A DNA stretch of 55,738 bases, taken from an uncultured Dehalococcoidia bacterium (GTDB lineage Bacteria > Chloroflexota > Dehalococcoidia > SZUA-161). The notes under the pieces were generated by a model. It saw nothing but the letters and a program-made list of their open reading frames with translations, searched no databases and had not been told where the DNA came from. Position 1 is the first letter of the stretch; every line of letters begins with the position of its first letter. The stretch covers positions 1 to 55,738 of the forward strand of contig CAZGDV010000004.1 in NCBI GenBank assembly GCA_964524995.1, in the 5' to 3' direction. Shown in pieces: positions 1-55,738 of the stretch. The position numbers were made by a program, and so were the translations under genes.

Positions 1-1364
1 GGGCTGTGGCCCCTCATCACCACTTCCTTCAGGATCGTGTTTCCCATGTTGGCGCCGACAACCGTCCTGATGTGGGACGCGACCTCCACCGGGTCCAGCC
101 CCAGGGTTCCGGCGATGCTCTCCATGGACTTCAGGGCCTTGTCCCTGGAGAGCTTCATTTTGCCGCCGAGGAAATAGTCGGGGTTGATGTAGCCAAGCAC
201 GACGTCGGCGTCCGTGACCGTCGGCTCGGTCCCTCCGAGGTCGTAGCAGGCTGGCCCAGGATTCGAACCTGCGCTCTTCGGCCCGACCTCCAACTTGTTG
301 CCCATCAACTCGTTGAGCCAGGCGATCGATCCCCCGCCCGCCCCGATGGTGTTGACTTCAACCATCGACGTCTCCGTCGCCCACCGGTCGATGACGGGCC
401 ACTCCTGGTAGGTGCGGCAGGCCCCGTCCACGATGACGCCGTAGTCGAAGCTGGTCCCACCCATGTCAGTTACCAGAACATTCGGGAATCCGTATAGCTT
501 GCTTATCCAGTTGGCACCGAGGAGTCCCGCAATCGGCCCCGCGCCGAACGTGTCAACAGCCCTTGTCCGTGATAGCTTGGCCACGCCTCCAACGTTGTTG
601 ATGATGCTGAGCGGCTTCTTGTAGCCATAGTCGCGGAGCTCTTCACCCAACGCGGAGAGCTGTTCGGTCATCTCGGTATGCAGATAGGCAGACAGGATTG
701 TCACGTTGGTGCGGGGGTATTCGTGCCACTTGGGCTGGACCTCACTGGAGAGCAAGATGGGCATGTTGCCGAGGTAGCGATCCGGGTACTCCTCCTGGAT
801 CACCTCCCGCACAAGCCGCTCGTGCTCCGGGTTCAAAAAGGACCACAACAGGGACACGACGAACCCCCTGGCCCCCCTGTCCACCAGCGTCTGTATCTTC
901 TGGCGGACCTCTTCCCTCTGCAGCGGTATCGCCACATTGCCGAAGCAGTCTATCCTCTCTCGGACGCCGACGGTCATGTCGTGTGTGATAAGGGGTTCCG
1001 GTTTCCTGGCCAGATACATGTAGCGGCGCTCTCTCGGATGCAGTCCGTCGGCCCAGGACCGTGATCTGCCGACGAGCAGCATGTGCTCCTGACCGGCGGT
1101 GGTGATCAGCCCGAGCTTGGGGCCGGTGCGCTGTATCAGGGTGTTCATCGCGAGTGTCGTGGAGTAGCGGATTACGGACGTCTTCTGCAGTATGTCGGGC
1201 AAGGGCATATCGAGCTGCCGGGCCGCATCCTCGACCGCCTTTCGGAATCCGACGCTCAGATTGTAGCCTGTGGTCGGCGACTTGGATCTGGCGATCCTAT
1301 CGCCATACACCACGAGGCAATCGGTGAAGGTCCCGCCTACGTCTATGTCTATGGTCGCTTCCAT
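1..1364 (-). CDS. Hydantoinase A/oxoprolinase-family protein, acetophenone carboxylase ApcC-like subunit (3' end runs off the window)
   Basis: Not in the ORF track; translated by hand from ATG at 1364 after a GAAGGAG RBS: MEATIDIDVGGTFTD...RYSTTLAMNTLIQRTGPKLGLITT...GAGPIAGLLGA...TDMGGTSFDYG. These are hydantoinase A/ASKHA motifs; no stop before position 1. Confidence 0.9.
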   Translation of the reverse strand, partial: MEATIDIDVGGTFTDCLVVYGDRIARSKSPTTGYNLSVGFRKAVEDAARQLDMPLPDILQKTSVIRYSTTLAMNTLIQRTGPKLGLITTAGQEHMLLVGRSRSWADGLHPRERRYMYLARKPEPLITHDMTVGVRERIDCFGNVAIPLQREEVRQKIQTLVDRGARGFVVSLLWSFLNPEHERLVREVIQEEYPDRYLGNMPILLSSEVQPKWHEYPRTNVTILSAYLHTEMTEQLSALGEELRDYGYKKPLSIINNVGGVAKLSRTRAVDTFGAGPIAGLLGANWISKLYGFPNVLVTDMGGTSFDYGVIVDGACRTYQEWPVIDRWATETSMVEVNTIGAGGGSIAWLNELMGNKLEVGPKSAGSNPGPACYDLGGTEPTVTDADVVLGYINPDYFLGGKMKLSRDKALKSMESIAGTLGLDPVEVASHIRTVVGANMGNTILKEVVMRGHS

Positions 1365-1387
1365 GGACTCCTTCGGCCTGCGTGGCT

Positions 1388-1735
1388 CTAGGCACCCGAA
1401 CCATGCCTGGCCTTGAGCGCATCAACGTCGAGTTCGATATCGTGTGTCGGTGGGTGCCCCGGCGGCAGGTACTCGACCTCCATCATGGCAGCGCAGCCCG
1501 GGCAGTAGAACTCCAGAATCCTGCACCACTCGGGGTCAGGGCTGCACGTGTGCCCGAACTGACTGGACTCAGGATCGATATACGGCCTGTGAATCTCGCG
1601 AGGGGCCCGATCATACACCAGGGTGAACTGCTTGTAGCTCTCTCGAGCGGGTCCCAACTCCATGCCACACCTGTTGCAGCACCACAGCTCCTTGTCGAGA
1701 TCGATGTCCAGATACTCCGTTATCCTAACCTTCAC
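1388..1735 (-). CDS. apcB: Acetone/acetophenone carboxylase small Cys-rich subunit (ApcB/AcxC family)
   Basis: 115 aa: RITEYLDIDL..W.CxxC..L..ARESYK ... RILEFYCPGC..E.EYLPPGHP.T.DIE.D.D.LKAR, with two CxxC pairs; lies between two hydantoinase A-like genes. Confidence 0.88.
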   Translation of the reverse strand: MKVRITEYLDIDLDKELWCCNRCGMELGPARESYKQFTLVYDRAPREIHRPYIDPESSQFGHTCSPDPEWCRILEFYCPGCAAMMEVEYLPPGHPPTHDIELDVDALKARHGSGA

Positions 1736-3791
1736 GGCGGTCAGCCTCCAGCAGCCCGTTCAGGTACTTGTCCACAGTGTACGTCCAGCCCTTCGGAATA
1801 AGGTAAGTCGTGTCGGGCGCTTCCACGATCGCGGGGCCCTCTATCCGGTTGCCGCATTGCAGCAGCCCGCGTTCATATATGTCCGTAGGCAGGAAGCCGT
1901 TCCCCCAGAAGACATCCCTCACGCCCTTCTTCGCCTTGCCGGGATCGACGCCCTGAGGGGAATAGGACGGCAACTGATAATGGGGAATAGGGCATTCCGC
2001 CTTGAGAATGAGGCGCTCGATCACCAGCTCTCCGGAGTCAACGCCAGCCTCTGAGGAGTACAGACCAGCCAGCCGGCGTGACTCGTCTTCCTGCTCGAGA
2101 TATACCAACGGGGACTCGATCCAGCAGAAGCCACCCGCGCCATCTACACCCAACTCGATCGTCAACCTGAGCATGTCCAGCGCGAGACCTTCTCCGCGCA
2201 TGTCCCTCTTGGCACCAGCCACCATATCACAGACAACCCTGTTGAACTCCTTCCATTCCCCCGCCAGATGAGCCCCGGAGCCCGATCTCAAAGTTATGCG
2301 CGCGGACCGCTCATACAGATGGAGAATGTCCATAGTGGATGCACCGAAGGCACTCGCAACGGCGTTGTAGCCGAACACTACCACCTTTGAGATGCCGAGC
2401 CGCGATGCGTACCCGCAGCAACGAAGCCCGCCACCACCGCCAAATGCGAAAAGAGTGAGACTCTCGGGCTCCAGCCCTTTCGCCTCCAGATGCTCCCGTA
2501 TCTGACGGGCCACGTCCTCCTCCGTGGTCTGCACAACCGACCAGGCGGCCTCCTCCGCACTCACACCGAGGCTACCGGCAATCATGCTCGATATGGCACC
2601 ATGCGCCTTGTCCCTCATTACCTTCTTCCTGCCCCCTAGGAAGTAGGCCTCGTCGACAAATCCCAACACCAAATCAGCGTCCGTCACAGTCGGCTCAACC
2701 CCCCCCAAGTCGTAGCATACAGGTCCGGGCAGTGCGCCAGCGCTGTCCGGACCCACCTGGACCTTGTTGGACGCGAAGTCCACCCTCGCGATCGACCCGC
2801 CGCCGCCCGCCGCCGTTCCCAGCATCACCATGGGGAGCCCAATGCGTATGCCCTCAACCAGCGGCTCCCTGTCCGCTGTGACCCCACCGCCAATTCCCAC
2901 CCCTATGTCGACGCTCGTGCCCCCCACATCCACGGACACGAAGTCATCAATCCCATAGAGCTCCTTCGCGGTCTTGCAGCAGCCAATGAGCCCCGCTGCC
3001 GGTCCGGAGTTGTACGTATTGAGCGCTGTTGTCTTCGCCACGCGCGCCGCTCCCCCGCTGGAGTGCGCCACCAGCAGAGGCTTCCGGTACCCACGTTGAC
3101 GGAGCATCTCGTCGGCACGGTACAGATAGCGCACCATGTCCCGATGGATATATGCATTAAGGATGGCCGTATTCGCGCGCACATGGTCGTCTCTGTGGGC
3201 TGTGACTGCGCTTGCCGTTAGCACCGGGACCGACCCGAGGTAGTGGCGCGGATACTCGGCGTCGATCAATTGCCTGGCCTCCTCCTCATGGACCGGATTC
3301 GCAGCCGAATTGCGAAGCGCTACCACAATGCTGAGGGCCCCTGAATCAAGCAATTGTTCCACCGCGAGTCGCAGCGCCTCCTTGTCGAGAGCGCGAACAG
3401 GTTTCCCCTCCTCGCTCATTTCCTCGTCGGCCTCCGCTCTCATGCCGGGCAACACAACAGCCGAAAGCGTCTCGGCCGTGTGGGGGTCGTCCGCCGAAGC
3501 ATACAGACTCTCGGCATAACCTCGCGTAGTAATGAGGCCCAGCTTGGGACCGCGGTGTTGCAGAAGGCAGTTCGTGCCTATAGTCGTAGAGTACCTGAGG
3601 ATGGAGGTCTGAGAGAGCAACTCCTCAACAGTCAGGCCCAGTCTCTTGGCAGCTTCCTCTATGCAATCGAGGAAACACACCGTCAGGTCGTGAGGCGTCG
3701 TATCGACTTTGACCAGCTCCACGCGGTCACCGGCAGTCAGAAATCCATCGGTGAAGGAGCCACCGGTATCGATGTCCAGCGTGATGTCCAT
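1725..3791 (-). CDS. Hydantoinase A/oxoprolinase-family protein, acetophenone carboxylase ApcA-like subunit
   Basis: 688 aa; DIDTGGSFTD, KVDTTPHDL, YSTTIGTN, SGPAAG, VDVGGTS and AGGGGS motifs; overlaps the small-subunit gene by 11 nt. Confidence 0.9.
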   Translation of the reverse strand: MDITLDIDTGGSFTDGFLTAGDRVELVKVDTTPHDLTVCFLDCIEEAAKRLGLTVEELLSQTSILRYSTTIGTNCLLQHRGPKLGLITTRGYAESLYASADDPHTAETLSAVVLPGMRAEADEEMSEEGKPVRALDKEALRLAVEQLLDSGALSIVVALRNSAANPVHEEEARQLIDAEYPRHYLGSVPVLTASAVTAHRDDHVRANTAILNAYIHRDMVRYLYRADEMLRQRGYRKPLLVAHSSGGAARVAKTTALNTYNSGPAAGLIGCCKTAKELYGIDDFVSVDVGGTSVDIGVGIGGGVTADREPLVEGIRIGLPMVMLGTAAGGGGSIARVDFASNKVQVGPDSAGALPGPVCYDLGGVEPTVTDADLVLGFVDEAYFLGGRKKVMRDKAHGAISSMIAGSLGVSAEEAAWSVVQTTEEDVARQIREHLEAKGLEPESLTLFAFGGGGGLRCCGYASRLGISKVVVFGYNAVASAFGASTMDILHLYERSARITLRSGSGAHLAGEWKEFNRVVCDMVAGAKRDMRGEGLALDMLRLTIELGVDGAGGFCWIESPLVYLEQEDESRRLAGLYSSEAGVDSGELVIERLILKAECPIPHYQLPSYSPQGVDPGKAKKGVRDVFWGNGFLPTDIYERGLLQCGNRIEGPAIVEAPDTTYLIPKGWTYTVDKYLNGLLEADRREG

Positions 3792-3840
3792 AAGAATCGC
3801 CCCAACTCAAGCCGGCATCATCCAGCTTCGAGTCGCAAGC

Positions 3841-3870
3841 ATTTTATCGCTGCTGCTGAACTATTGTCAA
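3841..3870 (-). promoter_or_regulatory. sigma70-type promoter of the apc-like operon
   Basis: Minus strand TTGACA (3870-3865), 18 nt spacer, TAAAAT (3846-3841); about 50 nt upstream of the ATG at 3791. Confidence 0.7.
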
Positions 3871-3914
3871 CTTACACCAGGGGTATGTCCCATTCAGCGG
3901 AGGGTCGGCCTTCA

Positions 3915-3943
3915 TTGACAGCTTGTACTGTGCTGATTAGAAT
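3915..3943 (+). promoter_or_regulatory. sigma70-type promoter of tRNA-Lys
   Basis: TTGACA (3915-3920), 17 nt spacer, TAGAAT (3938-3943); 11 nt before the tRNA. Confidence 0.85.
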
Positions 3944-3954
3944 CGACTGCGCAC

Positions 3955-4026
3955 GGGCCGTTAGCTCAGTGGTAGAGCACCTGACTTTTAATCAGGGTGT
4001 CCCGGGTTCGAACCCCGGACGGCTCA
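3955..4026 (+). tRNA. trnK: tRNA-Lys (anticodon UUU), CCA not encoded
   Basis: Cloverleaf folded by hand: acceptor GGGCCGT/ACGGCTC, D arm GCTC-AGTGGTA-GAGC, anticodon arm CCTGA-CTTTTAA-TCAGG, T arm CCGGG-TTCGAAC-CCCGG, discriminator A. Confidence 0.97.
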
Positions 4027-4189
4027 GGGAAATCGTGCAACCGCATCTGATATTCCTCCACTGCCTGCCTTCCGACCTGGCATTGCCCAAGGCGGCATGC
4101 GGTTGTTTCGACCCATTCCCCTGACCCCAGTACGATTCTACTAGCCCCAATCACCTTAATCGGTCATTGCTTACCCTGTAAGGTGATGC

Positions 4190-4260
4190 TACTGTGAATC
4201 ATGTGATATGTCATATTCCATAGAATATTCTCTACGATATAAAACGTGACGATACAGTTT
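4190..4260. promoter_or_regulatory. AT-rich upstream region of the pilin gene with palindromes
   Basis: Locally AT-rich; ATATG-T-CATAT (4206-4216), perfect palindrome AGAATATTCT (4222-4231), -10-like TAGAAT (4221) and TATAAA (4238); no clean -35 found. Confidence 0.45.
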
Positions 4261-4425
4261 GCGCCTGTCTTCTGCGCAGGGACATCCAGCCATGAGGGAG
4301 GTGTCAACTGGTATTGAATACGGAGACTCCTGAGAACCCGAGCGAACCCTCTTTTCAGGAGGCTTCGAACTCATTGGCCGGATTACTCACAAAGAAAGAG
4401 AGGAACTCACGACATGGAGAGGAGC

Positions 4426-4821
4426 ATGCGAAGACAACGTGGTTTCACACTCATCGAACTGCTCATAACACTGGGGATCCTCGCGTTACTGGCTGGTATC
4501 GCAGTGCCGGTAGTCACGCATCTCAGGGGAGGCGGTGAAACGGACGCAGCCGCTGCCGAGCTGTCGAATGTTCAGGCGGCAGTCGACGCCTTGATGGCGG
4601 ACCAGGACCTGGCCTCACTCGACAATCCCGTCACGACAGCCACCAACAACATGAGCAAGTTCCCTGACTGGGAGAACGATACCAACGGTGGTTACGTACT
4701 GCGCCCCGCGACAACATATAAGAACTCCGACACCGACAAGTTTATCAGACAGTCGACGACAAAGGGGACTTACACGTGCGCAGCCGACGGAACGGTCACT
4801 CAAGCGACTACCGGGTATTAG
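4426..4821 (+). CDS. Type IV major pilin (class III signal peptide)
   Basis: RRQRG|FTLIELLITLGILALLAGIAVP prepilin cleavage/methylation motif (F+1, E+5); 131 aa; alternative ATG at 4414. Confidence 0.93.
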   Translation: MRRQRGFTLIELLITLGILALLAGIAVPVVTHLRGGGETDAAAAELSNVQAAVDALMADQDLASLDNPVTTATNNMSKFPDWENDTNGGYVLRPATTYKNSDTDKFIRQSTTKGTYTCAADGTVTQATTGY

Positions 4822-4924
4822 CCCGTGCCCATTGGTAACTTGCCTGCTGGCCGAACCTGCGACCGACCCGCCCGGTCGACAACGGGAATGCTGGGCTCCC
4901 GGCAGCAATGGAATGTGCTCATCA

Positions 4925-4994
4925 GCCATCATGGCTCATACTGGGGGCATCGCACACAAGGTCTGCCTGCAGCCGAGTACGAAGCCATGATGGC
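4925..4994. repeat. 12-bp perfect inverted repeat in the pilin-kinase intergenic region
   Basis: GCCATCATGGCT (4925-4936) and AGCCATGATGGC (4983-4994); each arm contains the palindrome GCCATnATGGC. Confidence 0.7.
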
Positions 4995-5050
4995 ATCAAC
5001 CGAGTGTTCCAATCATGCGCACCTTGCAGGCGGTTCTCCAAGGAGGCTCC

Positions 5051-8000
5051 GTGGCCAAGCCAAAAGCAGATCTACTAATCGTTGACGACGAGGAATCAAT
5101 CAGGGAAGTACTCGCGCGCAGGCTGAAGGACGAAGGCTACGCCTGCTGGACAGCATCGGATGGCGCGGAAGCCCTCGCGACTGCGTCGAAGCACGATTTC
5201 GACCTCGTGTTGACGGACATCAAGATGCCCGGCCTGTCGGGTATGGACGTCCTGACGCAGCTTGCCGCCATCAGCCCCGACACCGGGGTAGTCATGGTCT
5301 CCGCCATGGCCGACGCGCAGACTGCCATCGAAGCAATGAAGCTGGGGGCCTACGACTACGTCACCAAGCCATTCGACCTCGATGCTCTAAGAATACGGAT
5401 AGACAACGCACTCGAGAAGCGACGGCTGATTCTGGAGAACCGCGAGTACCGGCTGCGCGAAGCCCAGCAGGCGTTGGAGACCCAGGAGAAGTACTTCAAG
5501 TCCCTCATCGAGAACTCACAGGACGCCATCGTTGTCCTGAACAGCGACGGAAGCGTTCGCTACGAGAGCCCTTATGTAGGGCGAGTGTTGGGCAGAAAGA
5601 CATCGGAACGGGCCGGAGAAAGTGGGTTCAAATACATTCACCCGGACGACTCCCCCGGAGTTGCCGCCGCATTCGAGAGGATCCTGAAGAATCCCAACGA
5701 GACCGCCCGTCTCGAGTTCCGTCTACAAGACAGCAGCGGCTCTTGGCATCACTTCGAAGCGATAGGCCGCAATCTCCTGGAGGACCCTGCTGTTAGAGGT
5801 GTAGTCGCCAACCTCCGCGACACGACCGAGCGCAAGCTCATGGAGACTGCCCTGCGCGAGTCCCAGCAGGAATACGAGGTGCTGCTCAGCAACATCCCCG
5901 ATGCCGTTTTCAGATACATGGACGGCCGGATGACATGGACCAACGAGATGATTGAACAAATCCTCGGATACACACCGGATGAGCTCTCCAGCACCGGCGT
6001 GGGCTTCTTCCTCCCCGAGGATGTTGATCTGCGTGGCATCGAGACAAACGTCAACAAGATCATCAAAAAAGAAGGGCATTTCCACGGCGAGATAAGGGCC
6101 AAGAGAAAAGATGGCAGCGTTGCCGACATAGAGTACTCAGCGTCTCACATCCCTGGGAAGACCCCCATCGAAATAGTCGGTGTGGCCCGCGACATCACTG
6201 AACAGAAGAAGGCGCGCCAGGCATTGCTCGAATCTGAGCGGCGTCTGCAGACCATACTCGATTCCGTACACTCCGGGGTCGTACTGATCGATGCCGAGAC
6301 GCATGTAGTCGTTGACGCGAACCCAACGGCGCTGGAGTTGTTCGAAGCCTCCAGAGATGAGATTGTCGGGCAGAGGTGCTACGAGTCCATTTGTCCAGCC
6401 CAAGAGGGTAAATGTCCTATCACCGATCTTGGCGAGACGATACGCGACTCGGAGCAGGTCCTCGCGAGACGCGATGGAACCACACTCCAGATTCTGAGAA
6501 CAGTGACTACCATTGACCTGAGTGGTCGCCAATACCTCATCCACACCTTCGTCGACATCAGCGAACGCAAGGAGGCTGAAAAGTCTCTGAACCGACAGGA
6601 GCGCTATTTCCGGGCGCTGACCGAGAACTCGTCCGACGTCATTACGGTCATCAATGCCGATGGTACTGTTCGCTATGAGAGCCCATCCTATCAACGTGTG
6701 TTCGGTGTCAAGCCCGAAGAGCGCGTCAATGAGGGCTTGCTCGAACGAATCCATCCAGACGACATGGACGCGATGACGAAGGCCTTCGCCCGTTTCATTC
6801 GAGGCAGGAAGAAGACCCTGCGTGTGGAGACACGAGCGAGGCACGCGGATGGGTCATGGCGTTGGATCGAAGCCGTCGGGACCAACCTTCTCAAAGACCC
6901 GGCGGTCGAAGGCATAGTGGTGAACATGCGTGACATCACCGAGCGAAAGGAAGCCGAAGAGGCGCTCAGGCAAAGTGAGGAGAAGTTGCGCCTGATGTTC
7001 GAAGCCGTCGCTGATGGGATCGCGGTAGTTGACTTGAATGGTGTCATTACCGACTGCAATACAAGGACCGTGGAGCTACACGGCTACGGATCCAAGAATG
7101 ACCTGATAGGCAAGTCGGCCTTCGACCTCATTATCTCCCCTGAACAGCTGGAAGCGATGAGGGACATGGACAGGTTGCTCAACAGGGGGGTCATTGACAG
7201 ACTGGAGCACACCTACACGAGAGTCGACGGCACACAGTTCGAAGCCGAGTCTAGCGCGAGCGTTATGAGAGACGCCAACGGCAATCCAACCGGCTTCATC
7301 GGAGTCACTAGGGACATCAGCGAACGCAAGCGAACCGAACTCGATAAGGAGAGGCTGAACAGGGAACTCACCGAGAAGAACGCCGAACTCGAACAGATCG
7401 TCTACGTCACATCGCATGACCTGCGCTCACCATTGGTGAACATACAGGGCTTCAGCAAGGAGCTGGGCTTCCTTTTTGGCGAGTTGGCGTCCGTCCTGGA
7501 GGATACGGGCATGGACCGTGAGGATCGTGATGATGCTCTTGCGAACCTGAACAGAGAGACATCAGATGCACTCCACTTCATCGAGACAAGTACCTCGAAG
7601 ATGGATACCCTGCTCTCCGGCCTGCTGCGGCTCTCACGGTTGGGCCGCGCCGCACTGAATTTCGAGACTCTGGACATGAACGCAATGCTCTCTGACGTTG
7701 AGAAGTCGCTGCAATACAGAATCAATGAGGCACAGGCGCAAGTTGAGATAGACAGCCTGCCGCCATGCACCGGCGACGCTGTTCAGGTGAATCAGGTTTT
7801 CTCAAACCTCCTCGACAATGCTTTGAAGTACCTCGACCCAGCCAGGAAGGGTGTCATCAAGGTAACAGGGTGGACAGAGGGGGAGCAGTCCGTCTACGCG
7901 GTGGAGGACAACGGCGTTGGCATTGCCGAGGAGCACCAGACCAAGGTATTCGAGGTATTCCAGAGGATAAACCCGGACATGAGCGAGGGAGAAGGCCTCG

Positions 8001-8137
8001 GGCTTGCAGTGGTGAAGAAGATTCTCGGCAGGCACGGCGGCAGCATCCGAGTCGAGTCCAAACCAAGCATTGGAAGCAAGTTCTTCGTATCGCTACCAGC
8101 TTCCCCCTCAGATACAACGGCGAAGGAGAGAGGATGA
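5051..8137 (+). CDS. Hybrid sensor kinase HK1: N-terminal receiver, 5 PAS, HisKA, HATPase
   Basis: GTG 5051 after AGGAGG; REC (LIVDDE..TDIKMPG..TKPF), five PAS/PAC units, H-box SHDLRSPL, NLLDNALKY, DNGVGI, GLGL; no TM helix seen. Confidence 0.93.
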   Translation: MAKPKADLLIVDDEESIREVLARRLKDEGYACWTASDGAEALATASKHDFDLVLTDIKMPGLSGMDVLTQLAAISPDTGVVMVSAMADAQTAIEAMKLGAYDYVTKPFDLDALRIRIDNALEKRRLILENREYRLREAQQALETQEKYFKSLIENSQDAIVVLNSDGSVRYESPYVGRVLGRKTSERAGESGFKYIHPDDSPGVAAAFERILKNPNETARLEFRLQDSSGSWHHFEAIGRNLLEDPAVRGVVANLRDTTERKLMETALRESQQEYEVLLSNIPDAVFRYMDGRMTWTNEMIEQILGYTPDELSSTGVGFFLPEDVDLRGIETNVNKIIKKEGHFHGEIRAKRKDGSVADIEYSASHIPGKTPIEIVGVARDITEQKKARQALLESERRLQTILDSVHSGVVLIDAETHVVVDANPTALELFEASRDEIVGQRCYESICPAQEGKCPITDLGETIRDSEQVLARRDGTTLQILRTVTTIDLSGRQYLIHTFVDISERKEAEKSLNRQERYFRALTENSSDVITVINADGTVRYESPSYQRVFGVKPEERVNEGLLERIHPDDMDAMTKAFARFIRGRKKTLRVETRARHADGSWRWIEAVGTNLLKDPAVEGIVVNMRDITERKEAEEALRQSEEKLRLMFEAVADGIAVVDLNGVITDCNTRTVELHGYGSKNDLIGKSAFDLIISPEQLEAMRDMDRLLNRGVIDRLEHTYTRVDGTQFEAESSASVMRDANGNPTGFIGVTRDISERKRTELDKERLNRELTEKNAELEQIVYVTSHDLRSPLVNIQGFSKELGFLFGELASVLEDTGMDREDRDDALANLNRETSDALHFIETSTSKMDTLLSGLLRLSRLGRAALNFETLDMNAMLSDVEKSLQYRINEAQAQVEIDSLPPCTGDAVQVNQVFSNLLDNALKYLDPARKGVIKVTGWTEGEQSVYAVEDNGVGIAEEHQTKVFEVFQRINPDMSEGEGLGLAVVKKILGRHGGSIRVESKPSIGSKFFVSLPASPSDTTAKERG

Positions 8138-8589
8138 AGAAAGAGATGACCATACTCATAGCAGAGGACGACATCGGCCATGCCTCCCTCATCATGAAGA
8201 ACCTGAGGCGGGCGGGCATAACCAACGAGATATTGCACTTCCAGGATGGCCAACAGATACTCGACTACCTGTTCGGCAAGGGTGGTCAGACGCCCTTCGC
8301 CAATGGTGTGCCGTACCTTCTCCTGCTCGACATACGTATGCCGAAGATGGACGGAGTGGAGGTACTGAGCCAAATCAAGGCCCACCCACAACTCAAGACA
8401 ATGCCGGTGATCATGCTGACCACGACGGATGACCCGAGGGAGGTAGAGCGATGCTACAAGCTGGGATGCAGCAGCTACGTTGCCAAGCCCATCGACTATG
8501 ACAAGTTCACCGAAGCCATTCGGCAGCTCGGTTTGTTCCTAATGGTCGTGGAGGTGCCAACGATCGATGAAAGCTCCAGAGTCAATTGA
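8134..8589 (+). CDS. Single-domain response regulator (Rcp1/CheY-like)
   Basis: ATGA overlap with HK1; [39 protein letters not shown] motifs. Confidence 0.92.
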
Positions 8590-10126
8590 CGAACTCGCAA
8601 CCAACGGTATCGTCCTGGTTGTTGAAGATGACGAAGGCATTCGCAATCTGGTCACCAAGTACCTAGGCAGGGCCGGCTTCACTGTTGAGTCGGTAGGCAC
8701 AGGTGCAGAGGCCATTGAGAGAGCCCTGGAGCTCGACGAAGTGCTGCTGCTCCTGGATTATCAACTGCCTGACATGACAGGGAAGCAGGTTGTGGAGAAG
8801 ATCAGCGCGGAGGACAACAAGCCGTTCGTCATGATGACAGGGCACGGCGACGAGAAGACAGCAGTGGAGATGATGAAGCTCGGTGCACGGGATTACGTCG
8901 TCAAAGATGCCGATTTCATCGCCACACTGCCTCAACTTGTTGGGCGCGTTCTCAGGCAGGTCAGGACAGAACAAAGGCTCACGGAAGCTGAGGAACAGCT
9001 GCACGAATCACAGCGCTCTCTGGCCACACTGATGGGCAACCTTCCCGGCATGGCATACCGCTGCAAGGACGACGAGAACAGAACCATGGTCTTCGTCAGT
9101 GAGGGCTGCCGGCAGCTCACCGGTTGCGAGCCCGCGGAACTGACGGAGGGTGGCAGTGTCAAATACGCTCAACTTATTCATCGGGAAGACAGACAGGCAG
9201 TCTTCGATGCAATTCGATCATCGTTGGCCGAGAGAAAGCCCTTTCAGGTCGTCTATCGCATCTGGTGCGCCGATAGGAGTCTCAAGTGGGTGTGGGAAAA
9301 AGGGACTGGCCTGTACTCCCTTGATGAAGACTTCGTCGCAATCGAGGGCTTCGTCACTGACATCACAGAGCGCAAGCTGGCCGAAGAGGCACTGCAGGAG
9401 GTAGATCGCCTGAAATCGGAATTCGTCGCTAACGTATCTCATGAACTCAAGACACCTCTGCAGGCTATCACCGGGAGCACCCGACTCATTCTGGCCAAGA
9501 AGGTGCCGGATCACGAGACGCAACGCGAGTTCCTGACGATCATCGACAAACAGAGCAAGCGCCTCACTGAGCTGATCAACGACCTATTGGATGCCTCACG
9601 AATGGAATCCGGCCGTTTCAGCATCGATCGCGTGCCGACCGACGTCGGCGAGATTGTACATGCCGCGATAGAGGAAACTGGCAGTATCGCCGGCGAGAAG
9701 GGTATCTCCATACATGCGGATGTCTCACTCTCACCGGCCCGGGCCCTCTCTGACGCGACGCGCATCAAGCAGGTCATAATCAACCTCCTCGGTAATGCAA
9801 TCAAGTTCAGCGATGAAGGCTCCACCATCACCGTGAGGGTGGAGCAGACCAACTCCGAGGTGCTCACCCAGGTATCAGACCACGGCTGCGGCATACCCGA
9901 CGACGCCATACCTAAGCTGTTTGACAGGTTTCACCAAATTGATGGCTCAGCAACACGCAATAGCGGCGGTAGCGGCCTCGGGCTCTACATCTCCAAGCAG
10001 ATCGTGGACGCGCATGGAGGACAGATGTGGGTAGAGAGCAAGTTGGGAGAGGGAAGCACTTTCAGCTTCACCCTGCCAGCAGCTCACCACGGTTCCGAAC
10101 TGACGCCGCAGGGCCAAGAGAGGTGA
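8567..10126 (+). CDS. Hybrid sensor kinase HK2: receiver, PAS, HisKA, HATPase
   Basis: [15 protein letters not shown] receiver, one [32 protein letters not shown]. Confidence 0.92.
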
Positions 10127-10515
10127 AAGCTTTGGCCAGGATATTGCTTATAGAAGATGACCCAGCGGCCCGAAGACTGGTGGGCTACGCTCTCGAACAG
10201 GAGGGACACGAGGTTCTCACAGCTTCCAATGGCATAGAGGGTCTAAAGAAGGCGAAGGAAGAGGCCCCAGAGCTTCTCGTACTTGACGTCATGCTTCCAG
10301 GACTAGATGGGTTCGAAGTATGTCACAGGCTGAGAAAGGAAGAGGCCACAGTAGACTTGCCGATCCTGATGCTCTCGGCCAAGGCCCAGGAGTGCGACAT
10401 CGCGACGGGTAGAAAGATGGGTGCAGACGACTATCTAACCAAGCCCGCCGACCCATTGGAGATCGCGTCTCGTGTTGCAGCACTGCTAGAGAAACCCAAT
10501 GGTAGTAGTGTCTGA
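10123..10515 (+). CDS. Single-domain response regulator
   Basis: GTGA overlap with the HK2 stop; [29 protein letters not shown]; no output domain. Confidence 0.9.
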
Positions 10516-10595
10516 CTGGTTGAGTCTAGAGGGTTGTTTTGCTGCAGACCCATGCCTTCCACGGAGAAGCGGACAAGAATGCAGGAGCGTAACGT

Positions 10596-12314
10596 ATGGA
10601 TGCCAAGGAAGACTCATCCGCCGCATCGGAGTTGAAGACCAGGCTGGGCAGGGTGCTCGTCGACACCGGACGCATCACCCAGGAGCAGCTCGAAGAGGCT
10701 CTCGGGCTGCAAACGATCGAGAACCGTAAGCTGGGCGAGGTTCTCATCGAGCGCGGTCTGGCAACAGCTGAAGACATAGCCACAGCACTAAGCCTCCAAC
10801 TGAACCTGCCCCTGATAGACCTGAAACGCCACGTTGTCCAGCCTAACGCGTTGAAGCTGGTTTCCGAGCGCGTCGCCAGGAAGCATGTGCTCATACCACT
10901 GGACGTCGCAGGTGATGCACTCGTCGTGGTGATGGCAGACCCGACGGACATAGTCGCGATCCAGGACGTATCGGTCCAGGCCGAGATGAGGGTGCAGCCA
11001 GCGGTCGGCATCCCCCAGGACATACAAGAGGCGATAGACCTCAATTACAAGGCAATCAGCGAGATCGAGCAGGAGGTTGGGCAATTCGCCTTCACTACCA
11101 CCACTGCAAACAAACCCACACCAGAGTTGGAAGACGCGATCTCGCACACGCCGGTGGTCCGAACCGTAGACCTGTTGATCGCTCAGGCCTTGAAGGAGCG
11201 CGCCTCGGACATCCACATAGAGCCTCAGGAAGACAGAACCCGAGTCCGCTATAGAGTGGATGGAGTGCTGCATGACGCAATGTCGTTGCCCAAGAGCGCC
11301 CTTGAGTCTCTTATCTCAAGGGTGAAGATTCTAGCCGACATGAATATCGCTGAGCGAAGAAGACCGCAGGATGGGCAGTTCTCCATAAAGGGTGAAGGAT
11401 GGGAAGCCGACATCCGCGCCGCCACGTATGACACAGGATACGGGGAGACAGTGGTAATGCGCCTATTGGACAAGTCGCTGCCGCTATTCGCTCTGAACGA
11501 CCTTGGCATGCGGCCCGAGGTCATGACCAGGTATCTCGACATGCTCAAGTGCCCGTATGGAATGATACTCGTGGCAGGCCCGACCGGATCGGGCAAGACT
11601 ACCACCCTCTACTCTTCGATAAACCAGCTCGACAGGCATCAAAAGAACATTATAACGATTGAGGACCCCATCGAGTATCAGTTCAGCAATCTCAAACAGA
11701 CGCAAGTCAACGTAAGAGCAGACATCACGTTTGCGACAGGCATGAGGGCACTGATGAGGCTGGATCCCGACGTCATACTTGTCGGCGAGATACGCGACGG
11801 CGATACCGCGAAGATGGCCATACAGGCAGCGCTCACCGGCCATTTGGTGCTCTCCTCGATACACGCAAACGACGTTGTCGGGGTGCTGTTCAGGCTCATG
11901 GACCTGGGGGTAGAACCCTATCTGATAGCCTCAGCAGTGATCGGGGTTGTTGCTCAGAGAATGATCCGTCTGATCTGCTCGCACTGCCGCGAACCGTACG
12001 AGCCACCGCCCGGGGAGTTGGACGTCTACAGAGGAATCCTAGGCGAAGGGGCAGAACCGCCTACCTTCTATCACGGGTATGGGTGCAATCTGTGCGCCCA
12101 GACGGGCTACCTGAAGAGGACTGGCGTTTACGAGGTCATGCCCATAAGCGAAGAGTCAAGGCAACTGTTCCTCAAAGGTGCAGCGCCCAGCGCTATCAGA
12201 TCTCAGGGGATCGAAGAAGGCATGGTGCCCTTGAAGGTCGATGGAATGCTCAAGGTCAAGAACGGACTCACGACCACAGAGGAAGTGCTCCGCAACGTTT
12301 TCTCCATTGGCTAG
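10596..12314 (+). CDS. pilB: Type IV pilus assembly ATPase (PilB/GspE family) with N-terminal MshEN motif pair
   Basis: Walker A GPTGSGKTTT, TIEDPIE, Walker B DPDVILVGEIRD, LSSIHAN, Zn motif CSHC...CNLC; RLG/KLG repeats at the N-terminus. Confidence 0.95.
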   Translation: MDAKEDSSAASELKTRLGRVLVDTGRITQEQLEEALGLQTIENRKLGEVLIERGLATAEDIATALSLQLNLPLIDLKRHVVQPNALKLVSERVARKHVLIPLDVAGDALVVVMADPTDIVAIQDVSVQAEMRVQPAVGIPQDIQEAIDLNYKAISEIEQEVGQFAFTTTTANKPTPELEDAISHTPVVRTVDLLIAQALKERASDIHIEPQEDRTRVRYRVDGVLHDAMSLPKSALESLISRVKILADMNIAERRRPQDGQFSIKGEGWEADIRAATYDTGYGETVVMRLLDKSLPLFALNDLGMRPEVMTRYLDMLKCPYGMILVAGPTGSGKTTTLYSSINQLDRHQKNIITIEDPIEYQFSNLKQTQVNVRADITFATGMRALMRLDPDVILVGEIRDGDTAKMAIQAALTGHLVLSSIHANDVVGVLFRLMDLGVEPYLIASAVIGVVAQRMIRLICSHCREPYEPPPGELDVYRGILGEGAEPPTFYHGYGCNLCAQTGYLKRTGVYEVMPISEESRQLFLKGAAPSAIRSQGIEEGMVPLKVDGMLKVKNGLTTTEEVLRNVFSIG

Positions 12315-12351
12315 GTGAGAATGCGACGGAAGTCTTGCGAGGCAAGTGTCT

Positions 12352-13557
12352 ATGGCCTACAAGTACGTAGCTTACAGGGAGGACGGGACTGTAGTGCGGG
12401 GGACTATCGAAGCTGCGTCAGAAGCGCTCGCCAAGGAGACGATTGTACGCTCAGGGCACAATCTGCTCAGCATACAGGCGAGCGGCGCACGGCCTAATCT
12501 CTCCAACCTTCTTCCCAGTCTCTTCGGCATCAAGACCAAACACATGATCGCGTTCACGCGCCGACTCGCCACGCTGGTCGAGAGGGGCATCCCTCTCGTC
12601 AAGTCGCTCCGGCTTCTGGGGGACCAGGCCTACGACCCGAGATTCAAGGAGGTGATCAGCCTGCTTGTGCAGGATGTCCAACAAGGCGTTTCGTTGGCCG
12701 ATGCAGCGGGGAAGCATCCCGAGGCCTTTCCGCCGGTCTACGTGCAGATGCTGATAGTGAGCGAGCGGACCGGCAACCTAGAGGCGGTTCTCAGACAGGC
12801 TGCGGATTATGTCGAGAGAGAGAACCTTCTGCTGAAGAAGGTAGCCAGGGCGATGGCATACCCAGCCTTCATTCTGGTGCTGGCATCTGGCGTAGCCGTT
12901 ATTCTCACTGTCTTCACGCTGCCCCCCCTCCTGGAGATATTCTCTGAGTTTGAAGCTGACCTGCCCCTAGTCACTCGTCTCGTGGTTGGGCTCGTGGATT
13001 TCGTCTCCGACTACAAGCTCATCCTGGCCGCCGCCTTAGCCGCGATTGTGATTGCTGTCATTCTTCTCACACGGGGAGCCGGCGGCCGCAAGCGGCTTGA
13101 CAGGCTGGTGTTGACGGTACCCTTTGTCCGGGAGATCGTAACTATGCGTGAAATGGCCCATTTCACTCGTACCCTCTCCATGCTGCTCCATGCTGGTCTC
13201 CCGATGCACGACGCTATGGAGACAACGGCTGTCACCGCCCGCAACTCGGTAGTGCGCGAGACGCTCTCCAACACAAGGCAAGACATAATGATGGGCGCAA
13301 GCATGTCACACGCCATGAGATCGAGCGGCTTCTACCCCAAGTTCCTCGTCGAAGCGGTACAGGTCGGAGAGCAGGGCGGCACCTTGAGCCAGGACCTCTC
13401 AGCTATGGCCGAATGGTACGAAGACGAGGTTAACGATAAGGTCAACAACCTGACGTCGATGTTGGGCCCGGTTCTGCTGCTGGCTGTCGGCCTTGTCGTC
13501 GGCTTCCTCGCTGTCTCAGTGATTCTGCCTATGTACACGATCATGGGGGCAATCTAG
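12352..13557 (+). CDS. pilC: Type IV pilus platform protein (PilC/GspF family)
   Basis: YKYVAY..G..V.G.IEA.S, two GspF-type domains (E..G.L...L..AA, GE..G.L), AMAYPAFIL, final TM ending ILPMY. Confidence 0.93.
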   Translation: MAYKYVAYREDGTVVRGTIEAASEALAKETIVRSGHNLLSIQASGARPNLSNLLPSLFGIKTKHMIAFTRRLATLVERGIPLVKSLRLLGDQAYDPRFKEVISLLVQDVQQGVSLADAAGKHPEAFPPVYVQMLIVSERTGNLEAVLRQAADYVERENLLLKKVARAMAYPAFILVLASGVAVILTVFTLPPLLEIFSEFEADLPLVTRLVVGLVDFVSDYKLILAAALAAIVIAVILLTRGAGGRKRLDRLVLTVPFVREIVTMREMAHFTRTLSMLLHAGLPMHDAMETTAVTARNSVVRETLSNTRQDIMMGASMSHAMRSSGFYPKFLVEAVQVGEQGGTLSQDLSAMAEWYEDEVNDKVNNLTSMLGPVLLLAVGLVVGFLAVSVILPMYTIMGAI

Positions 13558-13560
13558 TCT

Positions 13561-14025
13561 ATGACACCGCCGCCAGGAGTGAGACGGGGAGATTCAAGGT
13601 CGATGAAACCATTGGACAACAATGGCAGCCGCTGCACAAGCGAAAGGGGTGCCGGACTCGTGGAGGCTCTGATCGCAACCGCCATCGTAGGTGTGGGGCT
13701 CACCGCCCTGCTGGCGGCCCTGGCGACAGGATCGCTCGCCGTGAACAGGTCCGGTGACGGAGTAACCGCCGAGAATCTGGCGCGGTCACAGATGGAGTAC
13801 GCCAAGAGCCAAGTCTACCGACCGGCCCCAGCCGAATACAAACTGATCAGCCCGGTCCCGGACGGCTACGTCATTTCCGCCCTCGCCTCACCGATCTCCG
13901 GGCGCGACCAGGATATACAGCGCATAACTGTCACTGTGACGCGCGATGGGCAGACCGTGGCCGAGATCGAGTCCTTCAAGGCAAACCGATGGAGAGAATC
14001 GCTGGCGGTAACCAGAGAGGAATGA
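13561..14025 (+). CDS. Minor pilin/pseudopilin
   Basis: SERG|AGLVEALIATAIVGVGL class III signal (E+5, A at +1); true start may be ATG 13603. Confidence 0.8.
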   Translation: MTPPPGVRRGDSRSMKPLDNNGSRCTSERGAGLVEALIATAIVGVGLTALLAALATGSLAVNRSGDGVTAENLARSQMEYAKSQVYRPAPAEYKLISPVPDGYVISALASPISGRDQDIQRITVTVTRDGQTVAEIESFKANRWRESLAVTREE

Positions 14026-14504
14026 CTCTTGTCGAGACGCTGCTCGCGGCAGGAATCGGGGCCCTGCTGGTGGGTGTGCTCACGTCTGCTGTCTTCCAGT
14101 TCGTCATCGCTACCGAGCAGGGGAATAGCCGTTTCACAACTCTTCACGATGTTCAAAACGCAGGCTACTGGATCAGTGTGGACGGGCAGGAAGCACAGTC
14201 AGTTGACCTGGTTGAGGGAATGCCCGCTAAGGAGATGACCCTGTCATGGTCCAGCCGGGGTCAAGACCACGAGGTCAGATACTACCTGGTGGGGTCGGAG
14301 CTCAAGCGGGAACACGATGACACCACGACAACCGTGGCCAGACACATCTCCGTCGTCAAGTTCTCGGTATCCGGCAGGGTCATCCAGGCGTCGCTCACAA
14401 GCTCGGCCGGAGACCGCTGGGAGGAGGAGGCTGACACTACCATTAGTGTCCTCATGCGTCCGAGTAGCTCAGATGCCAGAAGTATATGGGGAAGACAAGC
14501 ATGA
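13989..14504 (+). CDS. Minor pilin/pseudopilin (PilW/PulJ-like)
   Basis: NQRG|MTLVETLLAAGIGALL class III signal with E+5. Confidence 0.85.
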   Translation: MERIAGGNQRGMTLVETLLAAGIGALLVGVLTSAVFQFVIATEQGNSRFTTLHDVQNAGYWISVDGQEAQSVDLVEGMPAKEMTLSWSSRGQDHEVRYYLVGSELKREHDDTTTTVARHISVVKFSVSGRVIQASLTSSAGDRWEEEADTTISVLMRPSSSDARSIWGRQA

Positions 14505-15811
14505 AGAGCGAGAAGGGCCAAGTGCTTGCGCTTGCACTCGCTGCGCTTGGCCTAGGCAGCCTTCTCGTAGCACCGTTCCTGCAGGCGGTGAGCGTGAACG
14601 CCATCGCATCCAGGAACTACGACGGCATCGCCAGGGAGCACTACGCAGCCGATGCCGGAGTCGAAGATGGGATATGGAGGTTGACGGAAGGACTGTTGAG
14701 CAAATACCTGAGTGCGCCAGGTGATTCGTACAGCTACTCGATCGCGGAGACGGTGAACGGCCTCTCACCAATGATCACAATCACGAGGGACAAGGTAATC
14801 ATAGCCGAGGATGGCTTCGAGAGCGCCAGCTGGAGCGGCGGCAGTGGCTGGAGCAAAGACTGGTATCACGAAGGCGACGCCAGTATAGTGACCAGCGGAT
14901 CACCGCATGGCGGTTCGCGCCACCTGCAACTGCTGAGGAACACAGGCTACGTAAGGCGGATAACAGGTCTATCCGGGCAGGCTGGGGCGCACCTTCAGTT
15001 TTGGGCCAAGGCCCGATCGTTCGAAGGGGGGGAGGAGGCAAGATGCCTGATCAGTCCCAACGGCAGCGACTGGACAACGGTCAGGACATGGGTAAACGGC
15101 GAAGACGACAACGTCTATCGCTTCAACGACATCGACCTGGCTGCCTACGGTTTGAGCAGTACGCTATGGATTGCCTTCGAGGCTGATATGTCGGGCACGG
15201 GGGACTACCTGTACATCGACGATCTGGCCGTGGTCATAGTGCTGTCAGGTTCAGGATCGGACATGCCGAGCGACGACTTCGAGAGCAGAAGCTGGTCGGG
15301 TGGGTCAGGGTGGCTCGGTAGCTGGACCCATACAGGTGATGCGAGTGTAAGGAAGCAAGGGGGTCCCCACAGCGGAAGCTACCACTTGAGAATGAGAAGG
15401 TCTAACAGCCGGGTTGCGAGAGCCGCAGACCTGTCCGGTCTGTCAGGGCTCCGACTGCAGTTCTGGGCCAAGGTCTACTCCTTCGAGCGCAGTGACTACG
15501 TGCAGTGCAGGGTAAGCCCTGACGGCAGCCATTGGTCAGAGGTCAGGACCTGGACCTCCGCGGACAGTGACAACACCTATCATGCCGTCGACATAGACCT
15601 GTCACCCTACTCCATGTCCAAAGAGTTCTGGATCGAGTTCGTCTCAGGGATGGACCGTTCCAACGATTACTTCTACATAGATGCCATAGCCATTACGGGC
15701 TCCACCGCATACGAGGTCGTTTCCGTGGCCGGACGACAGTGTATCCGGGCCGACATAGCAGTGGCCGGAGATGAGATCACGGTGAACTCGTGGCAGATCG
15801 AAAGGGAGTAA
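14501..15811 (+). CDS. PilX/GspK-like minor pilin carrying two tandem ~145-aa beta-sandwich-like repeats
   Basis: ATGA overlap; SEKG|QVLALAL lacks E+5; YAADAGVEDGIWRL motif; internal repeats DxFES.SWSGGSGW...LQFWAK...SPxGSxW..VRTW...Y...DIDL..Y...YIDxxA. Confidence 0.8.
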   Translation: MKSEKGQVLALALAALGLGSLLVAPFLQAVSVNAIASRNYDGIAREHYAADAGVEDGIWRLTEGLLSKYLSAPGDSYSYSIAETVNGLSPMITITRDKVIIAEDGFESASWSGGSGWSKDWYHEGDASIVTSGSPHGGSRHLQLLRNTGYVRRITGLSGQAGAHLQFWAKARSFEGGEEARCLISPNGSDWTTVRTWVNGEDDNVYRFNDIDLAAYGLSSTLWIAFEADMSGTGDYLYIDDLAVVIVLSGSGSDMPSDDFESRSWSGGSGWLGSWTHTGDASVRKQGGPHSGSYHLRMRRSNSRVARAADLSGLSGLRLQFWAKVYSFERSDYVQCRVSPDGSHWSEVRTWTSADSDNTYHAVDIDLSPYSMSKEFWIEFVSGMDRSNDYFYIDAIAITGSTAYEVVSVAGRQCIRADIAVAGDEITVNSWQIERE

Positions 15812-15866
15812 TAAAGCTGAACGAATCGGTTTGCTGCTCCAAACAGCGAACTCCGGGAAGTGTACG

Positions 15867-16412
15867 TTGGGCACGAAGATCAGCGTAGCCAAGCTGGGCA
15901 TAGCCGTGACTGTCCTGGCCCTTGTGGCCAACGCATACGTCGGTATCGCTTACATGCGGGACACGGGAGAGAGGGACAGACTCGTGGCAAGTATCGCGGA
16001 GCAGGGCGAACTACTGAGTCAGCAGGATGATGCGGCTACCCTGCGCCAGCTCATCGACAACGTAGAGTCGCAGCTGGTGTCGGAGCGAGAGAGCCTTCCC
16101 ACTGAGAACGGCACAAGCGCTCTGCTGCAGAGCCTTCTAGCATTGGGTGATGACGCCGGGGTTCGAGTCAGCCACCTCGTTACGCGACCGAAGCAGGACG
16201 GCAGGTTTGGCAACAGCACCTATACCGTGGTCTCGGTCTCGATTGAGGCCACGGGCAGCATGTCCCAACTGGATGTCTTTCTGGGCAGCCTTCAAGACAA
16301 CCTGCTCACCGGTTCGAACATCGACGAGATAAGCATAACCGGCATTGACTCGTCGCCAAGAGCGGTTGTCGAGCTATCAGTATACTACCTTGCCGAGGAG
16401 AGCCAGGGTTGA
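15867..16412 (+). CDS. pilO: PilO-like alignment subcomplex protein
   Basis: N-terminal TM helix, coiled coil, LP.E...S.LL..L..L....GV.V, and G...QL..FL..L ferredoxin-like pattern; TTG start after GGGAAG (track start 15831). Confidence 0.7.
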   Translation: MGTKISVAKLGIAVTVLALVANAYVGIAYMRDTGERDRLVASIAEQGELLSQQDDAATLRQLIDNVESQLVSERESLPTENGTSALLQSLLALGDDAGVRVSHLVTRPKQDGRFGNSTYTVVSVSIEATGSMSQLDVFLGSLQDNLLTGSNIDEISITGIDSSPRAVVELSVYYLAEESQG

Positions 16413-16419
16413 GGAGACG

Positions 16420-17865
16420 ATGATAACGAGAAGCACCATCGCGCTGAGCATCGAGTCGACCGATGTAAGGCTGCTCGTGGTTTCCGGGGGGGCGATCCGC
16501 TGCTGGGCCAGCGCGCCCCTGCCCGCCGGGGTTGTGAAGAACGGCCTGGTGACCGACGCGGAGCGTTTCGCCTCGGCCGTTCGCAACGCGCTCCAGCAGT
16601 GCAACAATCCGAAGGGGAAGGTAATCATAGGCCTTACGGGAGTGCGTTCCATCTCGCGCATGGTCTCCCTCCCACGGGTCAAGACAGCCATGGAGTCCAA
16701 TGCCATAGAGTACGCGGCGGAACGTGAGATACCAGTACCGCTAGGAGAACTGTACCTCGCATGGGAGCGAATCGGGGGTAGCGGGTCGATGCAGGATTAC
16801 CTCTTGGTCGCAACGCCGCGCGATATCATCGACCCATTGGTACAAGCGCTGGAACTGGCCGGGGTGGTCCCCGACGCGCTCCACCTCAGCCCTCTCGCTG
16901 TGGCCAGGGCCGTCAACGCGCGACACGCCCTGATCATCAACCTCGAGGAGAACGATTTCGACCTGGTGGCTGTGGCGGACGACATTCCCGTCGTCATGCG
17001 GACAGTCATCTCAAGAAGCAACGTCACTGCCGTCGAGGACAGGGGCCAGCAACTGACGGATGAACTGACGCGCACTGTCCAGTTCTACAACACGGGCGCT
17101 CTTGATCATGCCATCGATCCAAACACTCCTGCCTACGTCTGCGGACAATTGGCCAGTGATGAGAGCCTCCTGGGCATGCTGGCAGGGACATTGCAGTATA
17201 CAATCGAACCCTTCGTGACTCAACTGAGGCATCCGCCCGACTTCCCTCTCGCTCAGTACGCCGTCAACGTCGGCCTTGCGACTGCTCCCAGCATCGCCGG
17301 CAGGAACCGAAGTCGAGGCCCCAGGCATGCAGCGATCCCCAATCCCAACCTGCTCCGAGTCCGATCGCTTCAGCGACGCAAACCCATCAACCGGCTGCTG
17401 CCCGCGCTGGCACCTATCCCGCTGCTGGCCCTGTTTGTCTTCTTGCTTCAGTCGGGCCTCGCCGGACAAAACGAGTTAAGCTCCCTGAGGGCTCAAATGA
17501 CCGATCTGGAGCAACAGGTATCCGAGATCGACGAATTGGCTGCGGCGCTGGCCGAGTTTGAAAGCGAAATCACGGAGCTCAGAGCCCAACGCCAGTCCAT
17601 TCTGGGTACCGGCGACAAGCTCGTCCAGGGATTGGTCGCAGTGACCGGGATTGCGCCGCCGGGCATTCAGCTCATCTCAGTGGAGGAGGCTGGCGAGGAG
17701 ATTCGCCTCGAGGGCAAGGGGCAGAATGCATCGAGCTTCGTTGAGTACGTCAGCCAACTCGAGGGGCTCGGCCTGTTCGAGGATGTCTACGTGAACCACT
17801 TTGGCGACGACGGCGATGACAATTCGGTCTACTTCGGGGTCGTCTGTGTCATGGGGAATGGATAG
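16420..17865 (+). CDS. pilM: PilM (actin-like)-PilN fusion protein
   Basis: IALSIESTDVRLL..LP.G.VKNG.V, A..EIP.PL.EL.L.W, EL.RT..FY, then PNLL + TM + coiled coil + PilN-like P.GI.L.SV...GEEI.LEG.....F...L in one frame. Confidence 0.8.
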   Translation: MITRSTIALSIESTDVRLLVVSGGAIRCWASAPLPAGVVKNGLVTDAERFASAVRNALQQCNNPKGKVIIGLTGVRSISRMVSLPRVKTAMESNAIEYAAEREIPVPLGELYLAWERIGGSGSMQDYLLVATPRDIIDPLVQALELAGVVPDALHLSPLAVARAVNARHALIINLEENDFDLVAVADDIPVVMRTVISRSNVTAVEDRGQQLTDELTRTVQFYNTGALDHAIDPNTPAYVCGQLASDESLLGMLAGTLQYTIEPFVTQLRHPPDFPLAQYAVNVGLATAPSIAGRNRSRGPRHAAIPNPNLLRVRSLQRRKPINRLLPALAPIPLLALFVFLLQSGLAGQNELSSLRAQMTDLEQQVSEIDELAAALAEFESEITELRAQRQSILGTGDKLVQGLVAVTGIAPPGIQLISVEEAGEEIRLEGKGQNASSFVEYVSQLEGLGLFEDVYVNHFGDDGDDNSVYFGVVCVMGNG

Positions 17866-17983
17866 CGACCATCCGGACACATCCGCTGAGTAGTCGGCCA
17901 CCTCAAGCTCCTCTGCTGCGCCACTGCGCCTAATCCGGACTGGGTAGCGCATTCAACTGGTTTCCACGTTACCAACGTTCATC

Positions 17984-18010
17984 CTCCATGCATAGCGTAA
18001 TGCTATGGAG
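17984..18010. promoter_or_regulatory. Palindromic operator candidate upstream of the giant kinase
   Basis: CATAGC-GTAAT-GCTATG (17991-18007) flanked by CTCCAT/ATGGAG; about 40 bp upstream of a TTGACA box. Confidence 0.4.
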
Positions 18011-18049
18011 CACGATCGCGCGCGGGATGAATCGTGTCGAGAAATCCCC

Positions 18050-18080
18050 TTGACATGTCGCCGACCCGGTGATATACATT
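18050..18080 (+). promoter_or_regulatory. sigma70-type promoter candidate for the giant kinase
   Basis: TTGACA (18050-18055), then TATACA at 17 nt or TACATT at 19 nt spacing. Confidence 0.55.
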
Positions 18081-18201
18081 GTTCACCCTCCCCGCGATTC
18101 CTTCACATGTGCCACTCTGCGGAACCCCCTCCACTCCGCATTCCCAAGCCCAACCGCTCTATGGGTGCCCCACGCACGCTGCACTATCGAGGAGGCCGAC
18201 G

Positions 18202-21200
18202 ATGGAGCATCAAGGCAGAATACCTGACACGAACGCCGATCCCCCTCCAAACGATGACTTCGGGCATTGGTCCGGGCTGACTAAACAGTTCTTCCTCGCT
18301 TCACCCGACGGCATGATACTCTGCGATAGCGAACTCGCAGTTGTCGCGGCCAACCCGGCCGCGACAAGCCTTCTTGGGCTGCCCGACGATCTGGCGGCCT
18401 CTGCCCGGAAGCCCACCCTCACAGAACTGGTGCCGAGCCTGGGCCGGACACCGCACCGCGAGAGGCTGCGTAGAATCATGGAGACAGGCAAGCCAGCCAA
18501 CTTCCACGTTATGCTCACCACCCCGGACAATGGTCGTGACAGGCATCTGTACATCGTGGGCTTCAAGGTGAACTGCGGCATTGGACTGGTCGTCAGGGAA
18601 CCCTCAAATGTGTTCGCAGGGAGACGCCCTGCCGAAACGGCCGATGACGCGGCGGAATGGTCGGCCCTGCTCGAGAACTCGGCGAGTCCTATGATAGTCA
18701 TCGGCGAGCAGGGAGACCTAGTCGCATGCAACGATGCGATGCTGAGCTTCCTGGAATCCTCACGTAAGGACGTGCTCGGTGCAAACATCCAGCAATTCGC
18801 CACGCCGGACAGCGGCAGGCGCGTGCTTGGTCAACTCACCTCGCTCCTGCACAGTGGCGGCACCCTCGAAATCGAGCTCCAGGTGAACCACAGAACCAAG
18901 ATGCTGGAGCTAACCTTGACGGCTGGCACCTGGCGTGATGAGCCGGTGCTCGTGGGAGCGGGCACGGATGCTACGAACCGCCACCGCGCCGAGGAATCGG
19001 CACGGGCCGCCGAGAGCAGGTACAAGGCCCTCTTCGACAACCCGCTCTTGATGGTCTTCCTCAACGACGAGAACGGCACGATACTGGAAGCGAATCCGGC
19101 CGCTATGGAACGGATGGGCTACACGGAGAGCGATCTCGGGCATGTCAACTTCGTCGACCTGCTGCACCCGGACGACAGGGAGAGGGTATTCGCCAGAATG
19201 GCGAGCATCATCGCTGGCGGTTCAATGGAGTACCGGGTTGAGCTCCGGCTCTTGACCAGGACGGGCGAACTCATGTGGATAGAGATGTACGGGTTCGTCA
19301 TCGAACGCGGCGAGGGCACCTACCTTGGTCTAGGGGTAGCTTCCGAGATAACGGCGCGCAAGCGGGCGGAGGCAGCTCTGGCCGAGAGCGAGGAGCAGTA
19401 CAGGTTGATCAGTGAGACATCCATGGACGGCATATACCAGGTCGACTCATCCGGGCACATGGTGTACTGCAACACAGCTCTCACCGCGATGCTAGACTAC
19501 GAACGCGATGAGATGATCGGCCGCCACTTCTCCATGTTCGTACCCGAGAGCGAAGTCCCCAGGGTGCAAGAGCAGGTCAGTATTGTCCTCCGCGGAGAGA
19601 GTCTCAATGCAGAGGTCACAGTGAGGGACAAACACGGCAACCTCATGCCTGTCTTCTTCAGCGCCGTCCCCAACCGGAGCAACGGCGAGATCACCGGTCT
19701 CACCGGAATACTCAAGGACGTGACCTCGCTGAAGCGGACCGAGGCCGCCCTGGCCGAGAGCGAGCGCCGCTTCAGACTGTTCATGGACCATCTGCCCGGT
19801 GTCGCCTTCATCAACGACGCCAATGGCTTCACCGTCTACGGCAACAGGCGTATCCACGAGGCCTACGGTCTCGAGCCGGGCGAGTACGAAGGACACAGGC
19901 TGGAGGACGTTAACCCGGACTACGCCCACACAATACGACAGCAGGATTCCCGGGTTCTGACCGAGGGAATCACCCTCCAGTTCGAGGAAACTATACCCGA
20001 CCAGTCCGGCCCGCGCGAGTGGCTGACCACCAAGTTCCCCATCCCCAGCGAGGGTGAGGCAAGTCTGGTCGGCGGTGTGGCCATTGACATCACGGACCTG
20101 AGGCGGCTGGAGAAGAAGCTGTTCCGGCAGCAGAGACGCTTCCAATCGCTGATAGAGCACTCGTCAGATGTCGTCTGCCTCGTTGGCGCGAACGGCGAGC
20201 TGCGATACATCAGCCCAGCTGTCGAAGGCGTCTTGGGCTACCGCCTCGACGACCTCGCGGGCAAGCGGCCCCTGGACTTCGTACACCCGGAGGATTCGGC
20301 CCGCGCTGCCGACTCGCTGGCCCTGGTCAGCAATACGCACTCAACAACGCTGCCGGTTGATATCAGGGTTAGGCACGTCGACGGCTCGTGGCGCACCCTG
20401 GAGGTCAGTGGCACCAACCATATAGATGACCCAGCAATCGGAGGCATAGTCGTCAGCTTCCGTGACGTGACCGAGCGAAGGCAGGCTGAGGAGGCCCTGC
20501 GCGAGTCGGAGATCAAGTACGCTACGCTTGTCCAACAAGCCAAGGACGCTGTGATAATCGAGCAGGACGAGTTGCTCGTATTCGTAAGCCAGGGCGCAGA
20601 ATCAATAACAGGCTATGCGGTTAGCGAGATTCAGGGCAAGCATTACCTTGACCTGGTCGTAACCGAGCACGAGGAGATCGGGAAGGCGACGTACCGGTTT
20701 CTGCTCGCGGGCAAGATACCCGCGGCCACCTACCCGTCGCGCATACTGCGCAAGGACGGAACCACCAGGGATATCGAGCTCTCTGTCAGCACGATCGAGT
20801 ACCGGGGAAGGCCGGCGCTCATGGCCGTGGTCAGAGACGTTACAGAACGCAATCGTATGGAGCGATCACTTCGAGGCCTAATGGAGTTCGAGAAGCTGGT
20901 TTCCGAACTCTCGGCCGCTTTCGTCAACGTGCCCAGCGAGGAGGTCGACGCCCATATCGAGGAAGGCCTCCGAAGAATCGTCGAGCACTTGGGACTCGAT
21001 CGAAGCACGCTGCTCGAGTTCTCCGATGATAAGAGCGAGCTCCGTGTCGCATACTCCTACGCCAGGCCAGGGGCCGAACGGTCCCCGGCAGTATCCGTCA
21101 GCAATTACCTCCGCTGGTACACAGACAGGCTCAGGCAGGGCGACGTGGTGCGATGGCACCGCATCGAAGACCTCCCGGAAGAGGCGGAACTGGAGCGACT

Positions 21201-24200
21201 CTACGCCGAGGTCAGCGGCATCAAGTCGAACTTGTCCGTTCGAGTGGACATCGCGGGAGCCCCCTCCTTCGTCATCGCCATGGGCTCGTTCACGACCTCG
21301 CAACCATGGCCCGAGGAGTGGGTGCCACGGCTCAGGATCCTCGGCGAGGTCTTTGCCAACGCCATCATCCGCAGGCGCACCGACGAAGCCCTCCGGCGCA
21401 GCGAGGAGAAGGCCCGAGGCGTCCTGGAGAGCGCGACGGAGATGATATACAGGCTCGATCTCCTCACGGGCAACTATGACTACGTCAGCCCCTCGGTCAG
21501 GTACGTACTGGGGATGGAGCCCGAAGACTACCTAGCAATGACCATCTGGGAAACGCGATTGCTCACCCACCCCGACGACCTTCCGCGCCTGGATGCCAAC
21601 GTCCTCAAGGAGCTTCTGGCCGACCCCAGGCACTCCGAGCTGCCTTCCGATACAGAGTACCGTATACTCAATCGCCAACGAGGTTACAGGTGGGTATGCG
21701 ACAGCAGGCGCATCGTCTGGAGCTCCGACGGCACGAGGCAACTCGCCGTCGTCGGCAGCCTCAGGGACATACACGACCGCAAGGAAGCGGAAGACAGGCT
21801 GAGAAGGAGCGAGGAGCTTTTCAGATCCCTGATCGAGAACGCCACGGACTTCATAGTCATCATTGACGCGGACGGAAAGGTGCGCTACGAGAGCCCCTCG
21901 GTCGCGAGACTGATCGGCTACGAGCCGGACGAGCGCGTCGGCAAGAGTGCCTTCGAGCATGTCCACCCCAACGATGTTCAGCGGGTCATAGACACCTTCG
22001 CGGCCTTGAGAGAGCAGCCAGGCGCGACGATGAGCATGGAGCTGCGCTTCGGGCGCAAGGACGGCTCATTCGCCTACGCCGAGGGGACAGGCCGTAACCT
22101 CATCGATCACCCTGCGGTGGAGGCCATTGTCGTCAACCTCCGCGACATCACCGAGCGCAAGCTGGCAGAGGCTCAACTCAAGCAGAGCGAGGAGAAGTAC
22201 CGCTCCTTCGTGCAGAATTTCGGGGGGGTAGCTTACCGGGGCTACACCGACTGGGGAATCGACTTCTTCCACGGCAAGGTCGAGGAACTGACCGGATACA
22301 CCGAAGACGAGTTCAAGAGTGGTGCCGTCAGATGGGACCAGATCATACATCCTGAGGACCTCCCCCACGTTGCATCTGATGTGTCCCAGACAATCGCGGA
22401 TAAGGAACCGTCTCATGCGAGGGAATACCGCATCATCCGCAAGAACGGTGAGATAGCCTGGGTCAGGGAGATCTTGCACATAATTGTCGACGATTCCGGC
22501 AACGCCAGCGGCGCGCAGGGCGTCCTGCTGGACATCACCGAGCGCAGGCTGGCTGAAGCTCAACTGAGGGAGAGTGAAGAAAAGCTCCGGCTCATTTTCG
22601 AGTCGGTGCACGAAGGCATTGCAGTGACAGACCTCGACGGCGTCGTAACCGAGTGCAACACCAGGATAGCCCAATTCCACGGGTCATCCTCCAAAGATGC
22701 GATACTCGGGCACTCTGCGCTTGAATTGATTGCACCGCGCGACCGTGATCGGGCGAAGGCCAATATGCAATCGAGACTCGCGGGGCACCCCGCTGAGCGA
22801 AACGAGTATGCAGTCCTCAGAGCCGACGGCACTGAATTCGCCTCCGAGCTGATCTCCACCGTCCTCAGGAATGACCTCGGTGATGCCATCGGCCTCCTGG
22901 CCACCATCCGCGACATCAGCGAGCGCAAGAAGGCTGAAGACGCTCTGCGCGCGAACGAAGATAGATATCGCAACCTGTTCAACAATGCACAGGTGGGTTT
23001 GTTCCGCTCCAGGATCAGCGACGGCAAGTTCATCGAGTGCAACGACCTGTTCGCCGAGATGGTGGGGTATCCCAGTCGTGAGGAATGCCTCGCTGACTTC
23101 GTTGCGTCCGAGCACTACGCAGATCCGGCCGTCCGGCAACGGATGCTGGCGGAGATAGCCGATCGTGGTCAAGTCAGGAGTTTCGAGGCCCTAGTAACAC
23201 GCGCCGACGGCTCCCCGTTCTGGGTCAGCTACTCCGCCCACATCTACCCCGAAAAGGGATATATCGAAGGCGCGGGAATCGACATAACCGAACGCAAGCT
23301 CGTGGAGGATGCGCTGCGCCGGAGCGAGCACAAGTACCGCACTCTTGTCGAGAGCATGCATGATGGTCTCTGGGTCATCGACCAGAAAGCCCGGACGACC
23401 TTTGTCAATCCTCGCATGGAAGAGCTTCTCGGCTACGACCCCGGCGAGATGATAGGGAGACACCTGTTCGAGTTCATGGACGAGCATGACAAGGCGATCG
23501 CCAAGATCAACCTCGCGCGCAGGCGGCAGGGGATTGCGGAGCAGCATGACTTCAAGTTCATTCGCAAGGACGGAACAGCAATCTGGGCAACCCTCGCGAC
23601 CAATCCCCTGTTCGACGAAAGCGGAAGCTACATCGGCGCGATGGCCTGCATCGCTGACATCACCGAGCGCAAGCGGGCCGAAGAGGCGATCCGACATAGT
23701 GAGGCGAGATTCAGGGAGCTGGCCGACCTGCTTCCTCAGGCCGTGTTCGAGACGGACAATGAGGGCAATCTGACATTCTTGAACCAGAAGGGCATGGAGC
23801 TATCGGGCTATTCGGTCGAGGATATCGACACGGGCCTGAACTGTCTCCAACTCGTCGTCCCCGAGGAGCGCGAGCTCGCACTGTTGAACCTGCAGCTGAT
23901 GATCCAGGGAGCGGAATCAGTTGGCACCGAGTACACAGCCCTCCGGAAAGACGGCTCGACATTCCCCGTCGTACTCTACTCGAGCACCATCTCGAGGGAA
24001 GGTCAACCCGTAGGGCTCCGGGCCGTTGCGATGGACATCACTGAGCGCAAGATGGCCGAGGAGGCCCTGAGGCGGAGCGAGCAGCGGTTCAAGGCGCTCA
24101 CCGAGAACGCCCTGGATGTGATCGTCGTAGTGGGTGCCGATGGCAAGGTGGCCTACGAGAGCCCTTCAGTGGAGCGAGTGATGGGCTACACGCCGGAGGA

Positions 24201-27200
24201 TGTCGTTGGACGCAAGGGTTTCGAATACCTGCACCCTGAGGACGTGCCCGCTGCCGCCGAGATGTTCGCAGACCTGCTGACGCATCCCGGCGAGACCCTG
24301 ATCACTGAGCTGCGCGTGCATCACAGGGACGGCTCTCTCCGCTTCGTGGAGGCTGTGGCGAGGAACCTCCTCGATGACCCAGCTGTTTCCGGCATCGTTG
24401 TCAACTTCCGCGACATCACCGAGCGCAAGCAGGCGGAGCAGCTCATTCTCTCCAGAATGCAGATGCAGCAGCTCATTGCCGAGACAACATCACACTTCGC
24501 AGGCCCAACATGTGCCGATATCGACCGTACCATAACAGATGCTTTAGGCCGGATTGGCACGTACATCGGAGTCCATCGTATCTATATCAACATCTTCGCG
24601 AAAGACCAAACCTCCATTGCGATTACCCACGAGTGGTGCGACTCCGACATCGAGCTATTTGGATTCCAGGCATTCTCGCTCGCACCATTCCCTTGGGCAT
24701 TGTCCAAGCTGAACAAAGGGGAAAGCATTCGCGCCGATACACTCGATGAACTGCCGCAAGAGGCGTCCAACGAGAGAAGTCTGTGGCAGAGCACCGGCGT
24801 GAAGTCCATAATAGGCATTCCTCTCATCGTGCAGGGTTCCTTGATAGGTTTCATGGGCTGTAGCGACGAGCGAAACGGGCGTACTTGGCAAGATGACGAC
24901 ATGCATATCCTGACAATCATCGGCCAGACAATGGCGAATGCCATCCACCGCATTCAGGCCGAGGAGGCACAGCGAGCGAGCGAGGAAAAGCTGAGATCAT
25001 TCATGGACTCGGCTACCGACAGCTTCTTCCTCTGGGATTCGGAGTTCAACATGATGGACATCAATGAGAGCGCGGCACAGCGGTGGGGCGTGCCCAGGGA
25101 AGAGTTGATCGGGAAGAACATGCTGGAGTTCTCGCCCGAACTGAAGTCCACGGACAGATACAAGAAGTATCTTGAGGTTCTCTCAACCGGGAGCAGCTTT
25201 GAGTCCGAGTTGCTCATCAATCATCCCCGATTGGGGTCCAGATGGCACTCTTTTAGAGCTTTCCGGGTGGGCACTGGTCTGGGCATTATCTCGACCGACG
25301 TCACCCGCCGCAAGGAGAATGAGGAGGAGTTGGACCGCTACCGACAGCACCTCGAGGAGCTGGTCCAGGAGAGGACAATCGATCTGCAGGAGTCCAACGA
25401 AGAGCTACTCGAACAGGCCTCAGAGCGCATCAAGGCCCAGAAAGAGGTGCAGCGCGAGAAAGACAAGGCACAGAAGTACCTCGACATCGCCGCCGTCGTG
25501 CTCCTGGTGATAGACACAGACGGCACCGTGAGCCTGATCAACAGGCGCGGTTGTGCCATCCTCGGATACAACCAGGATGAGATTCTGGGCAGGAACTGGT
25601 TCGACAGCTTCGTCCCACCGTCCGTGGCAGGTGACTCCAGGGCGATGGTCAAGAGGTTCCTCGAAGGCGAGGGGGCCTACGGCAGATACGAAGGCTGGGT
25701 GCAGACTCGAAGCGGCGAGCGGAGGAACATCCTCTGGCATGGCGTCGTGCTGCGCGATGACGATGGCACGGCGCTGGGCGTCCTGGCATCCGGTGAGGAC
25801 GTCACAGAGCATCGGAGGGCTGAGAGCCTGAACACGGCCCAACGCGATCTGGCTGTGAAACTCAGCGCAACCGACAGACTCGATGAGGGTCTCCACCTCT
25901 GCCTGGAAACAGCACTGGAGGTATCCGAGATGGACTCGGGCGGCATCTACCTCTTGAACACCGCCGATGGTTCGCTCGACCTGGCTGTACACACGGGTCT
26001 GTCTCCAGCCTTCGTAGACGCCGTCCGCCACTACTCGCCCGACTCTCCAAGTGCTCGGCTAGTCGCCTCTGGGAAGCCCGCCTACACAAGCTATCCTGAA
26101 GTCGGGGGAATCGTAGACGATGTCAGGCGAGAAGAGGGGCTGCATGCTATAGGCATAATCCCTGTGACCCACCTCGGCCAGGTCATTGGTTGCCTGAACA
26201 TCGCTTCGCACCAGCTTGAAGACGTGCCTGACCACGCCCGCGTCGCGATCGAGACCGTAGCCGCCCAGATTGGCAGCGCCGTGACCCGCCTGCAGGCCGA
26301 GGAGGCGCTCAGGGACAGCGAGCAGGCGTTCCATGCCATCACAGAAGCGATTCCAGTACCCGTGGGCATATCGGCCAGGCCCGGCGGTACCATACTCTGG
26401 GAGAACACCCACCTCAGCCCCCTGTTCGGCCTGCCGCCAGGCAGCATGGCTGGCCGCACGACGACTGATTTCTTCACCAGCTTGTCTGATAGGGAGTTCG
26501 TACGCACGGCGCTGGACCGCTGCGGAAGGCTAGACATGTACGAGTTCGAAGCAAGGAGGGCAGACGGCACTCCGGTATGGGTAATGGCCTCGGTACAACC
26601 CATGGTGTTCCAGGGAGAAGAGGCGAGCATCACGGGGTTCTACGACATAACGAAGCGGAAACATCTGGAGGACGAACTCCGAGACCTCTACGATCAAGAG
26701 CGGGAGCTGAGTCAACGGCTGGAGGAGGAAATCAACAGACGCATAGAGTTTACCAGGGTACTGGCACACGAGCTCAAGACGCCTCTCACACCAGTGATGA
26801 GTTCGAGTCAGCTCCTCGAAGCCATGCTCGAAGACGAAGCTGCATCGAAGTTGGCCCAGAACATAAGCCGTGGCGCTAGCAATCTCAACAGAAGGATCGA
26901 CGAGTTGCTCGATCTTGCACGAGGAGAGATCGGCACTCTGCGGCTCAAAGAGGAGATCATCGACCTGCGGCAGCTCATCAGGGAAGTGATACATGATATG
27001 ATTCCTCTTGCCGCCGAACGTGACCAGACGCTGACCACGCGAATATCGAGAAAGCTGCCGATCGTAAGGGGGGACTCGGACAGGATACGGCAGATTCTGT
27101 TGAACCTGCTCAACAACTCCATCAAGTTCAACCAGCCGGGGGGTCAGATCTCTATACTCGCCTCATCCGACGATTCAGGCGTCACAATAGAGGTAAGGGA

Positions 27201-27477
27201 CACTGGAACCGGCATCCCGAAAGAGGACCTGCCAAGGCTGTTCGAGCCGTATTCGCGCCTGGAAGGCGACAGAGAGCACCTCAGCGGTCTGGGCCTCGGT
27301 CTGGCGCTGTGCAAGACCCTAGTTGAGCTTCACGGCGGCGAGGTATGGGCGAGAAGCCGTCCCGGCAGGGGCACCACGATCGGCTTCTCACTACCCGTCG
27401 GCACGCGTGAGGGTGTGGAGAGGAAGAAACGAAGCAAGTCAGGAGGTAGTCGTGAGGGCTCTAATAGTCGAGGATGA
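18202..27477 (+). CDS. Giant cytoplasmic sensor histidine kinase HK3 (~3090 aa; 18 PAS, 3 GAF, HisKA, HATPase)
   Basis: ATG 18202 after GAGGAGG; repeated PAS/PAC units ending D(I/V)TERK; three GAF-like segments; AHELKTPL, NLLNNSIKF, DTGTGI, GLGLGL; no TM helix seen. Confidence 0.93.
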   Translation: MEHQGRIPDTNADPPPNDDFGHWSGLTKQFFLASPDGMILCDSELAVVAANPAATSLLGLPDDLAASARKPTLTELVPSLGRTPHRERLRRIMETGKPANFHVMLTTPDNGRDRHLYIVGFKVNCGIGLVVREPSNVFAGRRPAETADDAAEWSALLENSASPMIVIGEQGDLVACNDAMLSFLESSRKDVLGANIQQFATPDSGRRVLGQLTSLLHSGGTLEIELQVNHRTKMLELTLTAGTWRDEPVLVGAGTDATNRHRAEESARAAESRYKALFDNPLLMVFLNDENGTILEANPAAMERMGYTESDLGHVNFVDLLHPDDRERVFARMASIIAGGSMEYRVELRLLTRTGELMWIEMYGFVIERGEGTYLGLGVASEITARKRAEAALAESEEQYRLISETSMDGIYQVDSSGHMVYCNTALTAMLDYERDEMIGRHFSMFVPESEVPRVQEQVSIVLRGESLNAEVTVRDKHGNLMPVFFSAVPNRSNGEITGLTGILKDVTSLKRTEAALAESERRFRLFMDHLPGVAFINDANGFTVYGNRRIHEAYGLEPGEYEGHRLEDVNPDYAHTIRQQDSRVLTEGITLQFEETIPDQSGPREWLTTKFPIPSEGEASLVGGVAIDITDLRRLEKKLFRQQRRFQSLIEHSSDVVCLVGANGELRYISPAVEGVLGYRLDDLAGKRPLDFVHPEDSARAADSLALVSNTHSTTLPVDIRVRHVDGSWRTLEVSGTNHIDDPAIGGIVVSFRDVTERRQAEEALRESEIKYATLVQQAKDAVIIEQDELLVFVSQGAESITGYAVSEIQGKHYLDLVVTEHEEIGKATYRFLLAGKIPAATYPSRILRKDGTTRDIELSVSTIEYRGRPALMAVVRDVTERNRMERSLRGLMEFEKLVSELSAAFVNVPSEEVDAHIEEGLRRIVEHLGLDRSTLLEFSDDKSELRVAYSYARPGAERSPAVSVSNYLRWYTDRLRQGDVVRWHRIEDLPEEAELERLYAEVSGIKSNLSVRVDIAGAPSFVIAMGSFTTSQPWPEEWVPRLRILGEVFANAIIRRRTDEALRRSEEKARGVLESATEMIYRLDLLTGNYDYVSPSVRYVLGMEPEDYLAMTIWETRLLTHPDDLPRLDANVLKELLADPRHSELPSDTEYRILNRQRGYRWVCDSRRIVWSSDGTRQLAVVGSLRDIHDRKEAEDRLRRSEELFRSLIENATDFIVIIDADGKVRYESPSVARLIGYEPDERVGKSAFEHVHPNDVQRVIDTFAALREQPGATMSMELRFGRKDGSFAYAEGTGRNLIDHPAVEAIVVNLRDITERKLAEAQLKQSEEKYRSFVQNFGGVAYRGYTDWGIDFFHGKVEELTGYTEDEFKSGAVRWDQIIHPEDLPHVASDVSQTIADKEPSHAREYRIIRKNGEIAWVREILHIIVDDSGNASGAQGVLLDITERRLAEAQLRESEEKLRLIFESVHEGIAVTDLDGVVTECNTRIAQFHGSSSKDAILGHSALELIAPRDRDRAKANMQSRLAGHPAERNEYAVLRADGTEFASELISTVLRNDLGDAIGLLATIRDISERKKAEDALRANEDRYRNLFNNAQVGLFRSRISDGKFIECNDLFAEMVGYPSREECLADFVASEHYADPAVRQRMLAEIADRGQVRSFEALVTRADGSPFWVSYSAHIYPEKGYIEGAGIDITERKLVEDALRRSEHKYRTLVESMHDGLWVIDQKARTTFVNPRMEELLGYDPGEMIGRHLFEFMDEHDKAIAKINLARRRQGIAEQHDFKFIRKDGTAIWATLATNPLFDESGSYIGAMACIADITERKRAEEAIRHSEARFRELADLLPQAVFETDNEGNLTFLNQKGMELSGYSVEDIDTGLNCLQLVVPEERELALLNLQLMIQGAESVGTEYTALRKDGSTFPVVLYSSTISREGQPVGLRAVAMDITERKMAEEALRRSEQRFKALTENALDVIVVVGADGKVAYESPSVERVMGYTPEDVVGRKGFEYLHPEDVPAAAEMFADLLTHPGETLITELRVHHRDGSLRFVEAVARNLLDDPAVSGIVVNFRDITERKQAEQLILSRMQMQQLIAETTSHFAGPTCADIDRTITDALGRIGTYIGVHRIYINIFAKDQTSIAITHEWCDSDIELFGFQAFSLAPFPWALSKLNKGESIRADTLDELPQEASNERSLWQSTGVKSIIGIPLIVQGSLIGFMGCSDERNGRTWQDDDMHILTIIGQTMANAIHRIQAEEAQRASEEKLRSFMDSATDSFFLWDSEFNMMDINESAAQRWGVPREELIGKNMLEFSPELKSTDRYKKYLEVLSTGSSFESELLINHPRLGSRWHSFRAFRVGTGLGIISTDVTRRKENEEELDRYRQHLEELVQERTIDLQESNEELLEQASERIKAQKEVQREKDKAQKYLDIAAVVLLVIDTDGTVSLINRRGCAILGYNQDEILGRNWFDSFVPPSVAGDSRAMVKRFLEGEGAYGRYEGWVQTRSGERRNILWHGVVLRDDDGTALGVLASGEDVTEHRRAESLNTAQRDLAVKLSATDRLDEGLHLCLETALEVSEMDSGGIYLLNTADGSLDLAVHTGLSPAFVDAVRHYSPDSPSARLVASGKPAYTSYPEVGGIVDDVRREEGLHAIGIIPVTHLGQVIGCLNIASHQLEDVPDHARVAIETVAAQIGSAVTRLQAEEALRDSEQAFHAITEAIPVPVGISARPGGTILWENTHLSPLFGLPPGSMAGRTTTDFFTSLSDREFVRTALDRCGRLDMYEFEARRADGTPVWVMASVQPMVFQGEEASITGFYDITKRKHLEDELRDLYDQERELSQRLEEEINRRIEFTRVLAHELKTPLTPVMSSSQLLEAMLEDEAASKLAQNISRGASNLNRRIDELLDLARGEIGTLRLKEEIIDLRQLIREVIHDMIPLAAERDQTLTTRISRKLPIVRGDSDRIRQILLNLLNNSIKFNQPGGQISILASSDDSGVTIEVRDTGTGIPKEDLPRLFEPYSRLEGDREHLSGLGLGLALCKTLVELHGGEVWARSRPGRGTTIGFSLPVGTREGVERKKRSKSGGSREGSNSRG

Positions 27478-28147
27478 CAAAGAGGTTGCCGACGGCATCT
27501 CGCTTCTGCTGCATTTCTACTGGCCCGAGGCTGAGCTCATGGTTACATCTCTGGGTAGGGAGGGAATCGAACTCACCAGAAGCGCGTATCCCGATATCAT
27601 CGTGCTGGACCTGGGCTTGCCTGACATAAGCGGCTTCGAAGCCCTGCGGGAGATACGACAGTTCTCCTCGGTTCCGATTATCATTCTCACCGTGAAGTCA
27701 GAGGAGTCCGACATTGTGAAAGGGCTCGAGTGGGGCGCGGACGACTACATCGTGAAGCCATACGGACAACTCGAGTTGCTCGCCCGGTTGAGAGCCAGGC
27801 TGCGCGACAAGAACCACCCGGCAGAGGCCAGCACACTTACTTTCGGCCCTTTGCGTCTCAACGCCGGGCATCGTGAGCTCCACTGTGGACAGAAAGAGGT
27901 CGATCTGACAGCCATCGAAGCTCACATCATGCATCATCTCATCAGAAGTGGGGGGCATGTGGCAACATACTCCAGCCTTGCCGAGGAAGTGTGGGGTGAA
28001 GACTACCCGGGTTCCCTCGACAGTCTGAGGGTCTACATTCGGCGTTTGCGGGAGAAAATCGAGGATGATCCCAGCCACCCCCAGATGATCCTGAACAAGC
28101 CAGGTGTCGGCTATTACCTATCACGGCACGCCAAGGCGCAACCGTGA
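27452..28147 (+). CDS. OmpR/PhoB-family response regulator RR1
   Basis: GTG after AGGAGG, overlapping the HK3 end by 26 nt; LIVEDD, LDLGLPD, DYIVKP; winged helix SLRVYIRRLREKIEDDP...GVGY. Confidence 0.95.
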   Translation: MRALIVEDDKEVADGISLLLHFYWPEAELMVTSLGREGIELTRSAYPDIIVLDLGLPDISGFEALREIRQFSSVPIIILTVKSEESDIVKGLEWGADDYIVKPYGQLELLARLRARLRDKNHPAEASTLTFGPLRLNAGHRELHCGQKEVDLTAIEAHIMHHLIRSGGHVATYSSLAEEVWGEDYPGSLDSLRVYIRRLREKIEDDPSHPQMILNKPGVGYYLSRHAKAQP

Positions 28148-28219
28148 CAGAGAGATCTATCACCCCGTTAACTCGCAGAGCAGCAGAGCATCGGAAGCTC
28201 GTGTACCCTCGCCTGCGTC

Positions 28220-28303
28220 TTAACGGCTTGTAAGCCCTTTCTTAGCCCTTTCTTATTCTCAGCAACCTCGCTTAATGCCTGTTTAACCGCCTGGGCTTAA
28301 ACT
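28220..28303 (+). promoter_or_regulatory. 4+2 array of 11-bp direct repeats plus -10 box (copy 1)
   Basis: ttaacggcttg/taagccctttc/ttagccctttc/ttattctcagc, 8-nt gap, ttaatgcctgt/ttaaccgcctg, TAAACT at 28298 (offset 78). Confidence 0.8.
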
Positions 28304-28314
28304 TCCTACCTGGG

Positions 28315-28587
28315 ATGCTCGACACGATCCTGCAACCCGTGGAAGCGCAGCAGCAAACATGCTGGTTGTCCCCTCTGACAAGGAGTCCCCTCTCAGTTCA
28401 AATAGGCAAGTACCCATGGGTATCACCGGATCAGCTTCGCAGCGAGTCACCAACAGCGAGCCGATCGGTCGCCCAGAGTCCCAGAACCGGTCCGGCAGTG
28501 TCGAAGGGTATCGATAGGTATCAGACAACACGGATGATCAGGAAGCTCAGGGGCACTCCACCGACGACTTGCCCCGGATTGGCGTGA
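28315..28587 (+). CDS. Possible 90-aa low-complexity ORF or leader, coupled to MarR
   Basis: Starts just after the predicted TSS of copy 1 with no SD; its TGA overlaps an in-frame GTG of the MarR gene (GTGA, 28584-28587); no family recognised. Confidence 0.3.
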   Translation: MLDTILQPVEAQQQTCWLSPLTRSPLSVQIGKYPWVSPDQLRSESPTASRSVAQSPRTGPAVSKGIDRYQTTRMIRKLRGTPPTTCPGLA

Positions 28588-29171
28588 CGATGACCGCAAA
28601 AGGCATGAGCGAGAGCGACCGCGGTGTCCTCTCACGGCTGGTGCAGGCCGGAGACGTCGCGTACAGACTCAAGAGGAACACGCTGGCGCAGGTAGGTATT
28701 TCCGCCCTGGAGAGCGAGGTGCTGCTCATGCTCAATGGCGCGGAAGGCCCCATCGACACTCCCAGTCTGTCGCGAAGGATGCTTCTGGAGCCAAGGGCAC
28801 TTCGCAGCCTGCTGCGTCGCATGGAGAGCAAGGGGCTTGTATCGCTATGCAAGTCCGGACCCGAGAAGAACGCAACCCAGGCCGTCGAGGCGACAGAGGA
28901 AGGCCATCTGGCCTATTCGAAGTCTTTGGAACTCAACAACATGTACGGCGTACTGTCATGCCTGTCCTCAGAAGAGAAGGAACAGCTTGAGGTGCTCCTG
29001 AGAAAACTCCTTCGAACTTCGCTATCCACTCTCGGGATCGGCAGGCTGTTTCATCATGCCGAACTGGTTGGGGAAGTCCCGCCCCCCACAAGGCGGCGCG
29101 AGTCCCGAGCCCGTGCAGCCAGATCCGGCAGAGGCCAGTCGCCAGAGAGCACTTTGTGCAGACAGCAATAG
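28584..29171 (+). CDS. MarR-family transcriptional regulator (Dehalococcoidia-like subtype)
   Basis: GIS..E..VL..L....GP.....LSR.MLLEP.....LLRRME.KGLV...ATEEG..AY...LSCLS.EEKEQL; start uncertain (28569, 28584 or 28590). Confidence 0.85.
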   Translation: MTMTAKGMSESDRGVLSRLVQAGDVAYRLKRNTLAQVGISALESEVLLMLNGAEGPIDTPSLSRRMLLEPRALRSLLRRMESKGLVSLCKSGPEKNATQAVEATEEGHLAYSKSLELNNMYGVLSCLSSEEKEQLEVLLRKLLRTSLSTLGIGRLFHHAELVGEVPPPTRRRESRARAARSGRGQSPESTLCRQQ

Positions 29172-29224
29172 ACCGTTTCCCAGTCAACCACCGTCCGTAT
29201 GAGTCATCGCCGCAAGGCAAGAGA

Positions 29225-29992
29225 ATGGCCAAGGAAGCGTTGGACATACTGATCATCGAGAACGATCCAGATGTCGTAGAGGCAGTGGCCCTGGTGCTCC
29301 ACATGCGTTGGCCCGACGCGAGGATTGCGGCCACCGATTCCGGTGCAGCTGGCATCGAACTGGCGGGAAGCGATGAAGTGGATGTGATCATACTCGATCT
29401 GGGTCTTCCCGATATTGATGGCTTCGACGTAATCAGGGAGATCAGGGCGTTCTCGGCCACCCCCATAATAGTACTCAGCGTGAGGTCCGGAGAGTCGGAC
29501 ATCGCGCGGGCTCTCGACGAGGGAGCGGATGACTATATAGCGAAGCCCTACTCCCCGCTTGAGCTGATAGCGCGGCTTAGAGCACGGGTCAGCGATAGGG
29601 ACGAGCACGCTGCTTGGGGGCCGCTCTCCTACGGCCAACTCACACTTGATCCCCTCAAGCGTGAGTTGGCCGTAGGAGACAAGTCGGTGAACCTCACAGT
29701 TGTCGAACTGCAGATCATGCGCCAGCTCATCAGAAGGGCTGGTGGCATTGTTCCCTTCCTTGCACTCGCCGAGAGCGTTTGGGGTGAAGAGCACCCTGGG
29801 GCGCTCGACAGTCTCAGAGTATATATCCGGCGCCTGCGGAAGAAAGTCGAGGACGACCCCAGCTACCCCAAGCTCCTGCTTACGAAGACGGGCGTGGGCT
29901 ACTACCTGGCCAAGCCAGCCCTGAACCACGTCAAGTGCAGCGCCGACGCGCTGCACGTAGTGCTCAGGAAATCACACACCGTTACCCCGTGA
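29225..29992 (+). CDS. OmpR/PhoB-family response regulator RR2 (orphan)
   Basis: ILIIEND, LDLGLPD, DYIAKP; winged helix SLRVYIRRLRKKVEDDP...GVGY; no adjacent kinase. Confidence 0.94.
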   Translation: MAKEALDILIIENDPDVVEAVALVLHMRWPDARIAATDSGAAGIELAGSDEVDVIILDLGLPDIDGFDVIREIRAFSATPIIVLSVRSGESDIARALDEGADDYIAKPYSPLELIARLRARVSDRDEHAAWGPLSYGQLTLDPLKRELAVGDKSVNLTVVELQIMRQLIRRAGGIVPFLALAESVWGEEHPGALDSLRVYIRRLRKKVEDDPSYPKLLLTKTGVGYYLAKPALNHVKCSADALHVVLRKSHTVTP

Positions 29993-30036
29993 ACGTACTC
30001 CAAAGGCACCGCTCCAGACTGTCCCAGCGCTCGTGG

Positions 30037-30120
30037 TTACCGAGTTCTCACCGGTTTCTTAGTATCGTTTAATGCCGAACCGCGTCTGTTAATCGGCCTC
30101 TTATCGGCCCACTCTAGACT
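30037..30120 (+). promoter_or_regulatory. 4+2 array of 11-bp direct repeats plus -10 box (copy 2)
   Basis: ttaccgagttc/tcaccggtttc/ttagtatcgtt/taatgccgaac, 8-nt gap, ttaatcggcct/cttatcggccc, TAGACT at 30115 (offset 78). Confidence 0.8.
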
Positions 30121-30240
30121 TGGGACAGGTCTGCATACGAGTGATGGATGGAGCCACTCGGGACTTCGGTACAGCCGTTCACTTCGTGTGCGAAGCGCAA
30201 ATACTACAGAGGCAACTTTCTGAGAGAATGAGGGTGTGAA

Positions 30241-31200
30241 ATGACTAGACGGGGGCTCAAGCTGACGAGGCGACTCATACTGAGTGTAGCCGCACTTGTG
30301 CTGGTTATAGTTCTTCTCACGTTGAATATCCGTGTGGCACCGGTTTCCGTCGAGCCTCTGGTGGCATTGGGCTATGGCTATGGGGGAGGCATCGTCATCG
30401 TTCCCCCGACTCCTACAGCGACTCCCTTGCCCACCGCGACACCGGCGGCTACCAGTTCCCCCACACCCACAGCGACGCCGGCGGAATCGCCCGGCCCCAG
30501 CCCCACTGTAACCCCGGCCCCTACGCCTACTCCTACCGGCGTCACACCTTCGCCAACGCCAGCGGAACGGCCTCTCGTGACCGAAGACCTCGTGGGCAGG
30601 GTCAGTGACCTCGGCTTCGCGCTGGAAGACATCGAGGTCAGGACTGACGACGGTCAGCTGGTCCTGCGGATAGCCGAGTTCACTCATATGGAAACCCAGG
30701 ACGGTGTGCCGCCCAGCTACCTCGATGTCTCGGAGGTCATCGATGCACCAGCGATGCCACCCAATCTGGTGCTGATCGGCAATGCCTACAACTTGCATGG
30801 TGACCAGGCAGAATTCGATCCGCCGATCGAGCTGTCGCTGACATATGACCCTGCAGAACTCCCAGACGGCGTCGACGAAGCCGATCTGGCCATTGCATAC
30901 TACGACAGCGAGGCTCAGGCCTGGGTCTTTCTGGAATCCGTAGTCGATACCACGTTGCATACAGTCACTTGTAAGGTGAGGCATCTTACGGTGTTCGCAA
31001 TACTGGGAACGAAAGCGCAAGTGCCCACGCCTACTTCGCCGGTGCCCACGCCAACAGCAACGCCTGCGCCACCATTCAACGTGTGGATCGTCATCGGCCC
31101 CATACTGGCCCTCCTCGCGCTCGCAGGAGTAGCCTACTACTTCCTTGTCGATGAGTACACCAGGAGGAAGTGGATGAAGCGTCTGCTGAGGCGAGCGTAG
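30241..31200 (+). CDS. Membrane-anchored surface protein: N-terminal signal/TM, Pro/Thr-rich linker, ZU5/GPS-like beta domain, second PT linker, C-terminal TM and basic tail
   Basis: TRRLIL then a hydrophobic stretch; (PTPT)n linkers; FDPPIELSLTYDP..LP.GVDE.DL.IAYYD...W..LESVVD...TV...V.HLTVFAIL; TM followed by RRKWMKRLLRRA. Confidence 0.85.
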   Translation: MTRRGLKLTRRLILSVAALVLVIVLLTLNIRVAPVSVEPLVALGYGYGGGIVIVPPTPTATPLPTATPAATSSPTPTATPAESPGPSPTVTPAPTPTPTGVTPSPTPAERPLVTEDLVGRVSDLGFALEDIEVRTDDGQLVLRIAEFTHMETQDGVPPSYLDVSEVIDAPAMPPNLVLIGNAYNLHGDQAEFDPPIELSLTYDPAELPDGVDEADLAIAYYDSEAQAWVFLESVVDTTLHTVTCKVRHLTVFAILGTKAQVPTPTSPVPTPTATPAPPFNVWIVIGPILALLALAGVAYYFLVDEYTRRKWMKRLLRRA

Positions 31201-31331
31201 CGGAGGCCGAGGAGCGGGGCGGCTCACTTCGAGAAAGCAGGAGCGGCGGAGTGAGACTCAAACGGCACGGAGAGGGATCGAAGCCTTAGGCATGGCTCCA
31301 GGCGCCCGCCGGTCAATAGTCCTAGGCATGA

Positions 31332-31469
31332 GACATTCTCGGAGCGCTTCCGCCGAATGTCCTCTCCTTTCCCACCAATGGCTTGTCCTCCGAGTCCGAA
31401 GGGATCGGCTCGGGGGACAAGCCCCTAGGCCACCCGACGACCTGGGCCCTTTCCCGAGGCAGAGTCGTC
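31332..31469 (+). other. Cluster of three GC-rich stem-loops between the surface-protein and GT-C genes
   Basis: GACATTC..CGGA-GCGCT-TCCG..GAATGTC (31332-31361); ~19-bp stem 31380-31423; GACGAC/GTCGTC stem 31436-31469; no U-tract. Confidence 0.6.
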
Positions 31470-31499
31470 CCTTGGGCTTCAAGGTCTGGTCCATGTGAG

Positions 31500-32969
31500 A
31501 TGGCGACGTTAGCTCCATCCGGCAGCTTGCCCAGTCGGCTCCCCAAGCTCGTCATTGTTGCCATACTGATACTGGCCGTTTTCATGGCCAGTATCCCGCA
31601 CTGGAACTACAGCTACCCACTCCACATAGACGAGTGGTGGCACCTCGGTGACTCGGTGAGTCTTGCAGAGACAGGGCATGTTCCGTTCCCCAACTTCTTC
31701 GAAGCCGGTACACACGTGTGGCCTGACCGAGAGTTGGGCTTTCACCTCCTCCTCTCGCAAATCAAGATATCAACCGGCGCCTCTTGGCTGGTCTTGCCCC
31801 TCATCCTGCCCTCCCTGATCCTGGCAATCCTGGTCGTGCAGTTATATGCCCTGGGCAGACGCGAGGGTTGGGGCCTCTGGGCAGCCTTCATAGTCGCCCT
31901 TATCCCCACAACCACCAGGTTTTTGGGGCCGGCTTTCCTGGTTCCCGTAGCGGTCGGACTAGTCTTCATTCCCGCGACCATGTTCGTCCTGCGGAATCTC
32001 ATGAATGACTGGAAGGGTCTGGTCATTCTGTTGGTGATGTTCACCTCACTCATGCTGATCCACCCACCCAGTCTTGTGGCCCTGAGCGCCATAGTCGCAG
32101 TCCACTCGTTGGTACGCGCGATACCCGTAGGAGGGAGGCAAGATTCGAGGGCGCGCCGAACAGCGTTGGCGATGGCACTACTGGGTTCGACCTACATCAT
32201 CATGTGGGTCTGGGCACCAGATCTTGTCAGGCTCATCGTGGAGGAGGGGCTCGACCCCAACGCACACATATCGCTCCCTCCCATCAGCAACGCCCTATCC
32301 CAATTCGGATACATCCCGTTTGCCCTGGCCGCCCTCGGCACGGCAGTGATTGCCTATCGTGGAAACAGGGACGACTGGGCGCTTGTACTCTCCGTGATGC
32401 TGCTGCTGGGTTTTCAGACCATTTACCCGATCCTATACCTGGGCCCCGACATCGTATATGAGAGGGGTTGGCTCTACATATATGTGCTGACCGCGATGCT
32501 CGCGGGCATCTCTATGAGACACGTCTGGCAGTGGACGAGTACCGCTTTCAGCGGCAGGATGTGGGCACTGGGGGCATCCAGGGCATTGGCCATACTAGTG
32601 CTGATCGGCATGGTGTCCCAGAGCATTTACTCGCATCTGCGCGAACCCTACTATCAGGTCATCGACGACAGCACATACGAGGAGTTCCTGTGGATCAGGG
32701 ACAATGTGCCCAGCGAATACGACGTAGCCCTCGTGGACACCGGACTGGCCTGGGCGTTCGCCACCGTGACTGAGAAGGCAGTGTATGCTGCGGAAGTGGC
32801 TCCAAACTTCCATGAGAAGGGCCGTGCCGCCATGGAATTCCTGGCTGAGGGAGCCGAAGACACAGAATGGTTGAGGGAAAACGGGATAAGAATCGTGTAC
32901 ACGTCGGAAGATGTGAACAACGAGGACCTCTCCAGAATACGGAACAACACGTATCTTCTCCTAGACTGA
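31500..32969 (+). CDS. Polytopic membrane protein, GT-C-fold glycosyltransferase-like
   Basis: First external loop YPLHIDEWWH carries the acidic DE pair typical of GT-C enzymes; about 11-12 TM helices and a C-terminal soluble domain; track start 31383. Confidence 0.7.
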   Translation: MATLAPSGSLPSRLPKLVIVAILILAVFMASIPHWNYSYPLHIDEWWHLGDSVSLAETGHVPFPNFFEAGTHVWPDRELGFHLLLSQIKISTGASWLVLPLILPSLILAILVVQLYALGRREGWGLWAAFIVALIPTTTRFLGPAFLVPVAVGLVFIPATMFVLRNLMNDWKGLVILLVMFTSLMLIHPPSLVALSAIVAVHSLVRAIPVGGRQDSRARRTALAMALLGSTYIIMWVWAPDLVRLIVEEGLDPNAHISLPPISNALSQFGYIPFALAALGTAVIAYRGNRDDWALVLSVMLLLGFQTIYPILYLGPDIVYERGWLYIYVLTAMLAGISMRHVWQWTSTAFSGRMWALGASRALAILVLIGMVSQSIYSHLREPYYQVIDDSTYEEFLWIRDNVPSEYDVALVDTGLAWAFATVTEKAVYAAEVAPNFHEKGRAAMEFLAEGAEDTEWLRENGIRIVYTSEDVNNEDLSRIRNNTYLLLD

Positions 32970-34300
32970 AGGAAAGTGCGATTACGCCTATCAAATTTCG
33001 GACAAGTTCACCCGCTGCGCGGCTGATATCTCAGGAACGGTTCCTTCTTGTAGCTGCAGCTGTCGGCTATGCATTCGGCTACCTGTACCTCGTCTATATC
33101 GGCCGTGAGCTGGGCCCTCAGGACTTCGGCACATTCGGCTCTCTGTTCGCTGTCTTCTACATCGCTTGTCATATGGGACAGGCTGTCAGACAGGCCATCG
33201 CCCGGAGAGTATCCGAAGTCAATGCTAGGGTGGGACGCGAAGCGGCCCTGTCGACATACTCCCGGCTGGCATTCAAGCTAGGTCTTCTGTGCACAATCCC
33301 CACCGCGGCGGCAATAGCCGGATCCCACCATATCGGATCGTTCTTCCATGTCAGTCACACCGGCCCAGTGATCCTCTTGGGACTGTCCATTTCTATAGCC
33401 TTGATCCTTGACGTGCTGCTGGGATTGCTGCAGGGAATGCAGAGGTTCATGGCACTTGGGGTCAGCGGGTTTCTAGTCGGCCAGGGGTCCAAACTGGTGA
33501 TTGCGGCCCTCTTTCTCTGGGCCGGCTGGGGCCTGTCTGGGGCTGTCGGTGTTCTCCTGGCGTCGACGGCACTGGCTGCAGTCGTCGGACTGGCACTTGT
33601 TCGAAAAGACCTGCGAGGAGCACTTCGAACGCCCTCTTATAGCGATTCCGGTGTAACCGCAGTCCTGCTCCCCTCCACGTTCCTGGTCCTTTTCCTGGCC
33701 ATCCCGACCAGCGCCGACGTCATGCTCGTCTCGCACTTCTTCGACAGCAATGACGCCGGGGTCTACAATGCTGCCGCCACTCTCGGGAAGGTGGTTATCT
33801 TTCTGCCGATGGCCGTCTCGTTCGTCCTGCTGCCGAAAGCAGCGGAGAGCCATGCGCTGGGATTGAGTTCGAGGAAACAGCTGGCAAGGAGTCTAGTGCT
33901 GGCGGGTGCGCTGTCGGGTGGGGCCGCACTGATATGCTGGGCACTGCCCGATATGGTTGTGGGCATGTTCTTCGGTCAGGCCTACGTTGGGGCACAACAG
34001 ATCTGCGGCCTGTATGCGGCCGCCATGCTGCTCGTTTCGCTGAACTGCGTTCTGATGCACTATGGCCTGGCGACTCACAACCTTGCCTTGATGCTCTGGG
34101 CAGACACGATCAGCATCGCACAGGTCGTGGCGATTGCCATGCACCATGACTCACTGCTTCAGACCGTCATGGTGCTCCTTATCGGCAATGCCGTTCTGTT
34201 CGGGTCCAGCTTGCCATTAGCGCTCGTGCTCGAAGGGAAAGGAGTTGGTAAACCCCGTGAGGCAGAACCCAGTCCCGCCGAAGCTACTGTTGCACGCTGA
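32867..34300 (+). CDS. Oligosaccharide/polysaccharide flippase (Wzx/MOP-like)
   Basis: GR.LGP..FG.F..L motif, about 12 TM helices, D..LV.HFF....AG.Y.AA..LGK...F.P; start codon unresolved. Confidence 0.85.
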   Translation: MVEGKRDKNRVHVGRCEQRGPLQNTEQHVSSPRLKESAITPIKFRTSSPAARLISQERFLLVAAAVGYAFGYLYLVYIGRELGPQDFGTFGSLFAVFYIACHMGQAVRQAIARRVSEVNARVGREAALSTYSRLAFKLGLLCTIPTAAAIAGSHHIGSFFHVSHTGPVILLGLSISIALILDVLLGLLQGMQRFMALGVSGFLVGQGSKLVIAALFLWAGWGLSGAVGVLLASTALAAVVGLALVRKDLRGALRTPSYSDSGVTAVLLPSTFLVLFLAIPTSADVMLVSHFFDSNDAGVYNAAATLGKVVIFLPMAVSFVLLPKAAESHALGLSSRKQLARSLVLAGALSGGAALICWALPDMVVGMFFGQAYVGAQQICGLYAAAMLLVSLNCVLMHYGLATHNLALMLWADTISIAQVVAIAMHHDSLLQTVMVLLIGNAVLFGSSLPLALVLEGKGVGKPREAEPSPAEATVAR

Positions 34301-34316
34301 AACGGAGGTGCCACAG

Positions 34317-34904
34317 GTGGGGCCCCTTGGCAGCGATACCATGCCACCGAGGAGGCAACCGGCGAGCGCTGTATTCCTGGACAGAGACGGCACGATAATG
34401 CGGGACGTGCACTACTGCCGCGATGTGAGGAATGTCGAGATACTGCCTGGTGTCGCACAGGGAATCAAGTTGCTCAACGACAGCGGGTTCAGGGTGGTTG
34501 TGGCAACGAACCAGTCCGGCATCGGCCGTGGTCTTCTCGATGAAGAGGTACTGAGGAGAATACACCAGCGCATGCTGCTGCGGCTGCTCTGGGAGGGTGC
34601 CATAGTCGATGCGATCTACCACTGCCCTCATGGTCCAGACGATAGCTGCGAATGCAGGAAGCCGAGGGCAGGGCTCCTCCGGCGGGCGGCGCAGGACCTA
34701 GACCTGGATCTCGAGAGGTCGTTCATGGTCGGCGACAGCCTGAGGGACATCGAGGCCGGGCGGGAGGCCGGTTGCCGAACGGCGATCGTGTGTTCCGACC
34801 CATACGCCTGGGAGGACCAGGGGGCGAGACCCGACTTTATCGGACACAGTCTCCTCGATGTGGCCGTGTGGATCATAGGGGCCAGGGTAGCGGGCTCAGC
34901 CTGA
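34317..34904 (+). CDS. gmhB: D,D-heptose 1,7-bisphosphate phosphatase (HAD IIIA)
   Basis: AVFLDRDGTI, VATNQSGIGRG, YHCPH....C.CRKP, SFMVGD...DIEAG..AG; GTG 34317 after GGAGG. Confidence 0.92.
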   Translation: MGPLGSDTMPPRRQPASAVFLDRDGTIMRDVHYCRDVRNVEILPGVAQGIKLLNDSGFRVVVATNQSGIGRGLLDEEVLRRIHQRMLLRLLWEGAIVDAIYHCPHGPDDSCECRKPRAGLLRRAAQDLDLDLERSFMVGDSLRDIEAGREAGCRTAIVCSDPYAWEDQGARPDFIGHSLLDVAVWIIGARVAGSA

Positions 34905-35510
34905 GGCTACGACAAGCTGGTTCAGGCCGAGCTCGAAGGTCTTGTAGCACTCGATTCTGAAGTGGCCATCCCCGGCAACTATTTCTTGCAGCGTCCGCTC
35001 ATTGTAGTTCGCCTGGTGTGGGCTGTACATCTCCAGTTCCTCGTGCTTGACCCCGAGCAATCGCTTGAATGCCCTAACGAGCCTGTCCCCAGCTGCAGAA
35101 GGTGTCGTGATGACCAGGTGGCCACCGGGTTTCAGCAATGATCGGCATTGCTTGAGCACCACGGTAGGATCGTGGAGATGCTCTATGACGGCGAGCAGCA
35201 CGATGGTGTCGAACTCCGATCGCACCACATCGAGGAGATTGCCATCCTGCTCGATATCGATACAATGAAATTCCCATTCCGGCTTCTGCTCACGCAACTC
35301 CCGTATCACGGCCTCCTGGATGTCTATCCCCACATATCTCTGGCCTCCGGCCAAGTAGTCTGCGAGCGAAGACTCACCGCCACACCCGATATCGAGCACA
35401 TCACCCTTGAGCCATGGTCTGACTTGAGCGCATCGCTTTCGGCTCAGGTACCGGGCGATAGTCCTCGCGTAGAGACCGGTCGCCAACCTGGTGTATCTGC
35501 CGTATGACAC
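34896..35510 (-). CDS. Class I SAM-dependent methyltransferase
   Basis: VLDIGCGG, YVGIDI, FDTIVLLAVIEHL, LKPGG.L.ITTP; probable GTG start at 35510 directly after the upstream stop (the track extension to 35762 overlaps another gene). Confidence 0.88.
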   Translation of the reverse strand: MSYGRYTRLATGLYARTIARYLSRKRCAQVRPWLKGDVLDIGCGGESSLADYLAGGQRYVGIDIQEAVIRELREQKPEWEFHCIDIEQDGNLLDVVRSEFDTIVLLAVIEHLHDPTVVLKQCRSLLKPGGHLVITTPSAAGDRLVRAFKRLLGVKHEELEMYSPHQANYNERTLQEIVAGDGHFRIECYKTFELGLNQLVVASG

Positions 35511-35511
35511 T

Positions 35512-38500
35512 TCACCACCCCAGCGAAACGTGATAGGGCATGAACCCATAAACGTTGAACGATATCTCCCCGAAGACATGTCCCAACGGCTTGTCAGCGA
35601 CCGACATCTCGCTCTCGCCGACCTGCACGTGTGTATAAGCGAAGTACGGTACAGGGTGCTGATAGTACGGATACACGTAGGAGTACACCTCACCCAGCTC
35701 CAGTTCCATATCGCGGAACGCCTCTCCGGTATTGTCGGCGCGTTTCTCGACAAGCTCTCCATTGAGGATCACATAGAAGACACCATGATCCCTGCCTACG
35801 ACGTAATGATTCATCCGCGTCTCCGTGGGCAGCGGCCGGCTGCAGAACACGACTTGCTCGCTTGTCCCCTCTCGGTGTCCCAGTTCGAGGCGAGGATATC
35901 CGGCTTGAGGAGAGTCCGCCCCCACTCCATAGAGTAATCGCAGGAACCATCCCTCCGGGTTCTCGCGTGTCGCCGAAGTGAAGCCGAACATCTCCAGCGG
36001 CTCGCCAGGCCAACCAGTCGGCATGAGCCCGAAGCGCACACTGAAGTCATCGGGATTAGCTGTAGCAGCTGGCGGCGCTACTTCGACAACCCAGGAGCTG
36101 AGAGCACTCTCGCCCTCGACGCTCTGCCACCAGCCGTCGGCCACCTCCATCGCCACGGGACCGGCAGAAACCGGCAGTGAGTCCTCATCCCAGCCCTGAA
36201 ACGTTGGGTTCTCCAACAGATTGCCCGGTCGCGACAACGTCGTCATGAGAGTCGGGCTCTTGATCTGCACTGAGCAATCACGATCCAGCACCACGCTCAA
36301 AGTCAGGAAGTCGACGCCATCCTCGGGCACCGTAGCGGCAAGGCTCATGAGGTGCCAGTTGCCATCGCCAGGATGGAAATCGGACCAGGCCCCACCTTCG
36401 CGATCCCATTCCATGCTCAGACGTACCGCCTTACCTGCATCGGCCCTCAGCATAGCCGAGAGCGTCGCCGTGTGTCCTATCAACGAGTCCGGATTCGGCA
36501 CGTTACAGACCAAGTAGCTCTCGTCGTCGTGTGAGTACTCCGCCAATGCAATCGTCTCGCCGGACTGCTCGACTACCCGGCTCACCGCCATCTCAGATTC
36601 GCCACGCAGGTCGATGAGCCAGCCGTCAGCCCACATATCGCCAGCATCTGTGAAAGGGCCTCCCCCAGCCGACCAGCGTTTCAAATCGCTGTTGGGTAAC
36701 AGGTTCCCCGTGTTCGATGTGACCTCACGGAAGTCCAGCTCGGACACCCACGCCAGAGTGGTCCTGGTGAACGCCAGCCCAACTCGTACAGCCTTTGCAT
36801 CCTGGGGTATGGCGATGGTGACCTCCCGACACTCGAGTTCCTCGGCAGCTGTGAAGAAGTCTCCCATCACGTACCCGCCTACATCGCTCCATATGAACGG
36901 CGCAACCGCTTCACAAAGCGCGGCCCTGGCCGTGACATTCAGAGTCACCAAGCGTCCCGCCAGCTCGCTCGCCTGGTCGGAGAGGTCCTGATAGAACTCC
37001 CCATTGCCTCCCCTGCCAGCGAACTCGATACGGGGCATGCTCCTCATGGGGGCCTGCTCTATTATCGGACCCTCGCGGAGGACATGAGTCGCCTCAGAGA
37101 GGTTTTTCGTCACGGCCTGGCTGCTGAGGAAGAGGTCGGGAATAATATCCGCGCCCCACGCCAGCTTCTCGTGCGAGGGATACGTGGAAGCCGAAACGAA
37201 CAACCGTGCGCCCGCGTTCTCGGGCTCGGCTACGAACTCCCTGGCGGCGTAGTAGACGCCATTGGTGTCCGCGCGGGCGCTCGCGACCTCCTGAGCTCCG
37301 GTCATCGTCCGGCCCATACTGAGCACCACCAGACAGCCGATCGCCAGTACTATTGCCACCTTGCGGAAGCGGCCCAAGCCCGGGTCGTTCTTGCCCGCCA
37401 AGCCTGCGAGGTCGGGGCGAAAACGTTGGGCAAGCAGTATGGCGAGCAGAGACACCACCGTCAGCGTAGGAATATAGGCATACCTTGACTGCGAGATCGC
37501 GTACGAAGTCGGTCTTACCAGAAGGAGCAGGAAGCTAAACGCCAGGCCCCCGAGCGCAACCAGCAATACCAGTGACCTTCTGCCACTGGGCGGTACGCGG
37601 AGCTGGAGAAGAAGCGTGACGACAGCGATCACCGCCACCGTGTTCCCTATCACGAGCCCGATTGCGGTCCCCGATGTCGGCGACAGCGAAGGCCATGTGA
37701 TCGGCACGAAGTAGACCATGTCATCGACAACGATTTCCGACGAGTAGACGGTGTTGTGTAGCAAGGCAGAGGAACCGAAATGAATGATGGTGCCCCAGAT
37801 AGCGCGCAGTATGTTCCCCGAGCTAAGGAGCTCGCCGGGCATCGACCTGGGGTCGAGGATCGCGAAAACGCCGAACGCAAGGAGGAAAACAGCGTAGACG
37901 CCGATTGTCAGGATGGCTGACCTCCGGACTGCATCGCCCATGGTAGCCCGATTGTGCCGCCATAGGACAAGGGTACCGGCGAACAGAAGCAGCGGGAATA
38001 CGACCCCAGCTTCGGTGAAGAACATCTGTATGAAGATGAAGAGGTAGGACAGATACAGCAAGGCCGGTCTCGAACTGCGCTGCCATTCCAGCAGGAACAA
38101 GACGGCCAGCAGTATGCAGGAGACCTGCAGAAGCACGTAAGTATGCACTGTCCATGCTATCGCGTCCAGATGCGTCGCGGCCGTGAGGAAGAGGGCAGCG
38201 ATGAACAACGAGAACAGAGCGCTTGGCGCCAGGCGTCGCACGAGCAGGAAGAGCAAGGTGGCATTGAGCGCATGCACTCCGATTGTGGTCAGGTGGTACA
38301 TGAGGAAGTTCGTGCCGAAGACCTTCCACTGCAGATAGACAACCGGGAAGGCGAGCGGCTGAAACCGCTTGTCGGACCCGAAGAACTCGAAGAAGAGGGA
38401 TCTCTTCAGATCTGCCATGCTCATGCCACCCTCACGGAAATTCGACATGAACATTAGATGGTCAGCACGAGGCAGATCGCTGAGCAAGGCAGCGTACAGT

Positions 38501-38658
38501 ACGGCGGTGAGCCCAAAGAACCCCAGGTAGACCCACAAAGGTGGCCAACCTACAAGAGGCCTGGCCCGGAGCCACACAAGTGCTGAGCTGCATGCCGTGC
38601 GTGCAGCCGCGAGACGGTGCGGGCTTCTTCGCTTCTTCCTTGATTTCTTGCGGCTCAC
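35512..38658 (-). CDS. GT-C (TMTC/PMT-like) membrane glycosyltransferase fused to CBM4/9-like and ConA-like extracellular modules (1048 aa)
   Basis: RFQPL....Y..YH......H..N..LLF.L...LF.......AIAW, E.....P TMTC-like pattern over about 11 TM helices; C-terminal NLL.N..F motifs and a Y..LNGEL beta-rich segment. Confidence 0.72.
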   Translation of the reverse strand: MSRKKSRKKRRSPHRLAAARTACSSALVWLRARPLVGWPPLWVYLGFFGLTAVLYAALLSDLPRADHLMFMSNFREGGMSMADLKRSLFFEFFGSDKRFQPLAFPVVYLQWKVFGTNFLMYHLTTIGVHALNATLLFLLVRRLAPSALFSLFIAALFLTAATHLDAIAWTVHTYVLLQVSCILLAVLFLLEWQRSSRPALLYLSYLFIFIQMFFTEAGVVFPLLLFAGTLVLWRHNRATMGDAVRRSAILTIGVYAVFLLAFGVFAILDPRSMPGELLSSGNILRAIWGTIIHFGSSALLHNTVYSSEIVVDDMVYFVPITWPSLSPTSGTAIGLVIGNTVAVIAVVTLLLQLRVPPSGRRSLVLLVALGGLAFSFLLLLVRPTSYAISQSRYAYIPTLTVVSLLAILLAQRFRPDLAGLAGKNDPGLGRFRKVAIVLAIGCLVVLSMGRTMTGAQEVASARADTNGVYYAAREFVAEPENAGARLFVSASTYPSHEKLAWGADIIPDLFLSSQAVTKNLSEATHVLREGPIIEQAPMRSMPRIEFAGRGGNGEFYQDLSDQASELAGRLVTLNVTARAALCEAVAPFIWSDVGGYVMGDFFTAAEELECREVTIAIPQDAKAVRVGLAFTRTTLAWVSELDFREVTSNTGNLLPNSDLKRWSAGGGPFTDAGDMWADGWLIDLRGESEMAVSRVVEQSGETIALAEYSHDDESYLVCNVPNPDSLIGHTATLSAMLRADAGKAVRLSMEWDREGGAWSDFHPGDGNWHLMSLAATVPEDGVDFLTLSVVLDRDCSVQIKSPTLMTTLSRPGNLLENPTFQGWDEDSLPVSAGPVAMEVADGWWQSVEGESALSSWVVEVAPPAATANPDDFSVRFGLMPTGWPGEPLEMFGFTSATRENPEGWFLRLLYGVGADSPQAGYPRLELGHREGTSEQVVFCSRPLPTETRMNHYVVGRDHGVFYVILNGELVEKRADNTGEAFRDMELELGEVYSYVYPYYQHPVPYFAYTHVQVGESEMSVADKPLGHVFGEISFNVYGFMPYHVSLGW

Positions 38659-38664
38659 TGCAGA

Positions 38665-41600
38665 TCACCAACCATCTGGACTCGGCAAGTCGCTGGGCGG
38701 ATAGGTATTCTCCACGCTATAGAGCAAGTAGTCGACTTCGGCATGCATGTTCTCACCCTCGACGGCACTGAGGTCACCAAGGTAGATGCCCTTGGTCGAA
38801 ACCCCGTTCAGCAGGCCTATCGCCCTGGGGAAGCCATCAATGTATACGTGGAGAATATCGTCTCTCATTGTGAGACGATAGGTGTGGAACGCATCCGTCG
38901 TATCCATTCGATGGATGGACTTCTCCTGATTCTGGTCACGTATCGAGACTCGGTCCGGGTAGAACGTCAGTTTGGCCTCGCGCTCCCCATCCTGTACGGA
39001 GAGGCAGGAGCCCTGATGGCCGTGCGAAGCGGCCTGGACTACCTTGAGCCTGACCTCAACGGTCACCCCCCGAAGGTTGTCGAGGTCATCTTCCTGGCAC
39101 TCGAGCCATGCTGTGTCACTCCAGCTGCTCTTGAGAGTCAAGACGCCGCCGGACGTACGCCTGATGTCGAAGTTGCCGCGCACGATCCACCTATCGTCTT
39201 GCTGCCAGGGCGGTACGCTCATATCTGCGTATCCGGTCCACCCCGAAGGCAGTACTGAGTCAGCACCCGATTCCACGATTTCCGGACCCAGCAGCGAGCC
39301 ATCAGGGGCGTATGCACCGGTCGATGAGTAAGCCAGGTAATCAACCAAGGCATGGATGTTCTCACCCGCTTCCTGGCTCAGGTCACCCAGCAGCAAGCTT
39401 CTGCCGGCGATCCGGTTTCCCAACGTAGCTTTGGCAGCCAGTTCGGAATCCACGTATACACGCAGTACGTCCTCGATGACGGCCAGACGGTAGACGTGGA
39501 ACGCATCAGTGGTGTCCATATGGAACGTCGCCCTCTCGTCATTCTGGTCGCGGATCGAGATACGGTCGGGATAGAAGGTGATCTTGGCCTCATGTGTACC
39601 GTCCTGCACGTAGAAGCAAGCGCCCTGATAGCCATCGTACGATGCATCAACGATCCTGAGCGTCAGTTCCACGGTGGTGCCCACGGAGTTGTCCAACCGG
39701 TCGTCCCTGCACTCGATGTAGCCAATATCGCTGGCCGACGTCCTGACGACCAGCACCCCATCGGAAGCTTGATTCACTTCGAAGCTGCCGCCGGCAGACC
39801 AATGTTCGTCTACAGTCTCAGGGGAAACGTCCATCTCCATGACACAGTTCCACTCCGACGGTGGCTCCGTCCCAGCGTCGGATGGCTCAACCGCTCCTAC
39901 ACCATCTGGCTCCTGCACGGACGGCGAGGTTGATATACCCGGCACCGGCGTCCCATCGGGCGACAGCGCCCCGTCTACGGTGTAAGCTACATAGTCGACC
40001 GTCACGCGCATGTTCTCCCCATCAACCGGGCTGAGGTCTCCGAACACGATCCCCTTTGCGTCCGATCTATTGCTGAGCACAGCGCTTACAGCCAGCTCCC
40101 CATCCACGTACAGATGAGCGGTGTCCCCTCTGACGGCCATGCGATACAGATGGAAACCGCCGGTCGTGTCCATGGCGTACGTCTCTCTCAAGTCATCACC
40201 GTCGCTGATCGATACTCCGTCGGGATAGAGGACCATCTTCGCCTCGCGCAGACCGTCCCGGACGGCGACACAAGCTCGCTGACAGCTCTGGCCCAAGGTC
40301 TCCACTCTGATCCTCGCCTCGACTGTGGCTCCAATCGAGTTGTCGAAACGATCATCGGTGTGGCTGTAGTACGCAGTGTTGGCCCCGGAGGTCGCGATCG
40401 TCAGCATGCCCTCGGCGACACCGGCCTCACCAAGAATGCCCTCGGCCTGCCAAGGAGACACCTGCTCCGTATTCGGTAGAGCACGCATGTCGCTGATCTT
40501 GGTTACATGCGGCATCCCGTCAACTGCCCCAACCGCCCCAGTCGGAGGCTCCAAAGGAACCAGGTCGCTCGTGGGACTATCTGTGACAGACGCAGTGTAC
40601 GCCACACGTTTGACTTGGGCACAGACATTGACCTTGTCGTCGGGGCAAACATCACCCCACACGATTGCCCTGACGGAAGAGTAGTCCTTGAGAACGACAT
40701 CCGCTACGAGTTCATCATCAACGAAAGCCTTGAGCGCATTCCTGATCAGAGCGAGTCTGTAGGTGTGGAAGCCGCCGGTTGTGTCCATCTCATGGATGGT
40801 ACTGTCCTCAGTACCGTCCCGGATCACGATTCGGTCAGGCTCGACGATCAGGTTCCCGTCTCGGGTGCCATCCTGGATGGAGAACAGGAAGCTGCTCCGC
40901 TCCACATTCGGCCCGTCCAGCATCCTCAGCGTGATCTCCGCTGACGAGCCTATGCTGTTGTCCAGCCCGCCATCAAAGTGAACGAAGTAGCCCACGTTGT
41001 TGCCATTGGTCTGCAGTGTCACCACATCATCCGCACAATCCAGTACGTTGAACTCACCACCGAGCGTCCAGATGCCATTCGGGTCGGCGCGGCCCAGTAT
41101 GGCCGGGGCGCTTGAGCTGTGCCATTTCGACTCCGTCGACGCGCTGGCGGCCAGTGTGGCCGGTCGAGGAGCGGGTGGCTCAGCCGCGTCGGTGCTATAG
41201 ATTATGTAGTCGATTTCCGCATGTATGTTCTCACCGGGCTCCCTGCTCAAGTCTCCGAAGGCAATGTCCTTCAACGTTACTACCTTCTTCAATTGGACTG
41301 TCTCCAGCAGACTCCCGTCGACGTAGAGTGCGAGTTGCCCATTGACGATGCACAGGCGGTAGGTATGGAAGCCGTCGCCGGTAGACATCGAGTGTGTATA
41401 TACCTCGTCATTCTGGTCCCGTAGCGTGATACGATCGGGGTAGAACGTGAGTTTGCCCTCCCTGCTACCATCCTGCAGTGTGAAACAAGCACCCTGGTAG
41501 CCCGTCGTCGCAGCGCCGACAAGCTTCATCCTCACCTCTGCAGTCACGCCTCTGCGGTCATCGAACCTCGGCTCGGAAACCTTGTAGTGGCCTGGGTTGA

Positions 41601-44598
41601 GCCCGCTCGTCTTGATAGTGAGTGTGCCGCCATGTGCCTCCGAGAATTCGAAGGAGCCGACAGACTGCCAAGGCATGTTCGCCTCTTGATCCGGGGCAAC
41701 AGTCATGTCGCTGAAGACGACCCAGTCCGGTATGAGTGGACGTTGGCTGGCGGCGACTATCTGTTCAAGGCCCAGCGTTGCGAGTTCACTGTGGTCCAGC
41801 CCATCCTCGTAGACCGAAAACACCTCAGCGGCGGATAATGCTTGGTTGAACACGGCGAGACTGTCCACGCTCCCCAGGAATTGATCGTCCTCCCCCCAGA
41901 AGGATCTCCCAACCTGCGCAAAGTCGATGAATTGCCCGGAAAACTGCATCGTGTCGACCTGATATGACACATCGAGCACCCCATTAAGGTAGGCCGACAT
42001 GGTACCCGCTGCCTCGTCAAAGACGACCGTTACGTGTGTCCAGTCATCGGCCGGCACCTCACCGAGCGAAGAGCGGCGATTCTCTCCAGCCTGGACCATC
42101 AGCCTGCCGCAGCCACCGTCCTCGAACCCGATGGCGAACATATCACCCTCGCCCCCCGGAGATACAAACGGGCTGAGCTGCCCCTCATCGTCGATTATGA
42201 GTTTCCCTGCATGACCGTCGTCGTCAAGCGCGAGGATGGTGGCGTCCCGATCAGTCTCTTGTGGCCGCACCCAGAAGCTAACCGTGAGTTCGTCGCTGAG
42301 GTAGAGGCCAAAGACGTTATTTCGTCCCCTGGCAGTCGCTTGGCCTTCGCCGCCCTCGAACGCCACTGCGGAGTCTGTGCTTCCCTCAGACCTGAGAGAG
42401 TCGTCCAACTGGAGTGAGAGATGGCGGTTCCATCCGGACAGGTCCCTCGTCAGTGAGCCGGAGTCATCGCCCATCGTGTAGTAGGCCTCGAGCGAGGCCA
42501 TGAAGGAGGTAGGCTCGTCCAGGTGAACGAGAAGGTAGTCCGAGTTGATGTCTTCGGTGACGAAGTAGGTCGTCAGATGGTGCTGTAGCGGTCGTGCTTT
42601 ACGGCTCTTGTCGACCAGGGCGTAGTAGTGTATCTGGTCGGCTGACACCACCCCCTCAGCAATCAGCCCCTCCCGCAGTTCCCTCAGCCTCGCGAGCCGG
42701 TAGTTGAAGTTCTTGATCCCCACTGCGTACTCGATTTTCTCTCCGTCTCTCACATCCTCATAGTGGTACTCATGAAGGAAAGCGTCGTCAGGCAACCCGT
42801 CGACGATCAACTCCCAGTCTGACACAAAGAGAGCATACTGCGGCCTGATTAGAGAATGGGCAGTCTGCCAGTCTCCGTTCTCTATCGGGACCACTTTCGT
42901 TTCCTGCAGATACGAACCGAGCACGAATCCCCGCCGCCCCATGTACTCATCGTGCATAGGGAATGTCTCAGCCCCGTTCTGCCACTCATTATTCAGGTTG
43001 TAGAACACGATGTCGCCATAAGAAGTCATCTCCCCGACCTCGCTGGCGACTGCGAACCCCTCGGCAAGGGCATCTCGCGAGACGTGAACACCCCACGTCC
43101 TCTCGGGACTGATCTCATTGGGGTACTCGCCGAGATAGGAGGTTGTGTTAGCCAGGAAGGCGACTACAGGAATGATGACTATCAGACCCGTCACGCCGAA
43201 CTTGAACATGCTCTTCTCGAAGATACCGGCGCCAGTGGCGTCGTGCCGAGACTGCCCCGCAAGATGACGCCGGAAGGAACCGAAGGCGTTTGTCCAGAAG
43301 AGGGCAATTGCGAGGCCAAGAGCGAGCCCCACGAACGTAAGGGCATGCAGCGGATGGTATACCTCCAGAGCTTTGGGCATGACGAGGCGCCAGATGAGAA
43401 AGCTTGCCGCGAGCCACAAGAGCACATTGCTCGGGCTGAAGCCACGTTCGAACCTCAGCATGCCCCTGGGATTGTCGTAGTTCTCCAGGAACTTGACCAG
43501 TACCACCATTGCCAACAGTGCCCAGATGCCCAGTCCGAATGCCTCGGAGTAGTAGCGGTTCACGGTGCCGAATATCTCCGTGGGAAAGAATCCTGGTCTC
43601 ATGGCGGCGCCAGTCCCTAGCGTCCTGTTCCAGACTACGCTCCAGGTGTCGTGCCAGGCAGCGGAGAAGCCTCCCACCGACCACATCAACTGCAGGAAAT
43701 GGAGCCCGAAGGCGGACACGGGCGCGGCGATGAACAGCAGGATCCTCTTTAATGGAAATGGTTTCGCACGACTGAGCACGTAGTACCCGACGATGAATAC
43801 CTGCAGGAAGAGGCTGTACTCGAAGGAGTTGCACGCCTGTAGGAAGACGAGAAGCCATACCCCTGCCAAGGCCAGGCGTCTGAGACGTGGCCTCCGGAGC
43901 ACCCTCTCGTCACGATGCGCGGCGGCGAAGAGGGCCATCGCGGCTGATACGAGGAATATGTCATATGTCTGCGGGGACAGGCCGTCCATGTGCTCCATGA
44001 AGACCACGGACAAGCCTGCGACTGCCGCTCCAATAAGTGCGGCCGGCCTGCTGAAGAAGTAGCTGAAGAACCTGTAGAACAGAAGCAGTGCGCAAGCGCT
44101 CAGGAACACCGAGAAGGCTTCGCACGTATAGCGGCCCCCACCCAGCGCCAGTATGACCCCATTGACCATTCCATACAGTGGAGGCGAATGTGTGTAATAC
44201 TCATCGAGGAAGTAGGCAGAGCCAACCACCCCGGGGTGATAGTAGGTGAGGAACCCATGCTCTATGAAGCCCTCGTCAGCGAAATGGCGGGCCGCCGACA
44301 TGGTCTGGGCATCGCCCGGTGCCCAGCCACTCCATCTCAGCTCATACCCTGCCCGCACCAGGCCGAAGACCAGGATGAAAAGCGCGAAGCTCACCACCAG
44401 CACGTTGCAGACGCGCTTGCTGTTCGCTGCCACCAACGTAAGCCCTTTGAGTCCCACGTCTCCCCGCCATGGAACAGGCCACCCTCTGGCGACGGTTCGC
44501 TCAAAGAAGGATGCGGTGAGGCTGGCAAACACCACCGAAGGTAGTATCAGCCTCCGTACAAGACCCCTGCGAAGCTCTATGGGCATGGGTGAGAGCAT
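38665..44598 (-). CDS. Giant GT-C (ArnT/PMT-like) membrane protein fused to a LamG domain and five tandem ConA/lectin-like repeats (1977 aa)
   Basis: N-terminal GDAQT..AARHF...YYTHSPPL loop plus many TM helices; LamG pattern LTVSFWVRP...WTHVTVVFD...YLNG..F.GS.D...VFN.ALS..EV; five ~190-aa repeats. Confidence 0.78.
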   Translation of the reverse strand: MLSPMPIELRRGLVRRLILPSVVFASLTASFFERTVARGWPVPWRGDVGLKGLTLVAANSKRVCNVLVVSFALFILVFGLVRAGYELRWSGWAPGDAQTMSAARHFADEGFIEHGFLTYYHPGVVGSAYFLDEYYTHSPPLYGMVNGVILALGGGRYTCEAFSVFLSACALLLFYRFFSYFFSRPAALIGAAVAGLSVVFMEHMDGLSPQTYDIFLVSAAMALFAAAHRDERVLRRPRLRRLALAGVWLLVFLQACNSFEYSLFLQVFIVGYYVLSRAKPFPLKRILLFIAAPVSAFGLHFLQLMWSVGGFSAAWHDTWSVVWNRTLGTGAAMRPGFFPTEIFGTVNRYYSEAFGLGIWALLAMVVLVKFLENYDNPRGMLRFERGFSPSNVLLWLAASFLIWRLVMPKALEVYHPLHALTFVGLALGLAIALFWTNAFGSFRRHLAGQSRHDATGAGIFEKSMFKFGVTGLIVIIPVVAFLANTTSYLGEYPNEISPERTWGVHVSRDALAEGFAVASEVGEMTSYGDIVFYNLNNEWQNGAETFPMHDEYMGRRGFVLGSYLQETKVVPIENGDWQTAHSLIRPQYALFVSDWELIVDGLPDDAFLHEYHYEDVRDGEKIEYAVGIKNFNYRLARLRELREGLIAEGVVSADQIHYYALVDKSRKARPLQHHLTTYFVTEDINSDYLLVHLDEPTSFMASLEAYYTMGDDSGSLTRDLSGWNRHLSLQLDDSLRSEGSTDSAVAFEGGEGQATARGRNNVFGLYLSDELTVSFWVRPQETDRDATILALDDDGHAGKLIIDDEGQLSPFVSPGGEGDMFAIGFEDGGCGRLMVQAGENRRSSLGEVPADDWTHVTVVFDEAAGTMSAYLNGVLDVSYQVDTMQFSGQFIDFAQVGRSFWGEDDQFLGSVDSLAVFNQALSAAEVFSVYEDGLDHSELATLGLEQIVAASQRPLIPDWVVFSDMTVAPDQEANMPWQSVGSFEFSEAHGGTLTIKTSGLNPGHYKVSEPRFDDRRGVTAEVRMKLVGAATTGYQGACFTLQDGSREGKLTFYPDRITLRDQNDEVYTHSMSTGDGFHTYRLCIVNGQLALYVDGSLLETVQLKKVVTLKDIAFGDLSREPGENIHAEIDYIIYSTDAAEPPAPRPATLAASASTESKWHSSSAPAILGRADPNGIWTLGGEFNVLDCADDVVTLQTNGNNVGYFVHFDGGLDNSIGSSAEITLRMLDGPNVERSSFLFSIQDGTRDGNLIVEPDRIVIRDGTEDSTIHEMDTTGGFHTYRLALIRNALKAFVDDELVADVVLKDYSSVRAIVWGDVCPDDKVNVCAQVKRVAYTASVTDSPTSDLVPLEPPTGAVGAVDGMPHVTKISDMRALPNTEQVSPWQAEGILGEAGVAEGMLTIATSGANTAYYSHTDDRFDNSIGATVEARIRVETLGQSCQRACVAVRDGLREAKMVLYPDGVSISDGDDLRETYAMDTTGGFHLYRMAVRGDTAHLYVDGELAVSAVLSNRSDAKGIVFGDLSPVDGENMRVTVDYVAYTVDGALSPDGTPVPGISTSPSVQEPDGVGAVEPSDAGTEPPSEWNCVMEMDVSPETVDEHWSAGGSFEVNQASDGVLVVRTSASDIGYIECRDDRLDNSVGTTVELTLRIVDASYDGYQGACFYVQDGTHEAKITFYPDRISIRDQNDERATFHMDTTDAFHVYRLAVIEDVLRVYVDSELAAKATLGNRIAGRSLLLGDLSQEAGENIHALVDYLAYSSTGAYAPDGSLLGPEIVESGADSVLPSGWTGYADMSVPPWQQDDRWIVRGNFDIRRTSGGVLTLKSSWSDTAWLECQEDDLDNLRGVTVEVRLKVVQAASHGHQGSCLSVQDGEREAKLTFYPDRVSIRDQNQEKSIHRMDTTDAFHTYRLTMRDDILHVYIDGFPRAIGLLNGVSTKGIYLGDLSAVEGENMHAEVDYLLYSVENTYPPSDLPSPDGW
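38690..41727 (-). repeat. Five tandem ~190-aa repeats (approximate bounds)
   Basis: Shared consensus DM...P...W...G....T...G.T.E.R......QG.C..VQDG.RE.K..FYPDR..IRD....MDT...FH.YRL......YVD......GDLS...GEN....DY..YS; DNA similarity visible, e.g. 38926-38980 vs 39540-39591 vs 41409-41460. Confidence 0.9.
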
Positions 44599-44671
44599 AG
44601 TTACAGAAAGACCATTGAGCTCGGTTGAAGCCGAGTTCGTTTGACTGGATAGTGAGAGCCGCTTTGACTGC

Positions 44672-45283
44672 TCAAATACGTGCTGCCAGGAACTCGTCTA
44701 GTTCTGCGCTGACAACGACATCATACAGACGAAAGAAGTCGTCCATGGCATTCCGAAGCTCTGCCGCTATAACTCGTCCCGTCTCCGTATAGAATCTGTC
44801 GTAGAAGAAGCCGATGTAGTTTCTTGCTTTCCTCATCGCTCCTTGGACTTGCTTGCCGTCGTACACCATGCGATAGCCGAACACCCGGGCGAAGCCGAGC
44901 GGCCCGACCGACTGGAGCTTGTCGGCGTCCCAGAGTACCTCGGCCTCCCTGGTGAGCTTGGGCAAATCGTTGGCATGCTGAGATATCGCGTAGCAGACCT
45001 GCTCGATGAAGGCCTCAGGCGCCCGTATGCTCTCCAGGAAGGCTCCGGCCTCCCGAGCCCCGATCGCGGCATGCTCTGCGCCCACGCCTTTGGCTATGTC
45101 ATGGAGATACGCCGAGATGACGCTTATCTCTTCATCAGCACCTTCCCTTCTCGCCAGCCACCTCGATATCTCCACCGTCAGCTCTACGTGCTCCATAGTG
45201 TGATCGAAATCCTGGTCTTTGTGCCGCTCGCGAGCGTACTCGCGGATTCTCTGGACTTGCTCCAGGCTAAGAACGAACGGCAT
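44672..45283 (-). CDS. HD-domain phosphohydrolase
   Basis: H..EHV...AYLHDIAK...H...GA...DADKL motifs; ATG 45283 after GGAGG (the track extension to 45454 overlaps the upstream gene). Confidence 0.88.
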   Translation of the reverse strand: MPFVLSLEQVQRIREYARERHKDQDFDHTMEHVELTVEISRWLARREGADEEISVISAYLHDIAKGVGAEHAAIGAREAGAFLESIRAPEAFIEQVCYAISQHANDLPKLTREAEVLWDADKLQSVGPLGFARVFGYRMVYDGKQVQGAMRKARNYIGFFYDRFYTETGRVIAAELRNAMDDFFRLYDVVVSAELDEFLAARI

Positions 45284-46757
45284 CGGCCTCCCTCTGTGCG
45301 AATTCTCGGCCCTTTTCGGGCGAATGCCTGAACACATCCTGGCGCAGACTCCGCGCGTATATCTTGAGGGACTCAGAAAACGTCGTCTTCGTGACATAGA
45401 TCTTGCGCCGGAAGGCATACATCTTCGCAACGTGATACGAGAGCGTGAAGCCAATGTTCATGGGAAGGCGTAGAAGGAGCCTGGTGATCAGATGGCGGGT
45501 CCACGGGAATACCACTGCCACCGGCCCGAGCACCGCGAGATTGCGCTGCAGGTTCCTCTCTTTAGCGGTGAAACACGTCAAAGGTGTCTCGAACTGATAT
45601 GACGTGTGCATCCTCTCATACTCAGGAGAGTACGCGCCCATGGCGATGGTCTTGTCGCCCAGTTCAGTTCCGGGATAGGGATGGAACTGCAGGAACTCGG
45701 CCCAGTCCACGCGACATTGCAGAGACAGGTTCAAGGACTCCAGGTCATTGGCAAACGTTGTGCCCGGCAGCCCGATGATGCAGTTGGTGAACGTGTAGAT
45801 GCCGTACTTCTCGCAGAGCCGGTGCGAGTCGACAATCTGCTCGTTAGTCATCCTCCTGTTGAGCAGACTCTCCCGGATTTGCTGATTGCCGGCCTCGATG
45901 GACATGCTGATGGTCCGGCAACCGGCCTCCTTCATCAGCTTGACTATGTCCTCCGTCAGAAGATCACAGCGTGTCAGGGCGAAGAACGGCAGACCAATCC
46001 TCCTCCTGTACTTCCTGGAGAATTCCTCTAGCCACTCGTCAGCCCGGAAGGCGAAGACATCATCGTAGAACTTCACTGTGGACAGGGGCCACTTCGCCAT
46101 GACCCTCTGTATGTCCTCGACCACATGATCGACGGAGTGCCGTCGAACGACCTTGCCCTTGCCCTTGTAGATCTCGCGCCATCTTGTATTGAAGCAGTAT
46201 GAACACCGATAAGGGCAGCCCCGGGACGTTATGAACGACTTCAAGAGCGATTGGCCCATCATTGGCGTAGCACTGTACAGCAGATCGTAGTCCGGGAACG
46301 GCAGGCTGTCGAGGTCCTCAACCAGATTGCGTACAGTCGAAGAGTCGTGGTTGCGAGTGACGATGTTGGGGATCCCATCGACCTCGCGACCGGAGTCCAG
46401 GGCGCGGAGAACATCCACGATAGCGCCTTCGCCCTCACCCATGCAGATCGCATCCAGAGTCGTGTGGATCAGATCCCCGGGGTAGAAGGTGGGATGCGGC
46501 CCACCCATGATTGTGAAGACGTCCGGGAACTCCTGCTTGATCCGGTTGTTGGCCCTCAAGTAATGCTTCGCTTCCCCGGTGGACGAACTGTACGCTACGA
46601 CGTCCGGCCTGACCTCGGCGACACTGTCAACAGGATCGCTCCGGTTCAACTCACACAGAAACGTCTCGTGCCCTTCTTTCCTGGCCATGGCCGAGATGAC
46701 GGCTGGACCCAGGGGAGCTATGAAGTTCTCGCTCTTGAAGACGAAGAGCACCCTCAT
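45267..46757 (-). CDS. Cobalamin-binding radical SAM enzyme (class B type)
   Basis: N-terminal B12-binding fold (PDVVAYS, IMGGPHPT), TSRGCPYRCSYC CxxxCxxC motif, FYDD.F, SIEAG, FHPYPGT. Confidence 0.92.
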   Translation of the reverse strand: MRVLFVFKSENFIAPLGPAVISAMARKEGHETFLCELNRSDPVDSVAEVRPDVVAYSSSTGEAKHYLRANNRIKQEFPDVFTIMGGPHPTFYPGDLIHTTLDAICMGEGEGAIVDVLRALDSGREVDGIPNIVTRNHDSSTVRNLVEDLDSLPFPDYDLLYSATPMMGQSLLKSFITSRGCPYRCSYCFNTRWREIYKGKGKVVRRHSVDHVVEDIQRVMAKWPLSTVKFYDDVFAFRADEWLEEFSRKYRRRIGLPFFALTRCDLLTEDIVKLMKEAGCRTISMSIEAGNQQIRESLLNRRMTNEQIVDSHRLCEKYGIYTFTNCIIGLPGTTFANDLESLNLSLQCRVDWAEFLQFHPYPGTELGDKTIAMGAYSPEYERMHTSYQFETPLTCFTAKERNLQRNLAVLGPVAVVFPWTRHLITRLLLRLPMNIGFTLSYHVAKMYAFRRKIYVTKTTFSESLKIYARSLRQDVFRHSPEKGREFAQREADAVRS

Positions 46758-47695
46758 CTGGACACCTGCTCCGCAAGAGCGCCGACCCAGGAAGCAAGCC
46801 GGTTGGTGATATTGTCGACGCTCAGTCCGATAGTTGCTCGCAGGTACTCCCGGCTTCCATACTCACGAACGAACTGATCCGGCATGCCAACCCGCTTGAA
46901 CCGGCAATTCAGGCCCCTCTCGGCAATTAGCTCCGCTATCGCACTGCCTATTCCCCCCGTGATGAAGTGCTCCTCGAGCGTTATGACGTTTTTCGACCCG
47001 TTGATAACGTCCGAGAGCAGTTCGGCGTTGAGAGGCTTGATCCTGTAGAGATCGACGACGCCCACACTGATGGACTGTTCAGACAGGAGCTTGGCTGCAT
47101 CGAGAGCCGTCGCCACCATACGGCCGGTGGCAATGATGCAGAGGTCGGTGCCCGTACTCAGTACGCTCGCGCCGGCAGACAAGTCTTCGACGGTGTTTGT
47201 GTGGATGAGCGGCTCGCCGGTCCGATCGAGTCTTACGTAGACGGGGCCGGGCGTCTCGTAGGCCATGAATGCGAATGTGGCAGCCGTTCTATTGTCCGAA
47301 GGGCTCAGGACGGTCATTCCAGGGAGCTGCCGCATCATGGCGATGTCCTCGGTTCCATGATGGGTAGGCCCGAGGATAGAGTAGTCCATTCCCGCGCCGA
47401 CGCCTATCATCTTGACGGGCAAGTTCTGACAACACACGTCCACCCTGACCTGCTCATAGCAGCGCATCGTGACAAATGGCACTATCGCGTAGGTATAGAC
47501 TATCTTGCCACTCATCGCTAGGCCCGCCGCGACTCCTATCATGTTCTCCTCGGCGATACCGACGTTTATGCAGCGCTGTGGAAGGTCCCTCCTCAGGGCA
47601 TCGAGCACCAGAGCCCCCGTATCAGAGGTCAGCACGACGACCCGCTCGTCTCGCGCCACGGTCTCGTATAGTGAAACAAAGAAAGCATCTCTCAT
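46754..47695 (-). CDS. Transketolase-like protein, C-terminal (Pyr + C) subunit
   Basis: NVGIAEENM.G.AAGLA..G, R.YEQVR.D, GPTHH..ED, GP.YVRL, LEEH...GG.GS; ATGA overlaps on both sides. Confidence 0.93.
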   Translation of the reverse strand: MRDAFFVSLYETVARDERVVVLTSDTGALVLDALRRDLPQRCINVGIAEENMIGVAAGLAMSGKIVYTYAIVPFVTMRCYEQVRVDVCCQNLPVKMIGVGAGMDYSILGPTHHGTEDIAMMRQLPGMTVLSPSDNRTAATFAFMAYETPGPVYVRLDRTGEPLIHTNTVEDLSAGASVLSTGTDLCIIATGRMVATALDAAKLLSEQSISVGVVDLYRIKPLNAELLSDVINGSKNVITLEEHFITGGIGSAIAELIAERGLNCRFKRVGMPDQFVREYGSREYLRATIGLSVDNITNRLASWVGALAEQVSR

Positions 47696-48513
47696 CTCGC
47701 CAACTCCTTTCTAGCCTGCTCCAACTCCTCCCTGTTCGGCGTCCTGTAATGCCAGATCGGCTTGCTCTCCATGAAGGAAACGCCCTTCCCCTTCGTGGTT
47801 CGGGCAAGCACGGCAAGCGGCTTTCCGGAACTGCGGTCCCGGATGTCGGCAAGCGCCGCCTGAATGCTATCGAATGAATGTCCATCTGCGGTCCGCACTT
47901 CCCACCCGAAGGCCTCGAACTTCGCCTCGAGGGGCTCCAAAGCCAGTGCCTCCTCTGTGAAGTCTATGGCCTGGAGAGTGTTGCGGTCGATGATGGCCAC
48001 GAGATTATCAAGACGTTGGTGAGCAGCAAACATCACGGCCTCCCAAACGGAGCCTTCCTGGCACTCACCATCGCCAAGAAGGGCAACAGTTATGTAGTCG
48101 TCGCCATCCATCTTGGCGCACAGGGCCATTCCTGCCGCTATCGAGAGACCGTGTCCCAGCGAGCCGGTGAATGCTTCCACACCCGGCACGTTCGACTCGG
48201 CGTGAGCGCCTAACCGGCTTCCCAGCTTACAGAACGACCGCAGTTCGCCCACCGGGAAGAAGCCGAGGTCCGCCAGTGCCGGGTAAAGGGCCAGACAGGC
48301 TTGACCCTTGCTGAGCACGAACCTGTCACGACCCTTCCATTGCTCATCCTCGGGATTGAACCGCAGGACTCCACCATGGTATAGGGCAACGAGCAATTCA
48401 GTGCACGAGAACGATGGAGCCAGATGCGCACCGGCAAGCCCCACAGTCATCTCCACGATCTCATTGCGTATCCAGTTTGCCTTCCTCTCCAATTCTGCCG
48501 CTTCTAACATCAC
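47692..48513 (-). CDS. Transketolase-like protein, N-terminal (PP) subunit
   Basis: RDRFVLSKG, TGSLGHGL, ThDP motif GDGE.QEGS.WEA...IDRN, T.KGKGVSFME...WHY. Confidence 0.93.
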   Translation of the reverse strand: MMLEAAELERKANWIRNEIVEMTVGLAGAHLAPSFSCTELLVALYHGGVLRFNPEDEQWKGRDRFVLSKGQACLALYPALADLGFFPVGELRSFCKLGSRLGAHAESNVPGVEAFTGSLGHGLSIAAGMALCAKMDGDDYITVALLGDGECQEGSVWEAVMFAAHQRLDNLVAIIDRNTLQAIDFTEEALALEPLEAKFEAFGWEVRTADGHSFDSIQAALADIRDRSSGKPLAVLARTTKGKGVSFMESKPIWHYRTPNREELEQARKELAR

Positions 48514-48538
48514 GACTATCCCCTTTCATTCAAAATGG

Positions 48539-49336
48539 CTATGCGCTCATGGCGACTATCTTGTCAGCTCGGAGTACACGGACCCGAACGAATAAGCGAC
48601 CAAGATCATATGCCGCGGACAGCACTGACCCCAGGGTCAGTATCTTGGACCGGCCGTGCATCCTCTTGCCAAGCCGCACCGGCACCTCGGCGAATGTGAA
48701 ACCTGCACGTGCCCCCCTTACCAGGCATTCCGTCTGATACGTGAAACCTGTGGCCACGGGCCTGACCGCGTCGAGAACCTGGCGTCTATAGATGACATTC
48801 CCCGTTGTATAGCTGAACGTCGTGCCGAACAGCAGGTTCACTACATGCAGATAGAGCTTCGAGACGAAGCGCCGCTGTCGGCTGCGCACCTCTCTATTCG
48901 TCACGTACGGCACTATTATGTCAACTTGATCGAGAAGCGGCAGGTACCTCAGCAACTCCTCCGGCTCGTTCTCGGCATCCCCGGGGAACCAGGTAATTGC
49001 CGCCTTCGAGGAAGCTCGAATGCCGTCCAAGAAGCAGGTACCTATGCCCGCCGGTTTGCTGTGCTCCAGCACGTGAATCCGGGGCTCGCTCTTGGCAAAG
49101 GTGTTTGCGATGGCACCGGTCTTGTCGGTGCTACCATCATTCACCACGATGATCTCCCAATCCACTCCGTCCCGGCCAAGGACGCCGATCAGCCCGTCCA
49201 GTGCCAGGGGCAGGTTGCTTTCTTCGTTGAGCGCCGGTACTATCACGGTCAACGACTTCGAAGGTGGCGGGACCGGATTCGTGTCCTCACCTGTGGTGAA
49301 GAGCAGAACTGCTGTGCTATCGGCCTGGCTCTGCAT
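48539..49336 (-). CDS. GT2 glycosyltransferase, polyprenol-phosphate glycosyltransferase (DPM1/Ppm1-like)
   Basis: VIVPALNEE.NL, EIIVVNDGSTD.T, FPGDA (DXD variant), GF.YQTE.L.R, F.EVPV...R..G.SK. Confidence 0.87.
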   Translation of the reverse strand: MQSQADSTAVLLFTTGEDTNPVPPPSKSLTVIVPALNEESNLPLALDGLIGVLGRDGVDWEIIVVNDGSTDKTGAIANTFAKSEPRIHVLEHSKPAGIGTCFLDGIRASSKAAITWFPGDAENEPEELLRYLPLLDQVDIIVPYVTNREVRSRQRRFVSKLYLHVVNLLFGTTFSYTTGNVIYRRQVLDAVRPVATGFTYQTECLVRGARAGFTFAEVPVRLGKRMHGRSKILTLGSVLSAAYDLGRLFVRVRVLRADKIVAMSA

Positions 49337-49355
49337 GGTCGGTGTTCATTCTCCT

Positions 49356-50486
49356 TCAGTTTCTTAGTGCGCGGGTCACGATAGCTCCAACAAATGAGGC
49401 AATCGCCGGTGCTGCGGTCAATCCAGGGGATTCGATGCCAATGAGATTGACGAAACTGGGTAGTCCTCTTTCCACTTCGTCTCTGATAACGAAGTCTCTG
49501 AAGACATCATCGGGACCCTGCAACGTGGGACGTATGCCGGCCATCTCAGGCTCAAGGTCTTCAGCCTCCACAAACGGTAGAAACTCCACCACCGACTGGT
49601 AAAACAGCTCCCCCAGCCCGCAGTCGACGGAGTAGTCCTCGTCGTGAACATAGCGACTGCTTGGCCCGAGAAGGACTCTGCCGTCCAGCGTAGGCGTCGC
49701 GTGTATGCCTAGACCAGCGCCCGACGACCCCGGCAGCGGGTAGACGGGTCTCCCGATCAATCTGCCCTTCTGTGAACTGAGCCTGAAGTACTCGCCCTTA
49801 CACATGTGGATTCTGTATCCACAGTCATCTATGTCCAGACCCGCCGCCTCAGCCAGCTCGTGGCTCGCCAACCCCGCACAGTTCACCAGCACTTTCGTGT
49901 CGAAGGAGAAGCTGTCCCGGTCGTCCAAATGCACAGTGAAGCCGCCATTTCTGCGCTCAACGGCTTGAACCTTCGACCGATACACAACCTTCCCGCCCCT
50001 GCACCTCACTTTGGCCACGAAATGCCTCATCAGCGCGAAGACGTCGACTACGCCTGTTGACGGTGAAAAGAGGCCAGCCAAGGCAGTCACGTTTGGCTCC
50101 AGCCTCTTCACTTCCTGTCTCGACAGCAGCTCAAGGTCATCTACACCATTGCTCCTGCCCCTGTCGTGCAGTTCCTCCAGTTCAGCTACACGCTGCTGAT
50201 CAGTAACCACTATGATCTTGCCGGTCCTCTTGTGCGGGAGGTCATGCTTGCTGCACAGCCTGTACAGCATCTCTCTCCCTTCCACACAGGTCCTGCCCTT
50301 CAAGGAATCGGCCGGGTAGTATATCCCGGCATGGATAACCTGGCTGTTCCTGCTGCTGGTGCCAAGGCCATAGCCATCGTTCTTCTCCAGCACTACCACG
50401 ATTCTGTCATCCCTCGCCACCTCGGCTGCCACGGCGAGCCCAATGACGCCAGCCCCTACAACCGCTACATCAACGTGGGTAGTCAT
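49356..50486 (-). CDS. FAD-dependent oxidoreductase, L-2-hydroxyglutarate oxidase (LhgO) family
   Basis: DVAVVGAGVIG, EK..G.G.GTSSRNS.VIHAGIYY, KGEY, LG.H.T, GIRP, GIESPGLT; ATG 50486 (track 50516). Confidence 0.9.
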   Translation of the reverse strand: MTTHVDVAVVGAGVIGLAVAAEVARDDRIVVVLEKNDGYGLGTSSRNSQVIHAGIYYPADSLKGRTCVEGREMLYRLCSKHDLPHKRTGKIIVVTDQQRVAELEELHDRGRSNGVDDLELLSRQEVKRLEPNVTALAGLFSPSTGVVDVFALMRHFVAKVRCRGGKVVYRSKVQAVERRNGGFTVHLDDRDSFSFDTKVLVNCAGLASHELAEAAGLDIDDCGYRIHMCKGEYFRLSSQKGRLIGRPVYPLPGSSGAGLGIHATPTLDGRVLLGPSSRYVHDEDYSVDCGLGELFYQSVVEFLPFVEAEDLEPEMAGIRPTLQGPDDVFRDFVIRDEVERGLPSFVNLIGIESPGLTAAPAIASFVGAIVTRALRN

Positions 50487-50527
50487 ACTGTCGTTCGCCT
50501 CACGCACATGCGGCACGCTCCGAGCGC

Positions 50528-51538
50528 CTAGGCGATTCGCTCAAGCTGCAGCATCTTCACGTTGTAGTACCGTGGATCGTCCATCGGATCGGGTACCTTG
50601 CCTCCCTCGAACGCCTCGCAGAGCGACCGGATCGCGTCCTCTATCGTGTGCCTGGGCCGCCACCCAAGCTCTCTGAGTATCTTCTCGGAGGAGATGTGGT
50701 ACGATCGGGGATCGTCTGTCGCTTCCTGAACGACATCGATTTCGGCACGGCCCACTATTTCTCTGACCATCTTGGCGAGTTGGCTCACCGTGTGGTTCTC
50801 ACAGCCAGCGTTGAAGACCTTGCCGGCAACCAGTTCATCGGGCAGTTCGACAAGCTGGGCATACAGATCAGTTATGTCCTGGATGTTTATGTTCGGGCGC
50901 TTCTGTGTCCCTCCGATTACTTTGATGCGTCCGTTATTCACCGCGTGGTTGGTCAGGATATTGACGATGAGGTCCAATCGGAGACGAGGAGAATACCCAC
51001 AGACGGTAGCGGAGCGAATCACGACCGGCACGAAATCAGGCGATTGTCGGCTGAACAGCACCTCTTCGCAGAGGGCCTTGTATTTCGAGTAGTCTGTAAG
51101 GGGCTCCAGTGTCATGTCTTCGGTGACGTTCTCGACTTCCTTGATGCCGTACACGCTCGAGGTCGAGGCGTAGATGAAGCGCTTCACGCCGCTGTTCCTG
51201 CACACATCGACGAGGCCGAAGAAGGCATCATAGTTGATGGACTTGCCGAGGGCAGGATCGAGCTCAAAGCTGGGGTCGTTGGATATGCAAGCGAGATGGA
51301 GCACGCAGTCGCTCCCGGGAATTGCCTTCTCCAGCAAACCTATGTCCCTTATGTCTCCCTTTATCTGCACAAGTCTTGGATGATTCCGGACCTCGGCAAG
51401 CGCCTCTTCCCCGTACAGGTACAGGTCCAGCACTCTGACCTGATGTCCCCTTGCCAGGAGCTTCGGTACGAGGACACTGCCGACGTATCCCGCCCCCCCG
51501 GTCACCAATACATTCTGTGTTGCCGAAGTCATGGTCAT
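50528..51538 (-). CDS. NAD-dependent nucleotide-sugar epimerase/dehydratase (extended SDR)
   Basis: VLVTGGAGYVGS, HLA.ISND, YASTSSVYG, catalytic YSKYK; start 51538 or 51532. Confidence 0.92.
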   Translation of the reverse strand: MTMTSATQNVLVTGGAGYVGSVLVPKLLARGHQVRVLDLYLYGEEALAEVRNHPRLVQIKGDIRDIGLLEKAIPGSDCVLHLACISNDPSFELDPALGKSINYDAFFGLVDVCRNSGVKRFIYASTSSVYGIKEVENVTEDMTLEPLTDYSKYKALCEEVLFSRQSPDFVPVVIRSATVCGYSPRLRLDLIVNILTNHAVNNGRIKVIGGTQKRPNINIQDITDLYAQLVELPDELVAGKVFNAGCENHTVSQLAKMVREIVGRAEIDVVQEATDDPRSYHISSEKILRELGWRPRHTIEDAIRSLCEAFEGGKVPDPMDDPRYYNVKMLQLERIA

Positions 51539-51621
51539 CCGCCTTCCTCTCGTTCTCACTCGTTGCTTCATTAACTGTTGACCGTATGCGCAAGCCGTAA
51601 GTCTCAACCGCGCTTGTGCGC

Positions 51622-53157
51622 CTATTTCAGTAGCGTCGTTACGTACCTGGACAGCTGAACAGGGTCAACAACCGTTCTATTGCCGACAATGCGTATCGCG
51701 AGGGCGCCAACTGCGTTCCCAATGAAGCCAACTAGCTCGGGCGGAAAGCCAGCAGCCACACAAGGCGCTGTCACGGCGAAGTAGGCATCGCCAGCGCCTA
51801 TCCTGTCCACTGCCTCACGTGAGAACACCGGTACTTCCAGGAATCCACCGCTGTTGGCGTAGACCAGGGAACCACGATGCCCCCTGGTGACAACCGCCCG
51901 GTGGCAGCGCAATTCGCTAGCTATCCCGCACACGAGATCCTCCAGCGGGCTGCAATTGTCGTGAGTCGCGAGCCTAGCCTCCGTCTCATCTATGCACACG
52001 TAGTCCGCGCGATCATACCTGGTCACCAGATTGAAGCCCAAGTTTGCCGAATTGGTCTGAACATTGATGGCCAGGAACCTCGATTCATCGCAGAGTGCTG
52101 CGATTATCCGATCGTCTATGAATCCGTGGCCGTAGTCCGCGACAACGACCAAGTCATAGTCGGGGAGGCGCGACCGTAGATAGCAGGCCGCCTCGTGACT
52201 CACGATGTCCGGCAGCAGGTCAGTGCCAATGAACGAGACCTCGAACATCTTCCGTAACAGGTCGACTTCGACGAAGCGTCGTTTGACAGGCGTACAGGTG
52301 TCCGGGCGGCAAAACAACGTGGGCACAACGTTCGGTCTGAGGTGCCCACGTACGAAGCCTTCACGGGAGTCCTCACCACCCAGCACGGTGACCAGTTCCA
52401 CATCATCGCAGAACCCAGCAACGCAATTGGCTATGGCAAGGATGCCTCCCGCGAAGACCTCTTCATATAGGTACCTGGCCGGGATTAGTATCTCCTTGGG
52501 GGATTTCCCCATTGGGCTGCAGTAGTGGTACTCATCTATGATCGTGTCACCTATTACCAGTACCTTGAGCCCTTTGAGAGATTGAAGAAGATCGATGATT
52601 CCCTGTGGAGTGAATGAGCTGCGAAACTCGGTCAGGAAACCCCTCGCTTCCTCCGAGAAGACGTCGAAATGGTTATTCAGCAAACTTGTTGAACTGAAGG
52701 TTATGTCATCTGTGAAGTGAATGCGACCGCCAACGGACTCAACGGCTTGCTCCTCATCTACTATCTTGCCGGTGAGATCATTCTTGGCGTCCGCATACTC
52801 ATTGCCCTTCGCGTACACATCCGGCCTGAGCTTCAGTATTGTGTCAACCGCTATGGGCCCCTCGTTCAACGCCACATAGTCGACACACTCCAGTGCGGCG
52901 AGGGACTCGACTCTGAGTTGCTGGCCGAAGACCGGCCTGCCGGGGCCCTTGCCCACGTGTTCGTCCCTGGTAACCGTGACAACCAAGACATCCCCCTGTC
53001 GCTTGGCTGATTCGAGATGTCTTATGTGCCCCGGATGAAGCAAATCGAAGACTCCGTGACACTGCACCACGGCCTTACCTTGCTTCCTCAGGTCTTCGGC
53101 AATGGCACAGACCTCATCCAGCGACTTGAACTTCGAACCGTTGATGCCCTGCGTCAA
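51622..53157 (-). CDS. Bifunctional nucleotidyltransferase/PfkB kinase (HldE/RfaE-like, reversed domain order)
   Basis: N-terminal GVFDLLHPGH..KGPGRP, C-terminal VIGD.IID.Y...DYGHG...DRIGAGDAYFA. Confidence 0.9.
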   Translation of the reverse strand: MTQGINGSKFKSLDEVCAIAEDLRKQGKAVVQCHGVFDLLHPGHIRHLESAKRQGDVLVVTVTRDEHVGKGPGRPVFGQQLRVESLAALECVDYVALNEGPIAVDTILKLRPDVYAKGNEYADAKNDLTGKIVDEEQAVESVGGRIHFTDDITFSSTSLLNNHFDVFSEEARGFLTEFRSSFTPQGIIDLLQSLKGLKVLVIGDTIIDEYHYCSPMGKSPKEILIPARYLYEEVFAGGILAIANCVAGFCDDVELVTVLGGEDSREGFVRGHLRPNVVPTLFCRPDTCTPVKRRFVEVDLLRKMFEVSFIGTDLLPDIVSHEAACYLRSRLPDYDLVVVADYGHGFIDDRIIAALCDESRFLAINVQTNSANLGFNLVTRYDRADYVCIDETEARLATHDNCSPLEDLVCGIASELRCHRAVVTRGHRGSLVYANSGGFLEVPVFSREAVDRIGAGDAYFAVTAPCVAAGFPPELVGFIGNAVGALAIRIVGNRTVVDPVQLSRYVTTLLK

Positions 53158-54173
53158 TTCGTCACCTCACCCAGGGCAAGAACCTTGTTCCTGCCAAGGT
53201 ATGTGAACCATTCCTTCGTTGCCTCTTCGATTCTGTCGGGTGTCCAGACCGGCGCGTCTCTCCAGTATTCGATGTTGCGCAGCATCTCCCTGACGCCGTC
53301 GTCAAAGCTGACCTCGGGTTCCCAGCCTACCAGCCTACGTATCTTGGATATGTCCACGTGAGTACAGTCTGGCTCTCCCGGCCTCTTGGGAACGTAGACC
53401 ACATCTCCACCCAACAACTCGACCAAGCGATTAATGCTGTATGTGCCCCCACTGCCCACGTTGAATACCTCGTTCTGAAGGCCCGACTCCGCCGCCATCA
53501 CAAGCGCCCGAATGGCATCGGTGACATACACGAAATCGCGAGTCTGCGTGCCATCTCCCACGACGCTAAAGGGCTGATTGTGCAGCTTCTGTGCCAGAAA
53601 CACGCCGAACACAGCACCATAGGTGCCGGAAGTCCGCGAACGGGGCCCATAGACGTTCGCGAGGCGTAGCGAGACAACTGGAAGACCGTAGACCTTGCCC
53701 CAATGCATGACGCATTCCTCGCCGACGTACTTGGTCAGCGCATACGGGTACTCCGGCCGAATCGGTGCGGTCTCGGGTGTCGGGAACACATCGGGCACCC
53801 CGTAGCACGACCCCGACGCACTGTAGACGAACCGGGCCACTTCAGCGCGACGTGATGCCTCAAGCACGTTGACTGTGCCAGTCACGTTAGAGCGGTAGTA
53901 CTCCAGCGGCTGCTTGATCGAGGGGACGATGTCGGCCAGCGCCGCCACGTGGAAGACCCAGTCAACCCCCTCGAACAGGGGTTCTATGGTCTCGTACTCT
54001 GCGATCTCCACATTGCAGAAGTTGATCTGAGCGGTACGGGCCAGGTGAGATAGGTTGTCGAGGCGACCGGTTGAGAGGTTGTCCAGAATGACGACGTCAT
54101 GGCCACTGTTCGCCAATTGCTCAACCAAGTGGCTACCGATGAATCCAGCCCCTCCGGTTACTAGTGTCCTCAT
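53154..54173 (-). CDS. NAD-dependent nucleotide-sugar epimerase/dehydratase (extended SDR)
   Basis: LVTGGAGFIGSHL, DNLSTG, H.AALADIVPS, catalytic YALTK, NVYGPR, GDGTQTRDFVYV.D, RPGEP. Confidence 0.94.
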   Translation of the reverse strand: MRTLVTGGAGFIGSHLVEQLANSGHDVVILDNLSTGRLDNLSHLARTAQINFCNVEIAEYETIEPLFEGVDWVFHVAALADIVPSIKQPLEYYRSNVTGTVNVLEASRRAEVARFVYSASGSCYGVPDVFPTPETAPIRPEYPYALTKYVGEECVMHWGKVYGLPVVSLRLANVYGPRSRTSGTYGAVFGVFLAQKLHNQPFSVVGDGTQTRDFVYVTDAIRALVMAAESGLQNEVFNVGSGGTYSINRLVELLGGDVVYVPKRPGEPDCTHVDISKIRRLVGWEPEVSFDDGVREMLRNIEYWRDAPVWTPDRIEEATKEWFTYLGRNKVLALGEVTN

Positions 54174-54808
54174 TCCGAACAGATGCGTTCAAGAGTGGTT
54201 GTTCTCAAACACTTGGTGATAAGGTGACATAGCAGGAGGTGAACATCCTCGACCTGTTCCATACAGTGGCACGGTACGGTAATGCATATGTCGGCCATAT
54301 CCTTCAGCTCTCCACCATCGAATCCGGTGAAGCCAATCGTCGTTGCTCCGCTTGCCGCCGCTGCGTCCACCGCCAGCAGTACATTCCTGGAGTTGCCACT
54401 TCCGCTTATCGCAACCAGCACGTCGCCTGGTGAGATCCAGGCAACCATAGACTGGACGAATATCTGATCGTAGGACTCGTCATTGCTCCAGGCCGTAACA
54501 AGCGCGATGTTCTCACACAGGGACCTGGACTTGAACGGGGGCTTGCTTGGTACCATTGCACCCTTGCAGAGGTCCGAGGCAAAGTGGATGGAGGTAGCCG
54601 CCGATCCTCCGTTGCCGCAGGTGAATACCGTTTGCTGCTTCCAGCGCGCTTCCTCCAGGCGGTGGATCACCTGGCCGACCCTATCTATTGGCAACCGCCG
54701 TATCACGTCAACGACGTCGGCCAGATATGAACACACCCCCTCGGCAACACACGAACTGCTTGTGACGTATGTGGAGATGCTCTCCACAATAGAGCTTTCA
54801 GTGGTCAC
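54170..54808 (-). CDS. gmhA: SIS-domain phosphosugar isomerase (GmhA-like)
   Basis: CGNGGSAA..HF..D, TA.SND..Y...F, GDVL.AISGSGNS.NV..A, G..GG.L; GTG 54808 after AAGGA (track start 54883). Confidence 0.88.
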   Translation of the reverse strand: MTTESSIVESISTYVTSSSCVAEGVCSYLADVVDVIRRLPIDRVGQVIHRLEEARWKQQTVFTCGNGGSAATSIHFASDLCKGAMVPSKPPFKSRSLCENIALVTAWSNDESYDQIFVQSMVAWISPGDVLVAISGSGNSRNVLLAVDAAAASGATTIGFTGFDGGELKDMADICITVPCHCMEQVEDVHLLLCHLITKCLRTTTLERICSE

Positions 54809-54915
54809 GTGACAGTTCCTTCCCCGTGAGGCCACCCTGCGCCGAGTGTAGTGCGCAGGTGTCCAACCCAAGTCGAAGTCCAAGCATTCGCGAGTCCATC
54901 ACACATTCAGACAGA

Positions 54916-54999
54916 AGTCTAGACTCGTACGCTGAAAAGCGGGTTAACACACTGCATACGGAATAAGATGACCATGAAAAACGGATTAGAATGAGTTAA
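54916..54999 (-). promoter_or_regulatory. 4+2 array of 11-bp direct repeats plus -10 box (copy 3)
   Basis: Minus strand from 54999: ttaactcattc/taatccgtttt/tcatggtcatc/ttattccgtat, 8-nt gap, ttaacccgctt/ttcagcgtacg, TAGACT at 54921-54916 (offset 78). Confidence 0.8.
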
Positions 55000-55140
55000 T
55001 CCGCTACGTTGGCGTGAGATTGCCGATCCAATGTCCGCACATCCCACACAGTTGGCGGACGCGACTCCATCGCCGGTTGGGACCTTTGCTCTCAGTAGCG
55101 GTCAGTCGAAGAACAGACAACTGGAGTCGCCCCACGGATA

Positions 55141-55169
55141 TTGAAAACAGCGTTGGCGTGTATCATAAT
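55141..55169 (+). promoter_or_regulatory. sigma70-type promoter of the terminal MarR gene
   Basis: TTGAAA (55141-55146), 17 nt spacer, CATAAT (55164-55169). Confidence 0.65.
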
Positions 55170-55270
55170 GTGGGCGGTTGATATCAGGCTGTCTCCCAGG
55201 GTTGGAGGCAAGGCAGACAGAGAATACCCACCATACTGGCTGATAAGTGATAAGTCGGAGGACCATGGCG

Positions 55271-55738
55271 ATGGCTAAAGCCAGCGAGAGAGGGGCCAAG
55301 AGACAACTACAGCGCTCGAAGAAGCCCAACGCCAAACCAGCCAAGATTCACCCGAAGGACGCCCCGGCCGACGCCGACCGCAGACTTTCCACTCTGCTCG
55401 ATCGGGCTAGAGGAGCTGTCGTCAGAGTGAAGGAGAGGGAGTTAGCGCCGGCTGGGATATCCACTGCCGAAGCAGCAGTCCTCTTCGCAATCGACAGTGT
55501 CGGCAACCCTGCCACTCCCTCGACTATCGCGCACTGGATACAGCGTGAACCTCATTCCACATCGAAGCTTCTGCAGCGAATGGAAAGAAAGGGGCTCGTT
55601 ACCAAGACCAAAGACCTGGCTCGCGGGAACTACGTAAGGGTCGAGATGACTGACAAGGGACACGCTGCATACGAGTACTCTCTCGCGGAGCAGAGTTCCG
55701 CCCGTCTCCTGGCATGTCTATCCGATGAGGAGAAGGCG
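55271..55738 (+). CDS. MarR-family transcriptional regulator (3' end runs off the window)
   Basis: Not in the track; translated by hand after GGAGGA: ...RELAPAGISTAEAAVLFAI...PATPSTIAHWIQREPHSTSKLLQRMERKGLVTKTKDLARGNYVRVEMTDKG..AY...LACLSDEEK; alternative ATG 55265. Confidence 0.92.
   Translation, partial: MAKASERGAKRQLQRSKKPNAKPAKIHPKDAPADADRRLSTLLDRARGAVVRVKERELAPAGISTAEAAVLFAIDSVGNPATPSTIAHWIQREPHSTSKLLQRMERKGLVTKTKDLARGNYVRVEMTDKGHAAYEYSLAEQSSARLLACLSDEEKA

Follow-up and report, generated by a model that had tools for sequence, protein, structure and literature searches.

Introduction

PAS domains are known modules of protein interaction and oligomerisation (PMC3949515; bioRxiv 10.1101/323444). 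Rigid PAS dimers built through N-cap and linker helices are established in Rhodobacter PpsR (PMC3949515), and the PAS domains of Caulobacter CckA/DivL set the balance between kinase and phosphatase activity (bioRxiv 10.1101/323444). Serial PAS domains on N-cap and linker helices thus set kinase/phosphatase output or oligomeric state in these systems, which we use as the model for the present locus. They carry two to four PAS domains, compared with 18 in the kinase described below, and they also differ from it in kind, PpsR being a transcription factor and CckA and DivL being anchored in the membrane. The maximum reported in reference proteomes is 19 PAS domains in one kinase, found in Aulosira (UniProt A0A1Z4MZL8; Xing, Gumerov and Zhulin, Sci Adv 2023, PMC10468136).

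Here we describe a giant sensor histidine kinase gene in a 55,738-nt stretch of DNA (hereafter the window) from an uncultured bacterium of the Dehalococcoidia, in the Chloroflexota, a phylum in which signalling is almost unstudied. We estimate a probability of about 0.8 that the gene is real and intact and that its product is a soluble multi-sensor kinase partnered with the adjacent response regulator, RR1.

Results

The open frame spans positions 18079-27477 of the plus strand. Its probable start is the ATG at 18202, with GAGGAGG 6 nt upstream, giving a gene at 18202-27477 and a product of 3,091 aa (346 kDa, pI 5.1), in line with the single 9.3-kb ORF of ~3090 aa that an earlier note had read from the letters. 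By our own arithmetic, the chance of ~3,100 codons staying open at 60% G+C is about 1e-44. The identical protein is encoded on 10 contigs of a public collection, including two of 0.2-1 Mb, and one other locus of 15,276 nt is base-identical to the window and carries the same kinase protein. A promoter-like element (TTGACA, 17 nt, TGaTATACA; 18050-18078, plus strand), read by eye and at most weakly indicative, sits within the 336-nt gap 3' of pilMN; a promoter scan 5' of the kinase returned no match, the element failing the rule because its -10 hexamer ends in A rather than T.

A frame of this size could be an assembly product, a chimera of several kinase genes joined at similar linkers, and the earlier note had named such joining as an outcome that would refute its reading. 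Linker DNA within the gene does form families of 40-75 nt at 60-81% identity, and the kinase genes of several relatives lie at contig ends. However, the longest exact repeat within the gene, and the most that any linkers share, is 24 nt, and the rest of the genome contains no exact match reaching 28 nt; assemblers usually work with longer words than these, and reads are far longer still. The frame is unbroken across all 21 sensor modules, and the same sequence recurs in another record. Additionally, the Pfam scan detected a single transmitter and no internal HisKA or HATPase remnant, which also rules out an ORF formed by fusion of several kinase genes. A chimeric origin is very unlikely, and we give it almost no weight against an intact gene.

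The intact product is a long chain of sensor modules ahead of one transmitter, in the order PAS x7, GAF, PAS x8, GAF, PAS, helical linker, PAS, GAF, PAS, HisKA and HATPase_c. The earlier note had proposed this arrangement, with many different sensor modules sharing one transmitter, and the domain scans agree with it almost to the residue. An HMM trained on the PAS domains of this very protein returned exactly 18 PAS, the count expected from the earlier reading, and each of the 18 pieces, scanned singly, scored above the gathering cut-off of one or more PAS-clan families in Pfam. PAS1-PAS7 (18277-20856; aa 26-885) have HMM limits at aa 26-134, 147-262, 268-388, 394-512, 518-635, 641-761 and 767-885, and are followed by GAF1 (20857-21393; aa 886-1064). 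PAS8-PAS15 (21394-24432; aa 1065-2077) comprise PAS8-PAS11 at aa 1065-1195, 1201-1321, 1327-1450 and 1456-1577 and PAS12-PAS15 at aa 1583-1700, 1706-1825, 1831-1951 and 1957-2077. GAF2 (24433-24972; aa 2078-2257; Pfam GAF 43.4 bits against a cut-off of 22.4) precedes PAS16 (24973-25317; aa 2258-2372). Next come a 44-residue helical linker free of Pro and Gly (25318-25449; aa 2373-2416; NEEELDRYRQHLEELVQERTIDLQ...), coiled-coil-like as read from the sequence, PAS17 (25450-25818; aa 2417-2539) and GAF3 (25819-26310; aa 2540-2703; Pfam GAF_2, best stretch aa 2560-2694). PAS18 (26311-26664; aa 2704-2821) adjoins the transmitter. All of these features lie on the plus strand. The linker motif LE..V.ERT.EL recurs in unrelated giant kinases.

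Two of the three GAF domains proposed earlier, GAF2 and GAF3, are recognised by Pfam, whereas GAF1 is invisible to it, giving no match when scanned alone. GAF1 nevertheless aligns with GAF2 over 172 residues (BLASTP, E = 7e-20), a paralogue 56% identical to it matches Pfam GAF, as do four of the five members of its subfamily, and its AlphaFold model (pLDDT 90) finds solved GAF domains as top Foldseek matches (TM 0.75-0.78, E about 1e-11). On the strength of the GAF2 alignment, the paralogue's Pfam match and the structural matches, we place GAF1 as a divergent GAF domain by homology and model. Bilin GAFs are among its structural matches; however, GAF1 has no cysteine at all between aa 886 and 1064, hence none to bind bilin, and Pfam detected no PHY domain in the kinase, so for GAF1 a photosensor of phytochrome or cyanobacteriochrome type was rejected.

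The modules appear to be joined by regular helices. The end of sixteen of the 18 PAS is marked by a D(I/V)T.R/K-type motif, after which comes AE..L..SE..(Y/F)R, and the AlphaFold model of PAS14-PAS15 (pLDDT 94), the two of the 18 PAS whose fold was modelled, shows two PAS folds, each a five-stranded antiparallel sheet flanked by helices, with one unbroken 22-residue helix between their cores. In this confident model of one pair, the PAS-PAS connector is alpha-helical. The protein also seems to be soluble, as the earlier note had held: the N-terminus is hydrophilic, and a Kyte-Doolittle scan found no credible membrane helix, the top 19-residue averages (1.75 and 1.69) falling within the cores of GAF2 and PAS17.

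The cofactor or ligand that a PAS binds defines its sensory subclass, as in LOV, haem-PAS and c-haem PAS. Sequence motifs and structure matches provide no cofactor signature for any module. The LOV motif NCRF/GxNCRFLQ and the c-type haem motif CxxCH are absent from the kinase sequence, and the resemblance of the PAS to solved structures of FixL and LOV is weak, with E = 1e-5 to 1e-11, so assignment of a LOV or c-type haem cofactor was dropped. Because the structural matches are too weak, a ligand is not transferable from the solved PAS structures. The missing signatures favor a reading in which most modules are structural, forming a dimerisation rod, spacer or docking platform, and control of the kinase falls to just one or two modules close to the transmitter. 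Connectors this regular and helical would yield a stiff rod, and PAS domains are known to serve protein interaction and oligomerisation (PMC3949515; 10.1101/323444). In contrast, all 18 PAS are well formed and above Pfam cut-offs, their subtypes differ and are common to other kinases, as expected if each senses, and a pure spacer would more likely be built from similar repeats. We therefore regard a mainly structural array as unlikely, while still giving it appreciable weight beside a chain of working sensors.

The diversity of the PAS domains also bears on the origin of the array. Identity among the 18 is mostly 20-35%, with a maximum of 55%, and this matrix rules out recent tandem duplication. 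For ten of the 18, some other kinase encoded in this genome carries a partner at 40-64% identity (PAS9/C86 64%, PAS14/C9 53%, PAS4/C42 51%). Since the closest relative of most PAS is a PAS in a different kinase of that genome, sequence comparison points to a mosaic of distinct sensor types, probably assembled by accretion and shuffling of modules that serve other kinases too, and not to a recent tandem expansion.

The transmitter is complete. HisKA (DHp; 26740-26928, plus strand; aa 2847-2909; Pfam 42.3 bits, cut-off 26.9) carries the H box HELKTP with the phospho-acceptor His2856 at 26767-26769, and HATPase_c (27070-27399, plus strand; aa 2957-3066; Pfam 112 bits) carries the boxes N (LLNLLNNSIK), G1 (DTGTGI), F (LFEPY) and G2 (GLGLGL). 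The H, N and G boxes that the earlier note considered intact are so, and the F box is as well. The protein is thus a HisKA-class sensor histidine kinase by its sequence, with predicted autophosphorylation and phosphotransfer. Its C-terminal tail reads SREGSNSRG. Pfam found no Response_reg match within the 3,091-aa product and RR1 lies in another frame, so a hybrid kinase or single-chain regulator fusion was rejected as a description of this product.

RR1 (27452-28147, plus strand; 231 aa) is an OmpR-family regulator with a REC domain and a winged helix (Pfam REC and Trans_reg_C), and is also called as a gene in an independent record. Its GTG start at 27452, with AGGAGG 5 nt upstream, makes it overlap the kinase end by 26 nt, in keeping with the overlap noted earlier. 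In homologues the same two parts are fused: the metagenomic protein P0023 has a transmitter 56% identical to that of the kinase, joined to a REC-wHTH 54% identical to RR1 (E = 2e-84), and the kinase's own genome holds four paralogues with transmitter-regulator fusion (ORFs on C33, C116, C105 and C118). These five fused PAS-HisKA-HATPase-REC-wHTH proteins (800-2,077 aa, 2-10 PAS) have kinase and regulator in one chain, with transmitters 54-60% and regulators 49-55% identical to ours, and kinase-regulator cassettes recur among family relatives. Compared with the fused proteins, the sensor chain here is several-fold longer and the regulator is separate but translationally coupled. Because of this coupling and of the homologues that fuse the same transmitter and regulator, the pairing, which the earlier note had proposed as the kinase feeding RR1, is supported, and RR1 is probably the partner regulator. 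Judged by sequence, the fused proteins of this clade form the true family of the kinase's output end.

The same homologues raise the question of whether kinase and RR1 are truly one PAS/GAF-kinase-REC-wHTH chain of ~3,310 aa, split by a 1-nt sequencing error or read through a programmed frameshift. All four paralogues and P0023 are fused in frame through linkers of 13-17 residues, and no stop interrupts the RR1 frame over the 43 codons that precede its GTG. However, a strong AGGAGG stands 5 nt before that GTG, and the fused paralogues have no such site there; the fusion-type 'KLW-K' junction is absent, no homopolymer occurs at the junction, and gene calls on 10 contigs agree on the 3,091-aa product. 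A single chain is accordingly improbable to a high degree, and we retain two coupled genes.

Downstream of RR1 lies repeat array 1 (28219-28303, plus strand), six 11-bp-phased TTA boxes at offsets 0/11/22/33/52/63, five of which read TTA; chance alone would give ~6e-6 such windows genome-wide. It is followed by a small MarR-like gene between RR1 and RR2 (28590-29171, plus strand; MarR_2 match weak, below cut-off), which the independent record also calls as a gene, then by RR2 (29225-29992, plus strand), an orphan OmpR-family paralogue of RR1 at 55% identity. Repeat array 2 (30036-30120, plus strand) stands ahead of plus-strand surface-protein and flippase genes, and repeat array 3 (54911-55000, minus strand) ahead of a minus-strand sugar-biosynthesis operon whose first gene starts at 54883. 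The three arrays share one layout, are found in this window only and occupy promoter positions; none lies upstream of the kinase itself. From gene order, we infer that the kinase may control RR2 and the three 11-bp repeat promoters. Contig C18 carries another regulator, 64-65% identical, and it and RR2 could, like RR1, use the same array sites.

Discussion

The input region can be pictured as a chain of 21 globular modules (18 PAS and 3 GAF) on alpha-helical connectors. With the DHp helices and the N-cap helices of the PAS as dimer contacts, two such chains would form a long parallel rod. A ligand, redox or partner-binding change in one or several modules would be relayed through the helical spine as far as PAS18 and the DHp. 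There it would shift the balance between two activities: autophosphorylation of His2856, followed by transfer to the RR1 Asp, and dephosphorylation of RR1-P. The HExxT motif accompanies phosphatase activity in HisKA kinases. RR1-P would then bind the six-box 11-bp arrays at 28219, 30036 and 55000(-), and this binding would turn on the MarR-like/RR2 pair and two divergent surface-glycosylation operons. As a whole, this chain of output steps is offered tentatively, at somewhat less than even odds. The analysis gave no support to the filament-like scaffold that the earlier note also suggested.

A more ambitious reading would make the kinase a master integrator. It would hold one copy each of sensor types that at least eight other kinases of its genome use singly or in small sets, and would bring all their cues to one surface-glycan decision through RR1 and the three array promoters; the dimer would be a helical-spined rod, perhaps 70-110 nm long by a rough estimate. 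We consider this improbable. If true, it would represent natural many-input logic computed along a single polypeptide, and it would be tractable for asking how far a signal reaches through serial PAS domains.

Searches with the transmitter and with RR1 yielded no one-to-one orthologue of the kinase among 30 relatives, same-genus genome included, although the kinase genes at contig ends in several of them mean that its absence is not provable from those assemblies. The best transmitter match among the 30 is 55% identical and the open frames listed for them reach at most 1,557 aa, a paralogue-level relationship only. Because there is no one-to-one orthologue among them, conservation is unusable as evidence of function. 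P0003, the closest full-length relative, was also set aside as a guide by synteny, its context being unrelated and without an adjoining regulator. The lack of an orthologue in the same-genus genome or the other 29 relatives, together with the mosaic origin of the modules, would suit nearly neutral, lineage-specific accretion, with surplus modules gained by recombination, heading to decay and having little regulatory role. However, the gene runs for 9.3 kb without a stop, none of its catalytic boxes or of its 18 PAS cores is broken, and it is tightly coupled to an intact regulator, RR1. Neutral accretion thus seems highly improbable, and a working multi-sensor kinase partnered with RR1 remains our preferred reading.

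The earlier note had called the number of sensory units extreme. This holds within the 3.0-Mb Dehalococcoidia genome itself, where the next kinase after the 18-PAS protein has 8, but it does not hold more widely: 19 PAS have been published, and the same own-PAS HMM counts 19-26 in eleven metagenomic relatives of 3,400-4,000 aa. A length-restricted search gave 3,210 relatives of 1,700-5,400 aa among 8,000 candidates scored, and the 120 best include 31 with lengths of 3,000 aa or more. The kinase is therefore a large example of a well-populated giant multi-sensor class and no new kind of system. Its value is that of a verified example, safe from assembly error, whose number of sensor modules lies close to the top of the range. 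It is practical too: the 18 PAS are all different, the connectors are regular, and RR1 and candidate binding arrays are adjacent, so the system is suited to testing how, or whether, distal modules control a transmitter. The clade of soluble kinase-OmpR fusions may merit separate study.

Among solved structures, the closest transmitter is Thermotoga maritima HK853, known with its partner RR468 (PDB 2c2a, 3dge, 4jas), which matches aa 2835-3065 at E = 3e-32 and shares the HisKA DHp and CA domains and the same H-box type. The sensor of HK853, unlike that of the kinase here, is small and anchored in the membrane, and the partner regulator of HK853 has a single domain. The Bacteroides HTCS (PMC11253607) unite kinase and DNA-binding regulator in one polypeptide, as the fused paralogues do; they differ in being transmembrane, with periplasmic sugar sensors and AraC-type output, and our kinase is itself unfused. 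The nearest parallels in architecture are the giant multi-PAS kinases A0A1Z4MZL8 and the metagenomic P0044, P0011, P0016 and P0072, among which we found no experimentally characterised member. They are likewise soluble or mostly soluble and combine long PAS chains, interspersed GAF domains, DIT-type helical connectors and one C-terminal transmitter. Because they are only 22-33% identical to our kinase and share no common module order with it, sequence comparison marks them as analogues within the class and not orthologues. Several of them are hybrids with receiver domains or have HisKA_3 transmitters, whereas the Dehalococcoidia protein joins its sensor chain to a plain HisKA transmitter with a separate OmpR partner.

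Results

The giant kinase gene lies in an uninterrupted open frame at 18079–27477 (+) and probably starts at ATG 18202, six nucleotides downstream of GAGGAGG, a start also chosen by an independent gene call. Pfam matches in its whole product (3,091 amino acids, 346 kDa, pI 5.1) are confined to PAS-clan families, GAF families, HisKA and HATPase_c; the protein has one transmitter only, and the same Pfam search revealed no internal kinase remnant. A hidden Markov model made from the protein's own PAS domains converged at exactly 18, and every one of the 18 segments, taken in isolation, cleared the gathering threshold of one or more Pfam PAS families. The modules are ordered PAS1–7, GAF1, PAS8–15, GAF2, PAS16, a 44-residue helical segment free of proline and glycine, PAS17, GAF3, PAS18, HisKA and HATPase_c. 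The earlier note had proposed this order, with 18 PAS and 3 GAF domains, and had suggested an HMM count as a check; the module order and the PAS count agree exactly. Its description of a soluble kinase with intact boxes also stands. The transmitter carries His2856 in HELKTP, followed by the N, G1, F and G2 boxes. The two top hydropathy peaks fall within the cores of GAF2 and PAS17, and the N-terminal end is hydrophilic, which makes this a cytoplasmic protein.

The earlier note had named an assembly chimera at the recurring linkers as a finding that would refute the gene. The linker DNA does contain short repeat families, of just 40–75 nt at 60–81% identity. The longest exact repeat within the gene is 24 nt, and the rest of the 3.0-Mb assembly shares no exact match of at least 28 nt with it. 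Both lengths fall short of the usual assembler word sizes, and reads are far longer still, which leaves a mis-join without a route. Ten contigs carry the identical protein, two of them 0.2–1 Mb, and a JGI metagenome record holds a 15,276-nt stretch base-identical to the window. Together with the single transmitter, these observations make a chimera very unlikely.

GAF1 (aa 886–1064) has no match in Pfam. It aligns to GAF2 over its entire length (E = 7e-20). A paralogue is 56% identical to it, and of the five proteins in this subfamily four match Pfam GAF. Structural comparison of its AlphaFold model (pLDDT 90, pTM 0.86) retrieved solved GAF domains (E about 1e-11, TM 0.75–0.78). On these alignments and the confident model, we regard its assignment as a divergent GAF as settled. 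GAF2 (24433–24972) and its paralogues on contigs C19 and C86 of the same genome have a conserved HEWC motif in common, whose cysteine is invariant and may mark a thiol or cofactor site; GAF1 and its paralogue on C49 have no cysteine at that position. Sixteen of the 18 PAS domains end in D(I/V)T-x-R/K followed by AE..L..SE..(Y/F)R, and in a confident AlphaFold model of PAS14–PAS15 (pLDDT 94) one unbroken 22-residue helix connects two canonical PAS cores, while a second helix runs on toward GAF2. PAS1 is an exception, attached through a proline- and glycine-containing linker that is probably flexible. A sequence motif check of the kinase found no LOV or c-haem motifs, and the similarity of its PAS domains to FixL or LOV structures is too weak for ligand transfer.

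Identity between pairs of the 18 PAS domains is mostly 20–35%, highest for PAS9/PAS15 (55%) and PAS6/PAS15 (45%), and 10 of them have a nearer relative (40–64% identity) in another kinase of the same genome. These include PAS9 with the C86 kinase (64%), PAS14 with C9 (53%), PAS4 with C42 (51%), PAS11 with the REC-5xPAS kinase at 5015–8137 (45%) and PAS17 with C116 (43%). Given these identities, we rejected a recent tandem expansion; the array is a mosaic of distinct subtypes common to the genome's kinases. The nearest paralogue overall, a 1,278-aa kinase (C42, strand-specific coordinates 10676–14509), has a transmitter 51% identical to the giant's, and its PAS1, PAS2 and PAS6 correspond in order to PAS1/16, PAS4 and PAS18. 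The giant resembles a kinase of this type enlarged by the insertion of many modules.

RR1 (27452–28147, +) combines a receiver domain with an OmpR-type winged helix. Its GTG start at 27452 lies 5 nt downstream of AGGAGG and 26 nt before the kinase stop, which confirms the overlap seen in the earlier note and is a classic case of translational coupling. The proposed kinase–RR1 pairing gains independent support from Rosetta-stone fusions: the metagenomic protein P0023 joins a transmitter 56% identical to the giant's to a REC-wHTH 54% identical to RR1 (E = 2e-84), and the genome itself encodes four paralogues that are single-chain kinase-regulator fusions (C33 19528–22125, C116, C105, C118). Family-wide, kinase and regulator matches adjoin or share one open frame. 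Soluble PAS-HisKA-HATPase-REC-wHTH proteins of this clade are usually single polypeptides, with a 13–17-aa linker ending KLW-K. There is a small probability that such a fusion is hidden here too. At the junction (27323–27477) the two genes occupy different frames, and because the KLW-K linker is missing and RR1 has a well-placed Shine-Dalgarno sequence of its own, we read the split as real. The giant kinase is thus an unfused member of the kinase-OmpR fusion clade, itself a side lead.

The region upstream of the giant kinase is a type IV pilus-like locus that has a phosphorelay of its own. The PilB-type ATPase of this locus (10596–12314) includes a known c-di-GMP-binding module, MshEN (Pfam E = 2e-16), and two receiver-headed PAS kinases (5015–8137 and 8567–10126) lie within the locus. 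The 336-nt gap before the giant kinase contains a weak promoter-like element at 18050–18078 (+), with TTGACA, 17 nt and TG-a-TATACA, a near-consensus extended -10 bar the last base; a promoter scan upstream of the gene did not report this TTGACA-17-TATACA element.

RR2 (29225–29992, +) is an orphan paralogue of RR1 (55% identity). Six-box arrays of 11-bp-phased TTA boxes (offsets 0/11/22/33/52/63) at 28219 (+), 30036 (+) and 55000 (-) precede the MarR-like/RR2 pair and two divergent operons, read as a surface-glycosylation locus. In a genome-wide scan with a threshold of three boxes, only these three arrays combined the six-box layout with a shared TCTAGACTT-like -10 box, and no array was found upstream of the giant kinase. 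Other contigs have further 11-bp-phased TTA arrays that reached three boxes and are probably bound by other regulators of the OmpR family; TTA/TTAC arrays occur at C70 ~4565 (both strands, four CTTAAC boxes), C26 ~14670, C17 16132, C18 25165, C107 9670 and C116 3814. From the position of the window arrays, it is reasonable to suppose that RR1-P binds them, so that the giant kinase would govern surface glycosylation.

Discussion

By analogy, a parallel-dimer, helical-relay picture is most likely. The kinase would dimerize in parallel via the DHp bundle and PAS N-cap helices, and the helical connectors would relay module states to PAS18 and the DHp, setting kinase versus phosphatase activity toward RR1. 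Several inputs are favoured because the PAS subtypes are diverse; a largely structural role for the distal modules is conceivable. Nothing supports a filament role.

The earlier note called the module number extreme, which holds within the genome and fails worldwide. The genome encodes 120 PAS domains in 35 open frames, and the giant kinase is an outlier with 18 against 8 in the next kinase. Across 30 relatives of the same family and order, the longest open frame among the best transmitter matches listed is 1,557 aa, and a transmitter search found no orthologue in the same-genus genome. Long kinase genes in these drafts may be truncated and under-counted, since several of the best transmitter matches, at G013:C195, G016:C48 and G007:C169 (loci L003, L005 and L006), lie on 3.5–13 kb contigs or at contig ends. 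A length-restricted search returned at least 3,210 significant relatives of 1,700–5,400 aa among 8,000 candidates scored. At least 3,000 aa were reached by 31 of the best 120, with Dehalococcoidia and Anaerolineae among the sources; none is close, the best listed being 33% identical over part of its length. Our PAS model counted 19–26 domains in 11 of 16 relatives examined, in line with summed Pfam scores that are also higher for these proteins. Globally, the PAS number is not unusual.

The giant kinase is therefore a large addition to an already known class, and its chief use is as a clean test system. PAS proteins average two such domains, and the reported maximum is 19, in a kinase from a cyanobacterium (Xing, Gumerov, Zhulin; PMC10468136). 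The nearest solved structure to its transmitter is Thermotoga HK853 (E = 3e-32). PpsR, whose rigid PAS dimers are connected by linker helices (PMC3949515), is a precedent for the proposed architecture, and CckA/DivL, in which PAS domains control kinase/phosphatase switching (10.1101/323444), for the proposed switch. The kinase-OmpR fusion clade is a cytoplasmic counterpart of the Bacteroides hybrid two-component systems.

Follow-up and report, generated by a model that had tools for sequence, protein, structure and literature searches.

Three promoters in the window, that is, in the whole stretch of 55,738 nucleotides that was analyzed, share a common 85-bp layout consisting of six 11-bp repeats and a -10 box. 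Since this layout recurs by related response regulator (RR) genes in more than ten other Chloroflexota lineages, it is considered to be a real but mechanistically ordinary binding array of a two-component regulator. Each of the three sites is quite probably an activator-dependent promoter of the sigma-70 type, the upstream 75 bp of which would constitute a fixed array of half-sites for RR1 and/or RR2, two response regulators encoded at the locus.

Layout of the arrays and gene order in the window

Site 1 begins at position 28220 of the + strand and reads, in order, four units (TTAACGGCTTG TAAGCCCTTTC TTAGCCCTTTC TTATTCTCAGC), the gap AACCTCGC, two further units (TTAATGCCTGT TTAACCGCCTG), GGCT and the -10 box TAAACT. 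The four 11-bp units of its block A (28220..28263, +) start at 28220, 28231, 28242 and 28253. Block B (28272..28294, +) comprises unit 5 at 28272 and unit 6 at 28284, approximately -38 to -16 with respect to the predicted start, and the -10 box (28298..28303, +) is followed by a predicted transcription start at around 28310. Site 2, which begins at 30037 on the + strand, has the units TTACCGAGTTC TCACCGGTTTC TTAGTATCGTT TAATGCCGAAC in block A (30037..30080, +), the gap CGCGTCTG, the units 5 and 6, TTAATCGGCCT CTTATCGGCCC, in block B (30089..30111, +), then ACTC and the -10 box TAGACT (30115..30120, +), with a predicted start at around 30127. Site 3 lies on the - strand, where the first of its four block A units (54956..54999, -) begins at 54999; these units, TTAACTCATTC TAATCCGTTTT TCATGGTCATC TTATTCCGTAT, are followed by the gap GCAGTGTG, the units 5 and 6, TTAACCCGCTT TTCAGCGTACG, of block B (54925..54947, -), AGTC and the -10 box TAGACT (54916..54921, -), and the start is predicted at around 54909. 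A palindrome, AGTCTAGACT, is also present at site 3 near the -10.

The initial annotation had described T-N-A 11-mers at offsets 0/11/22/33, an 8-nt gap, TTAA at offset 52 and TAAACT, TAGACT and TAGACT at offset 78, and all of these elements were present. It had also placed a weaker sixth unit at offset 63, but the register of this unit was found to be 64 instead (T-N-A-n-C-G in 3/3 sites). The unit is better written as tTcTtAnC(C/G), which corresponds to a WalR-type hexamer spanning positions -2 to +3; among the 18 units of the window, T(-2) was found in 15, T(0) and A(+2) in all 18 and C(+4) in 11. The hexamers of the window (TCTTAA, TGTAAG, TCTTAG, TCTTAT and TGTTAA among others), in which position 2 is often C instead of G, are to all appearances diverged versions of the clade consensus TGTWAH.

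In an ungapped three-way alignment of the sites, 35 of the 85 columns at offsets 0–84 were identical, as opposed to 7 of 106 in the flanks, which is the level expected by chance. Therefore, the block is sharply bounded, running from the first unit to just after the -10 hexamer. Pairwise, the three sites were 53–62% identical inside the block and 24–29% in the flanks, and the conserved columns recurred with an 11-bp period, in agreement with the proposal that the spacing has been conserved and that the copies do not derive from a recent duplication. The composite IUPAC pattern, allowing up to two mismatches, matched the window only at these three sites and was not found in any of 100 dinucleotide shuffles, the shuffle test of this pattern being post hoc. 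Additionally, a 12-nt unit matrix was built from the six units of a single site and applied with the geometry 0/11/22/33/52/64; the other two sites ranked second and third among about 111,000 positions, and the same ranks were obtained in every train/test split. No further full arrays, four-unit arrays or unit pairs at 11 or 12 bp were detected in the 55.7-kb window beyond the three sites, and no fourth array, full or partial, was found in the approximately 9 kb past its right edge. The claim that the arrays define a regulon confined to this locus holds for the approximately 64 kb of the source genome that was examined, in which only these three arrays occur.

The window has a GC content of about 58% and also contains type IV pilus-like genes and several PAS histidine kinases. 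Upstream of site 1 there is a giant cytoplasmic PAS/GAF histidine kinase (18079..27477, +; an ORF of 3132 aa), which is presumed to be the cognate kinase of RR1 because its 3' end overlaps the start of the RR1 gene. RR1 is an OmpR-type response regulator (27452..28147, +; 231 aa as called by JGI) and its stop codon lies 73 bp before site 1. The first gene past site 1, with a leader of about 280 nt, encodes the MarR-like protein 1 (28590..29171, +; 193 aa) and is followed by that of RR2, a paralog of RR1 (29225..29992, +), the stop codon of which is found 45 bp before site 2. The transcription unit after site 2 (30241..34904, +) encodes a 319-aa Pro/Thr-rich membrane-anchored protein, a 489-aa protein without assigned function, a Wzx-like flippase and a HAD phosphatase. 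The genes after site 3 (34896..54883, -) encode a SIS/GmhA-like protein, an epimerase, an HldE-like kinase/nucleotidyltransferase, a second epimerase, a FAD oxidoreductase and a GT2, together with a split transketolase, B12-radical SAM and HD proteins, a 1977-aa LamG protein, a 1048-aa unknown protein and a methyltransferase. This set includes a heptose-like nucleotide-sugar pathway, formed by the SIS/GmhA-like and HldE-like proteins and the two epimerases. Divergently from site 3, a paralog of the MarR-like protein 1, named MarR-like protein 2 (55265..55738, +), runs off the window and may represent a second layer of control. The window is not a natural-product cluster.

RR1 and RR2 are 55% identical, contain only the Pfam domains Response_reg and Trans_reg_C, and have the same recognition-helix stretch, LDSLRVYIRRLR. 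Neither competing canonical promoters nor relevant terminators were found in the three intergenic regions. A transcript from site 1 covering the MarR-like gene and RR2, as initially proposed, is favored by the gene order, by the lack of a predicted terminator and by the same wiring in a foreign locus (L022). The feedback loop attributed to this transcript would exist only if RR2 also binds site 1, and the circuit is otherwise read as a cascade; binding of site 1 by RR2 is plausible since the recognition helices of both regulators are identical. A search for homologs of the MarR-like protein 1 among 5.8 billion proteins returned only the protein itself, and a scan of a genome collection yielded only distant MarR proteins. 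As this protein has no detectable relative, the relatives of the locus were gathered through the regulators.

Recurrence of the array beside related regulators

The nearest relatives of RR2 were Chloroflexota proteins with 46–57% identity, some of which are named Dehalococcoidales. For each of the first three relatives analyzed, the best match of the matrix trained on the window to the relative's contig was the intergenic stretch just past the regulator gene, where the units read TTGTAAC or TTTTAAC. An alignment of the clade was then used to scan metagenomes, which provided 80 loci, 15 of them with a regulator at least 46% identical to RR2 and 65 with more distant regulators of the OmpR family. 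The latter served as a natural control, with three times more DNA than the clade loci.

In 13 foreign loci (RR identity of 46–57%), which belong to more than ten other lineages, the geometry was found next to a regulator gene of this clade; the loci bearing an array are L010–L013, L017, L019–L022, L095–L097, L099 and L100. In the foreign arrays, offsets 0/11/22/33 carry TGTAAC-like units and, past a break, offsets 52/64 carry the remaining units; TAnnnT follows at 78–79. These arrays share the strand of the RR gene and begin 45–215 bp past its stop codon, the corresponding distances in the window being 73 and 45 bp. Site 3 and the first array of L022 are exceptions, as they are not downstream of any RR gene. 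The wiring of L022 is array-RR-array-MarR-RR, as in the window.

When a combined matrix was used, 9 of 19 clade loci scored above 20 as opposed to none of the 65 distant OmpR-family loci (Fisher p = 2.5e-7), a comparison that is partly circular as the matrix was trained on those positive loci, and with which weaker, non-circular versions agree. The matrix derived only from the window recovered 3 of 15 clade loci and none of the 65 distant ones (p = 0.0055), with scores of 28–30 for L017, L019 and L020. Because the combined matrix had been trained on the positives, a reverse test was carried out with a matrix built exclusively from foreign sites: its top three positions in the window were 28220+, 30037+ and 54999-, with scores of 37.0, 17.2 and 12.6, while the next position scored -14.7. 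Moreover, six loci that were fetched later and never used in training were analyzed, and the array was detected in five of them (L095, L096, L097, L099 and L100), with the -10 exactly at offset 78 and the array 74–210 bp past the regulator stop; for the first three of these held-out arrays, the probability of such positions by chance was 3.8e-7. No array near the RR gene was found in six clade loci with enough flank, nor in the held-out L098.

The compiled set contains 15 sites, 11 of them ungapped. Block A shows TAA/TTA cores at 0, 11, 22 and 33 and is followed by 8–9 non-conserved nucleotides; at 52–53, unit 5 reads (T)TAA(T/C) in every case, and unit 6 is found at 63–65. The -10 occupies offset 78 in 11 sites and 79 in four, and its hexamers include TAGACT (five times), TAAACT, TATATT, TATAGT, TATACT, TAAAAT and CATAAT. 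Columns conserved in at least 9 of the 11 ungapped sites amounted to 25 of 85 within the array versus 0 of 45 in the flanks, and the mean pairwise identity was 50% inside and 28% outside the array. In L011, L095 and L022 the first unit of block A is degenerate and only three clear units can be recognized, and L010 is without unit 6, its -10 being correspondingly closer; therefore, the picture of six protomers is not universal.

Predicted binding protein, proposed mechanism and alternative readings

Dimers of OmpR/PhoB-family regulators bind to direct repeats spaced at an 11-bp period. The closest solved structures to the DNA-binding domain of RR2 were those of YycF/WalR/VicR (E ~2e-15), and over its full length the best solved match was KdpE. 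The footprinted WalR/VicR consensus is TGTWAH-N5-TGTWAH (PMC4168254) and the foreign unit, yTTGTAACC, agrees with its half-site TGTWAH, as in TGTAAC-CCACT-TGTAAC of L019. Half-sites such as TCTAAT and TCTTAC are among the VicR footprints (PMC4168254), and the ChIP sites of Escherichia coli PhoB include TGTAAC half-sites (PMC10294691). Three lines of evidence, namely linkage, type of repeat and domain similarity, point to the adjacent regulator as the protein that would bind the array. Co-location fits RR1 and RR2 alike and cannot tell them apart, and a nearby MarR-like or HTH_17 protein could also bind. A comparison of the clade alignment with the foreign sites gave no simple pattern relating the Y/H residue of the recognition helix to the TTA or TAA cores.

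The arrays have the sequence features of the OmpR/PhoB pho-box-like (class II) promoter class: the repeat period, the half-site, a proximal pair in the place of the -35 and a linked regulator. The original reading of an OmpR/PhoB-type array replacing the -35 has gained independent comparative support, which comes from the linkage to the regulator clade and from the lack of a -35 element, and it is retained here as a prediction from sequence. No match to the -35 better than 3/6 was found in 13 sites with spacers of 16–19 bp. With the -10 at offsets 78–83, transcription is predicted to start near offset 90, about 7 nt past the -10, which locates units 5–6 at about -38 to -16 (or -40 to -17 if measured from the WalR-type hexamer) and block A at about -90 to -47.

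According to the proposed mechanism, phosphorylated regulator dimers would bind head-to-tail on TGTWAH-like hexamers 11 bp apart. The proximal pair, units 5–6, would take the place of the missing -35 and recruit RNA polymerase through sigma region 4 in the manner of a pho box, and the four units of block A would load two further dimers, adding cooperativity. PhoB-activated promoters need strict spacing to the core elements (PMC10294691), and the tolerance of at most 1 bp observed here fits this need. The step between units 4 and 5, of 19–20 bp, is conserved and falls two to three bp below the length of two 11-bp periods. With a helical turn of 10.5 bp, the phase of units 5–6 is 17 and 34 degrees with the break versus 86 and 103 degrees without it, and the values of 17 and 34 degrees fall within the span of block A. 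The break would thereby keep the six protomers on one face of the helix.

At the level of the circuit, a division of labor between the two regulators can be envisaged in which the giant PAS/GAF kinase would phosphorylate RR1, and RR1 would turn on site 1 and hence the production of the MarR-like protein 1 and RR2. Subsequently, RR1/RR2 would switch on site 2, with its Pro/Thr-rich surface protein and flippase, and also site 3, with the heptose-like sugar pathway, a glycosyltransferase and the giant LamG protein.

A less conventional reading, to which a modest chance is given, is that the 4+2 split represents a distinct 'split-hexamer' activation architecture. The gap might then accommodate a second partner, such as the alpha C-terminal domain of RNA polymerase or a different regulator, or RR1 and RR2 might co-occupy the two blocks and integrate two signals. 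In a related form, the array may be the cis-element, as yet undescribed, of the abundant cytoplasmic PAS-kinase/regulator pairs in Dehalococcoidia and other Chloroflexota, through which the adjacent genes would be controlled.

The regulator might also bind the array as a repressor, occluding RNA polymerase and keeping the genes off while the kinase is active. Units 5–6 cover -38 to -16, where a bound protein can block the polymerase, and OmpR/PhoB-family proteins have dual roles that vary with where the site lies (PMC10294691), a repression complex being described for PhoP (PMC11825685). However, a promoter with no usable -35 (at most 3/6 in the 13 sites) would leave little basal activity to repress. 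Furthermore, the spacing between unit 6 and the -10 varies by at most 1 bp from one lineage to another; such constancy, which occlusion does not need, is the signature of a contact between activator and polymerase with strict spacing (PMC10294691). Repression is for these reasons considered unlikely, and activation by the linked regulator is preferred.

Some of the flanking genes suggest a different binder, the array serving the MarR-like proteins, or the recurrent HTH_17 proteins nearby, as their operator, with the response regulators acting elsewhere. A MarR-like gene follows site 1, its paralog is divergent from site 3 and a MarR gene comes after an array of L022; HTH_17 genes recur in L010, L013 and L094. 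Nevertheless, no MarR gene was found nearby in L011, L012/13, L017, L095–97, L099 and L100, whereas an RR gene is present in all of them. MarR dimers recognize short palindromes (PMC13390414), while the arrays are direct repeats, and no inverted repeat is common to the three regions. The array is also widespread, yet the MarR-like protein 1 has no homolog among the 5.8 billion proteins mentioned above. An operator of this kind is very improbable.

The possibility that a single promoter segment was duplicated and its copies diverged, or that the sites are T-rich DNA, intrinsically phased or bent, resembling an UP element and with no dedicated regulator, would account for the 53–62% identity of the copies in the window and for T-rich tracts phased at 11 bp. 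By contrast, the 11-bp units all have their conserved columns at equivalent places, a pattern that neutral decay would not yield, and the geometry appears with different intervening sequence in more than ten other lineages, beside one regulator clade and not beside other OmpR-family genes, so that hardly any weight is left for this explanation. A structured RNA element in the 3' UTR of the regulator mRNA or in a 5' leader, suggested by the usual position directly downstream of the RR gene, is scarcely credible in view of the fold z-scores of five sites (0.13, 0.24, -2.77, 0.77 and -1.14) with no common helices, the lack of an Rfam family over the arrays (a tRNA was the sole match in the window), the absence of an upstream RR gene at site 3 and at the first L022 array, and the -10-like hexamer at which the block ends. 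Plasmid iterons or a mobile element were rejected, as each copy has a -10 box upstream of a correctly oriented gene and there are no terminal inverted repeats and no rep gene.

Implications and comparison with known systems

Hardly any experimental work addresses how genes are regulated in Chloroflexota, a phylum whose members are mostly uncultured. In the literature searched, which lies mostly outside subscription journals, no prior description of the binding site of this Chloroflexota or Dehalococcoidia regulator clade or of the 4+2 architecture was found. The pair formed by regulator and promoter appears to be mechanistically conventional and may be previously undescribed, the evidence for its novelty from the literature being weak. 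The geometry itself is notable for its rigidity and can be recovered from the sequence alone across many uncultured lineages, the six half-sites and the break being kept within 1 bp across deep divergence. The arrays therefore offer a natural test case for how many protomers of the OmpR/PhoB type are used per promoter, and why.

Since the promoter architecture is defined by sequence, cross-validated and tied to one large regulator clade, the targets of these two-component systems can be read from genomes and metagenomes. The targets observed next to the arrays comprise, among others, operons for surface glycans and glycoproteins, genes for DUF2807 proteins and for a conserved protein of about 85 aa, and further regulators. 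If the reading of the array as a cis-element is true, the regulons of uncultured members would be predictable from sequence. For the Dehalococcoidales, two-component control of adjacent operons has been proposed, the DNA sites not being known (PMC13390414), and the motif may serve as a lead in this order, which is represented in the regulator clade.

Several known systems resemble the arrays in part. The boxes of Streptomyces SARP regulators ('afs box') are 11-bp repeats located at -40 to -19 (PMC10936776). AfsR and ActII-ORF4 share with the proteins considered here an OmpR-type DNA-binding domain, and with the arrays the 11-bp direct repeats over the -35/spacer region and a fixed short distance to the -10. 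A SARP-dependent promoter was rejected, however, since RR1 and RR2 possess a receiver domain together with Trans_reg_C and have no bacterial transcriptional activation (BTA) domain according to Pfam; they are two-component regulators.

The half-site and the 11-bp spacing of the WalR/YycF/VicR boxes of Firmicutes match the foreign arrays exactly (PMC4168254). WalR sites occur as single pairs, variably placed and on either of the two strands, whereas those described here are fixed arrays. In WalRK, an essential system of the cell wall, the kinase is a membrane protein, in contrast to the cytoplasmic PAS kinases found here. An orthologous WalR/VicR system was rejected, as the best full-length match is KdpE and the linked kinases, PAS/GAF or CHASE4 proteins, have other architectures. 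The likeness to WalR is, to judge from these matches, a resemblance in DNA recognition and not a sign of membership.

The core binding regions of Bacillus subtilis PhoP contain four TT(A/T/C)ACA repeats with an 11-bp periodicity. They resemble the present arrays in needing about four tandem half-sites (two dimers), which follow an 11-bp period along the coding strand in place of the -35. We know of no description of a separate proximal pair past a conserved break for B. subtilis PhoP, and the lineage and the regulon differ here.

The last hexamer of the arrays ends 10 bp before the -10, a distance that is presumably that of the pho box. The pho box of E. coli PhoB also resembles them in its two 11-bp direct repeats, whose half-site is of the TGT(C/A)A type and lies on the non-template strand, and which stand in for the -35 at a strictly kept distance from the -10 (PMC10294691). 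The arrays differ from it by the extra upstream tetrad, held at a fixed distance. Their regulators are not orthologous to PhoB, and the targets are genes for surface glycans, with nothing phosphate-related among them.

PhoP of Mycobacterium tuberculosis (Mtb) activates transcription as a tandem dimer, tetramer or hexamer, and its proximal dimer displaces the contact between sigma R4 and the -35, as seen by cryo-EM (PMC11825685). In the corresponding complexes (2PhoP-, 4PhoP- and 6PhoP-TAC, on one to three PHO boxes; PMC11825685), OmpR/PhoB-family dimers are arranged in tandem, head-to-tail, with up to six protomers, and the same arrangement, with a proximal dimer in the place of the sigma region 4/-35 contact, is predicted for the arrays. 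The Chloroflexota clade differs from Mtb PhoP in its WalR-like DNA-binding domain and in its half-site, TGTAAC/TCTTAN; here, moreover, the array is split 4+2 by a conserved extra 8–9 bp and is typically found right after the gene of the regulator.

MarR-like proteins and the leader after site 1

The first gene after site 1 (28220, +), one of the three promoter arrays of the window, encodes MarR-like protein 1 (28590-29171, +). Only the protein itself was matched in a collection of 5.8 billion proteins, where no other homolog was detectable, and its score against the Pfam family MarR_2 was 20.7 bits, under the cut-off of 27 bits. A paralog, MarR-like protein 2, was found within the window (35% identity, E=6e-20), and a true MarR occupies the same position in L022, a comparison locus from another organism. 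The paralog and the MarR of L022 show that MarR-like protein 1 is a MarR relative that is diverging fast. Its start codon is separated from site 1 by an unusually long predicted leader of about 280 nt (28310-28589, +); neither an Rfam match nor an obvious small ORF having a good start was detected in it. A leader of about 200 nt likewise follows the first array of L022.

The gene of MarR-like protein 2 (55265-55738, +) is divergent from site 3 (54999, -), continues past the end of the window and has a canonical-looking promoter, TTGAAA-17-CATAAT (55141-55169). The -10 box of site 3 is enclosed by a perfect 10-bp palindrome, AGTCTAGACT (54916-54925, -), and TCTAGA was observed at site 2 (30113-30118, +). 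No such element is present at site 1 or in the arrays of other organisms. It could serve one of the MarR-like proteins as an operator.

The sugar operon and the signalling genes

Within the sugar operon after site 3, the stretch 44672-48513 (-) encodes a split transketolase, whose N and C halves are two distinct genes, together with an HD-domain protein and a radical SAM enzyme of the B12-binding type. Such a set of enzymes suggests an unusual branched or C-modified sugar, and not a plain heptose.

Four kinase/receiver proteins are encoded in the window (5015-8137, 7765-8589, 8567-10126 and 18079-27477), the last being a single ORF of 3132 aa (+) for a histidine kinase that carries GAF domains in addition to at least 13 PAS domains. 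Past the right edge, L094 (1-8903) encodes an HTH_17 protein, a PAS kinase of 1212 aa, a sigma-70-family protein of 449 aa and one protein each of the receiver-HD and cyclase/AAA/TPR types. A tRNA gene (3955-4026, +; 72.6 bits) separates the hydantoinase-like gene from the first of the pilin-like genes.

Recurrent neighbors in other lineages

The genes of the regulator clade, the Chloroflexota group to which the response regulators RR1 and RR2 belong, are repeatedly adjoined by small HTH_17 (excisionase/MerR-like) proteins (L010 2577-2915 and 5427-5651; L013 4089-4262; L094 7848-8096) and receiver-HD (HD_5) proteins (L010 6235-7371; L012 1596-2729; L094 2939-4078). Since this recurs across unrelated contigs, a larger conserved signalling module around the clade is suggested.

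A conserved protein of 83-86 aa without a Pfam family is encoded by the first gene past the array in three lineages (L011 4110-4361; L014 1354-1614; L095 11105-11356), with 59% identity between L011 and L014, and probably recurs as a direct target of the clade's regulators. In four further lineages (L017 5291-6226; L096 12055-12336; L097 11224-12150; L100 7351-8277), the genes that recur downstream of the array encode proteins with DUF2807, a putative adhesin head domain, in the conserved order PAS-kinase/RR/array/DUF2807.

Follow-up and report, generated by a model that had tools for sequence, protein, structure and literature searches.

Two convergent operons in a Dehalococcoidia bacterium encode a putative envelope-glycosylation locus with heptose-type sugar genes and three GT-C proteins

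The locus described here covers about 25 kb of the window, the 55-kb stretch of DNA (55,738 nucleotides) from an uncultured Dehalococcoidia bacterium that was analysed, and was scanned with an ORF list, Pfam and NCBIfam. Its ORFs form two convergent operons, 30241-34904 on the plus strand and 54883-34896 on the minus strand, which meet tail to tail at 34896/34904. The plus-strand operon encodes a PT-rich protein, a 489-residue polytopic protein (GT-C489), a MOP flippase and GmhB. The minus-strand operon encodes GmhA, SDR1, HldE, SDR2, a DAO flavoenzyme, a GT2, two transketolase (TK) halves, a B12-radical SAM enzyme (rSAM), an HD protein, two large GT-C proteins and a methyltransferase (MTase). 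Every gene listed by an earlier sequence-only reading was located in this way, but its one-line summary left five conserved genes unnamed, namely those of the split transketolase, the rSAM enzyme, the HD protein, the DAO flavoenzyme and the methyltransferase. The gene classes reported as missing by that reading are indeed missing from the ORFs scanned: the 17 locus ORFs and the main ORFs of the remaining window contain no domain of the Bac_transf/WecA type and none of GT4, GT9, Wzy or Wzz, the Pfam scan revealed no Kdo, lipid A or phosphoglycosyltransferase gene among the window's ORFs, and no ABC exporter gene for polymer synthesis lies within the 55 kb.

Matching leader elements lie upstream of the plus operon (30083-30148, +; GTCTGTTAAT...TCTAGACTT...GTGATGGA, with weak statistics) and of the minus operon (54895-54953, -). 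The TCTAGACTT...GTGATGGA element occurs in both (two matches against zero expected, in a post hoc test), while their local alignment scores 23, within the range of shuffled sequences (18 +/- 2.3, maximum 30), and neither leader contains a sigma-70 consensus. The shared promoter architecture proposed earlier is weakly supported.

Large blocks of the gene set occur in other Chloroflexota contigs at 50-70% identity, the homologues coming from Chloroflexota/Dehalococcoidia MAGs. Co-occurrence in other genomes, the test that the sequence-only reading had set itself, was thereby found in loci L042, L044, L046 and L048, where much of the set is found again with its gene order kept and 50-70% identity. 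L042 reads GT2-TK-TK-rSAM-HD-MTase, then the Laminin_G_3 GT-C, the 970-residue GT-C and a second MTase; L044 reads GT-C489-flippase-SDR1-HldE-SDR2-DAO-DegT-GT2-TK; L046 and L048 carry variants. Beyond these, an Elusimicrobia locus (L012) contains an SDR2-GT2-TK-rSAM-HD-HldE-GmhA cassette followed by a PMT_2 GT-C, an Omnitrophota locus (L010) has a partial cassette made of split TK-rSAM, a 34%-identical GT2 and a membrane protein with TPRs, and in L009 two PMT/PMT_2 GT-C genes lie beside the rSAM orthologue.

The heptose core comprises three genes. The GmhA-type sedoheptulose-7-phosphate isomerase (54170-54883, -; SIS_2, E 3e-16), which may start at the GTG at 54808, matches TIGR00441 gmhA at 3e-32 (111.8 bits, the cut-off being 209). 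The bifunctional heptose-1-phosphate nucleotidyltransferase/heptose-7-phosphate kinase (51622-53157, -), assigned with Pfam and NCBIfam, has the HldE domains in reversed order (CTP_transf_like at residues 34-130, PfkB at 198-493) and matches rfaE_dom_II (7e-30) and rfaE_dom_I (3e-26), both under the cut-off; its orthologues are 65-68% identical in L044 and L046 and 42-43% identical in Elusimicrobia, and L048 has one of the same architecture. The GmhB-type heptose 1,7-bisphosphate 7-phosphatase of the HAD-IIIA class (34342-34904, +) matches NF006506 at E 2.3e-51 with 173.9 bits, the equivalog cut-off being 178, and its homologues adjoin GT-C489 in L006 and GmhA in L013.

SDR2 (50528-51532, -) is, from its PDB relatives, a predicted NDP-heptose C4 dehydrogenase. 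Its best match is 6vo6/6vo8 (E 1.8e-42; next best 1e-29), and 6vo6, named in the PDB a 'putative sugar-nucleotide epimerase/dehydratease', we take to be Cj1427, the heptose C4-dehydrogenase of C. jejuni. Cj1427 oxidises C4 by a ping-pong mechanism and in doing so converts 2-oxoglutarate to L-2-hydroxyglutarate (PMC10680097). The adjacent gene encodes an FAD oxidoreductase of the L-2-hydroxyglutarate oxidase/dehydrogenase type (49356-50516, -; DAO, E 2e-64), which reaches 245 bits against NF008726 L-2-hydroxyglutarate oxidase (cut-off 299) and matches 3dme (3e-82) and 8w75 (2e-47) in the PDB. This SDR2-DAO pair is kept in L044 and L046, and C4-aminotransferase (DegT) genes follow or flank the SDR2 orthologues in L012 and L044. 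SDR1 (53154-54173, -; Epimerase, E 4e-62) is a GalE-like nucleotide-sugar epimerase/reductase whose best PDB relatives are the UDP-glucose 4-epimerases 4zrm and 7ys8; against heptose_epim it scores 116 bits, with a cut-off of 274.

The split transketolase (46754-48513, -) consists of an N half at 47692-48513 (Transketolase_N, 1.7e-39) and a C half at 46754-47695 (Transket_pyr and Transketolase_C). Linkage to the rSAM orthologue is seen in L010, L011, L012 and L042 (54-63% identity), and the sugar operons of L048 and L044 also contain a transketolase, that of L044 being represented by its N half, which lies at the contig end. Pairs of the PDH-E1 type without E2/E3 belong to the sugar operons of L046 and L048, and because L048 has an E1 pair as well as a transketolase pair, it is ambiguous what the transketolase does. 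The rSAM enzyme with its B12-binding domain (45267-46757, -; Pfam B12-binding and Radical_SAM) is predicted to tailor a sugar or lipid-linked sugar; its NCBIfam matches all fall far under the cut-offs, and its best PDB relative is AprD4 (9e-20), followed by TokK. Orthologues at 36-69% identity occur in at least six phyla, frequently with GT2 and GT-C genes as neighbours. The HD-domain phosphohydrolase gene (44672-45283, -; Pfam HD, E 9e-12; best PDB relatives 2pq7 and YedJ) is translationally coupled to the rSAM gene, and L011, L012 and L042 have it directly after their rSAM orthologue. Finally, a class I SAM methyltransferase with an uncertain start (34896-35549, -; Methyltransf_23/11/12, E 1e-16 to 1e-18) is a probable sugar O- or N-methylase, and its orthologue in L042, which is 55% identical, is located at the equivalent position. 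No paper in the literature searched mentions a transketolase, GmhA and a radical SAM enzyme together.

The GT2 (48539-49336, -; 265 residues; Glycos_transf_2, E 8e-23) is of the DPM1/ArnC/GtrB type and a predicted polyprenyl-phosphate sugar synthase. The earlier description of it as DPM1-like is borne out by its best solved relatives, DPMS (5mlz), ArnC and GtrB, with alignments spanning the whole catalytic domain; its NCBIfam matches to PgfS, ArnC and AglJ are all under the cut-offs, a G-R-S-K motif lies near the C-terminus, and no C-terminal TM helix is predicted. Since GmhA, HldE, the L-2-hydroxyglutarate oxidase and the GT2 fall under the NCBIfam equivalog cut-offs, their substrates may differ from those of the named families. 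The MOP/Wzx-type flippase (32867-34300, +; Pfam Polysacc_synt, E 6.8e-12) probably starts near 32966-32990, and its gene is directly 3' of the GT-C489 homologue in L044, L045, L046 and L048 (51-54% identity). The cargo of MOP-type flippases is in most systems a diphosphate-linked oligosaccharide.

GT-C489 (31500-32969, +) is a GT-C glycosyltransferase with an OST-like fold, as seen with AF2 and Foldseek, and belongs to a family that has no Pfam model. In the AF2 model (pLDDT 90.6), 20 of the 21 best Foldseek matches in the PDB are STT3, AglB or PglB and the remaining one is AftA (TMq 0.59-0.70, E 3e-10 to 4e-7); DPY19, ALG9/12, ArnT and AftD come next. Oligosaccharyltransferases, which it thus resembles most, use diphosphate-linked oligosaccharide donors. 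A sequence search of the PDB gave no match, and among 50 members no meaningful match to a Pfam GT-C family was obtained even at E<1, the sole one being GT-C_AftD at E 0.68 in one member. Right after TM1, all 50 homologues share H42, D44 and W46, with E45 conserved to at least 90%. The catalytic acid of GT-C enzymes sits just after TM1, at the position of this H-x-D-(E)-W motif. Heptose-pathway genes lie within 10 kb of GT-C489 in 7 of 10 loci, a count that includes L006 with GmhB only and L047 with a SIS fragment only.

The largest protein (38665-44457, -; 1930 or 1977 residues) is a GT-C according to AF2 and Foldseek and has, from Pfam, six concanavalin-A-like domains, namely Laminin_G_3 (residues 766-926, E 7.7e-28) and five GH16-like repeats of about 200 residues. 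Its N-terminal 653 residues were modelled by AF2 with a pLDDT of 86, and the top 30 Foldseek matches all belong to the GT-C superfamily (29 glycosyltransferases and a GPI transamidase complex subunit). Among its 168 relatives, 10 were tested and 7 matched PMT_2, and L042 holds a syntenic orthologue of 1488 residues. The third GT-C (35512-38424, -; 970 or 1048 residues) has, by profile homology, a PMT_2/TMTC-like N-terminal membrane domain and an ectodomain of about 500 residues. It gives no direct Pfam or PDB match; a database-wide search finds TPR+PMT_2 proteins, the aligned stretch of these TPR proteins being their Pfam PMT_2/PMT domain, and hhalign places its N-terminus on the PMT_2 stretch of P0079 (probability 98.2%, E 6e-14). 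A 52%-identical syntenic orthologue is present in L042. The three GT-C proteins proposed earlier are therefore confirmed, two of them (GT-C489 included) by AlphaFold and Foldseek and the third by PMT_2 profile homology. Sister loci moreover encode membrane proteins with F5/8-type-C lectin domains.

The PT-rich protein (30241-31200, +; 319 residues) is from its sequence a doubly membrane-anchored surface protein and a candidate O-glycosylation acceptor, with an N-terminal TM segment, a PT linker, a globular domain, a second PT linker and a C-terminal TM anchor. The linkers (residues 55-107 and 260-278) are 66-75% Pro/Thr/Ser; the first, of 53 residues, is 66% Pro+Thr and has 21 Ser/Thr. The protein has neither a Pfam match nor an N-X-S/T sequon. 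In the Dehalococcoidia contig L013 a (TP)n-linker protein, 43% identical in its C-terminal domain and anchor, is encoded beside GmhA, GmhB and rSAM. The PT-rich gene adjoins GT-C489 in this window only, and a DUF1616 membrane protein takes the neighbouring position in 6 of 10 loci. The DUF1616 family includes an AglB-dependent N-glycoprotein of Haloferax (PMC8241124). The lectin-like ectodomains of the large GT-C can be compared with the GT136 prototype, whose C-terminal CBM binds the glycan substrate (PMC11127046), and they indicate a glycan acceptor at least as much as PT-rich proteins or pilins.

Most likely, judging from gene content, this set would make an unusual seven-carbon-based sugar that is loaded onto a lipid, flipped and put on surface molecules by the three GT-C proteins. 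Sedoheptulose-7-phosphate would be isomerised by GmhA and converted by the kinase half of the reversed HldE, GmhB and the nucleotidyltransferase half to NDP-heptose, probably ADP-heptose. The Cj1427-like SDR2 would oxidise C4 and pass the hydride to 2-oxoglutarate, and the flavoenzyme would re-oxidise the L-2-hydroxyglutarate, pulling the reaction forward. The 4-keto-heptose could be tailored by SDR1 (reduction or epimerisation), the transketolase, the rSAM/HD unit and the methyltransferase; the transketolase may contribute a two-carbon unit or serve only as the source of sedoheptulose-7-phosphate, and the radical SAM enzyme may act by C-methylation or radical deoxygenation. At this stage sister loci would use a C4-aminotransferase or the PDH-E1-like pair, instead or additionally. 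The GT2 would transfer the finished sugar to polyprenyl phosphate and the MOP protein would flip the product. Outside, GT-C489 would transfer the sugar to Ser/Thr of PT-rich anchored proteins or of its usual DUF1616 partner, and the two large GT-Cs may extend the growing glycan. The logic of polyprenyl-phosphate-sugar synthase, flippase and GT-C put forward earlier fits, all three types being present by homology or predicted structure. The unusual monosaccharide is plausible in view of the Cj1427-like dehydrogenase paired with an L-2-hydroxyglutarate-oxidase-like enzyme, the conserved ThDP enzymes, the rSAM/HD unit and the methyltransferases.

The sugar could also be an ordinary heptose epimer, with the transketolase only supplying sedoheptulose-7-phosphate and the rSAM/HD unit acting elsewhere, for instance on the lipid carrier, so that the unusual monosaccharide would be overstated. 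In NCBIfam both transketolase halves do score best against genuine transketolases, whose normal products include sedoheptulose-7-phosphate; the co-occurrence of both pairs in L048 implies that they are not simple alternatives, and the top rSAM matches, all weak, include the lipid-modifying HpnJ, HpnR and ladderane enzymes. We nevertheless consider this somewhat doubtful, as the translationally coupled TK-TK-rSAM-HD unit travels with the cassette across phyla at 54-69% identity, the PDH-E1-type pairs cannot supply sedoheptulose-7-phosphate, and two SDRs, a methyltransferase and the aminotransferases of sister loci imply a tailored sugar. Far less probable still is that the heptose genes serve a conventional LPS core, or else a soluble secondary metabolite resembling septacidin/hygromycin or a lincosamide, and that the membrane proteins encoded next to them are unrelated. 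GmhA, HldE and GmhB are classic LPS-core genes, natural-product clusters often contain rSAM, ThDP enzymes and methyltransferases, and the lincomycin octose provides a precedent in which the GmhA-like LmbN is used after a C-C bond-forming step (PMC5854111). Yet GT9, Kdo and lipid A genes are lacking, the homologues are from Chloroflexota/Dehalococcoidia, at least four other contigs show synteny between the sugar genes and those for GT2, flippase and GT-C, and the Pfam scan of ORFs found no aglycone-synthesis genes (PKS, NRPS, aminocyclitol).

As to the acceptor, the same machinery might decorate an exported polymer, that is, a cell-wall- or S-layer-associated polysaccharide or a pre-attached glycan, by analogy with Gtr, GT136 and YfhO. 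The Laminin_G_3 and five ConA/GH16-like repeats of the 1930-residue GT-C, the F5/8-type-C lectin domains of sister loci, the glycan-binding CBM of GT136 (PMC11127046) and the lack of conservation of the PT-rich gene beside GT-C489 speak for this possibility, which we hold only tentatively: the window is devoid of GT4, Wzy, ABC exporter and phosphoglycosyltransferase genes, the PT-rich homologue reappears beside GmhA/GmhB/rSAM in L013, and GT-C489, whose ectodomain is small, resembles OSTs that modify proteins. Were GT-C489 a true oligosaccharyltransferase, transferring to protein a preassembled lipid-diphosphate oligosaccharide made by genes elsewhere, the GT2 product would be used by the two large GT-Cs only. 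Its STT3/AglB/PglB matches, the neighbouring Wzx/MOP-type flippase and the DUF1616 partner family with its Haloferax glycoprotein (PMC8241124) agree with this. It is unlikely, however, as neither a WWDYG nor a DK/MI-type motif is present in the small C-terminal domain, Pfam gives no STT3 signal for any of the 50 members even at E<1, and GT-C489 is about 200-350 residues shorter than the matched catalytic subunits (639-867 residues); moreover, genes for an initiating phosphoglycosyltransferase and cytoplasmic GT4/GT2 elongation were found neither here nor in sister loci, the adjoining PT-rich protein offers no sequon, and AftA, with a monophosphate donor, scores almost equally.

To call this an undescribed system, as was done at first, overstates the case, since mechanisms of this class are well known. 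Three-component systems have been established before, among them one whose GT-C carries a CBM for substrate binding (PMC11127046). What is new is the sugar cassette and the GT-C489 family. With middling confidence we read these genes as a conserved envelope-glycosylation locus, of the three-component type, in a monoderm-type member of the Chloroflexota, a locus that would be supplied with a tailored 4-keto-heptose and could have the PT-rich or DUF1616 protein as its acceptor.

We favour, as the best-supported reading of the glycosylation locus, a three-component-type system consisting of a lipid-phosphate sugar synthase, a flippase and a GT-C enzyme (cf. PMC11127046). A dedicated pathway would lead from sedoheptulose-7-P to a C4-oxidised, further tailored NDP-heptose that feeds this system. 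The two convergent operons proposed in the sequence-only reading are indeed present: ORF listing and Pfam/NCBIfam scans place a plus-strand operon (30241-34904) and a minus-strand operon (54883-34896) tail-to-tail at 34896/34904, with the gene content that had been listed. The former encodes, in order, a 319-aa Pro/Thr-rich (PT-rich) protein, a 489-aa polytopic protein (GT-C489), a Polysacc_synt/MOP flippase and a GmhB-type phosphatase. The latter begins with GmhA, a GalE-like SDR (SDR1), an HldE of reversed domain order, a Cj1427-like SDR (SDR2), a DAO-family flavoenzyme and a short GT2, and continues with the two parts of a split transketolase (TK-N and TK-C), a radical SAM protein with a B12-binding domain (rSAM), an HD phosphohydrolase, a 1930/1977-aa protein, a 970/1048-aa protein (35512-38424) and a class I methyltransferase. 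Gene calls overlap by 4 nt at GmhA/SDR1, SDR1/HldE, TK-N/TK-C and TK-C/rSAM, and by 17 nt at the rSAM/HD junction, which points to translationally coupled units. For the methyltransferase gene, in the region 34896-35762, the public call of 145 aa (about 34896-35333) would cut off the GxGxG SAM-binding motif; a longer ORF whose beginning runs into the final part of the upstream GT-C gene is the likelier one. Opposite the PT-rich gene lies a 396-aa Arg/Gly/Cys-rich antisense ORF (30037-31227, minus strand), probably an artefact of the GC-rich PT-coding repeat.

A shared promoter architecture had also been claimed for the two operons. Both leaders do contain a common motif, GT(C/G)TGTTAA...TCTAGACTT...GTGATGGA, about equally far from the probable start codons, as found in a post hoc test. 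Overall leader similarity lies only about 2 sd above shuffles, and the claim is weakly supported. Neither a sigma-70 consensus nor an Rfam family was found in the leaders, and the motif is missing from non-identical loci. The stretch just upstream of the plus operon (27323-29992) encodes two response regulators of the OmpR type and one ORF with weak MarR likeness, and MarR-like and HTH_17 genes precede the minus operon (from about 55271 to the end of the window; 939-1487 and 432-680 in L001); all of these may regulate the two operons. The remaining window is taken up by PAS sensor kinases, response regulators and a type IV pilus cluster; there the scanned ORFs, in agreement with the earlier reading, contain no phosphoglycosyltransferase, GT4, GT9, Wzy/Wzz or Kdo/lipid A domain. 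A 3132-aa sensor histidine kinase with 13 PAS domains and GAF domains is encoded at 18079-27477, and two more PAS kinases with receiver domains at 5015-8137 and 8567-10126. The type IV pilus/T2SS-like cluster (10596-17865) comprises a PilB-type ATPase, a PilC-type platform protein, PilO and a PilM/PilN fusion, and includes an N_methyl pilin-like ORF (13989-14504). The earlier idea of pilin as an acceptor refers to this cluster; no link between it and the glycosylation genes was found. The sole RNA gene detected in the window by ARAGORN and Rfam is a tRNA-Lys(UUU) at 3955-4026.

GmhA, both HldE domains and GmhB are recognised, mostly under the NCBI equivalog cut-offs. GmhA clearly belongs to the SIS fold and family and is a putative sedoheptulose-7-P isomerase (TIGR00441, 111.8 bits against a cut-off of 209), and GmhB is borderline (NF006506, 173.9 bits against 178). 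The standard HldE has its kinase domain at the N-terminus and its adenylyltransferase domain at the C-terminus; here the order is opposite, with a nucleotidyltransferase domain at 34-130 and a PfkB domain at 198-493, and PRK11316 scores 140.8 bits against a cut-off of 521. No HldD 6-epimerase was recognised, the heptose_epim scores of 116.6 and 65.1 bits lying under the cut-off of 274.6; by its PDB relatives, SDR1 is GalE-like. GT9 heptosyltransferases were considered as heptose consumers, and the scanned window ORFs hold no GT9 domain. The readings of the locus as an LPS-core or a secondary-metabolite cluster are rejected in view of the window's gene content and of synteny.

C4 oxidation in the proposed pathway would fall to SDR2; among solved structures, 6vo6/6vo8 is far closer to it than any other (E 1.8e-42; next match 4e-29). 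We take 6vo6 to be Cj1427, with which the molecule name in the PDB table is consistent. The C. jejuni capsular heptose tailoring set comprises the C4-dehydrogenase Cj1427, epimerases and C4-reductases. For the flavoenzyme gene adjoining SDR2, the best model is L-2-hydroxyglutarate oxidase (245 bits against a cut-off of 299), and in the PDB it is related to 3dme and to 8w75, presumably an L-2-hydroxyglutarate dehydrogenase; the gene pair is kept in the sister loci L044 and L046. Cj1427 oxidises GDP-D-glycero-D-manno-heptose at C4, and its tightly bound NAD+ is regenerated by reducing 2-oxoglutarate to L-2-hydroxyglutarate (PMC10680097). We infer that the flavoenzyme recycles L-2-hydroxyglutarate and drives C4 oxidation, and the locus, with this putative built-in recycler, suggests a complete metabolic answer to the 2-oxoglutarate-consuming chemistry of Cj1427. 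An independent pointer to a 4-keto product comes from PseC/ArnB-like C4-type sugar aminotransferases, which flank or follow SDR2 in the Elusimicrobia locus L012 and in L044. The likeness to C. jejuni tailoring would extend from C4 oxidation of an NDP-heptose by an SDR with bound NADH, recycled by 2-oxoglutarate, to subsequent reduction, epimerisation or amination by partner enzymes (PMC10680097). In contrast to C. jejuni, activation here is probably ADP-beta (RfaE-type nucleotidyltransferase) instead of GDP-alpha, the cupin epimerase is absent, an L-2-hydroxyglutarate-oxidase-like gene is built into the operon (none is reported for C. jejuni in PMC10680097), and the product is predicted to go to a lipid carrier rather than to Leloir capsule glycosyltransferases.

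The role of TK can be read in several ways. It may supply sedoheptulose-7-P only. Alternatively, its product may be a ketose phosphate of greater length on which GmhA then acts, because transketolases make octulose-8-P and, in the lincomycin octose route, a GmhA-like isomerase acts once a C-C bond has been formed (PMC5854111); in that LmbR/LmbN route, as here, a transketolase/transaldolase or E1-like ThDP enzyme is encoded with a GmhA-like isomerase, a kinase, a phosphatase and a nucleotidyltransferase (PMC5854111). TK may also add a two-carbon unit to a 4-keto sugar, which is predicted to be available here as electrophile, as in C-C bond-forming sugar routes. ThDP-dependent two-carbon branching is carried out by YerE and AviB1/AviB2; we know of no split transketolase for which such a reaction with a nucleotide sugar has been demonstrated. 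PDH-E1 alpha/beta-like pairs lacking E2/E3 stand inside the sugar operons of the sister loci L048 (8858-12623) and L046 (15544-17637), and ThDP chemistry on a sugar is therefore within the repertoire of the system. L046 suggested that the E1 pair replaces the TK/rSAM/HD module, an idea weakened by L048, where the split TK and the E1 pair are found in tandem; the two are therefore not simple substitutes.

The nearest solved relative of rSAM is AprD4, the sugar diol-dehydratase of apramycin, followed by B12-dependent methylases including TokK; the match to AprD4 reaches just E 9e-20 across 230 residues, and rSAM falls well short of every NCBIfam equivalog cut-off. AprD4 and the class B methylases (TokK, TsrM, CysS) share with it an N-terminal B12-binding-type domain and a radical SAM core. 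AprD4 acts on a sugar; rSAM differs from it by an obligate HD partner, the HD protein accompanying it in all cases, with YedJ-like proteins as best PDB matches. The PDB search retrieved neither OxsB nor OxsA, and their analogy with the rSAM and HD pair is kept as a conceptual parallel only. In the literature searched, no report combines heptose, transketolase, radical SAM and gene cluster, or transketolase, GmhA and radical SAM. The locus also suggests that transketolase/E1-type ThDP enzymes and B12-rSAM/HD proteins may serve a new purpose, the tailoring of nucleotide- or lipid-linked sugars.

Loading of the sugar onto the lipid would fall to the GT2, which aligns over its whole catalytic domain (residues 25-246) with Pyrococcus DPMS (5mlz, 2.6e-10), ArnC and GtrB, and matches PgfS, ArnC and AglJ in NCBIfam, all under equivalog cut-offs. 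These alignments place it, at family level only, among the polyprenyl-phosphate glycosyltransferases of the DPM1/GtrB/ArnC type. The predicted Polysacc_synt/MOP flippase, conserved beside GT-C489, does not belong to a flippase family of characterised three-component systems.

The three membrane proteins of 489, 1977 and 1048 aa have no sequence match in Pfam, NCBIfam or the PDB. Direct sequence and profile searches against the PDB returned nothing useful, and structure prediction was therefore needed. The AlphaFold model of GT-C489 (31500-32969, plus strand; pLDDT 90.6, pTM 0.90, from a 50-sequence alignment) has an OST-like transmembrane topology in a GT-C fold: STT3/AglB/PglB catalytic subunits account for 20 of its 21 best Foldseek matches in the PDB (E 3e-10 to 4e-7, TMq 0.59-0.70), AftA being the remaining one, and DPY19, ALG9/12, ArnT and AftD come next. 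Directly after TM1, at the catalytic-acid position of GT-C enzymes, the family has an invariant or nearly invariant H42-x-D44-(E45)-W46. Membership in the OST family itself is not supported beyond this fold. The WWDYG motif is absent from GT-C489 and its invariant columns, and its C-terminal domain has merely about 100 residues; none of 50 members gives an STT3 Pfam signal at E<1; and no genes for an initiating phosphoglycosyltransferase or for lipid-linked oligosaccharide assembly were found in the window or in L044, L046 and L048. Nor do the 50 members match Pfam GT-C families meaningfully, even at E<1, the lone match being GT-C_AftD in one member (E 0.68). No precomputed Pfam domain exists among the roughly 70 homologues, nearly all of them unnamed proteins of Chloroflexota MAGs. 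We therefore treat GT-C489, on the strength of its model, as a GT-C family, OST-like in fold, that sequence models have so far not captured.

For the N-terminal 653 residues of the 1977-aa protein, exhaustive searching found 168 relatives and word-indexed searching 1 close homologue; 7 of 10 relatives match PMT_2 weakly, one exceeding the gathering score. The AF2 model of this region (pLDDT 86) has only GT-C-superfamily membrane proteins in its top 30 Foldseek matches, namely 29 glycosyltransferases and a GPI transamidase complex subunit. The N-terminus of the 1048-aa protein aligns with TPR+PMT_2 proteins, and hhalign of its family profile against the Pfam PMT_2/PMT stretch of one protein, P0079, gives a probability of 98.2% (E 6e-14). 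The GT-C fold is thus indicated for all three by a Foldseek probability of 1.0 in two proteins and by the hhalign match of the third, together with a conserved Asp after TM1 that predicts an active site outside the membrane. None of the three matches PMT/PMT_2 directly, the homology of the two large ones being transitive via relatives, and BLAST detects no relationship among them that would make them paralogues of one another. The description of the large GT-Cs as lectin-bearing is shown for one of the two only, the 1977-aa protein, whose ectodomain has Laminin_G_3 and five ConA/GH16-like repeats of about 200 aa; the ectodomain of the 1048-aa protein, about 500 aa long, has no domain assignment.

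Co-occurrence of the gene set in other genomes had been set beforehand as the test that could refute the reading, and L042, L044, L046 and L048 do repeat large blocks of it. Several metagenome assemblies contain the window's own contig again. L042 comes from another organism and has the same gene order, with identities of 60% (GT2), 61% (TK-N), 58% (TK-C), 69% (rSAM) and 49% (HD), and goes on in the same order with a methyltransferase, a GT-C/LamG protein (46%/37%), a GT-C970 homologue, that is, of the 970/1048-aa protein (52%), and a methyltransferase (55%). L044 contains GT-C489 (51%), flippase (51%), SDR1, reversed HldE and SDR2 (68% each), flavoenzyme (53%), DegT, GT2 (55%) and TK-N (61%). 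DUF1616, GT-C489, flippase, SDR1 and HldE are common to L046, which adds SDR2, flavoenzyme, PDH-E1-alpha-like and E1-beta-like proteins, GT2 and a 706-aa protein, and to L048, which adds DegT, TK-N, TK-C, E1-alpha and E1-beta. GT-C489 with GmhA or GmhB and the flippase is kept in L045 and L006, the latter also encoding three membrane proteins, two with F5/8-type-C lectin domains. Among 10 GT-C489 loci, heptose-pathway genes lie within 10 kb in 7 (GmhB only in L006, a SIS fragment only in L047), DUF1616 is immediately upstream in 6 (L005, L006, L045, L046, L047, L048), and the flippase immediately downstream in 5. Right after the flippase gene, on the opposite strand, four loci have an ORF of 175-200 aa with no Pfam/NCBIfam match (L044 5286-5888, L045 7057-7584, L046 9807-10340, L048 3854-4426, all minus strand), which may be either a small gene under conservation or an artefact that gene calling produces repeatedly.

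A genome scan with rSAM revealed orthologues of 36-63% identity in Omnitrophota, Elusimicrobia, Dehalococcoidia, Planctomycetota, Nitrospirae and others. Elusimicrobia L012 reads SDR2-DegT-GT2-TK-TK-rSAM-HD-HldE-GmhA, followed by a PMT_2 GT-C, and L011 reads TK-rSAM-HD-HldE-GmhA. Directly upstream of the orthologue, Omnitrophota L009 has two PMT/PMT_2 GT-Cs and Omnitrophota L010 a split TK, with a membrane+TPR protein downstream in L010. In Dehalococcoidia L013, DegT-rSAM is followed by GmhB and GmhA, and these by two surface proteins.

The acceptor is the weakest link of the glycosylation model. In the PT-rich protein (30241-31200, plus strand), an N-terminal TM segment leads into a Pro/Thr linker of 53 residues (66% P+T, 21 Ser/Thr) and a globular domain; another PT linker then connects to the TM anchor at the C-terminus. 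Its 319 residues contain no N-X-S/T sequon. PT-rich linkers devoid of sequons would suggest O-glycosylation. The two adjoining surface proteins of L013 (4709-6907), beside GmhA/GmhB, have 266 aa with a Tyr/Gly-rich stretch and 462 aa with a (TP)n linker of about 150 residues; the C-terminal domain and anchor of the 462-aa protein are 43% identical to the PT-rich protein, with the same 'PFN(V/M)W...' membrane anchor. Lectin-like ectodomains, for their part, would fit glycan acceptors. DUF1616, the usual neighbour of GT-C489, has four TM segments and a beta-rich domain and is fused to GT-C489 in the 625-aa protein P0038; a haloarchaeal member, Haloferax HVO_2173, is an AglB-dependent N-glycoprotein (PMC8241124). 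The PT-rich protein was considered as a diverged DUF1616, and the two show no similarity and differ in architecture.

Known three-component extracytoplasmic systems include GtrA/GtrB/GtrC, ArnC/ArnEF/ArnT, CsbB/GtcA/YfhO and polyprenyl-phosphoribose synthase/MATE/GT136 (PMC11127046). Like these, the locus combines a GT2 predicted to make a polyprenyl-phosphate sugar on the cytoplasmic side, a predicted flippase and a GT-C facing outwards; one GT-C has carbohydrate-binding-type domains, as does the GT136 ORF12 (PMC11127046), and, as in Arn, oxidation by an SDR, joined in sister loci by an aminotransferase, would come before lipid loading. Unlike these, it has a MOP/Wzx-type flippase in place of GtrA, EamA, SMR or MATE, three GT-Cs in place of one, a GT2 without C-terminal TM helices, a donor predicted to arise by heptose-nucleotide synthesis and tailoring by ThDP and radical SAM enzymes, and a Chloroflexota host with no LPS-type genes in view. 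In Haloferax volcanii, AglD/AglR/AglS are a Dol-P-mannose synthase, a MOP-type flippase and a GT-C, the AglJ-initiated N-glycan is Dol-P-linked, and OST-like enzymes use monophosphate-linked donors. There, and by prediction here, a DPM1-like GT2, a Polysacc_synt-family flippase and a GT-C bring a single sugar to a surface glycoprotein; our system differs by its bacterial host and by a sugar that is predicted to be heptose-derived and not mannose, and GT-C489 has no similarity to AglS/AglB detectable by Pfam. In actinobacterial Ppm1/Pmt, eukaryotic PMT and Streptococcus mutans Pgf (PgfS/PgfM1/PgfE/PgfM2), a lipid-monophosphate sugar and a GT-C modify Ser/Thr-rich regions of secreted or anchored proteins. 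The invariant Asp-Glu after TM1 of GT-C489 resembles the PMT DE motif, and the PMT_2 relationship of the two large GT-Cs is a further likeness to protein O-mannosylation systems; in contrast to PMT/Pgf systems, there are no MIR domains, no Pfam PMT match for GT-C489, and the sugar pathway is another one.

Thus the mechanism class of polyprenyl-phosphate sugar synthase, flippase and GT-C is already known, whereas the heptose-derived lipid-linked donor, the coupling of SDR2 to an L-2-hydroxyglutarate oxidase, the TK-rSAM-HD module and the Pfam-less OST-like GT-C family with its DUF1616 partner appear undescribed in the searched literature. A joint reading, which we consider rather unlikely in its full form, is that the Cj1427-like SDR, the L-2-hydroxyglutarate oxidase, the split TK (or PDH-E1-like pair) and B12-rSAM/HD make from ADP-heptose a previously unknown C4-branched or chain-extended, radical-tailored C8-C9 sugar, the first polyprenyl-phosphate-linked heptose-type donor; that the new Pfam-less OST-like GT-C family, usually paired with or fused to DUF1616, uses it for protein O-glycosylation in Chloroflexota; and that the cassette spread laterally to Elusimicrobia and Omnitrophota. 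The GT-C489 family, unrecognised by sequence databases, would widen the catalogue of lipid-linked-donor glycosyltransferases for glycoengineering. The envelopes of Chloroflexota, those of Dehalococcoidia among them, are poorly understood and often poor in peptidoglycan, and we know of no cultured genetic models in the phylum; a conserved locus that predicts a surface sugar and its attachment is a concrete target for metaproteomics and heterologous reconstitution.

Follow-up and report, generated by a model that had tools for sequence, protein, structure and literature searches.

Bacterial surface glycans are built and decorated by glycosyltransferases of the GT-C type, which use lipid-linked sugars; among them, the Emb proteins are polymerases. 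To our knowledge, the way in which GT-C enzymes find a polymeric acceptor is known for only a few of them, namely Emb, AftD, and ORF12. [quoted passage not shown] The multiple CBMs of AftD are thought to bind its complex glycan acceptor, and multivalency has been argued to raise affinity and specificity (AftD preprint).

The window considered here is the whole analysed stretch of 55,738 nucleotides from an uncultured Dehalococcoidia bacterium (contig CAZGDV010000004.1). Its minus strand contains an open reading frame at 38665..44598, running from an ATG at 44598 to a stop codon at 38665 that is included in these coordinates, for a protein of 1977 amino acids in which a GT-C domain, a middle region, a Laminin_G_3 domain, and five repeats with linkers between them follow one another. 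GT-C enzymes with carbohydrate-binding modules are a known type of protein, of which this one is unusually long; its lectin-type tail is the longest that we could find on a GT-C enzyme, and the repeat domain is previously undescribed, without a Pfam or NCBIfam model. An earlier note, written from the DNA sequence alone, had recognised a GT-C-like N-terminus, a LamG domain, and five FH.YR repeats separated by Pro/Ser-rich, acidic linkers, and had pointed out that GT-Cs with CBMs exist; the structural model and its database matches, the Pfam hit, and the positions of anchors and linkers given below agree with this description, and AftD, EmbC, and ORF12/GT136 are the precedents.

Like AftD, a mycobacterial arabinofuranosyltransferase with three CBMs and a structural beta-sandwich, the protein has a GT-C core and, predicted to lie outside the cytoplasm, a large portion composed of several beta-sandwich modules. 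The AftD core appears at ranks 27–28 of its fold matches, but the two proteins share no sequence similarity. The CBMs of AftD are packed tightly and followed by further transmembrane (TM) helices, whereas the six modules of the window's protein are C-terminal, and five of them, unlike those of AftD, belong to one family and are joined by flexible linkers. Nor do the two proteins share a GT-C subfamily, that of the window's protein being related to PMT_2/ArnT (GT83/GT39-like), its nearest sequence neighbourhood. ArnT (5f15/5ezm) is among the fold matches with a TM-score of about 0.5 and has an aspartate after TM1 in common with the protein, but its periplasmic domain is small and its substrate is lipid A. 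The locus moreover partly resembles the three-component systems Gtr, ArnC-ArnT, CsbB-YfhO, and ORF12, in which the polyprenyl-phosphate sugar made by a GT2 enzyme is moved by a flippase and the sugar is then transferred outside the membrane by a GT-C enzyme. However, ORF12 has one CBM as opposed to six modules, the candidate flippase of the window is Wzx-like rather than a GtrA (the type of the classical systems) or MATE protein, the sugar pathway, with a ThDP enzyme, a B12-radical SAM protein, and an HD protein, is far more elaborate, and the cluster contains two or three GT-C-like proteins.

GT-C domain, middle region, and LamG domain

The GT-C glycosyltransferase domain (aa 59–570; 42889..44424, minus strand) comprises about 13 TM helices, in keeping with the 7–13 of GT-C membrane cores, and a small C-terminal periplasmic alpha/beta part; in the sequence, about 9–12 hydrophobic segments are discernible between aa 63 and 482. 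The AlphaFold model of the membrane domain (pLDDT 84.1, pTM 0.87) shows a GT-C fold: the best 30 matches of a Foldseek search of the PDB are all GT-C enzymes (probability 1.00, TM 0.44–0.51), and the GT-C matches include STT3/AglB/PglB, ArnT, ALG9/12, Pmt1/2/4, AftB, and AftD. The domain has 169 homologues, mostly of 500–600 aa, and the tail is absent from most members of the family. Other members carry classic CBMs (F5/8-C, NPCBM, LamG) at the position of the tail. PMT_2 (PF13231) is matched by 20 of 50 homologues at E<=0.01 (best 3e-10), whereas aa 1–500 of the window's protein do not match it even at E<=10, which places the protein in a related but outlying family. Since it reaches none of the GT-C models of Pfam and NCBIfam even at E<=10, its family assignment is transitive and structural; a profile of the family likewise found no match among PDB sequences, and an NCBIfam scan of the 1977-aa protein returned nothing. 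The protein retains the family's conserved residues D96, Y135-T136-H137, P139, W248, S258, A292-P293, H300, Q303, and D317. Asp96, shared by 39 of the 49 homologues in the alignment, lies directly after TM1 (helix 50–83) in the first external loop, where GT-C enzymes have a conserved acidic residue, and is the likely catalytic residue.

The middle soluble region (aa 571–765, about 190 aa; 42304..42888, minus strand) has no Pfam match even at E<=10, and its residues 634–760 align with a segment of another protein, P0015, that lies upstream of the LamG domain of P0015. It is followed by a Laminin_G_3 domain (PF13385; LamG-like, ConA superfamily) at aa 766–926 (41821..42303, minus strand), identified with a Pfam E-value of 7.7e-28 and a score of 98 bits against a cut-off of 27.6. 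When the protein was searched against PDB sequences, the only match was a weak one of the LamG region to 5hon, domain 4 of the arabinanase AbnA (E 3e-4).

The repeat domain and its distribution

The five repeats, all on the minus strand, extend over aa 965–1142 (41173..41706), 1165–1342 (40573..41106), 1371–1547 (39958..40488), 1589–1765 (39304..39834), and 1793–1968 (38695..39222), with repeat-HMM E-values of 2.7e-78, 4e-71, 3.4e-73, 1.1e-80, and 1.1e-77, respectively, and the nine residues SDLPSPDGW follow the fifth. The FH.YR anchors at aa 1077, 1277, 1482, 1700, and 1904 define a period of 200–218 aa for a domain of about 176 aa. Among the five copies, 23 columns are invariant and pairwise identities are 26–46% (MAFFT) or 29–50% (HMM-aligned), repeat 2 being the most divergent (26–31% identity to the others). 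The linkers between them comprise 22–41 aa, are acidic, and consist to 26–45% of Pro, Ser, and Thr. The threonine of an MDTTD loop is nearly invariant across the repeat family. In the numbering of the repeat, the invariant polar residues are E56, D78, T108, H113, R116, and D129.

At the DNA level, four of the five copies share a 99-nt block of 69–77% and a 57-nt block of 67–72% identity. The residual DNA similarity from which tandem amplification had been deduced is thus real, if modest; the duplications themselves must be old, since the codon-aligned identity of the repeats is 44–56% and Tandem Repeats Finder detected no array in the DNA. The copies in the window are no closer to one another than to those of other organisms, and comparison with the related locus L015 revealed no position-by-position orthology, so that a specialisation of individual repeats cannot be inferred.

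The repeats are not copies of the preceding LamG domain, as profile comparison of the two found no relationship; nor was there a profile relationship between the repeats and the tail of the 1048-aa partner protein described below. Searched as separate pieces, repeats 1, 2, and 4 have no Pfam match at E<=10 and repeat 5 has chance-level matches (E 0.09–0.2), while repeat 3 weakly matches Laminin_G_3 below the cut-off (E 0.0014, 19 bits) and a 37-residue stretch of repeat 2, covering the FHTYR...FVDD core, gives a faint Pfam match to GH16. The repeats nevertheless fall outside the named sequence families Laminin_G_3 and GH16, and reach no Pfam or NCBIfam model.

Repeat 4 was modelled with AlphaFold from an alignment of 13 sequences, and the model (pLDDT 91.4) shows the ConA-like lectin fold, a two-sheet jelly roll of 14 strands. 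A Foldseek search of the PDB gave 404 matches at E<=1e-3, and all those listed are ConA-like. The lectin domain of Vibrio cholerae sialidase (2w68), to whose lectin wing the repeat core had been likened beforehand, is within the top three structural matches; the sialidase wings and the L-type lectins Emp46/47, ERGIC-53, and VIP36, which are sugar-binding ConA-like jelly rolls, superimpose best (TM 0.60–0.69), at 10–18% sequence identity. The repeat represents a separate, unnamed family. CBM66, domain 4 of AbnA, botulinum toxin Hc-N, GH16, and PL7 proteins are also matched. The fold, the position in the protein, and the classic CBMs at the same place in relatives suggest that the repeats may bind glycans, but ConA-like domains also mediate protein-protein contacts.

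The repeat family is rare, with eight proteins in a collection of 5.8 billion and four loci in 185,579 species genomes. It is a real family rather than a chance resemblance, since unrelated proteins from metagenomes, among the 5.8 billion sequences, are matched by the five-copy profile at E 2e-63. The domain occurs almost only inside one conserved type of glycan-synthesis gene cluster, where members of three different membrane-protein families carry it as a fusion or its gene lies beside those of GT-C proteins; copy numbers vary with the locus (1, 2, 3 or more, 5, and 5 or more). At locus L019, an array with a lipoprotein signal peptide adjoins a stand-alone homologue of the GT-C domain of the window's protein; at L011 and L003, the repeat gene lies beside genes for a YfhO-like and a DUF2079 protein, respectively; and the repeat-bearing proteins of L021, L026, and L029 have a single N-terminal hydrophobic segment. 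Split and fused arrangements of enzyme and array thus both exist in nature, which makes their partnership experimentally tractable.

Tandem arrays of two to five or more copies also occur, on the presumed outer side, in polytopic, distantly GT-C-like proteins of L016 (1435 aa), L004/L018, and L019; these are encoded in the same kind of cluster, beside the same partner family, but lack the middle region and LamG. Profile comparison (hhalign) weakly links their membrane domain to the GT-C family of the window's protein with a probability of 74%, and comparison of single sequences found nothing, so that we do not confidently assign it to GT-C. Whereas the window's repeats are old, the copies in L016 are up to 89% identical and hence recent; in L004, the repeat region contains a scaffold gap. 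As arrays of the domain, some of them with five or more copies, are also found on GT-C-like membrane proteins at other loci (L016, L004), the suggestion of the earlier note that an array of this length is unprecedented on a GT-C has to be qualified, although the exact architecture is indeed unique: in a full-length search of the 5.8-billion-protein index, the only match was the protein itself. The search for homologues that the note had recommended therefore showed an architecture neither common nor characterised, and repeat numbers from 1 to at least 5. As elsewhere an array lipoprotein adjoins a stand-alone GT-C homologue, the protein of the window seems to have arisen when two adjacent genes fused, one for a stand-alone GT-C and the other for a membrane-tethered repeat-array protein.

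Gene neighbourhood and proposed function

Directly downstream of the GT-C gene, a partner gene (35512..38658, minus strand) codes for a protein of 1048 aa whose N-terminus is polytopic and whose soluble tail comprises about 590 aa. It is 37–39% identical to a 707-aa protein of L004 and has homologues in L005, L015, L016, and L018, and at other loci, too, members of its family are encoded beside repeat-array proteins. A distant relationship links its membrane domain to the GT-C family of the window's protein (hhalign probability 92%, E 5e-7). Immediately upstream and in the same orientation (44672..48513, minus strand), Pfam matches identify the N and C subunits of a split transketolase-like ThDP enzyme, a B12-binding radical SAM protein, and an HD phosphohydrolase. 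In L016, these genes lie ahead of the repeat-array genes with their order unchanged, and L004 and L011 contain the set as well; the conserved cluster contains, besides them, a GT2 gene and several genes for GT-C-like membrane proteins. The operon also codes for heptose-pathway-like proteins, SDR epimerases/dehydratases, an FAD oxidoreductase, and a methyltransferase.

The GT2 protein (48539..49336, minus strand; Pfam Glycos_transf_2, E 8e-23) is a candidate polyprenyl-phosphate sugar synthase. Its best NCBIfam matches, PgfS, ArnC, AglJ, dolichyl-P-hexose transferase, and PpgS, are all below the cut-offs, but its nearest named families are all polyprenyl-phosphate glycosyltransferases. Two members of the three-component logic, GT2 and GT-C, are thus encoded in the operon, whereas the third is represented only by a candidate, a Wzx-like membrane protein (Polysacc_synt, PF01943, E 7e-12) at 32867..34300 on the plus strand, opposite to the GT-C gene. 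It is the sole flippase candidate, and no GtrA-type flippase was found; PF01943 proteins are also encoded in L002, L004, and L005. The polyprenyl-phosphate donor is deduced from the kind of GT2 in the operon and from the nearby Wzx-like protein.

With a probability of roughly 0.6, we regard the protein as an extracytoplasmic GT-C transferase of a lipid-linked envelope-glycan pathway, whose multivalent tail would hold the acceptor glycan; inferred in this proposal are the topology, the lipid-linked nature of the donor, the binding of glycan by the repeats, and the identities of sugar and acceptor. Cytoplasmic enzymes of the operon would build an unusual nucleotide sugar, the adjacent GT2 would load the sugar onto polyprenyl phosphate, the flippase would carry the lipid-linked sugar over the membrane, and the GT-C domain, probably by means of Asp96, would transfer it to a cell-surface polymer. 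The acidic tail of about 1400 residues, with LamG and five ConA-like modules on flexible linkers, is predicted to lie outside the cytoplasmic membrane: an odd number of helices in GT-C enzymes leads to an external C-terminus, the array protein of L019 has a lipoprotein signal peptide, and those of L021, L026, and L029 have their single N-terminal hydrophobic segment. By analogy with the CBMs of AftD, EmbC, and ORF12/GT136, the tail may act as a multivalent carbohydrate-binding array which captures the acceptor or product polymer and keeps it near the active site, and avidity is a plausible role for the copy number of the repeats. Five flexibly linked modules could, however, reach well past the periplasm, so that a role in surface display fits as well as substrate capture. 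Several uncultured lineages, including Dehalococcoidia and the organism of the window, possess a conserved, uncharacterised glycan-synthesis cluster of which the repeat domain is a marker. Should the repeats prove to bind a defined glycan, they would constitute a new CBM or lectin family and help to identify the envelope polymer; if they bind none, the protein would be an ordinary though oversized multi-domain glycosyltransferase.

A wider and rather improbable reading takes the FH.YR domain as the dedicated recognition or acceptor module of an unrecognised envelope-glycan system that crosses phyla and comprises several GT-Cs and an exotic, ThDP- and B12-radical-SAM-modified, perhaps heptose-derived sugar, the number of modules tuning the building or display of the polymer. 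In that case, module number might set chain length or envelope reach, and the protein of the window might be a fused "Rosetta stone" tying enzyme to array.

Alternative readings and integrity of the reading frame

The array could instead be the acceptor, the Ser/Thr-rich linkers or the MDTTD loop of the protein's own tail and of other array proteins being glycosylated by a PMT-like GT-C to give a membrane-anchored surface glycoprotein, i.e. a self-glycosylating adhesin or surface-layer component. Relatives of the GT-C domain match PMT_2, and Pmt1/2/4 and oligosaccharyltransferases, which act on proteins, are among the structural matches; the Pro/Ser/Thr content of the linkers (26–45%), the near-invariant threonine of the loop, the way in which the domain travels with the pathway like a dedicated substrate, and the arrays on a separate lipoprotein in L019, as expected of a displayed surface protein, are also in line with this idea. 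However, fusion of a substrate domain to three enzyme-like membrane families would be odd, whereas CBMs common to several enzymes acting on one polymer are frequent; lectins and CBMs dominate the fold matches, bona fide CBMs occur at the same position in the same GT-C family, and a cell-wall sorting or S-layer anchoring motif was not seen. We therefore consider this alternative unlikely.

Still less probable is a processive polymerase with a molecular ruler, in which chain length depends on how many tandem modules there are, or the array serves as a scaffold or conduit across the envelope. Copy number does vary between loci from 1 to 5 or more, the recent copies of L016 indicate that arrays are still expanding in some lineages, and some GT-C enzymes, such as Emb, are polymerases. 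But flexible linkers of non-uniform length (22–41 aa) would make a poor rigid ruler, most of the GT-C family lacks the tail, and the other GT-C-like proteins of the cluster suggest several single-step transfers.

It is very doubtful that the repeats are enzymes with a ConA fold, whether active or degenerate, which remodel the polymer as GH16- or PL7-like glycanases or lyases. The faint GH16 match covers the FHTYR...VDD core, and the Foldseek matches include GH16 (1byh) and PL7 lyases, but the match falls on the common structural core rather than on the catalytic strand, the invariant W, G, F-H-x-Y-R, and D-G are typical core positions of LamG/ConA domains, and a regular-expression scan of aa 927–1977 found neither the GH16 motif ExDxxE nor the PL7 motifs QIH and R-S/T-E-x-R.

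Although GT-C and array are separate adjacent genes in L019, and repeat regions break other assemblies, as does the scaffold gap in L004, a chimeric assembly or read-through of two genes is extremely unlikely, because the frame is open across 5.9 kb with even G+C, the identical protein occurs on two contigs, the repeats with their DNA identity of 44–56% are too divergent for mis-assembly, the same succession of GT-C, middle region, and LamG occurs independently in P0015, and the GT-C/tail junction offers no separate signal peptide or start site for the tail. The 1977-residue ORF is intact and codes for a real bacterial membrane enzyme of the GT-C type. The objections which the earlier note had raised against itself, an already common and characterised architecture, an assembly fusion, and a fold of the repeats other than ConA, have thus not materialised.

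The two contigs, the longest of 81 kb, come from one JGI metagenome, in which the product is called from a GTG 47 codons downstream of the ATG. This GTG (codon 48; 44455..44457, minus strand), which would give a product of 1930 aa, is more likely to be the true start: GGGGAG lies just 5' of the codon, while nothing resembling a Shine-Dalgarno sequence precedes the ATG at 44598; the first aligned residue in GT-C homologues is at aa 59–74 of the 1977-aa numbering; and aa 1–50 have pLDDT values below 50 in the AlphaFold model.

The open reading frame and its membrane domain

The 1977-aa product is encoded by a single uninterrupted frame on the minus strand, from ATG 44598 to the stop at 38665, with an even G+C content throughout. 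The same product is recorded as a protein of 1930 aa on two contigs of one JGI metagenome (longest 81 kb), where the call begins at a GTG located 47 codons inside the ATG start. The GTG (44457) is closely preceded by GGGGAG, while no ribosome-binding-like sequence occurs upstream of the ATG; the alignment of homologues starts only at residues 59–74, and AlphaFold assigned pLDDT values <50 to residues 1–50. The GTG therefore is the more likely start codon, but the choice between the two leaves all other results on the protein unchanged.

By hydropathy, the stretch from residue 63 to residue 482 contains about 9–12 hydrophobic segments. Searches of residues 1–760 against Pfam (even at E ≤10), NCBIfam and the PDB sequences did not return any family. 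When 1.84 billion cluster representatives were searched exhaustively with phmmer, 169 relatives were identified, nearly all of them 500–600 aa in length and spanning only residues ~60–570; 20 of 50 aligned relatives matched PMT_2, the Pfam family of ArnT/PMT-type GT-C enzymes. The AlphaFold model built on the alignment of the relatives (pLDDT 84.1, pTM 0.87) comprises about 13 membrane helices and a small C-terminal alpha/beta part. When it was compared with the PDB by Foldseek, the first 30 matches were all GT-C enzymes, among them STT3, AglB, PglB, ArnT, ALG9/ALG12, Pmt4, AftB, PimE and AftD. Asp96, one of the most conserved residues of the family, is retained straight after TM1, where GT-C enzymes carry their catalytic acid. 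Other family-conserved residues that are kept include Y135-T136-H137, P139, W248, S258, A292-P293, H300, Q303 and D317. Based on the model, its structural matches, the PMT_2 relatives and the retained residues, the predicted membership of the N-terminus in the GT-C fold superfamily is near certain; within it, the domain lies near PMT_2 without falling under that Pfam model.

The LamG domain and the ConA-like repeats

Following the membrane domain, residues 571–765 do not belong to any recognizable family, and residues 766–926 match Laminin_G_3 (Pfam, E 7.7e-28); beyond this, Pfam yields only a faint match to GH16. Residues 634–941 align with residues 516–798 of P0015, an independent 802-aa homologue which likewise consists of a GT-C domain, a spacer and Laminin_G_3; the GT-C/LamG junction is therefore inherited and no artefact of assembly. 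In a few other members of the family, the position of LamG is taken by the classic CBMs F5/8 type C, NPCBM or PPC; none of these CBM-bearing proteins exceeds 982 aa.

The five repeats, with FH.YR anchors at residues 1077, 1277, 1482, 1700 and 1904, have a period of 200–218 aa and a domain of about 176 aa with 23 invariant columns. The linkers between them (22–41 aa) are acidic and contain 26–45% Pro/Ser/Thr. The calculated pI of the whole tail is 4.4. The extracytoplasmic tail (38668–42888, minus strand) is strongly acidic, with 14–18% Asp+Glu in each domain, and the membrane domain has a pI of 8.3.

The repeats share 29–50% identity with each other and up to 51% with copies in other organisms, and they lack position-by-position orthology to the related array of locus L015. 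Since identity within the protein is no higher than between organisms, the array is old and stable rather than recently amplified. Tandem Repeats Finder did not detect an array at the DNA level, but a seed-and-extend DNA search revealed blocks of 99 nt (69–77% identity) and 57 nt (67–72% identity), each in four of the five copies; the residual DNA similarity described in the earlier note thus exists, albeit with less weight than was given to it. An ORF created by misassembly or read-through is scarcely credible, considering the occurrence of the protein on two contigs, the divergence of its repeats, and the matching junction of P0015.

One repeat, modelled on an alignment of 13 sequences, folds into a 14-strand sandwich (pLDDT 91.4). 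Its best Foldseek matches in the PDB are ConA-like jelly rolls: 2w68, the lectin domain with which Vibrio cholerae sialidase binds sialic acid (TM 0.67–0.69), botulinum NTNHA/Hc-N, the L-type lectins Emp46/47, ERGIC-53 and VIP36, AbnA domain 4 and CBM66, besides the enzymes GH16 and PL7. The FH.YR...YVDG signature is a structural core common to LamG/GH16-type sandwiches. In profile comparison, the repeats are not similar to the LamG domain of the 1977-aa protein and hence represent a distinct family within the same superfamily. The layout given in the earlier note was correct in all its parts, including the GT-C-like polytopic N-terminus, which AlphaFold and Foldseek place in that fold, and the likeness of the repeat core to the ConA-like wings of Vibrio sialidase.

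Arrays in other loci and the associated gene cluster

The repeat is rare: among 5.8 billion proteins, profile searches retrieved only eight others that carry it. Across 185,579 species, each represented by one genome, a scan yielded four loci, in MAGs of Dehalococcoidia, Planctomycetales, Nitrospiraceae and one unclassified bacterium, and a metagenome scan added 18. When all fetched loci were mapped with the repeat HMM, the copy number was 1, 2, at least 3 or at least 5, so that repeat number does vary between loci, a point raised previously.

In L004/L018, L005, L016 and L019, repeats are fused to another polytopic domain of ~545 aa, which is weakly similar to the GT-C family (hhalign 74%) and does not match it in BLAST. 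The five copies in L016 are 52–89% identical and mark a recent expansion; L004 has an array of no fewer than five copies, interrupted by a scaffold gap. Near-identical copies and a gap of Ns lie at 5021–8928 (plus strand) of L004, and this array, like that at 7790–12097 (plus strand) of L016, is still expanding. In L005, one copy is fused and another lies in its own neighbouring ORF. L003 has a copy ahead of a DUF2079 membrane protein; in L011, from a Dehalococcoidia MAG, a 1049-aa protein adjoining a YfhO-like GT-C terminates in a single copy. The most informative locus is L019. It encodes a stand-alone 599-aa homologue of the GT-C domain (E 9e-104), directly followed by the gene of a predicted lipoprotein (4440–7283, plus strand; signal peptide …IVGC) in which at least four repeats alternate with PKD-like modules of ~95 aa. 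The L011 protein of 1049 aa contains this PKD-like module as well. In view of this split arrangement, the 1977-aa protein is best regarded as a GT-C to which a membrane-tethered array, in other loci the product of a separate gene, has become fused. The split/fused pair provides strong comparative evidence that GT-C and array work together outside the cytoplasmic membrane.

The repeat family marks one kind of gene cluster. The recurring neighbourhood, which holds the better-conserved repeat copies, comprises genes of a split transketolase-like or E1-like ThDP enzyme, one to three B12-binding radical SAM proteins, HD hydrolase(s), a GT2, an FAD oxidoreductase or DegT aminotransferase, SDR epimerases, a Polysacc_synt protein and several large polytopic proteins. 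Upstream of the fusion gene, the operon (44672–54883, minus strand, with 34245–34904, plus strand) contains two gene sets. One is heptose-pathway-like and codes for a SIS/GmhA-like protein, a cytidylyltransferase-PfkB fusion with a domain order reversed relative to HldE, and a GmhB-like HAD protein. The other codes for two SDR epimerases/dehydratases, an FAD (DAO) oxidoreductase, a GT2, a split transketolase-like ThDP enzyme, a B12-radical SAM protein and an HD hydrolase. The ThDP, radical SAM, HD and GT2 core is also present in L004, L011 and L016, which suggests an undescribed modified-sugar pathway. The nearest named families of the GT2 are PgfS, ArnC, AglJ, dolichyl-P-hexose transferase and PpgS, all of them polyprenyl-phosphate glycosyltransferases.

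The gene directly downstream (35512–38658, minus strand) encodes a 1048-aa protein without a Pfam family, which has a polytopic N-terminus and a soluble tail of ~590 aa with a weak LamG-like segment at its end. The membrane domain of this protein is distantly akin to the GT-C family (hhalign 92%, E 5e-7). The protein is a constant partner of the arrays: homologues of 700–890 aa adjoin array genes in five other loci (L004/L018, L005, L015, L016). A 528-aa polytopic protein without a Pfam match (31383–32969, plus strand) has homologues in the same cluster in L004 (E 1e-38) and L018 (E 1e-146); the DEWWH motif in its first loop is reminiscent of the DE motifs of GT-C enzymes.

Possible function of the fusion protein and other features of the window

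We propose, with a probability of about 0.6, a composite mechanism of lipid-linked donor, GT-C transfer and polymer-binding tail. Cytoplasmic enzymes of the operon would form a modified sugar nucleotide; the ThDP enzyme, radical SAM enzyme and methyltransferase may point to C-branching or methylation of the sugar. The GT2 would load the sugar onto a lipid carrier, a flippase would expose it, and the GT-C domain, for which a lipid-linked donor is likely, would pass it to an envelope polymer. Multivalent binding of the acceptor or product polymer would fall to LamG and the five ConA-like modules; glycan binding by the predicted ConA-like repeats is probable. The Gtr, ArnC/ArnT and CsbB/YfhO systems follow the same logic. 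So does the ORF15/ORF12 system, in which ORF12 has a CBM (PMC11127046). Polymer binding as proposed here for the tail has been shown or argued for the CBM of ORF12, for EmbC and for the three CBMs of AftD. The combination of GT-C and CBM is already known and its general principle established. A second GT-C with six lectin-type modules, five of them from an unnamed family, was not found among the sequences searched; the architecture is not a common one. Kindred arrays do occur on distantly related membrane domains within the same type of cluster. Both folds are assigned on solid grounds, and it is useful to have the split and the fused form as a pair.

The array might instead be the substrate of glycosylation, as part of a self- or trans-glycosylated surface glycoprotein; the PMT-like ancestry of the GT-C and the Ser/Thr-rich linkers would fit, but we regard this as unlikely. 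Even less probable is that the GT-C is a processive polymerase for which the array serves as ruler or scaffold; the variable copy number would agree with a ruler, but the flexible linkers would not. That the repeats are enzymatic ConA-fold modules is very improbable, the catalytic motifs of GH16 and PL7 being absent from the tail.

Elsewhere in the window, a 396-aa Arg/Cys-rich ORF (30037–31227, minus strand) looks spurious; on the opposite strand, JGI annotates a 319-aa gene (30241–31200, plus strand) without Pfam match. Two hybrid PAS histidine kinases with receiver domains are followed by a type IV pilus/type II secretion-like set (together 5015–17865, plus strand) which includes a PilB-like ATPase, a PilC-like platform protein, a prepilin with N-methylation motif, and PilM/N/O-like proteins. 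These genes identify the organism as a bacterium; a secretin was not seen within the window. A 3132-aa ORF (18079–27477, plus strand), whose N-terminal region by eye resembles a run of PAS-type sensor domains and which has a few hydrophobic segments near residues 2240–2710, probably codes for a giant signalling protein.
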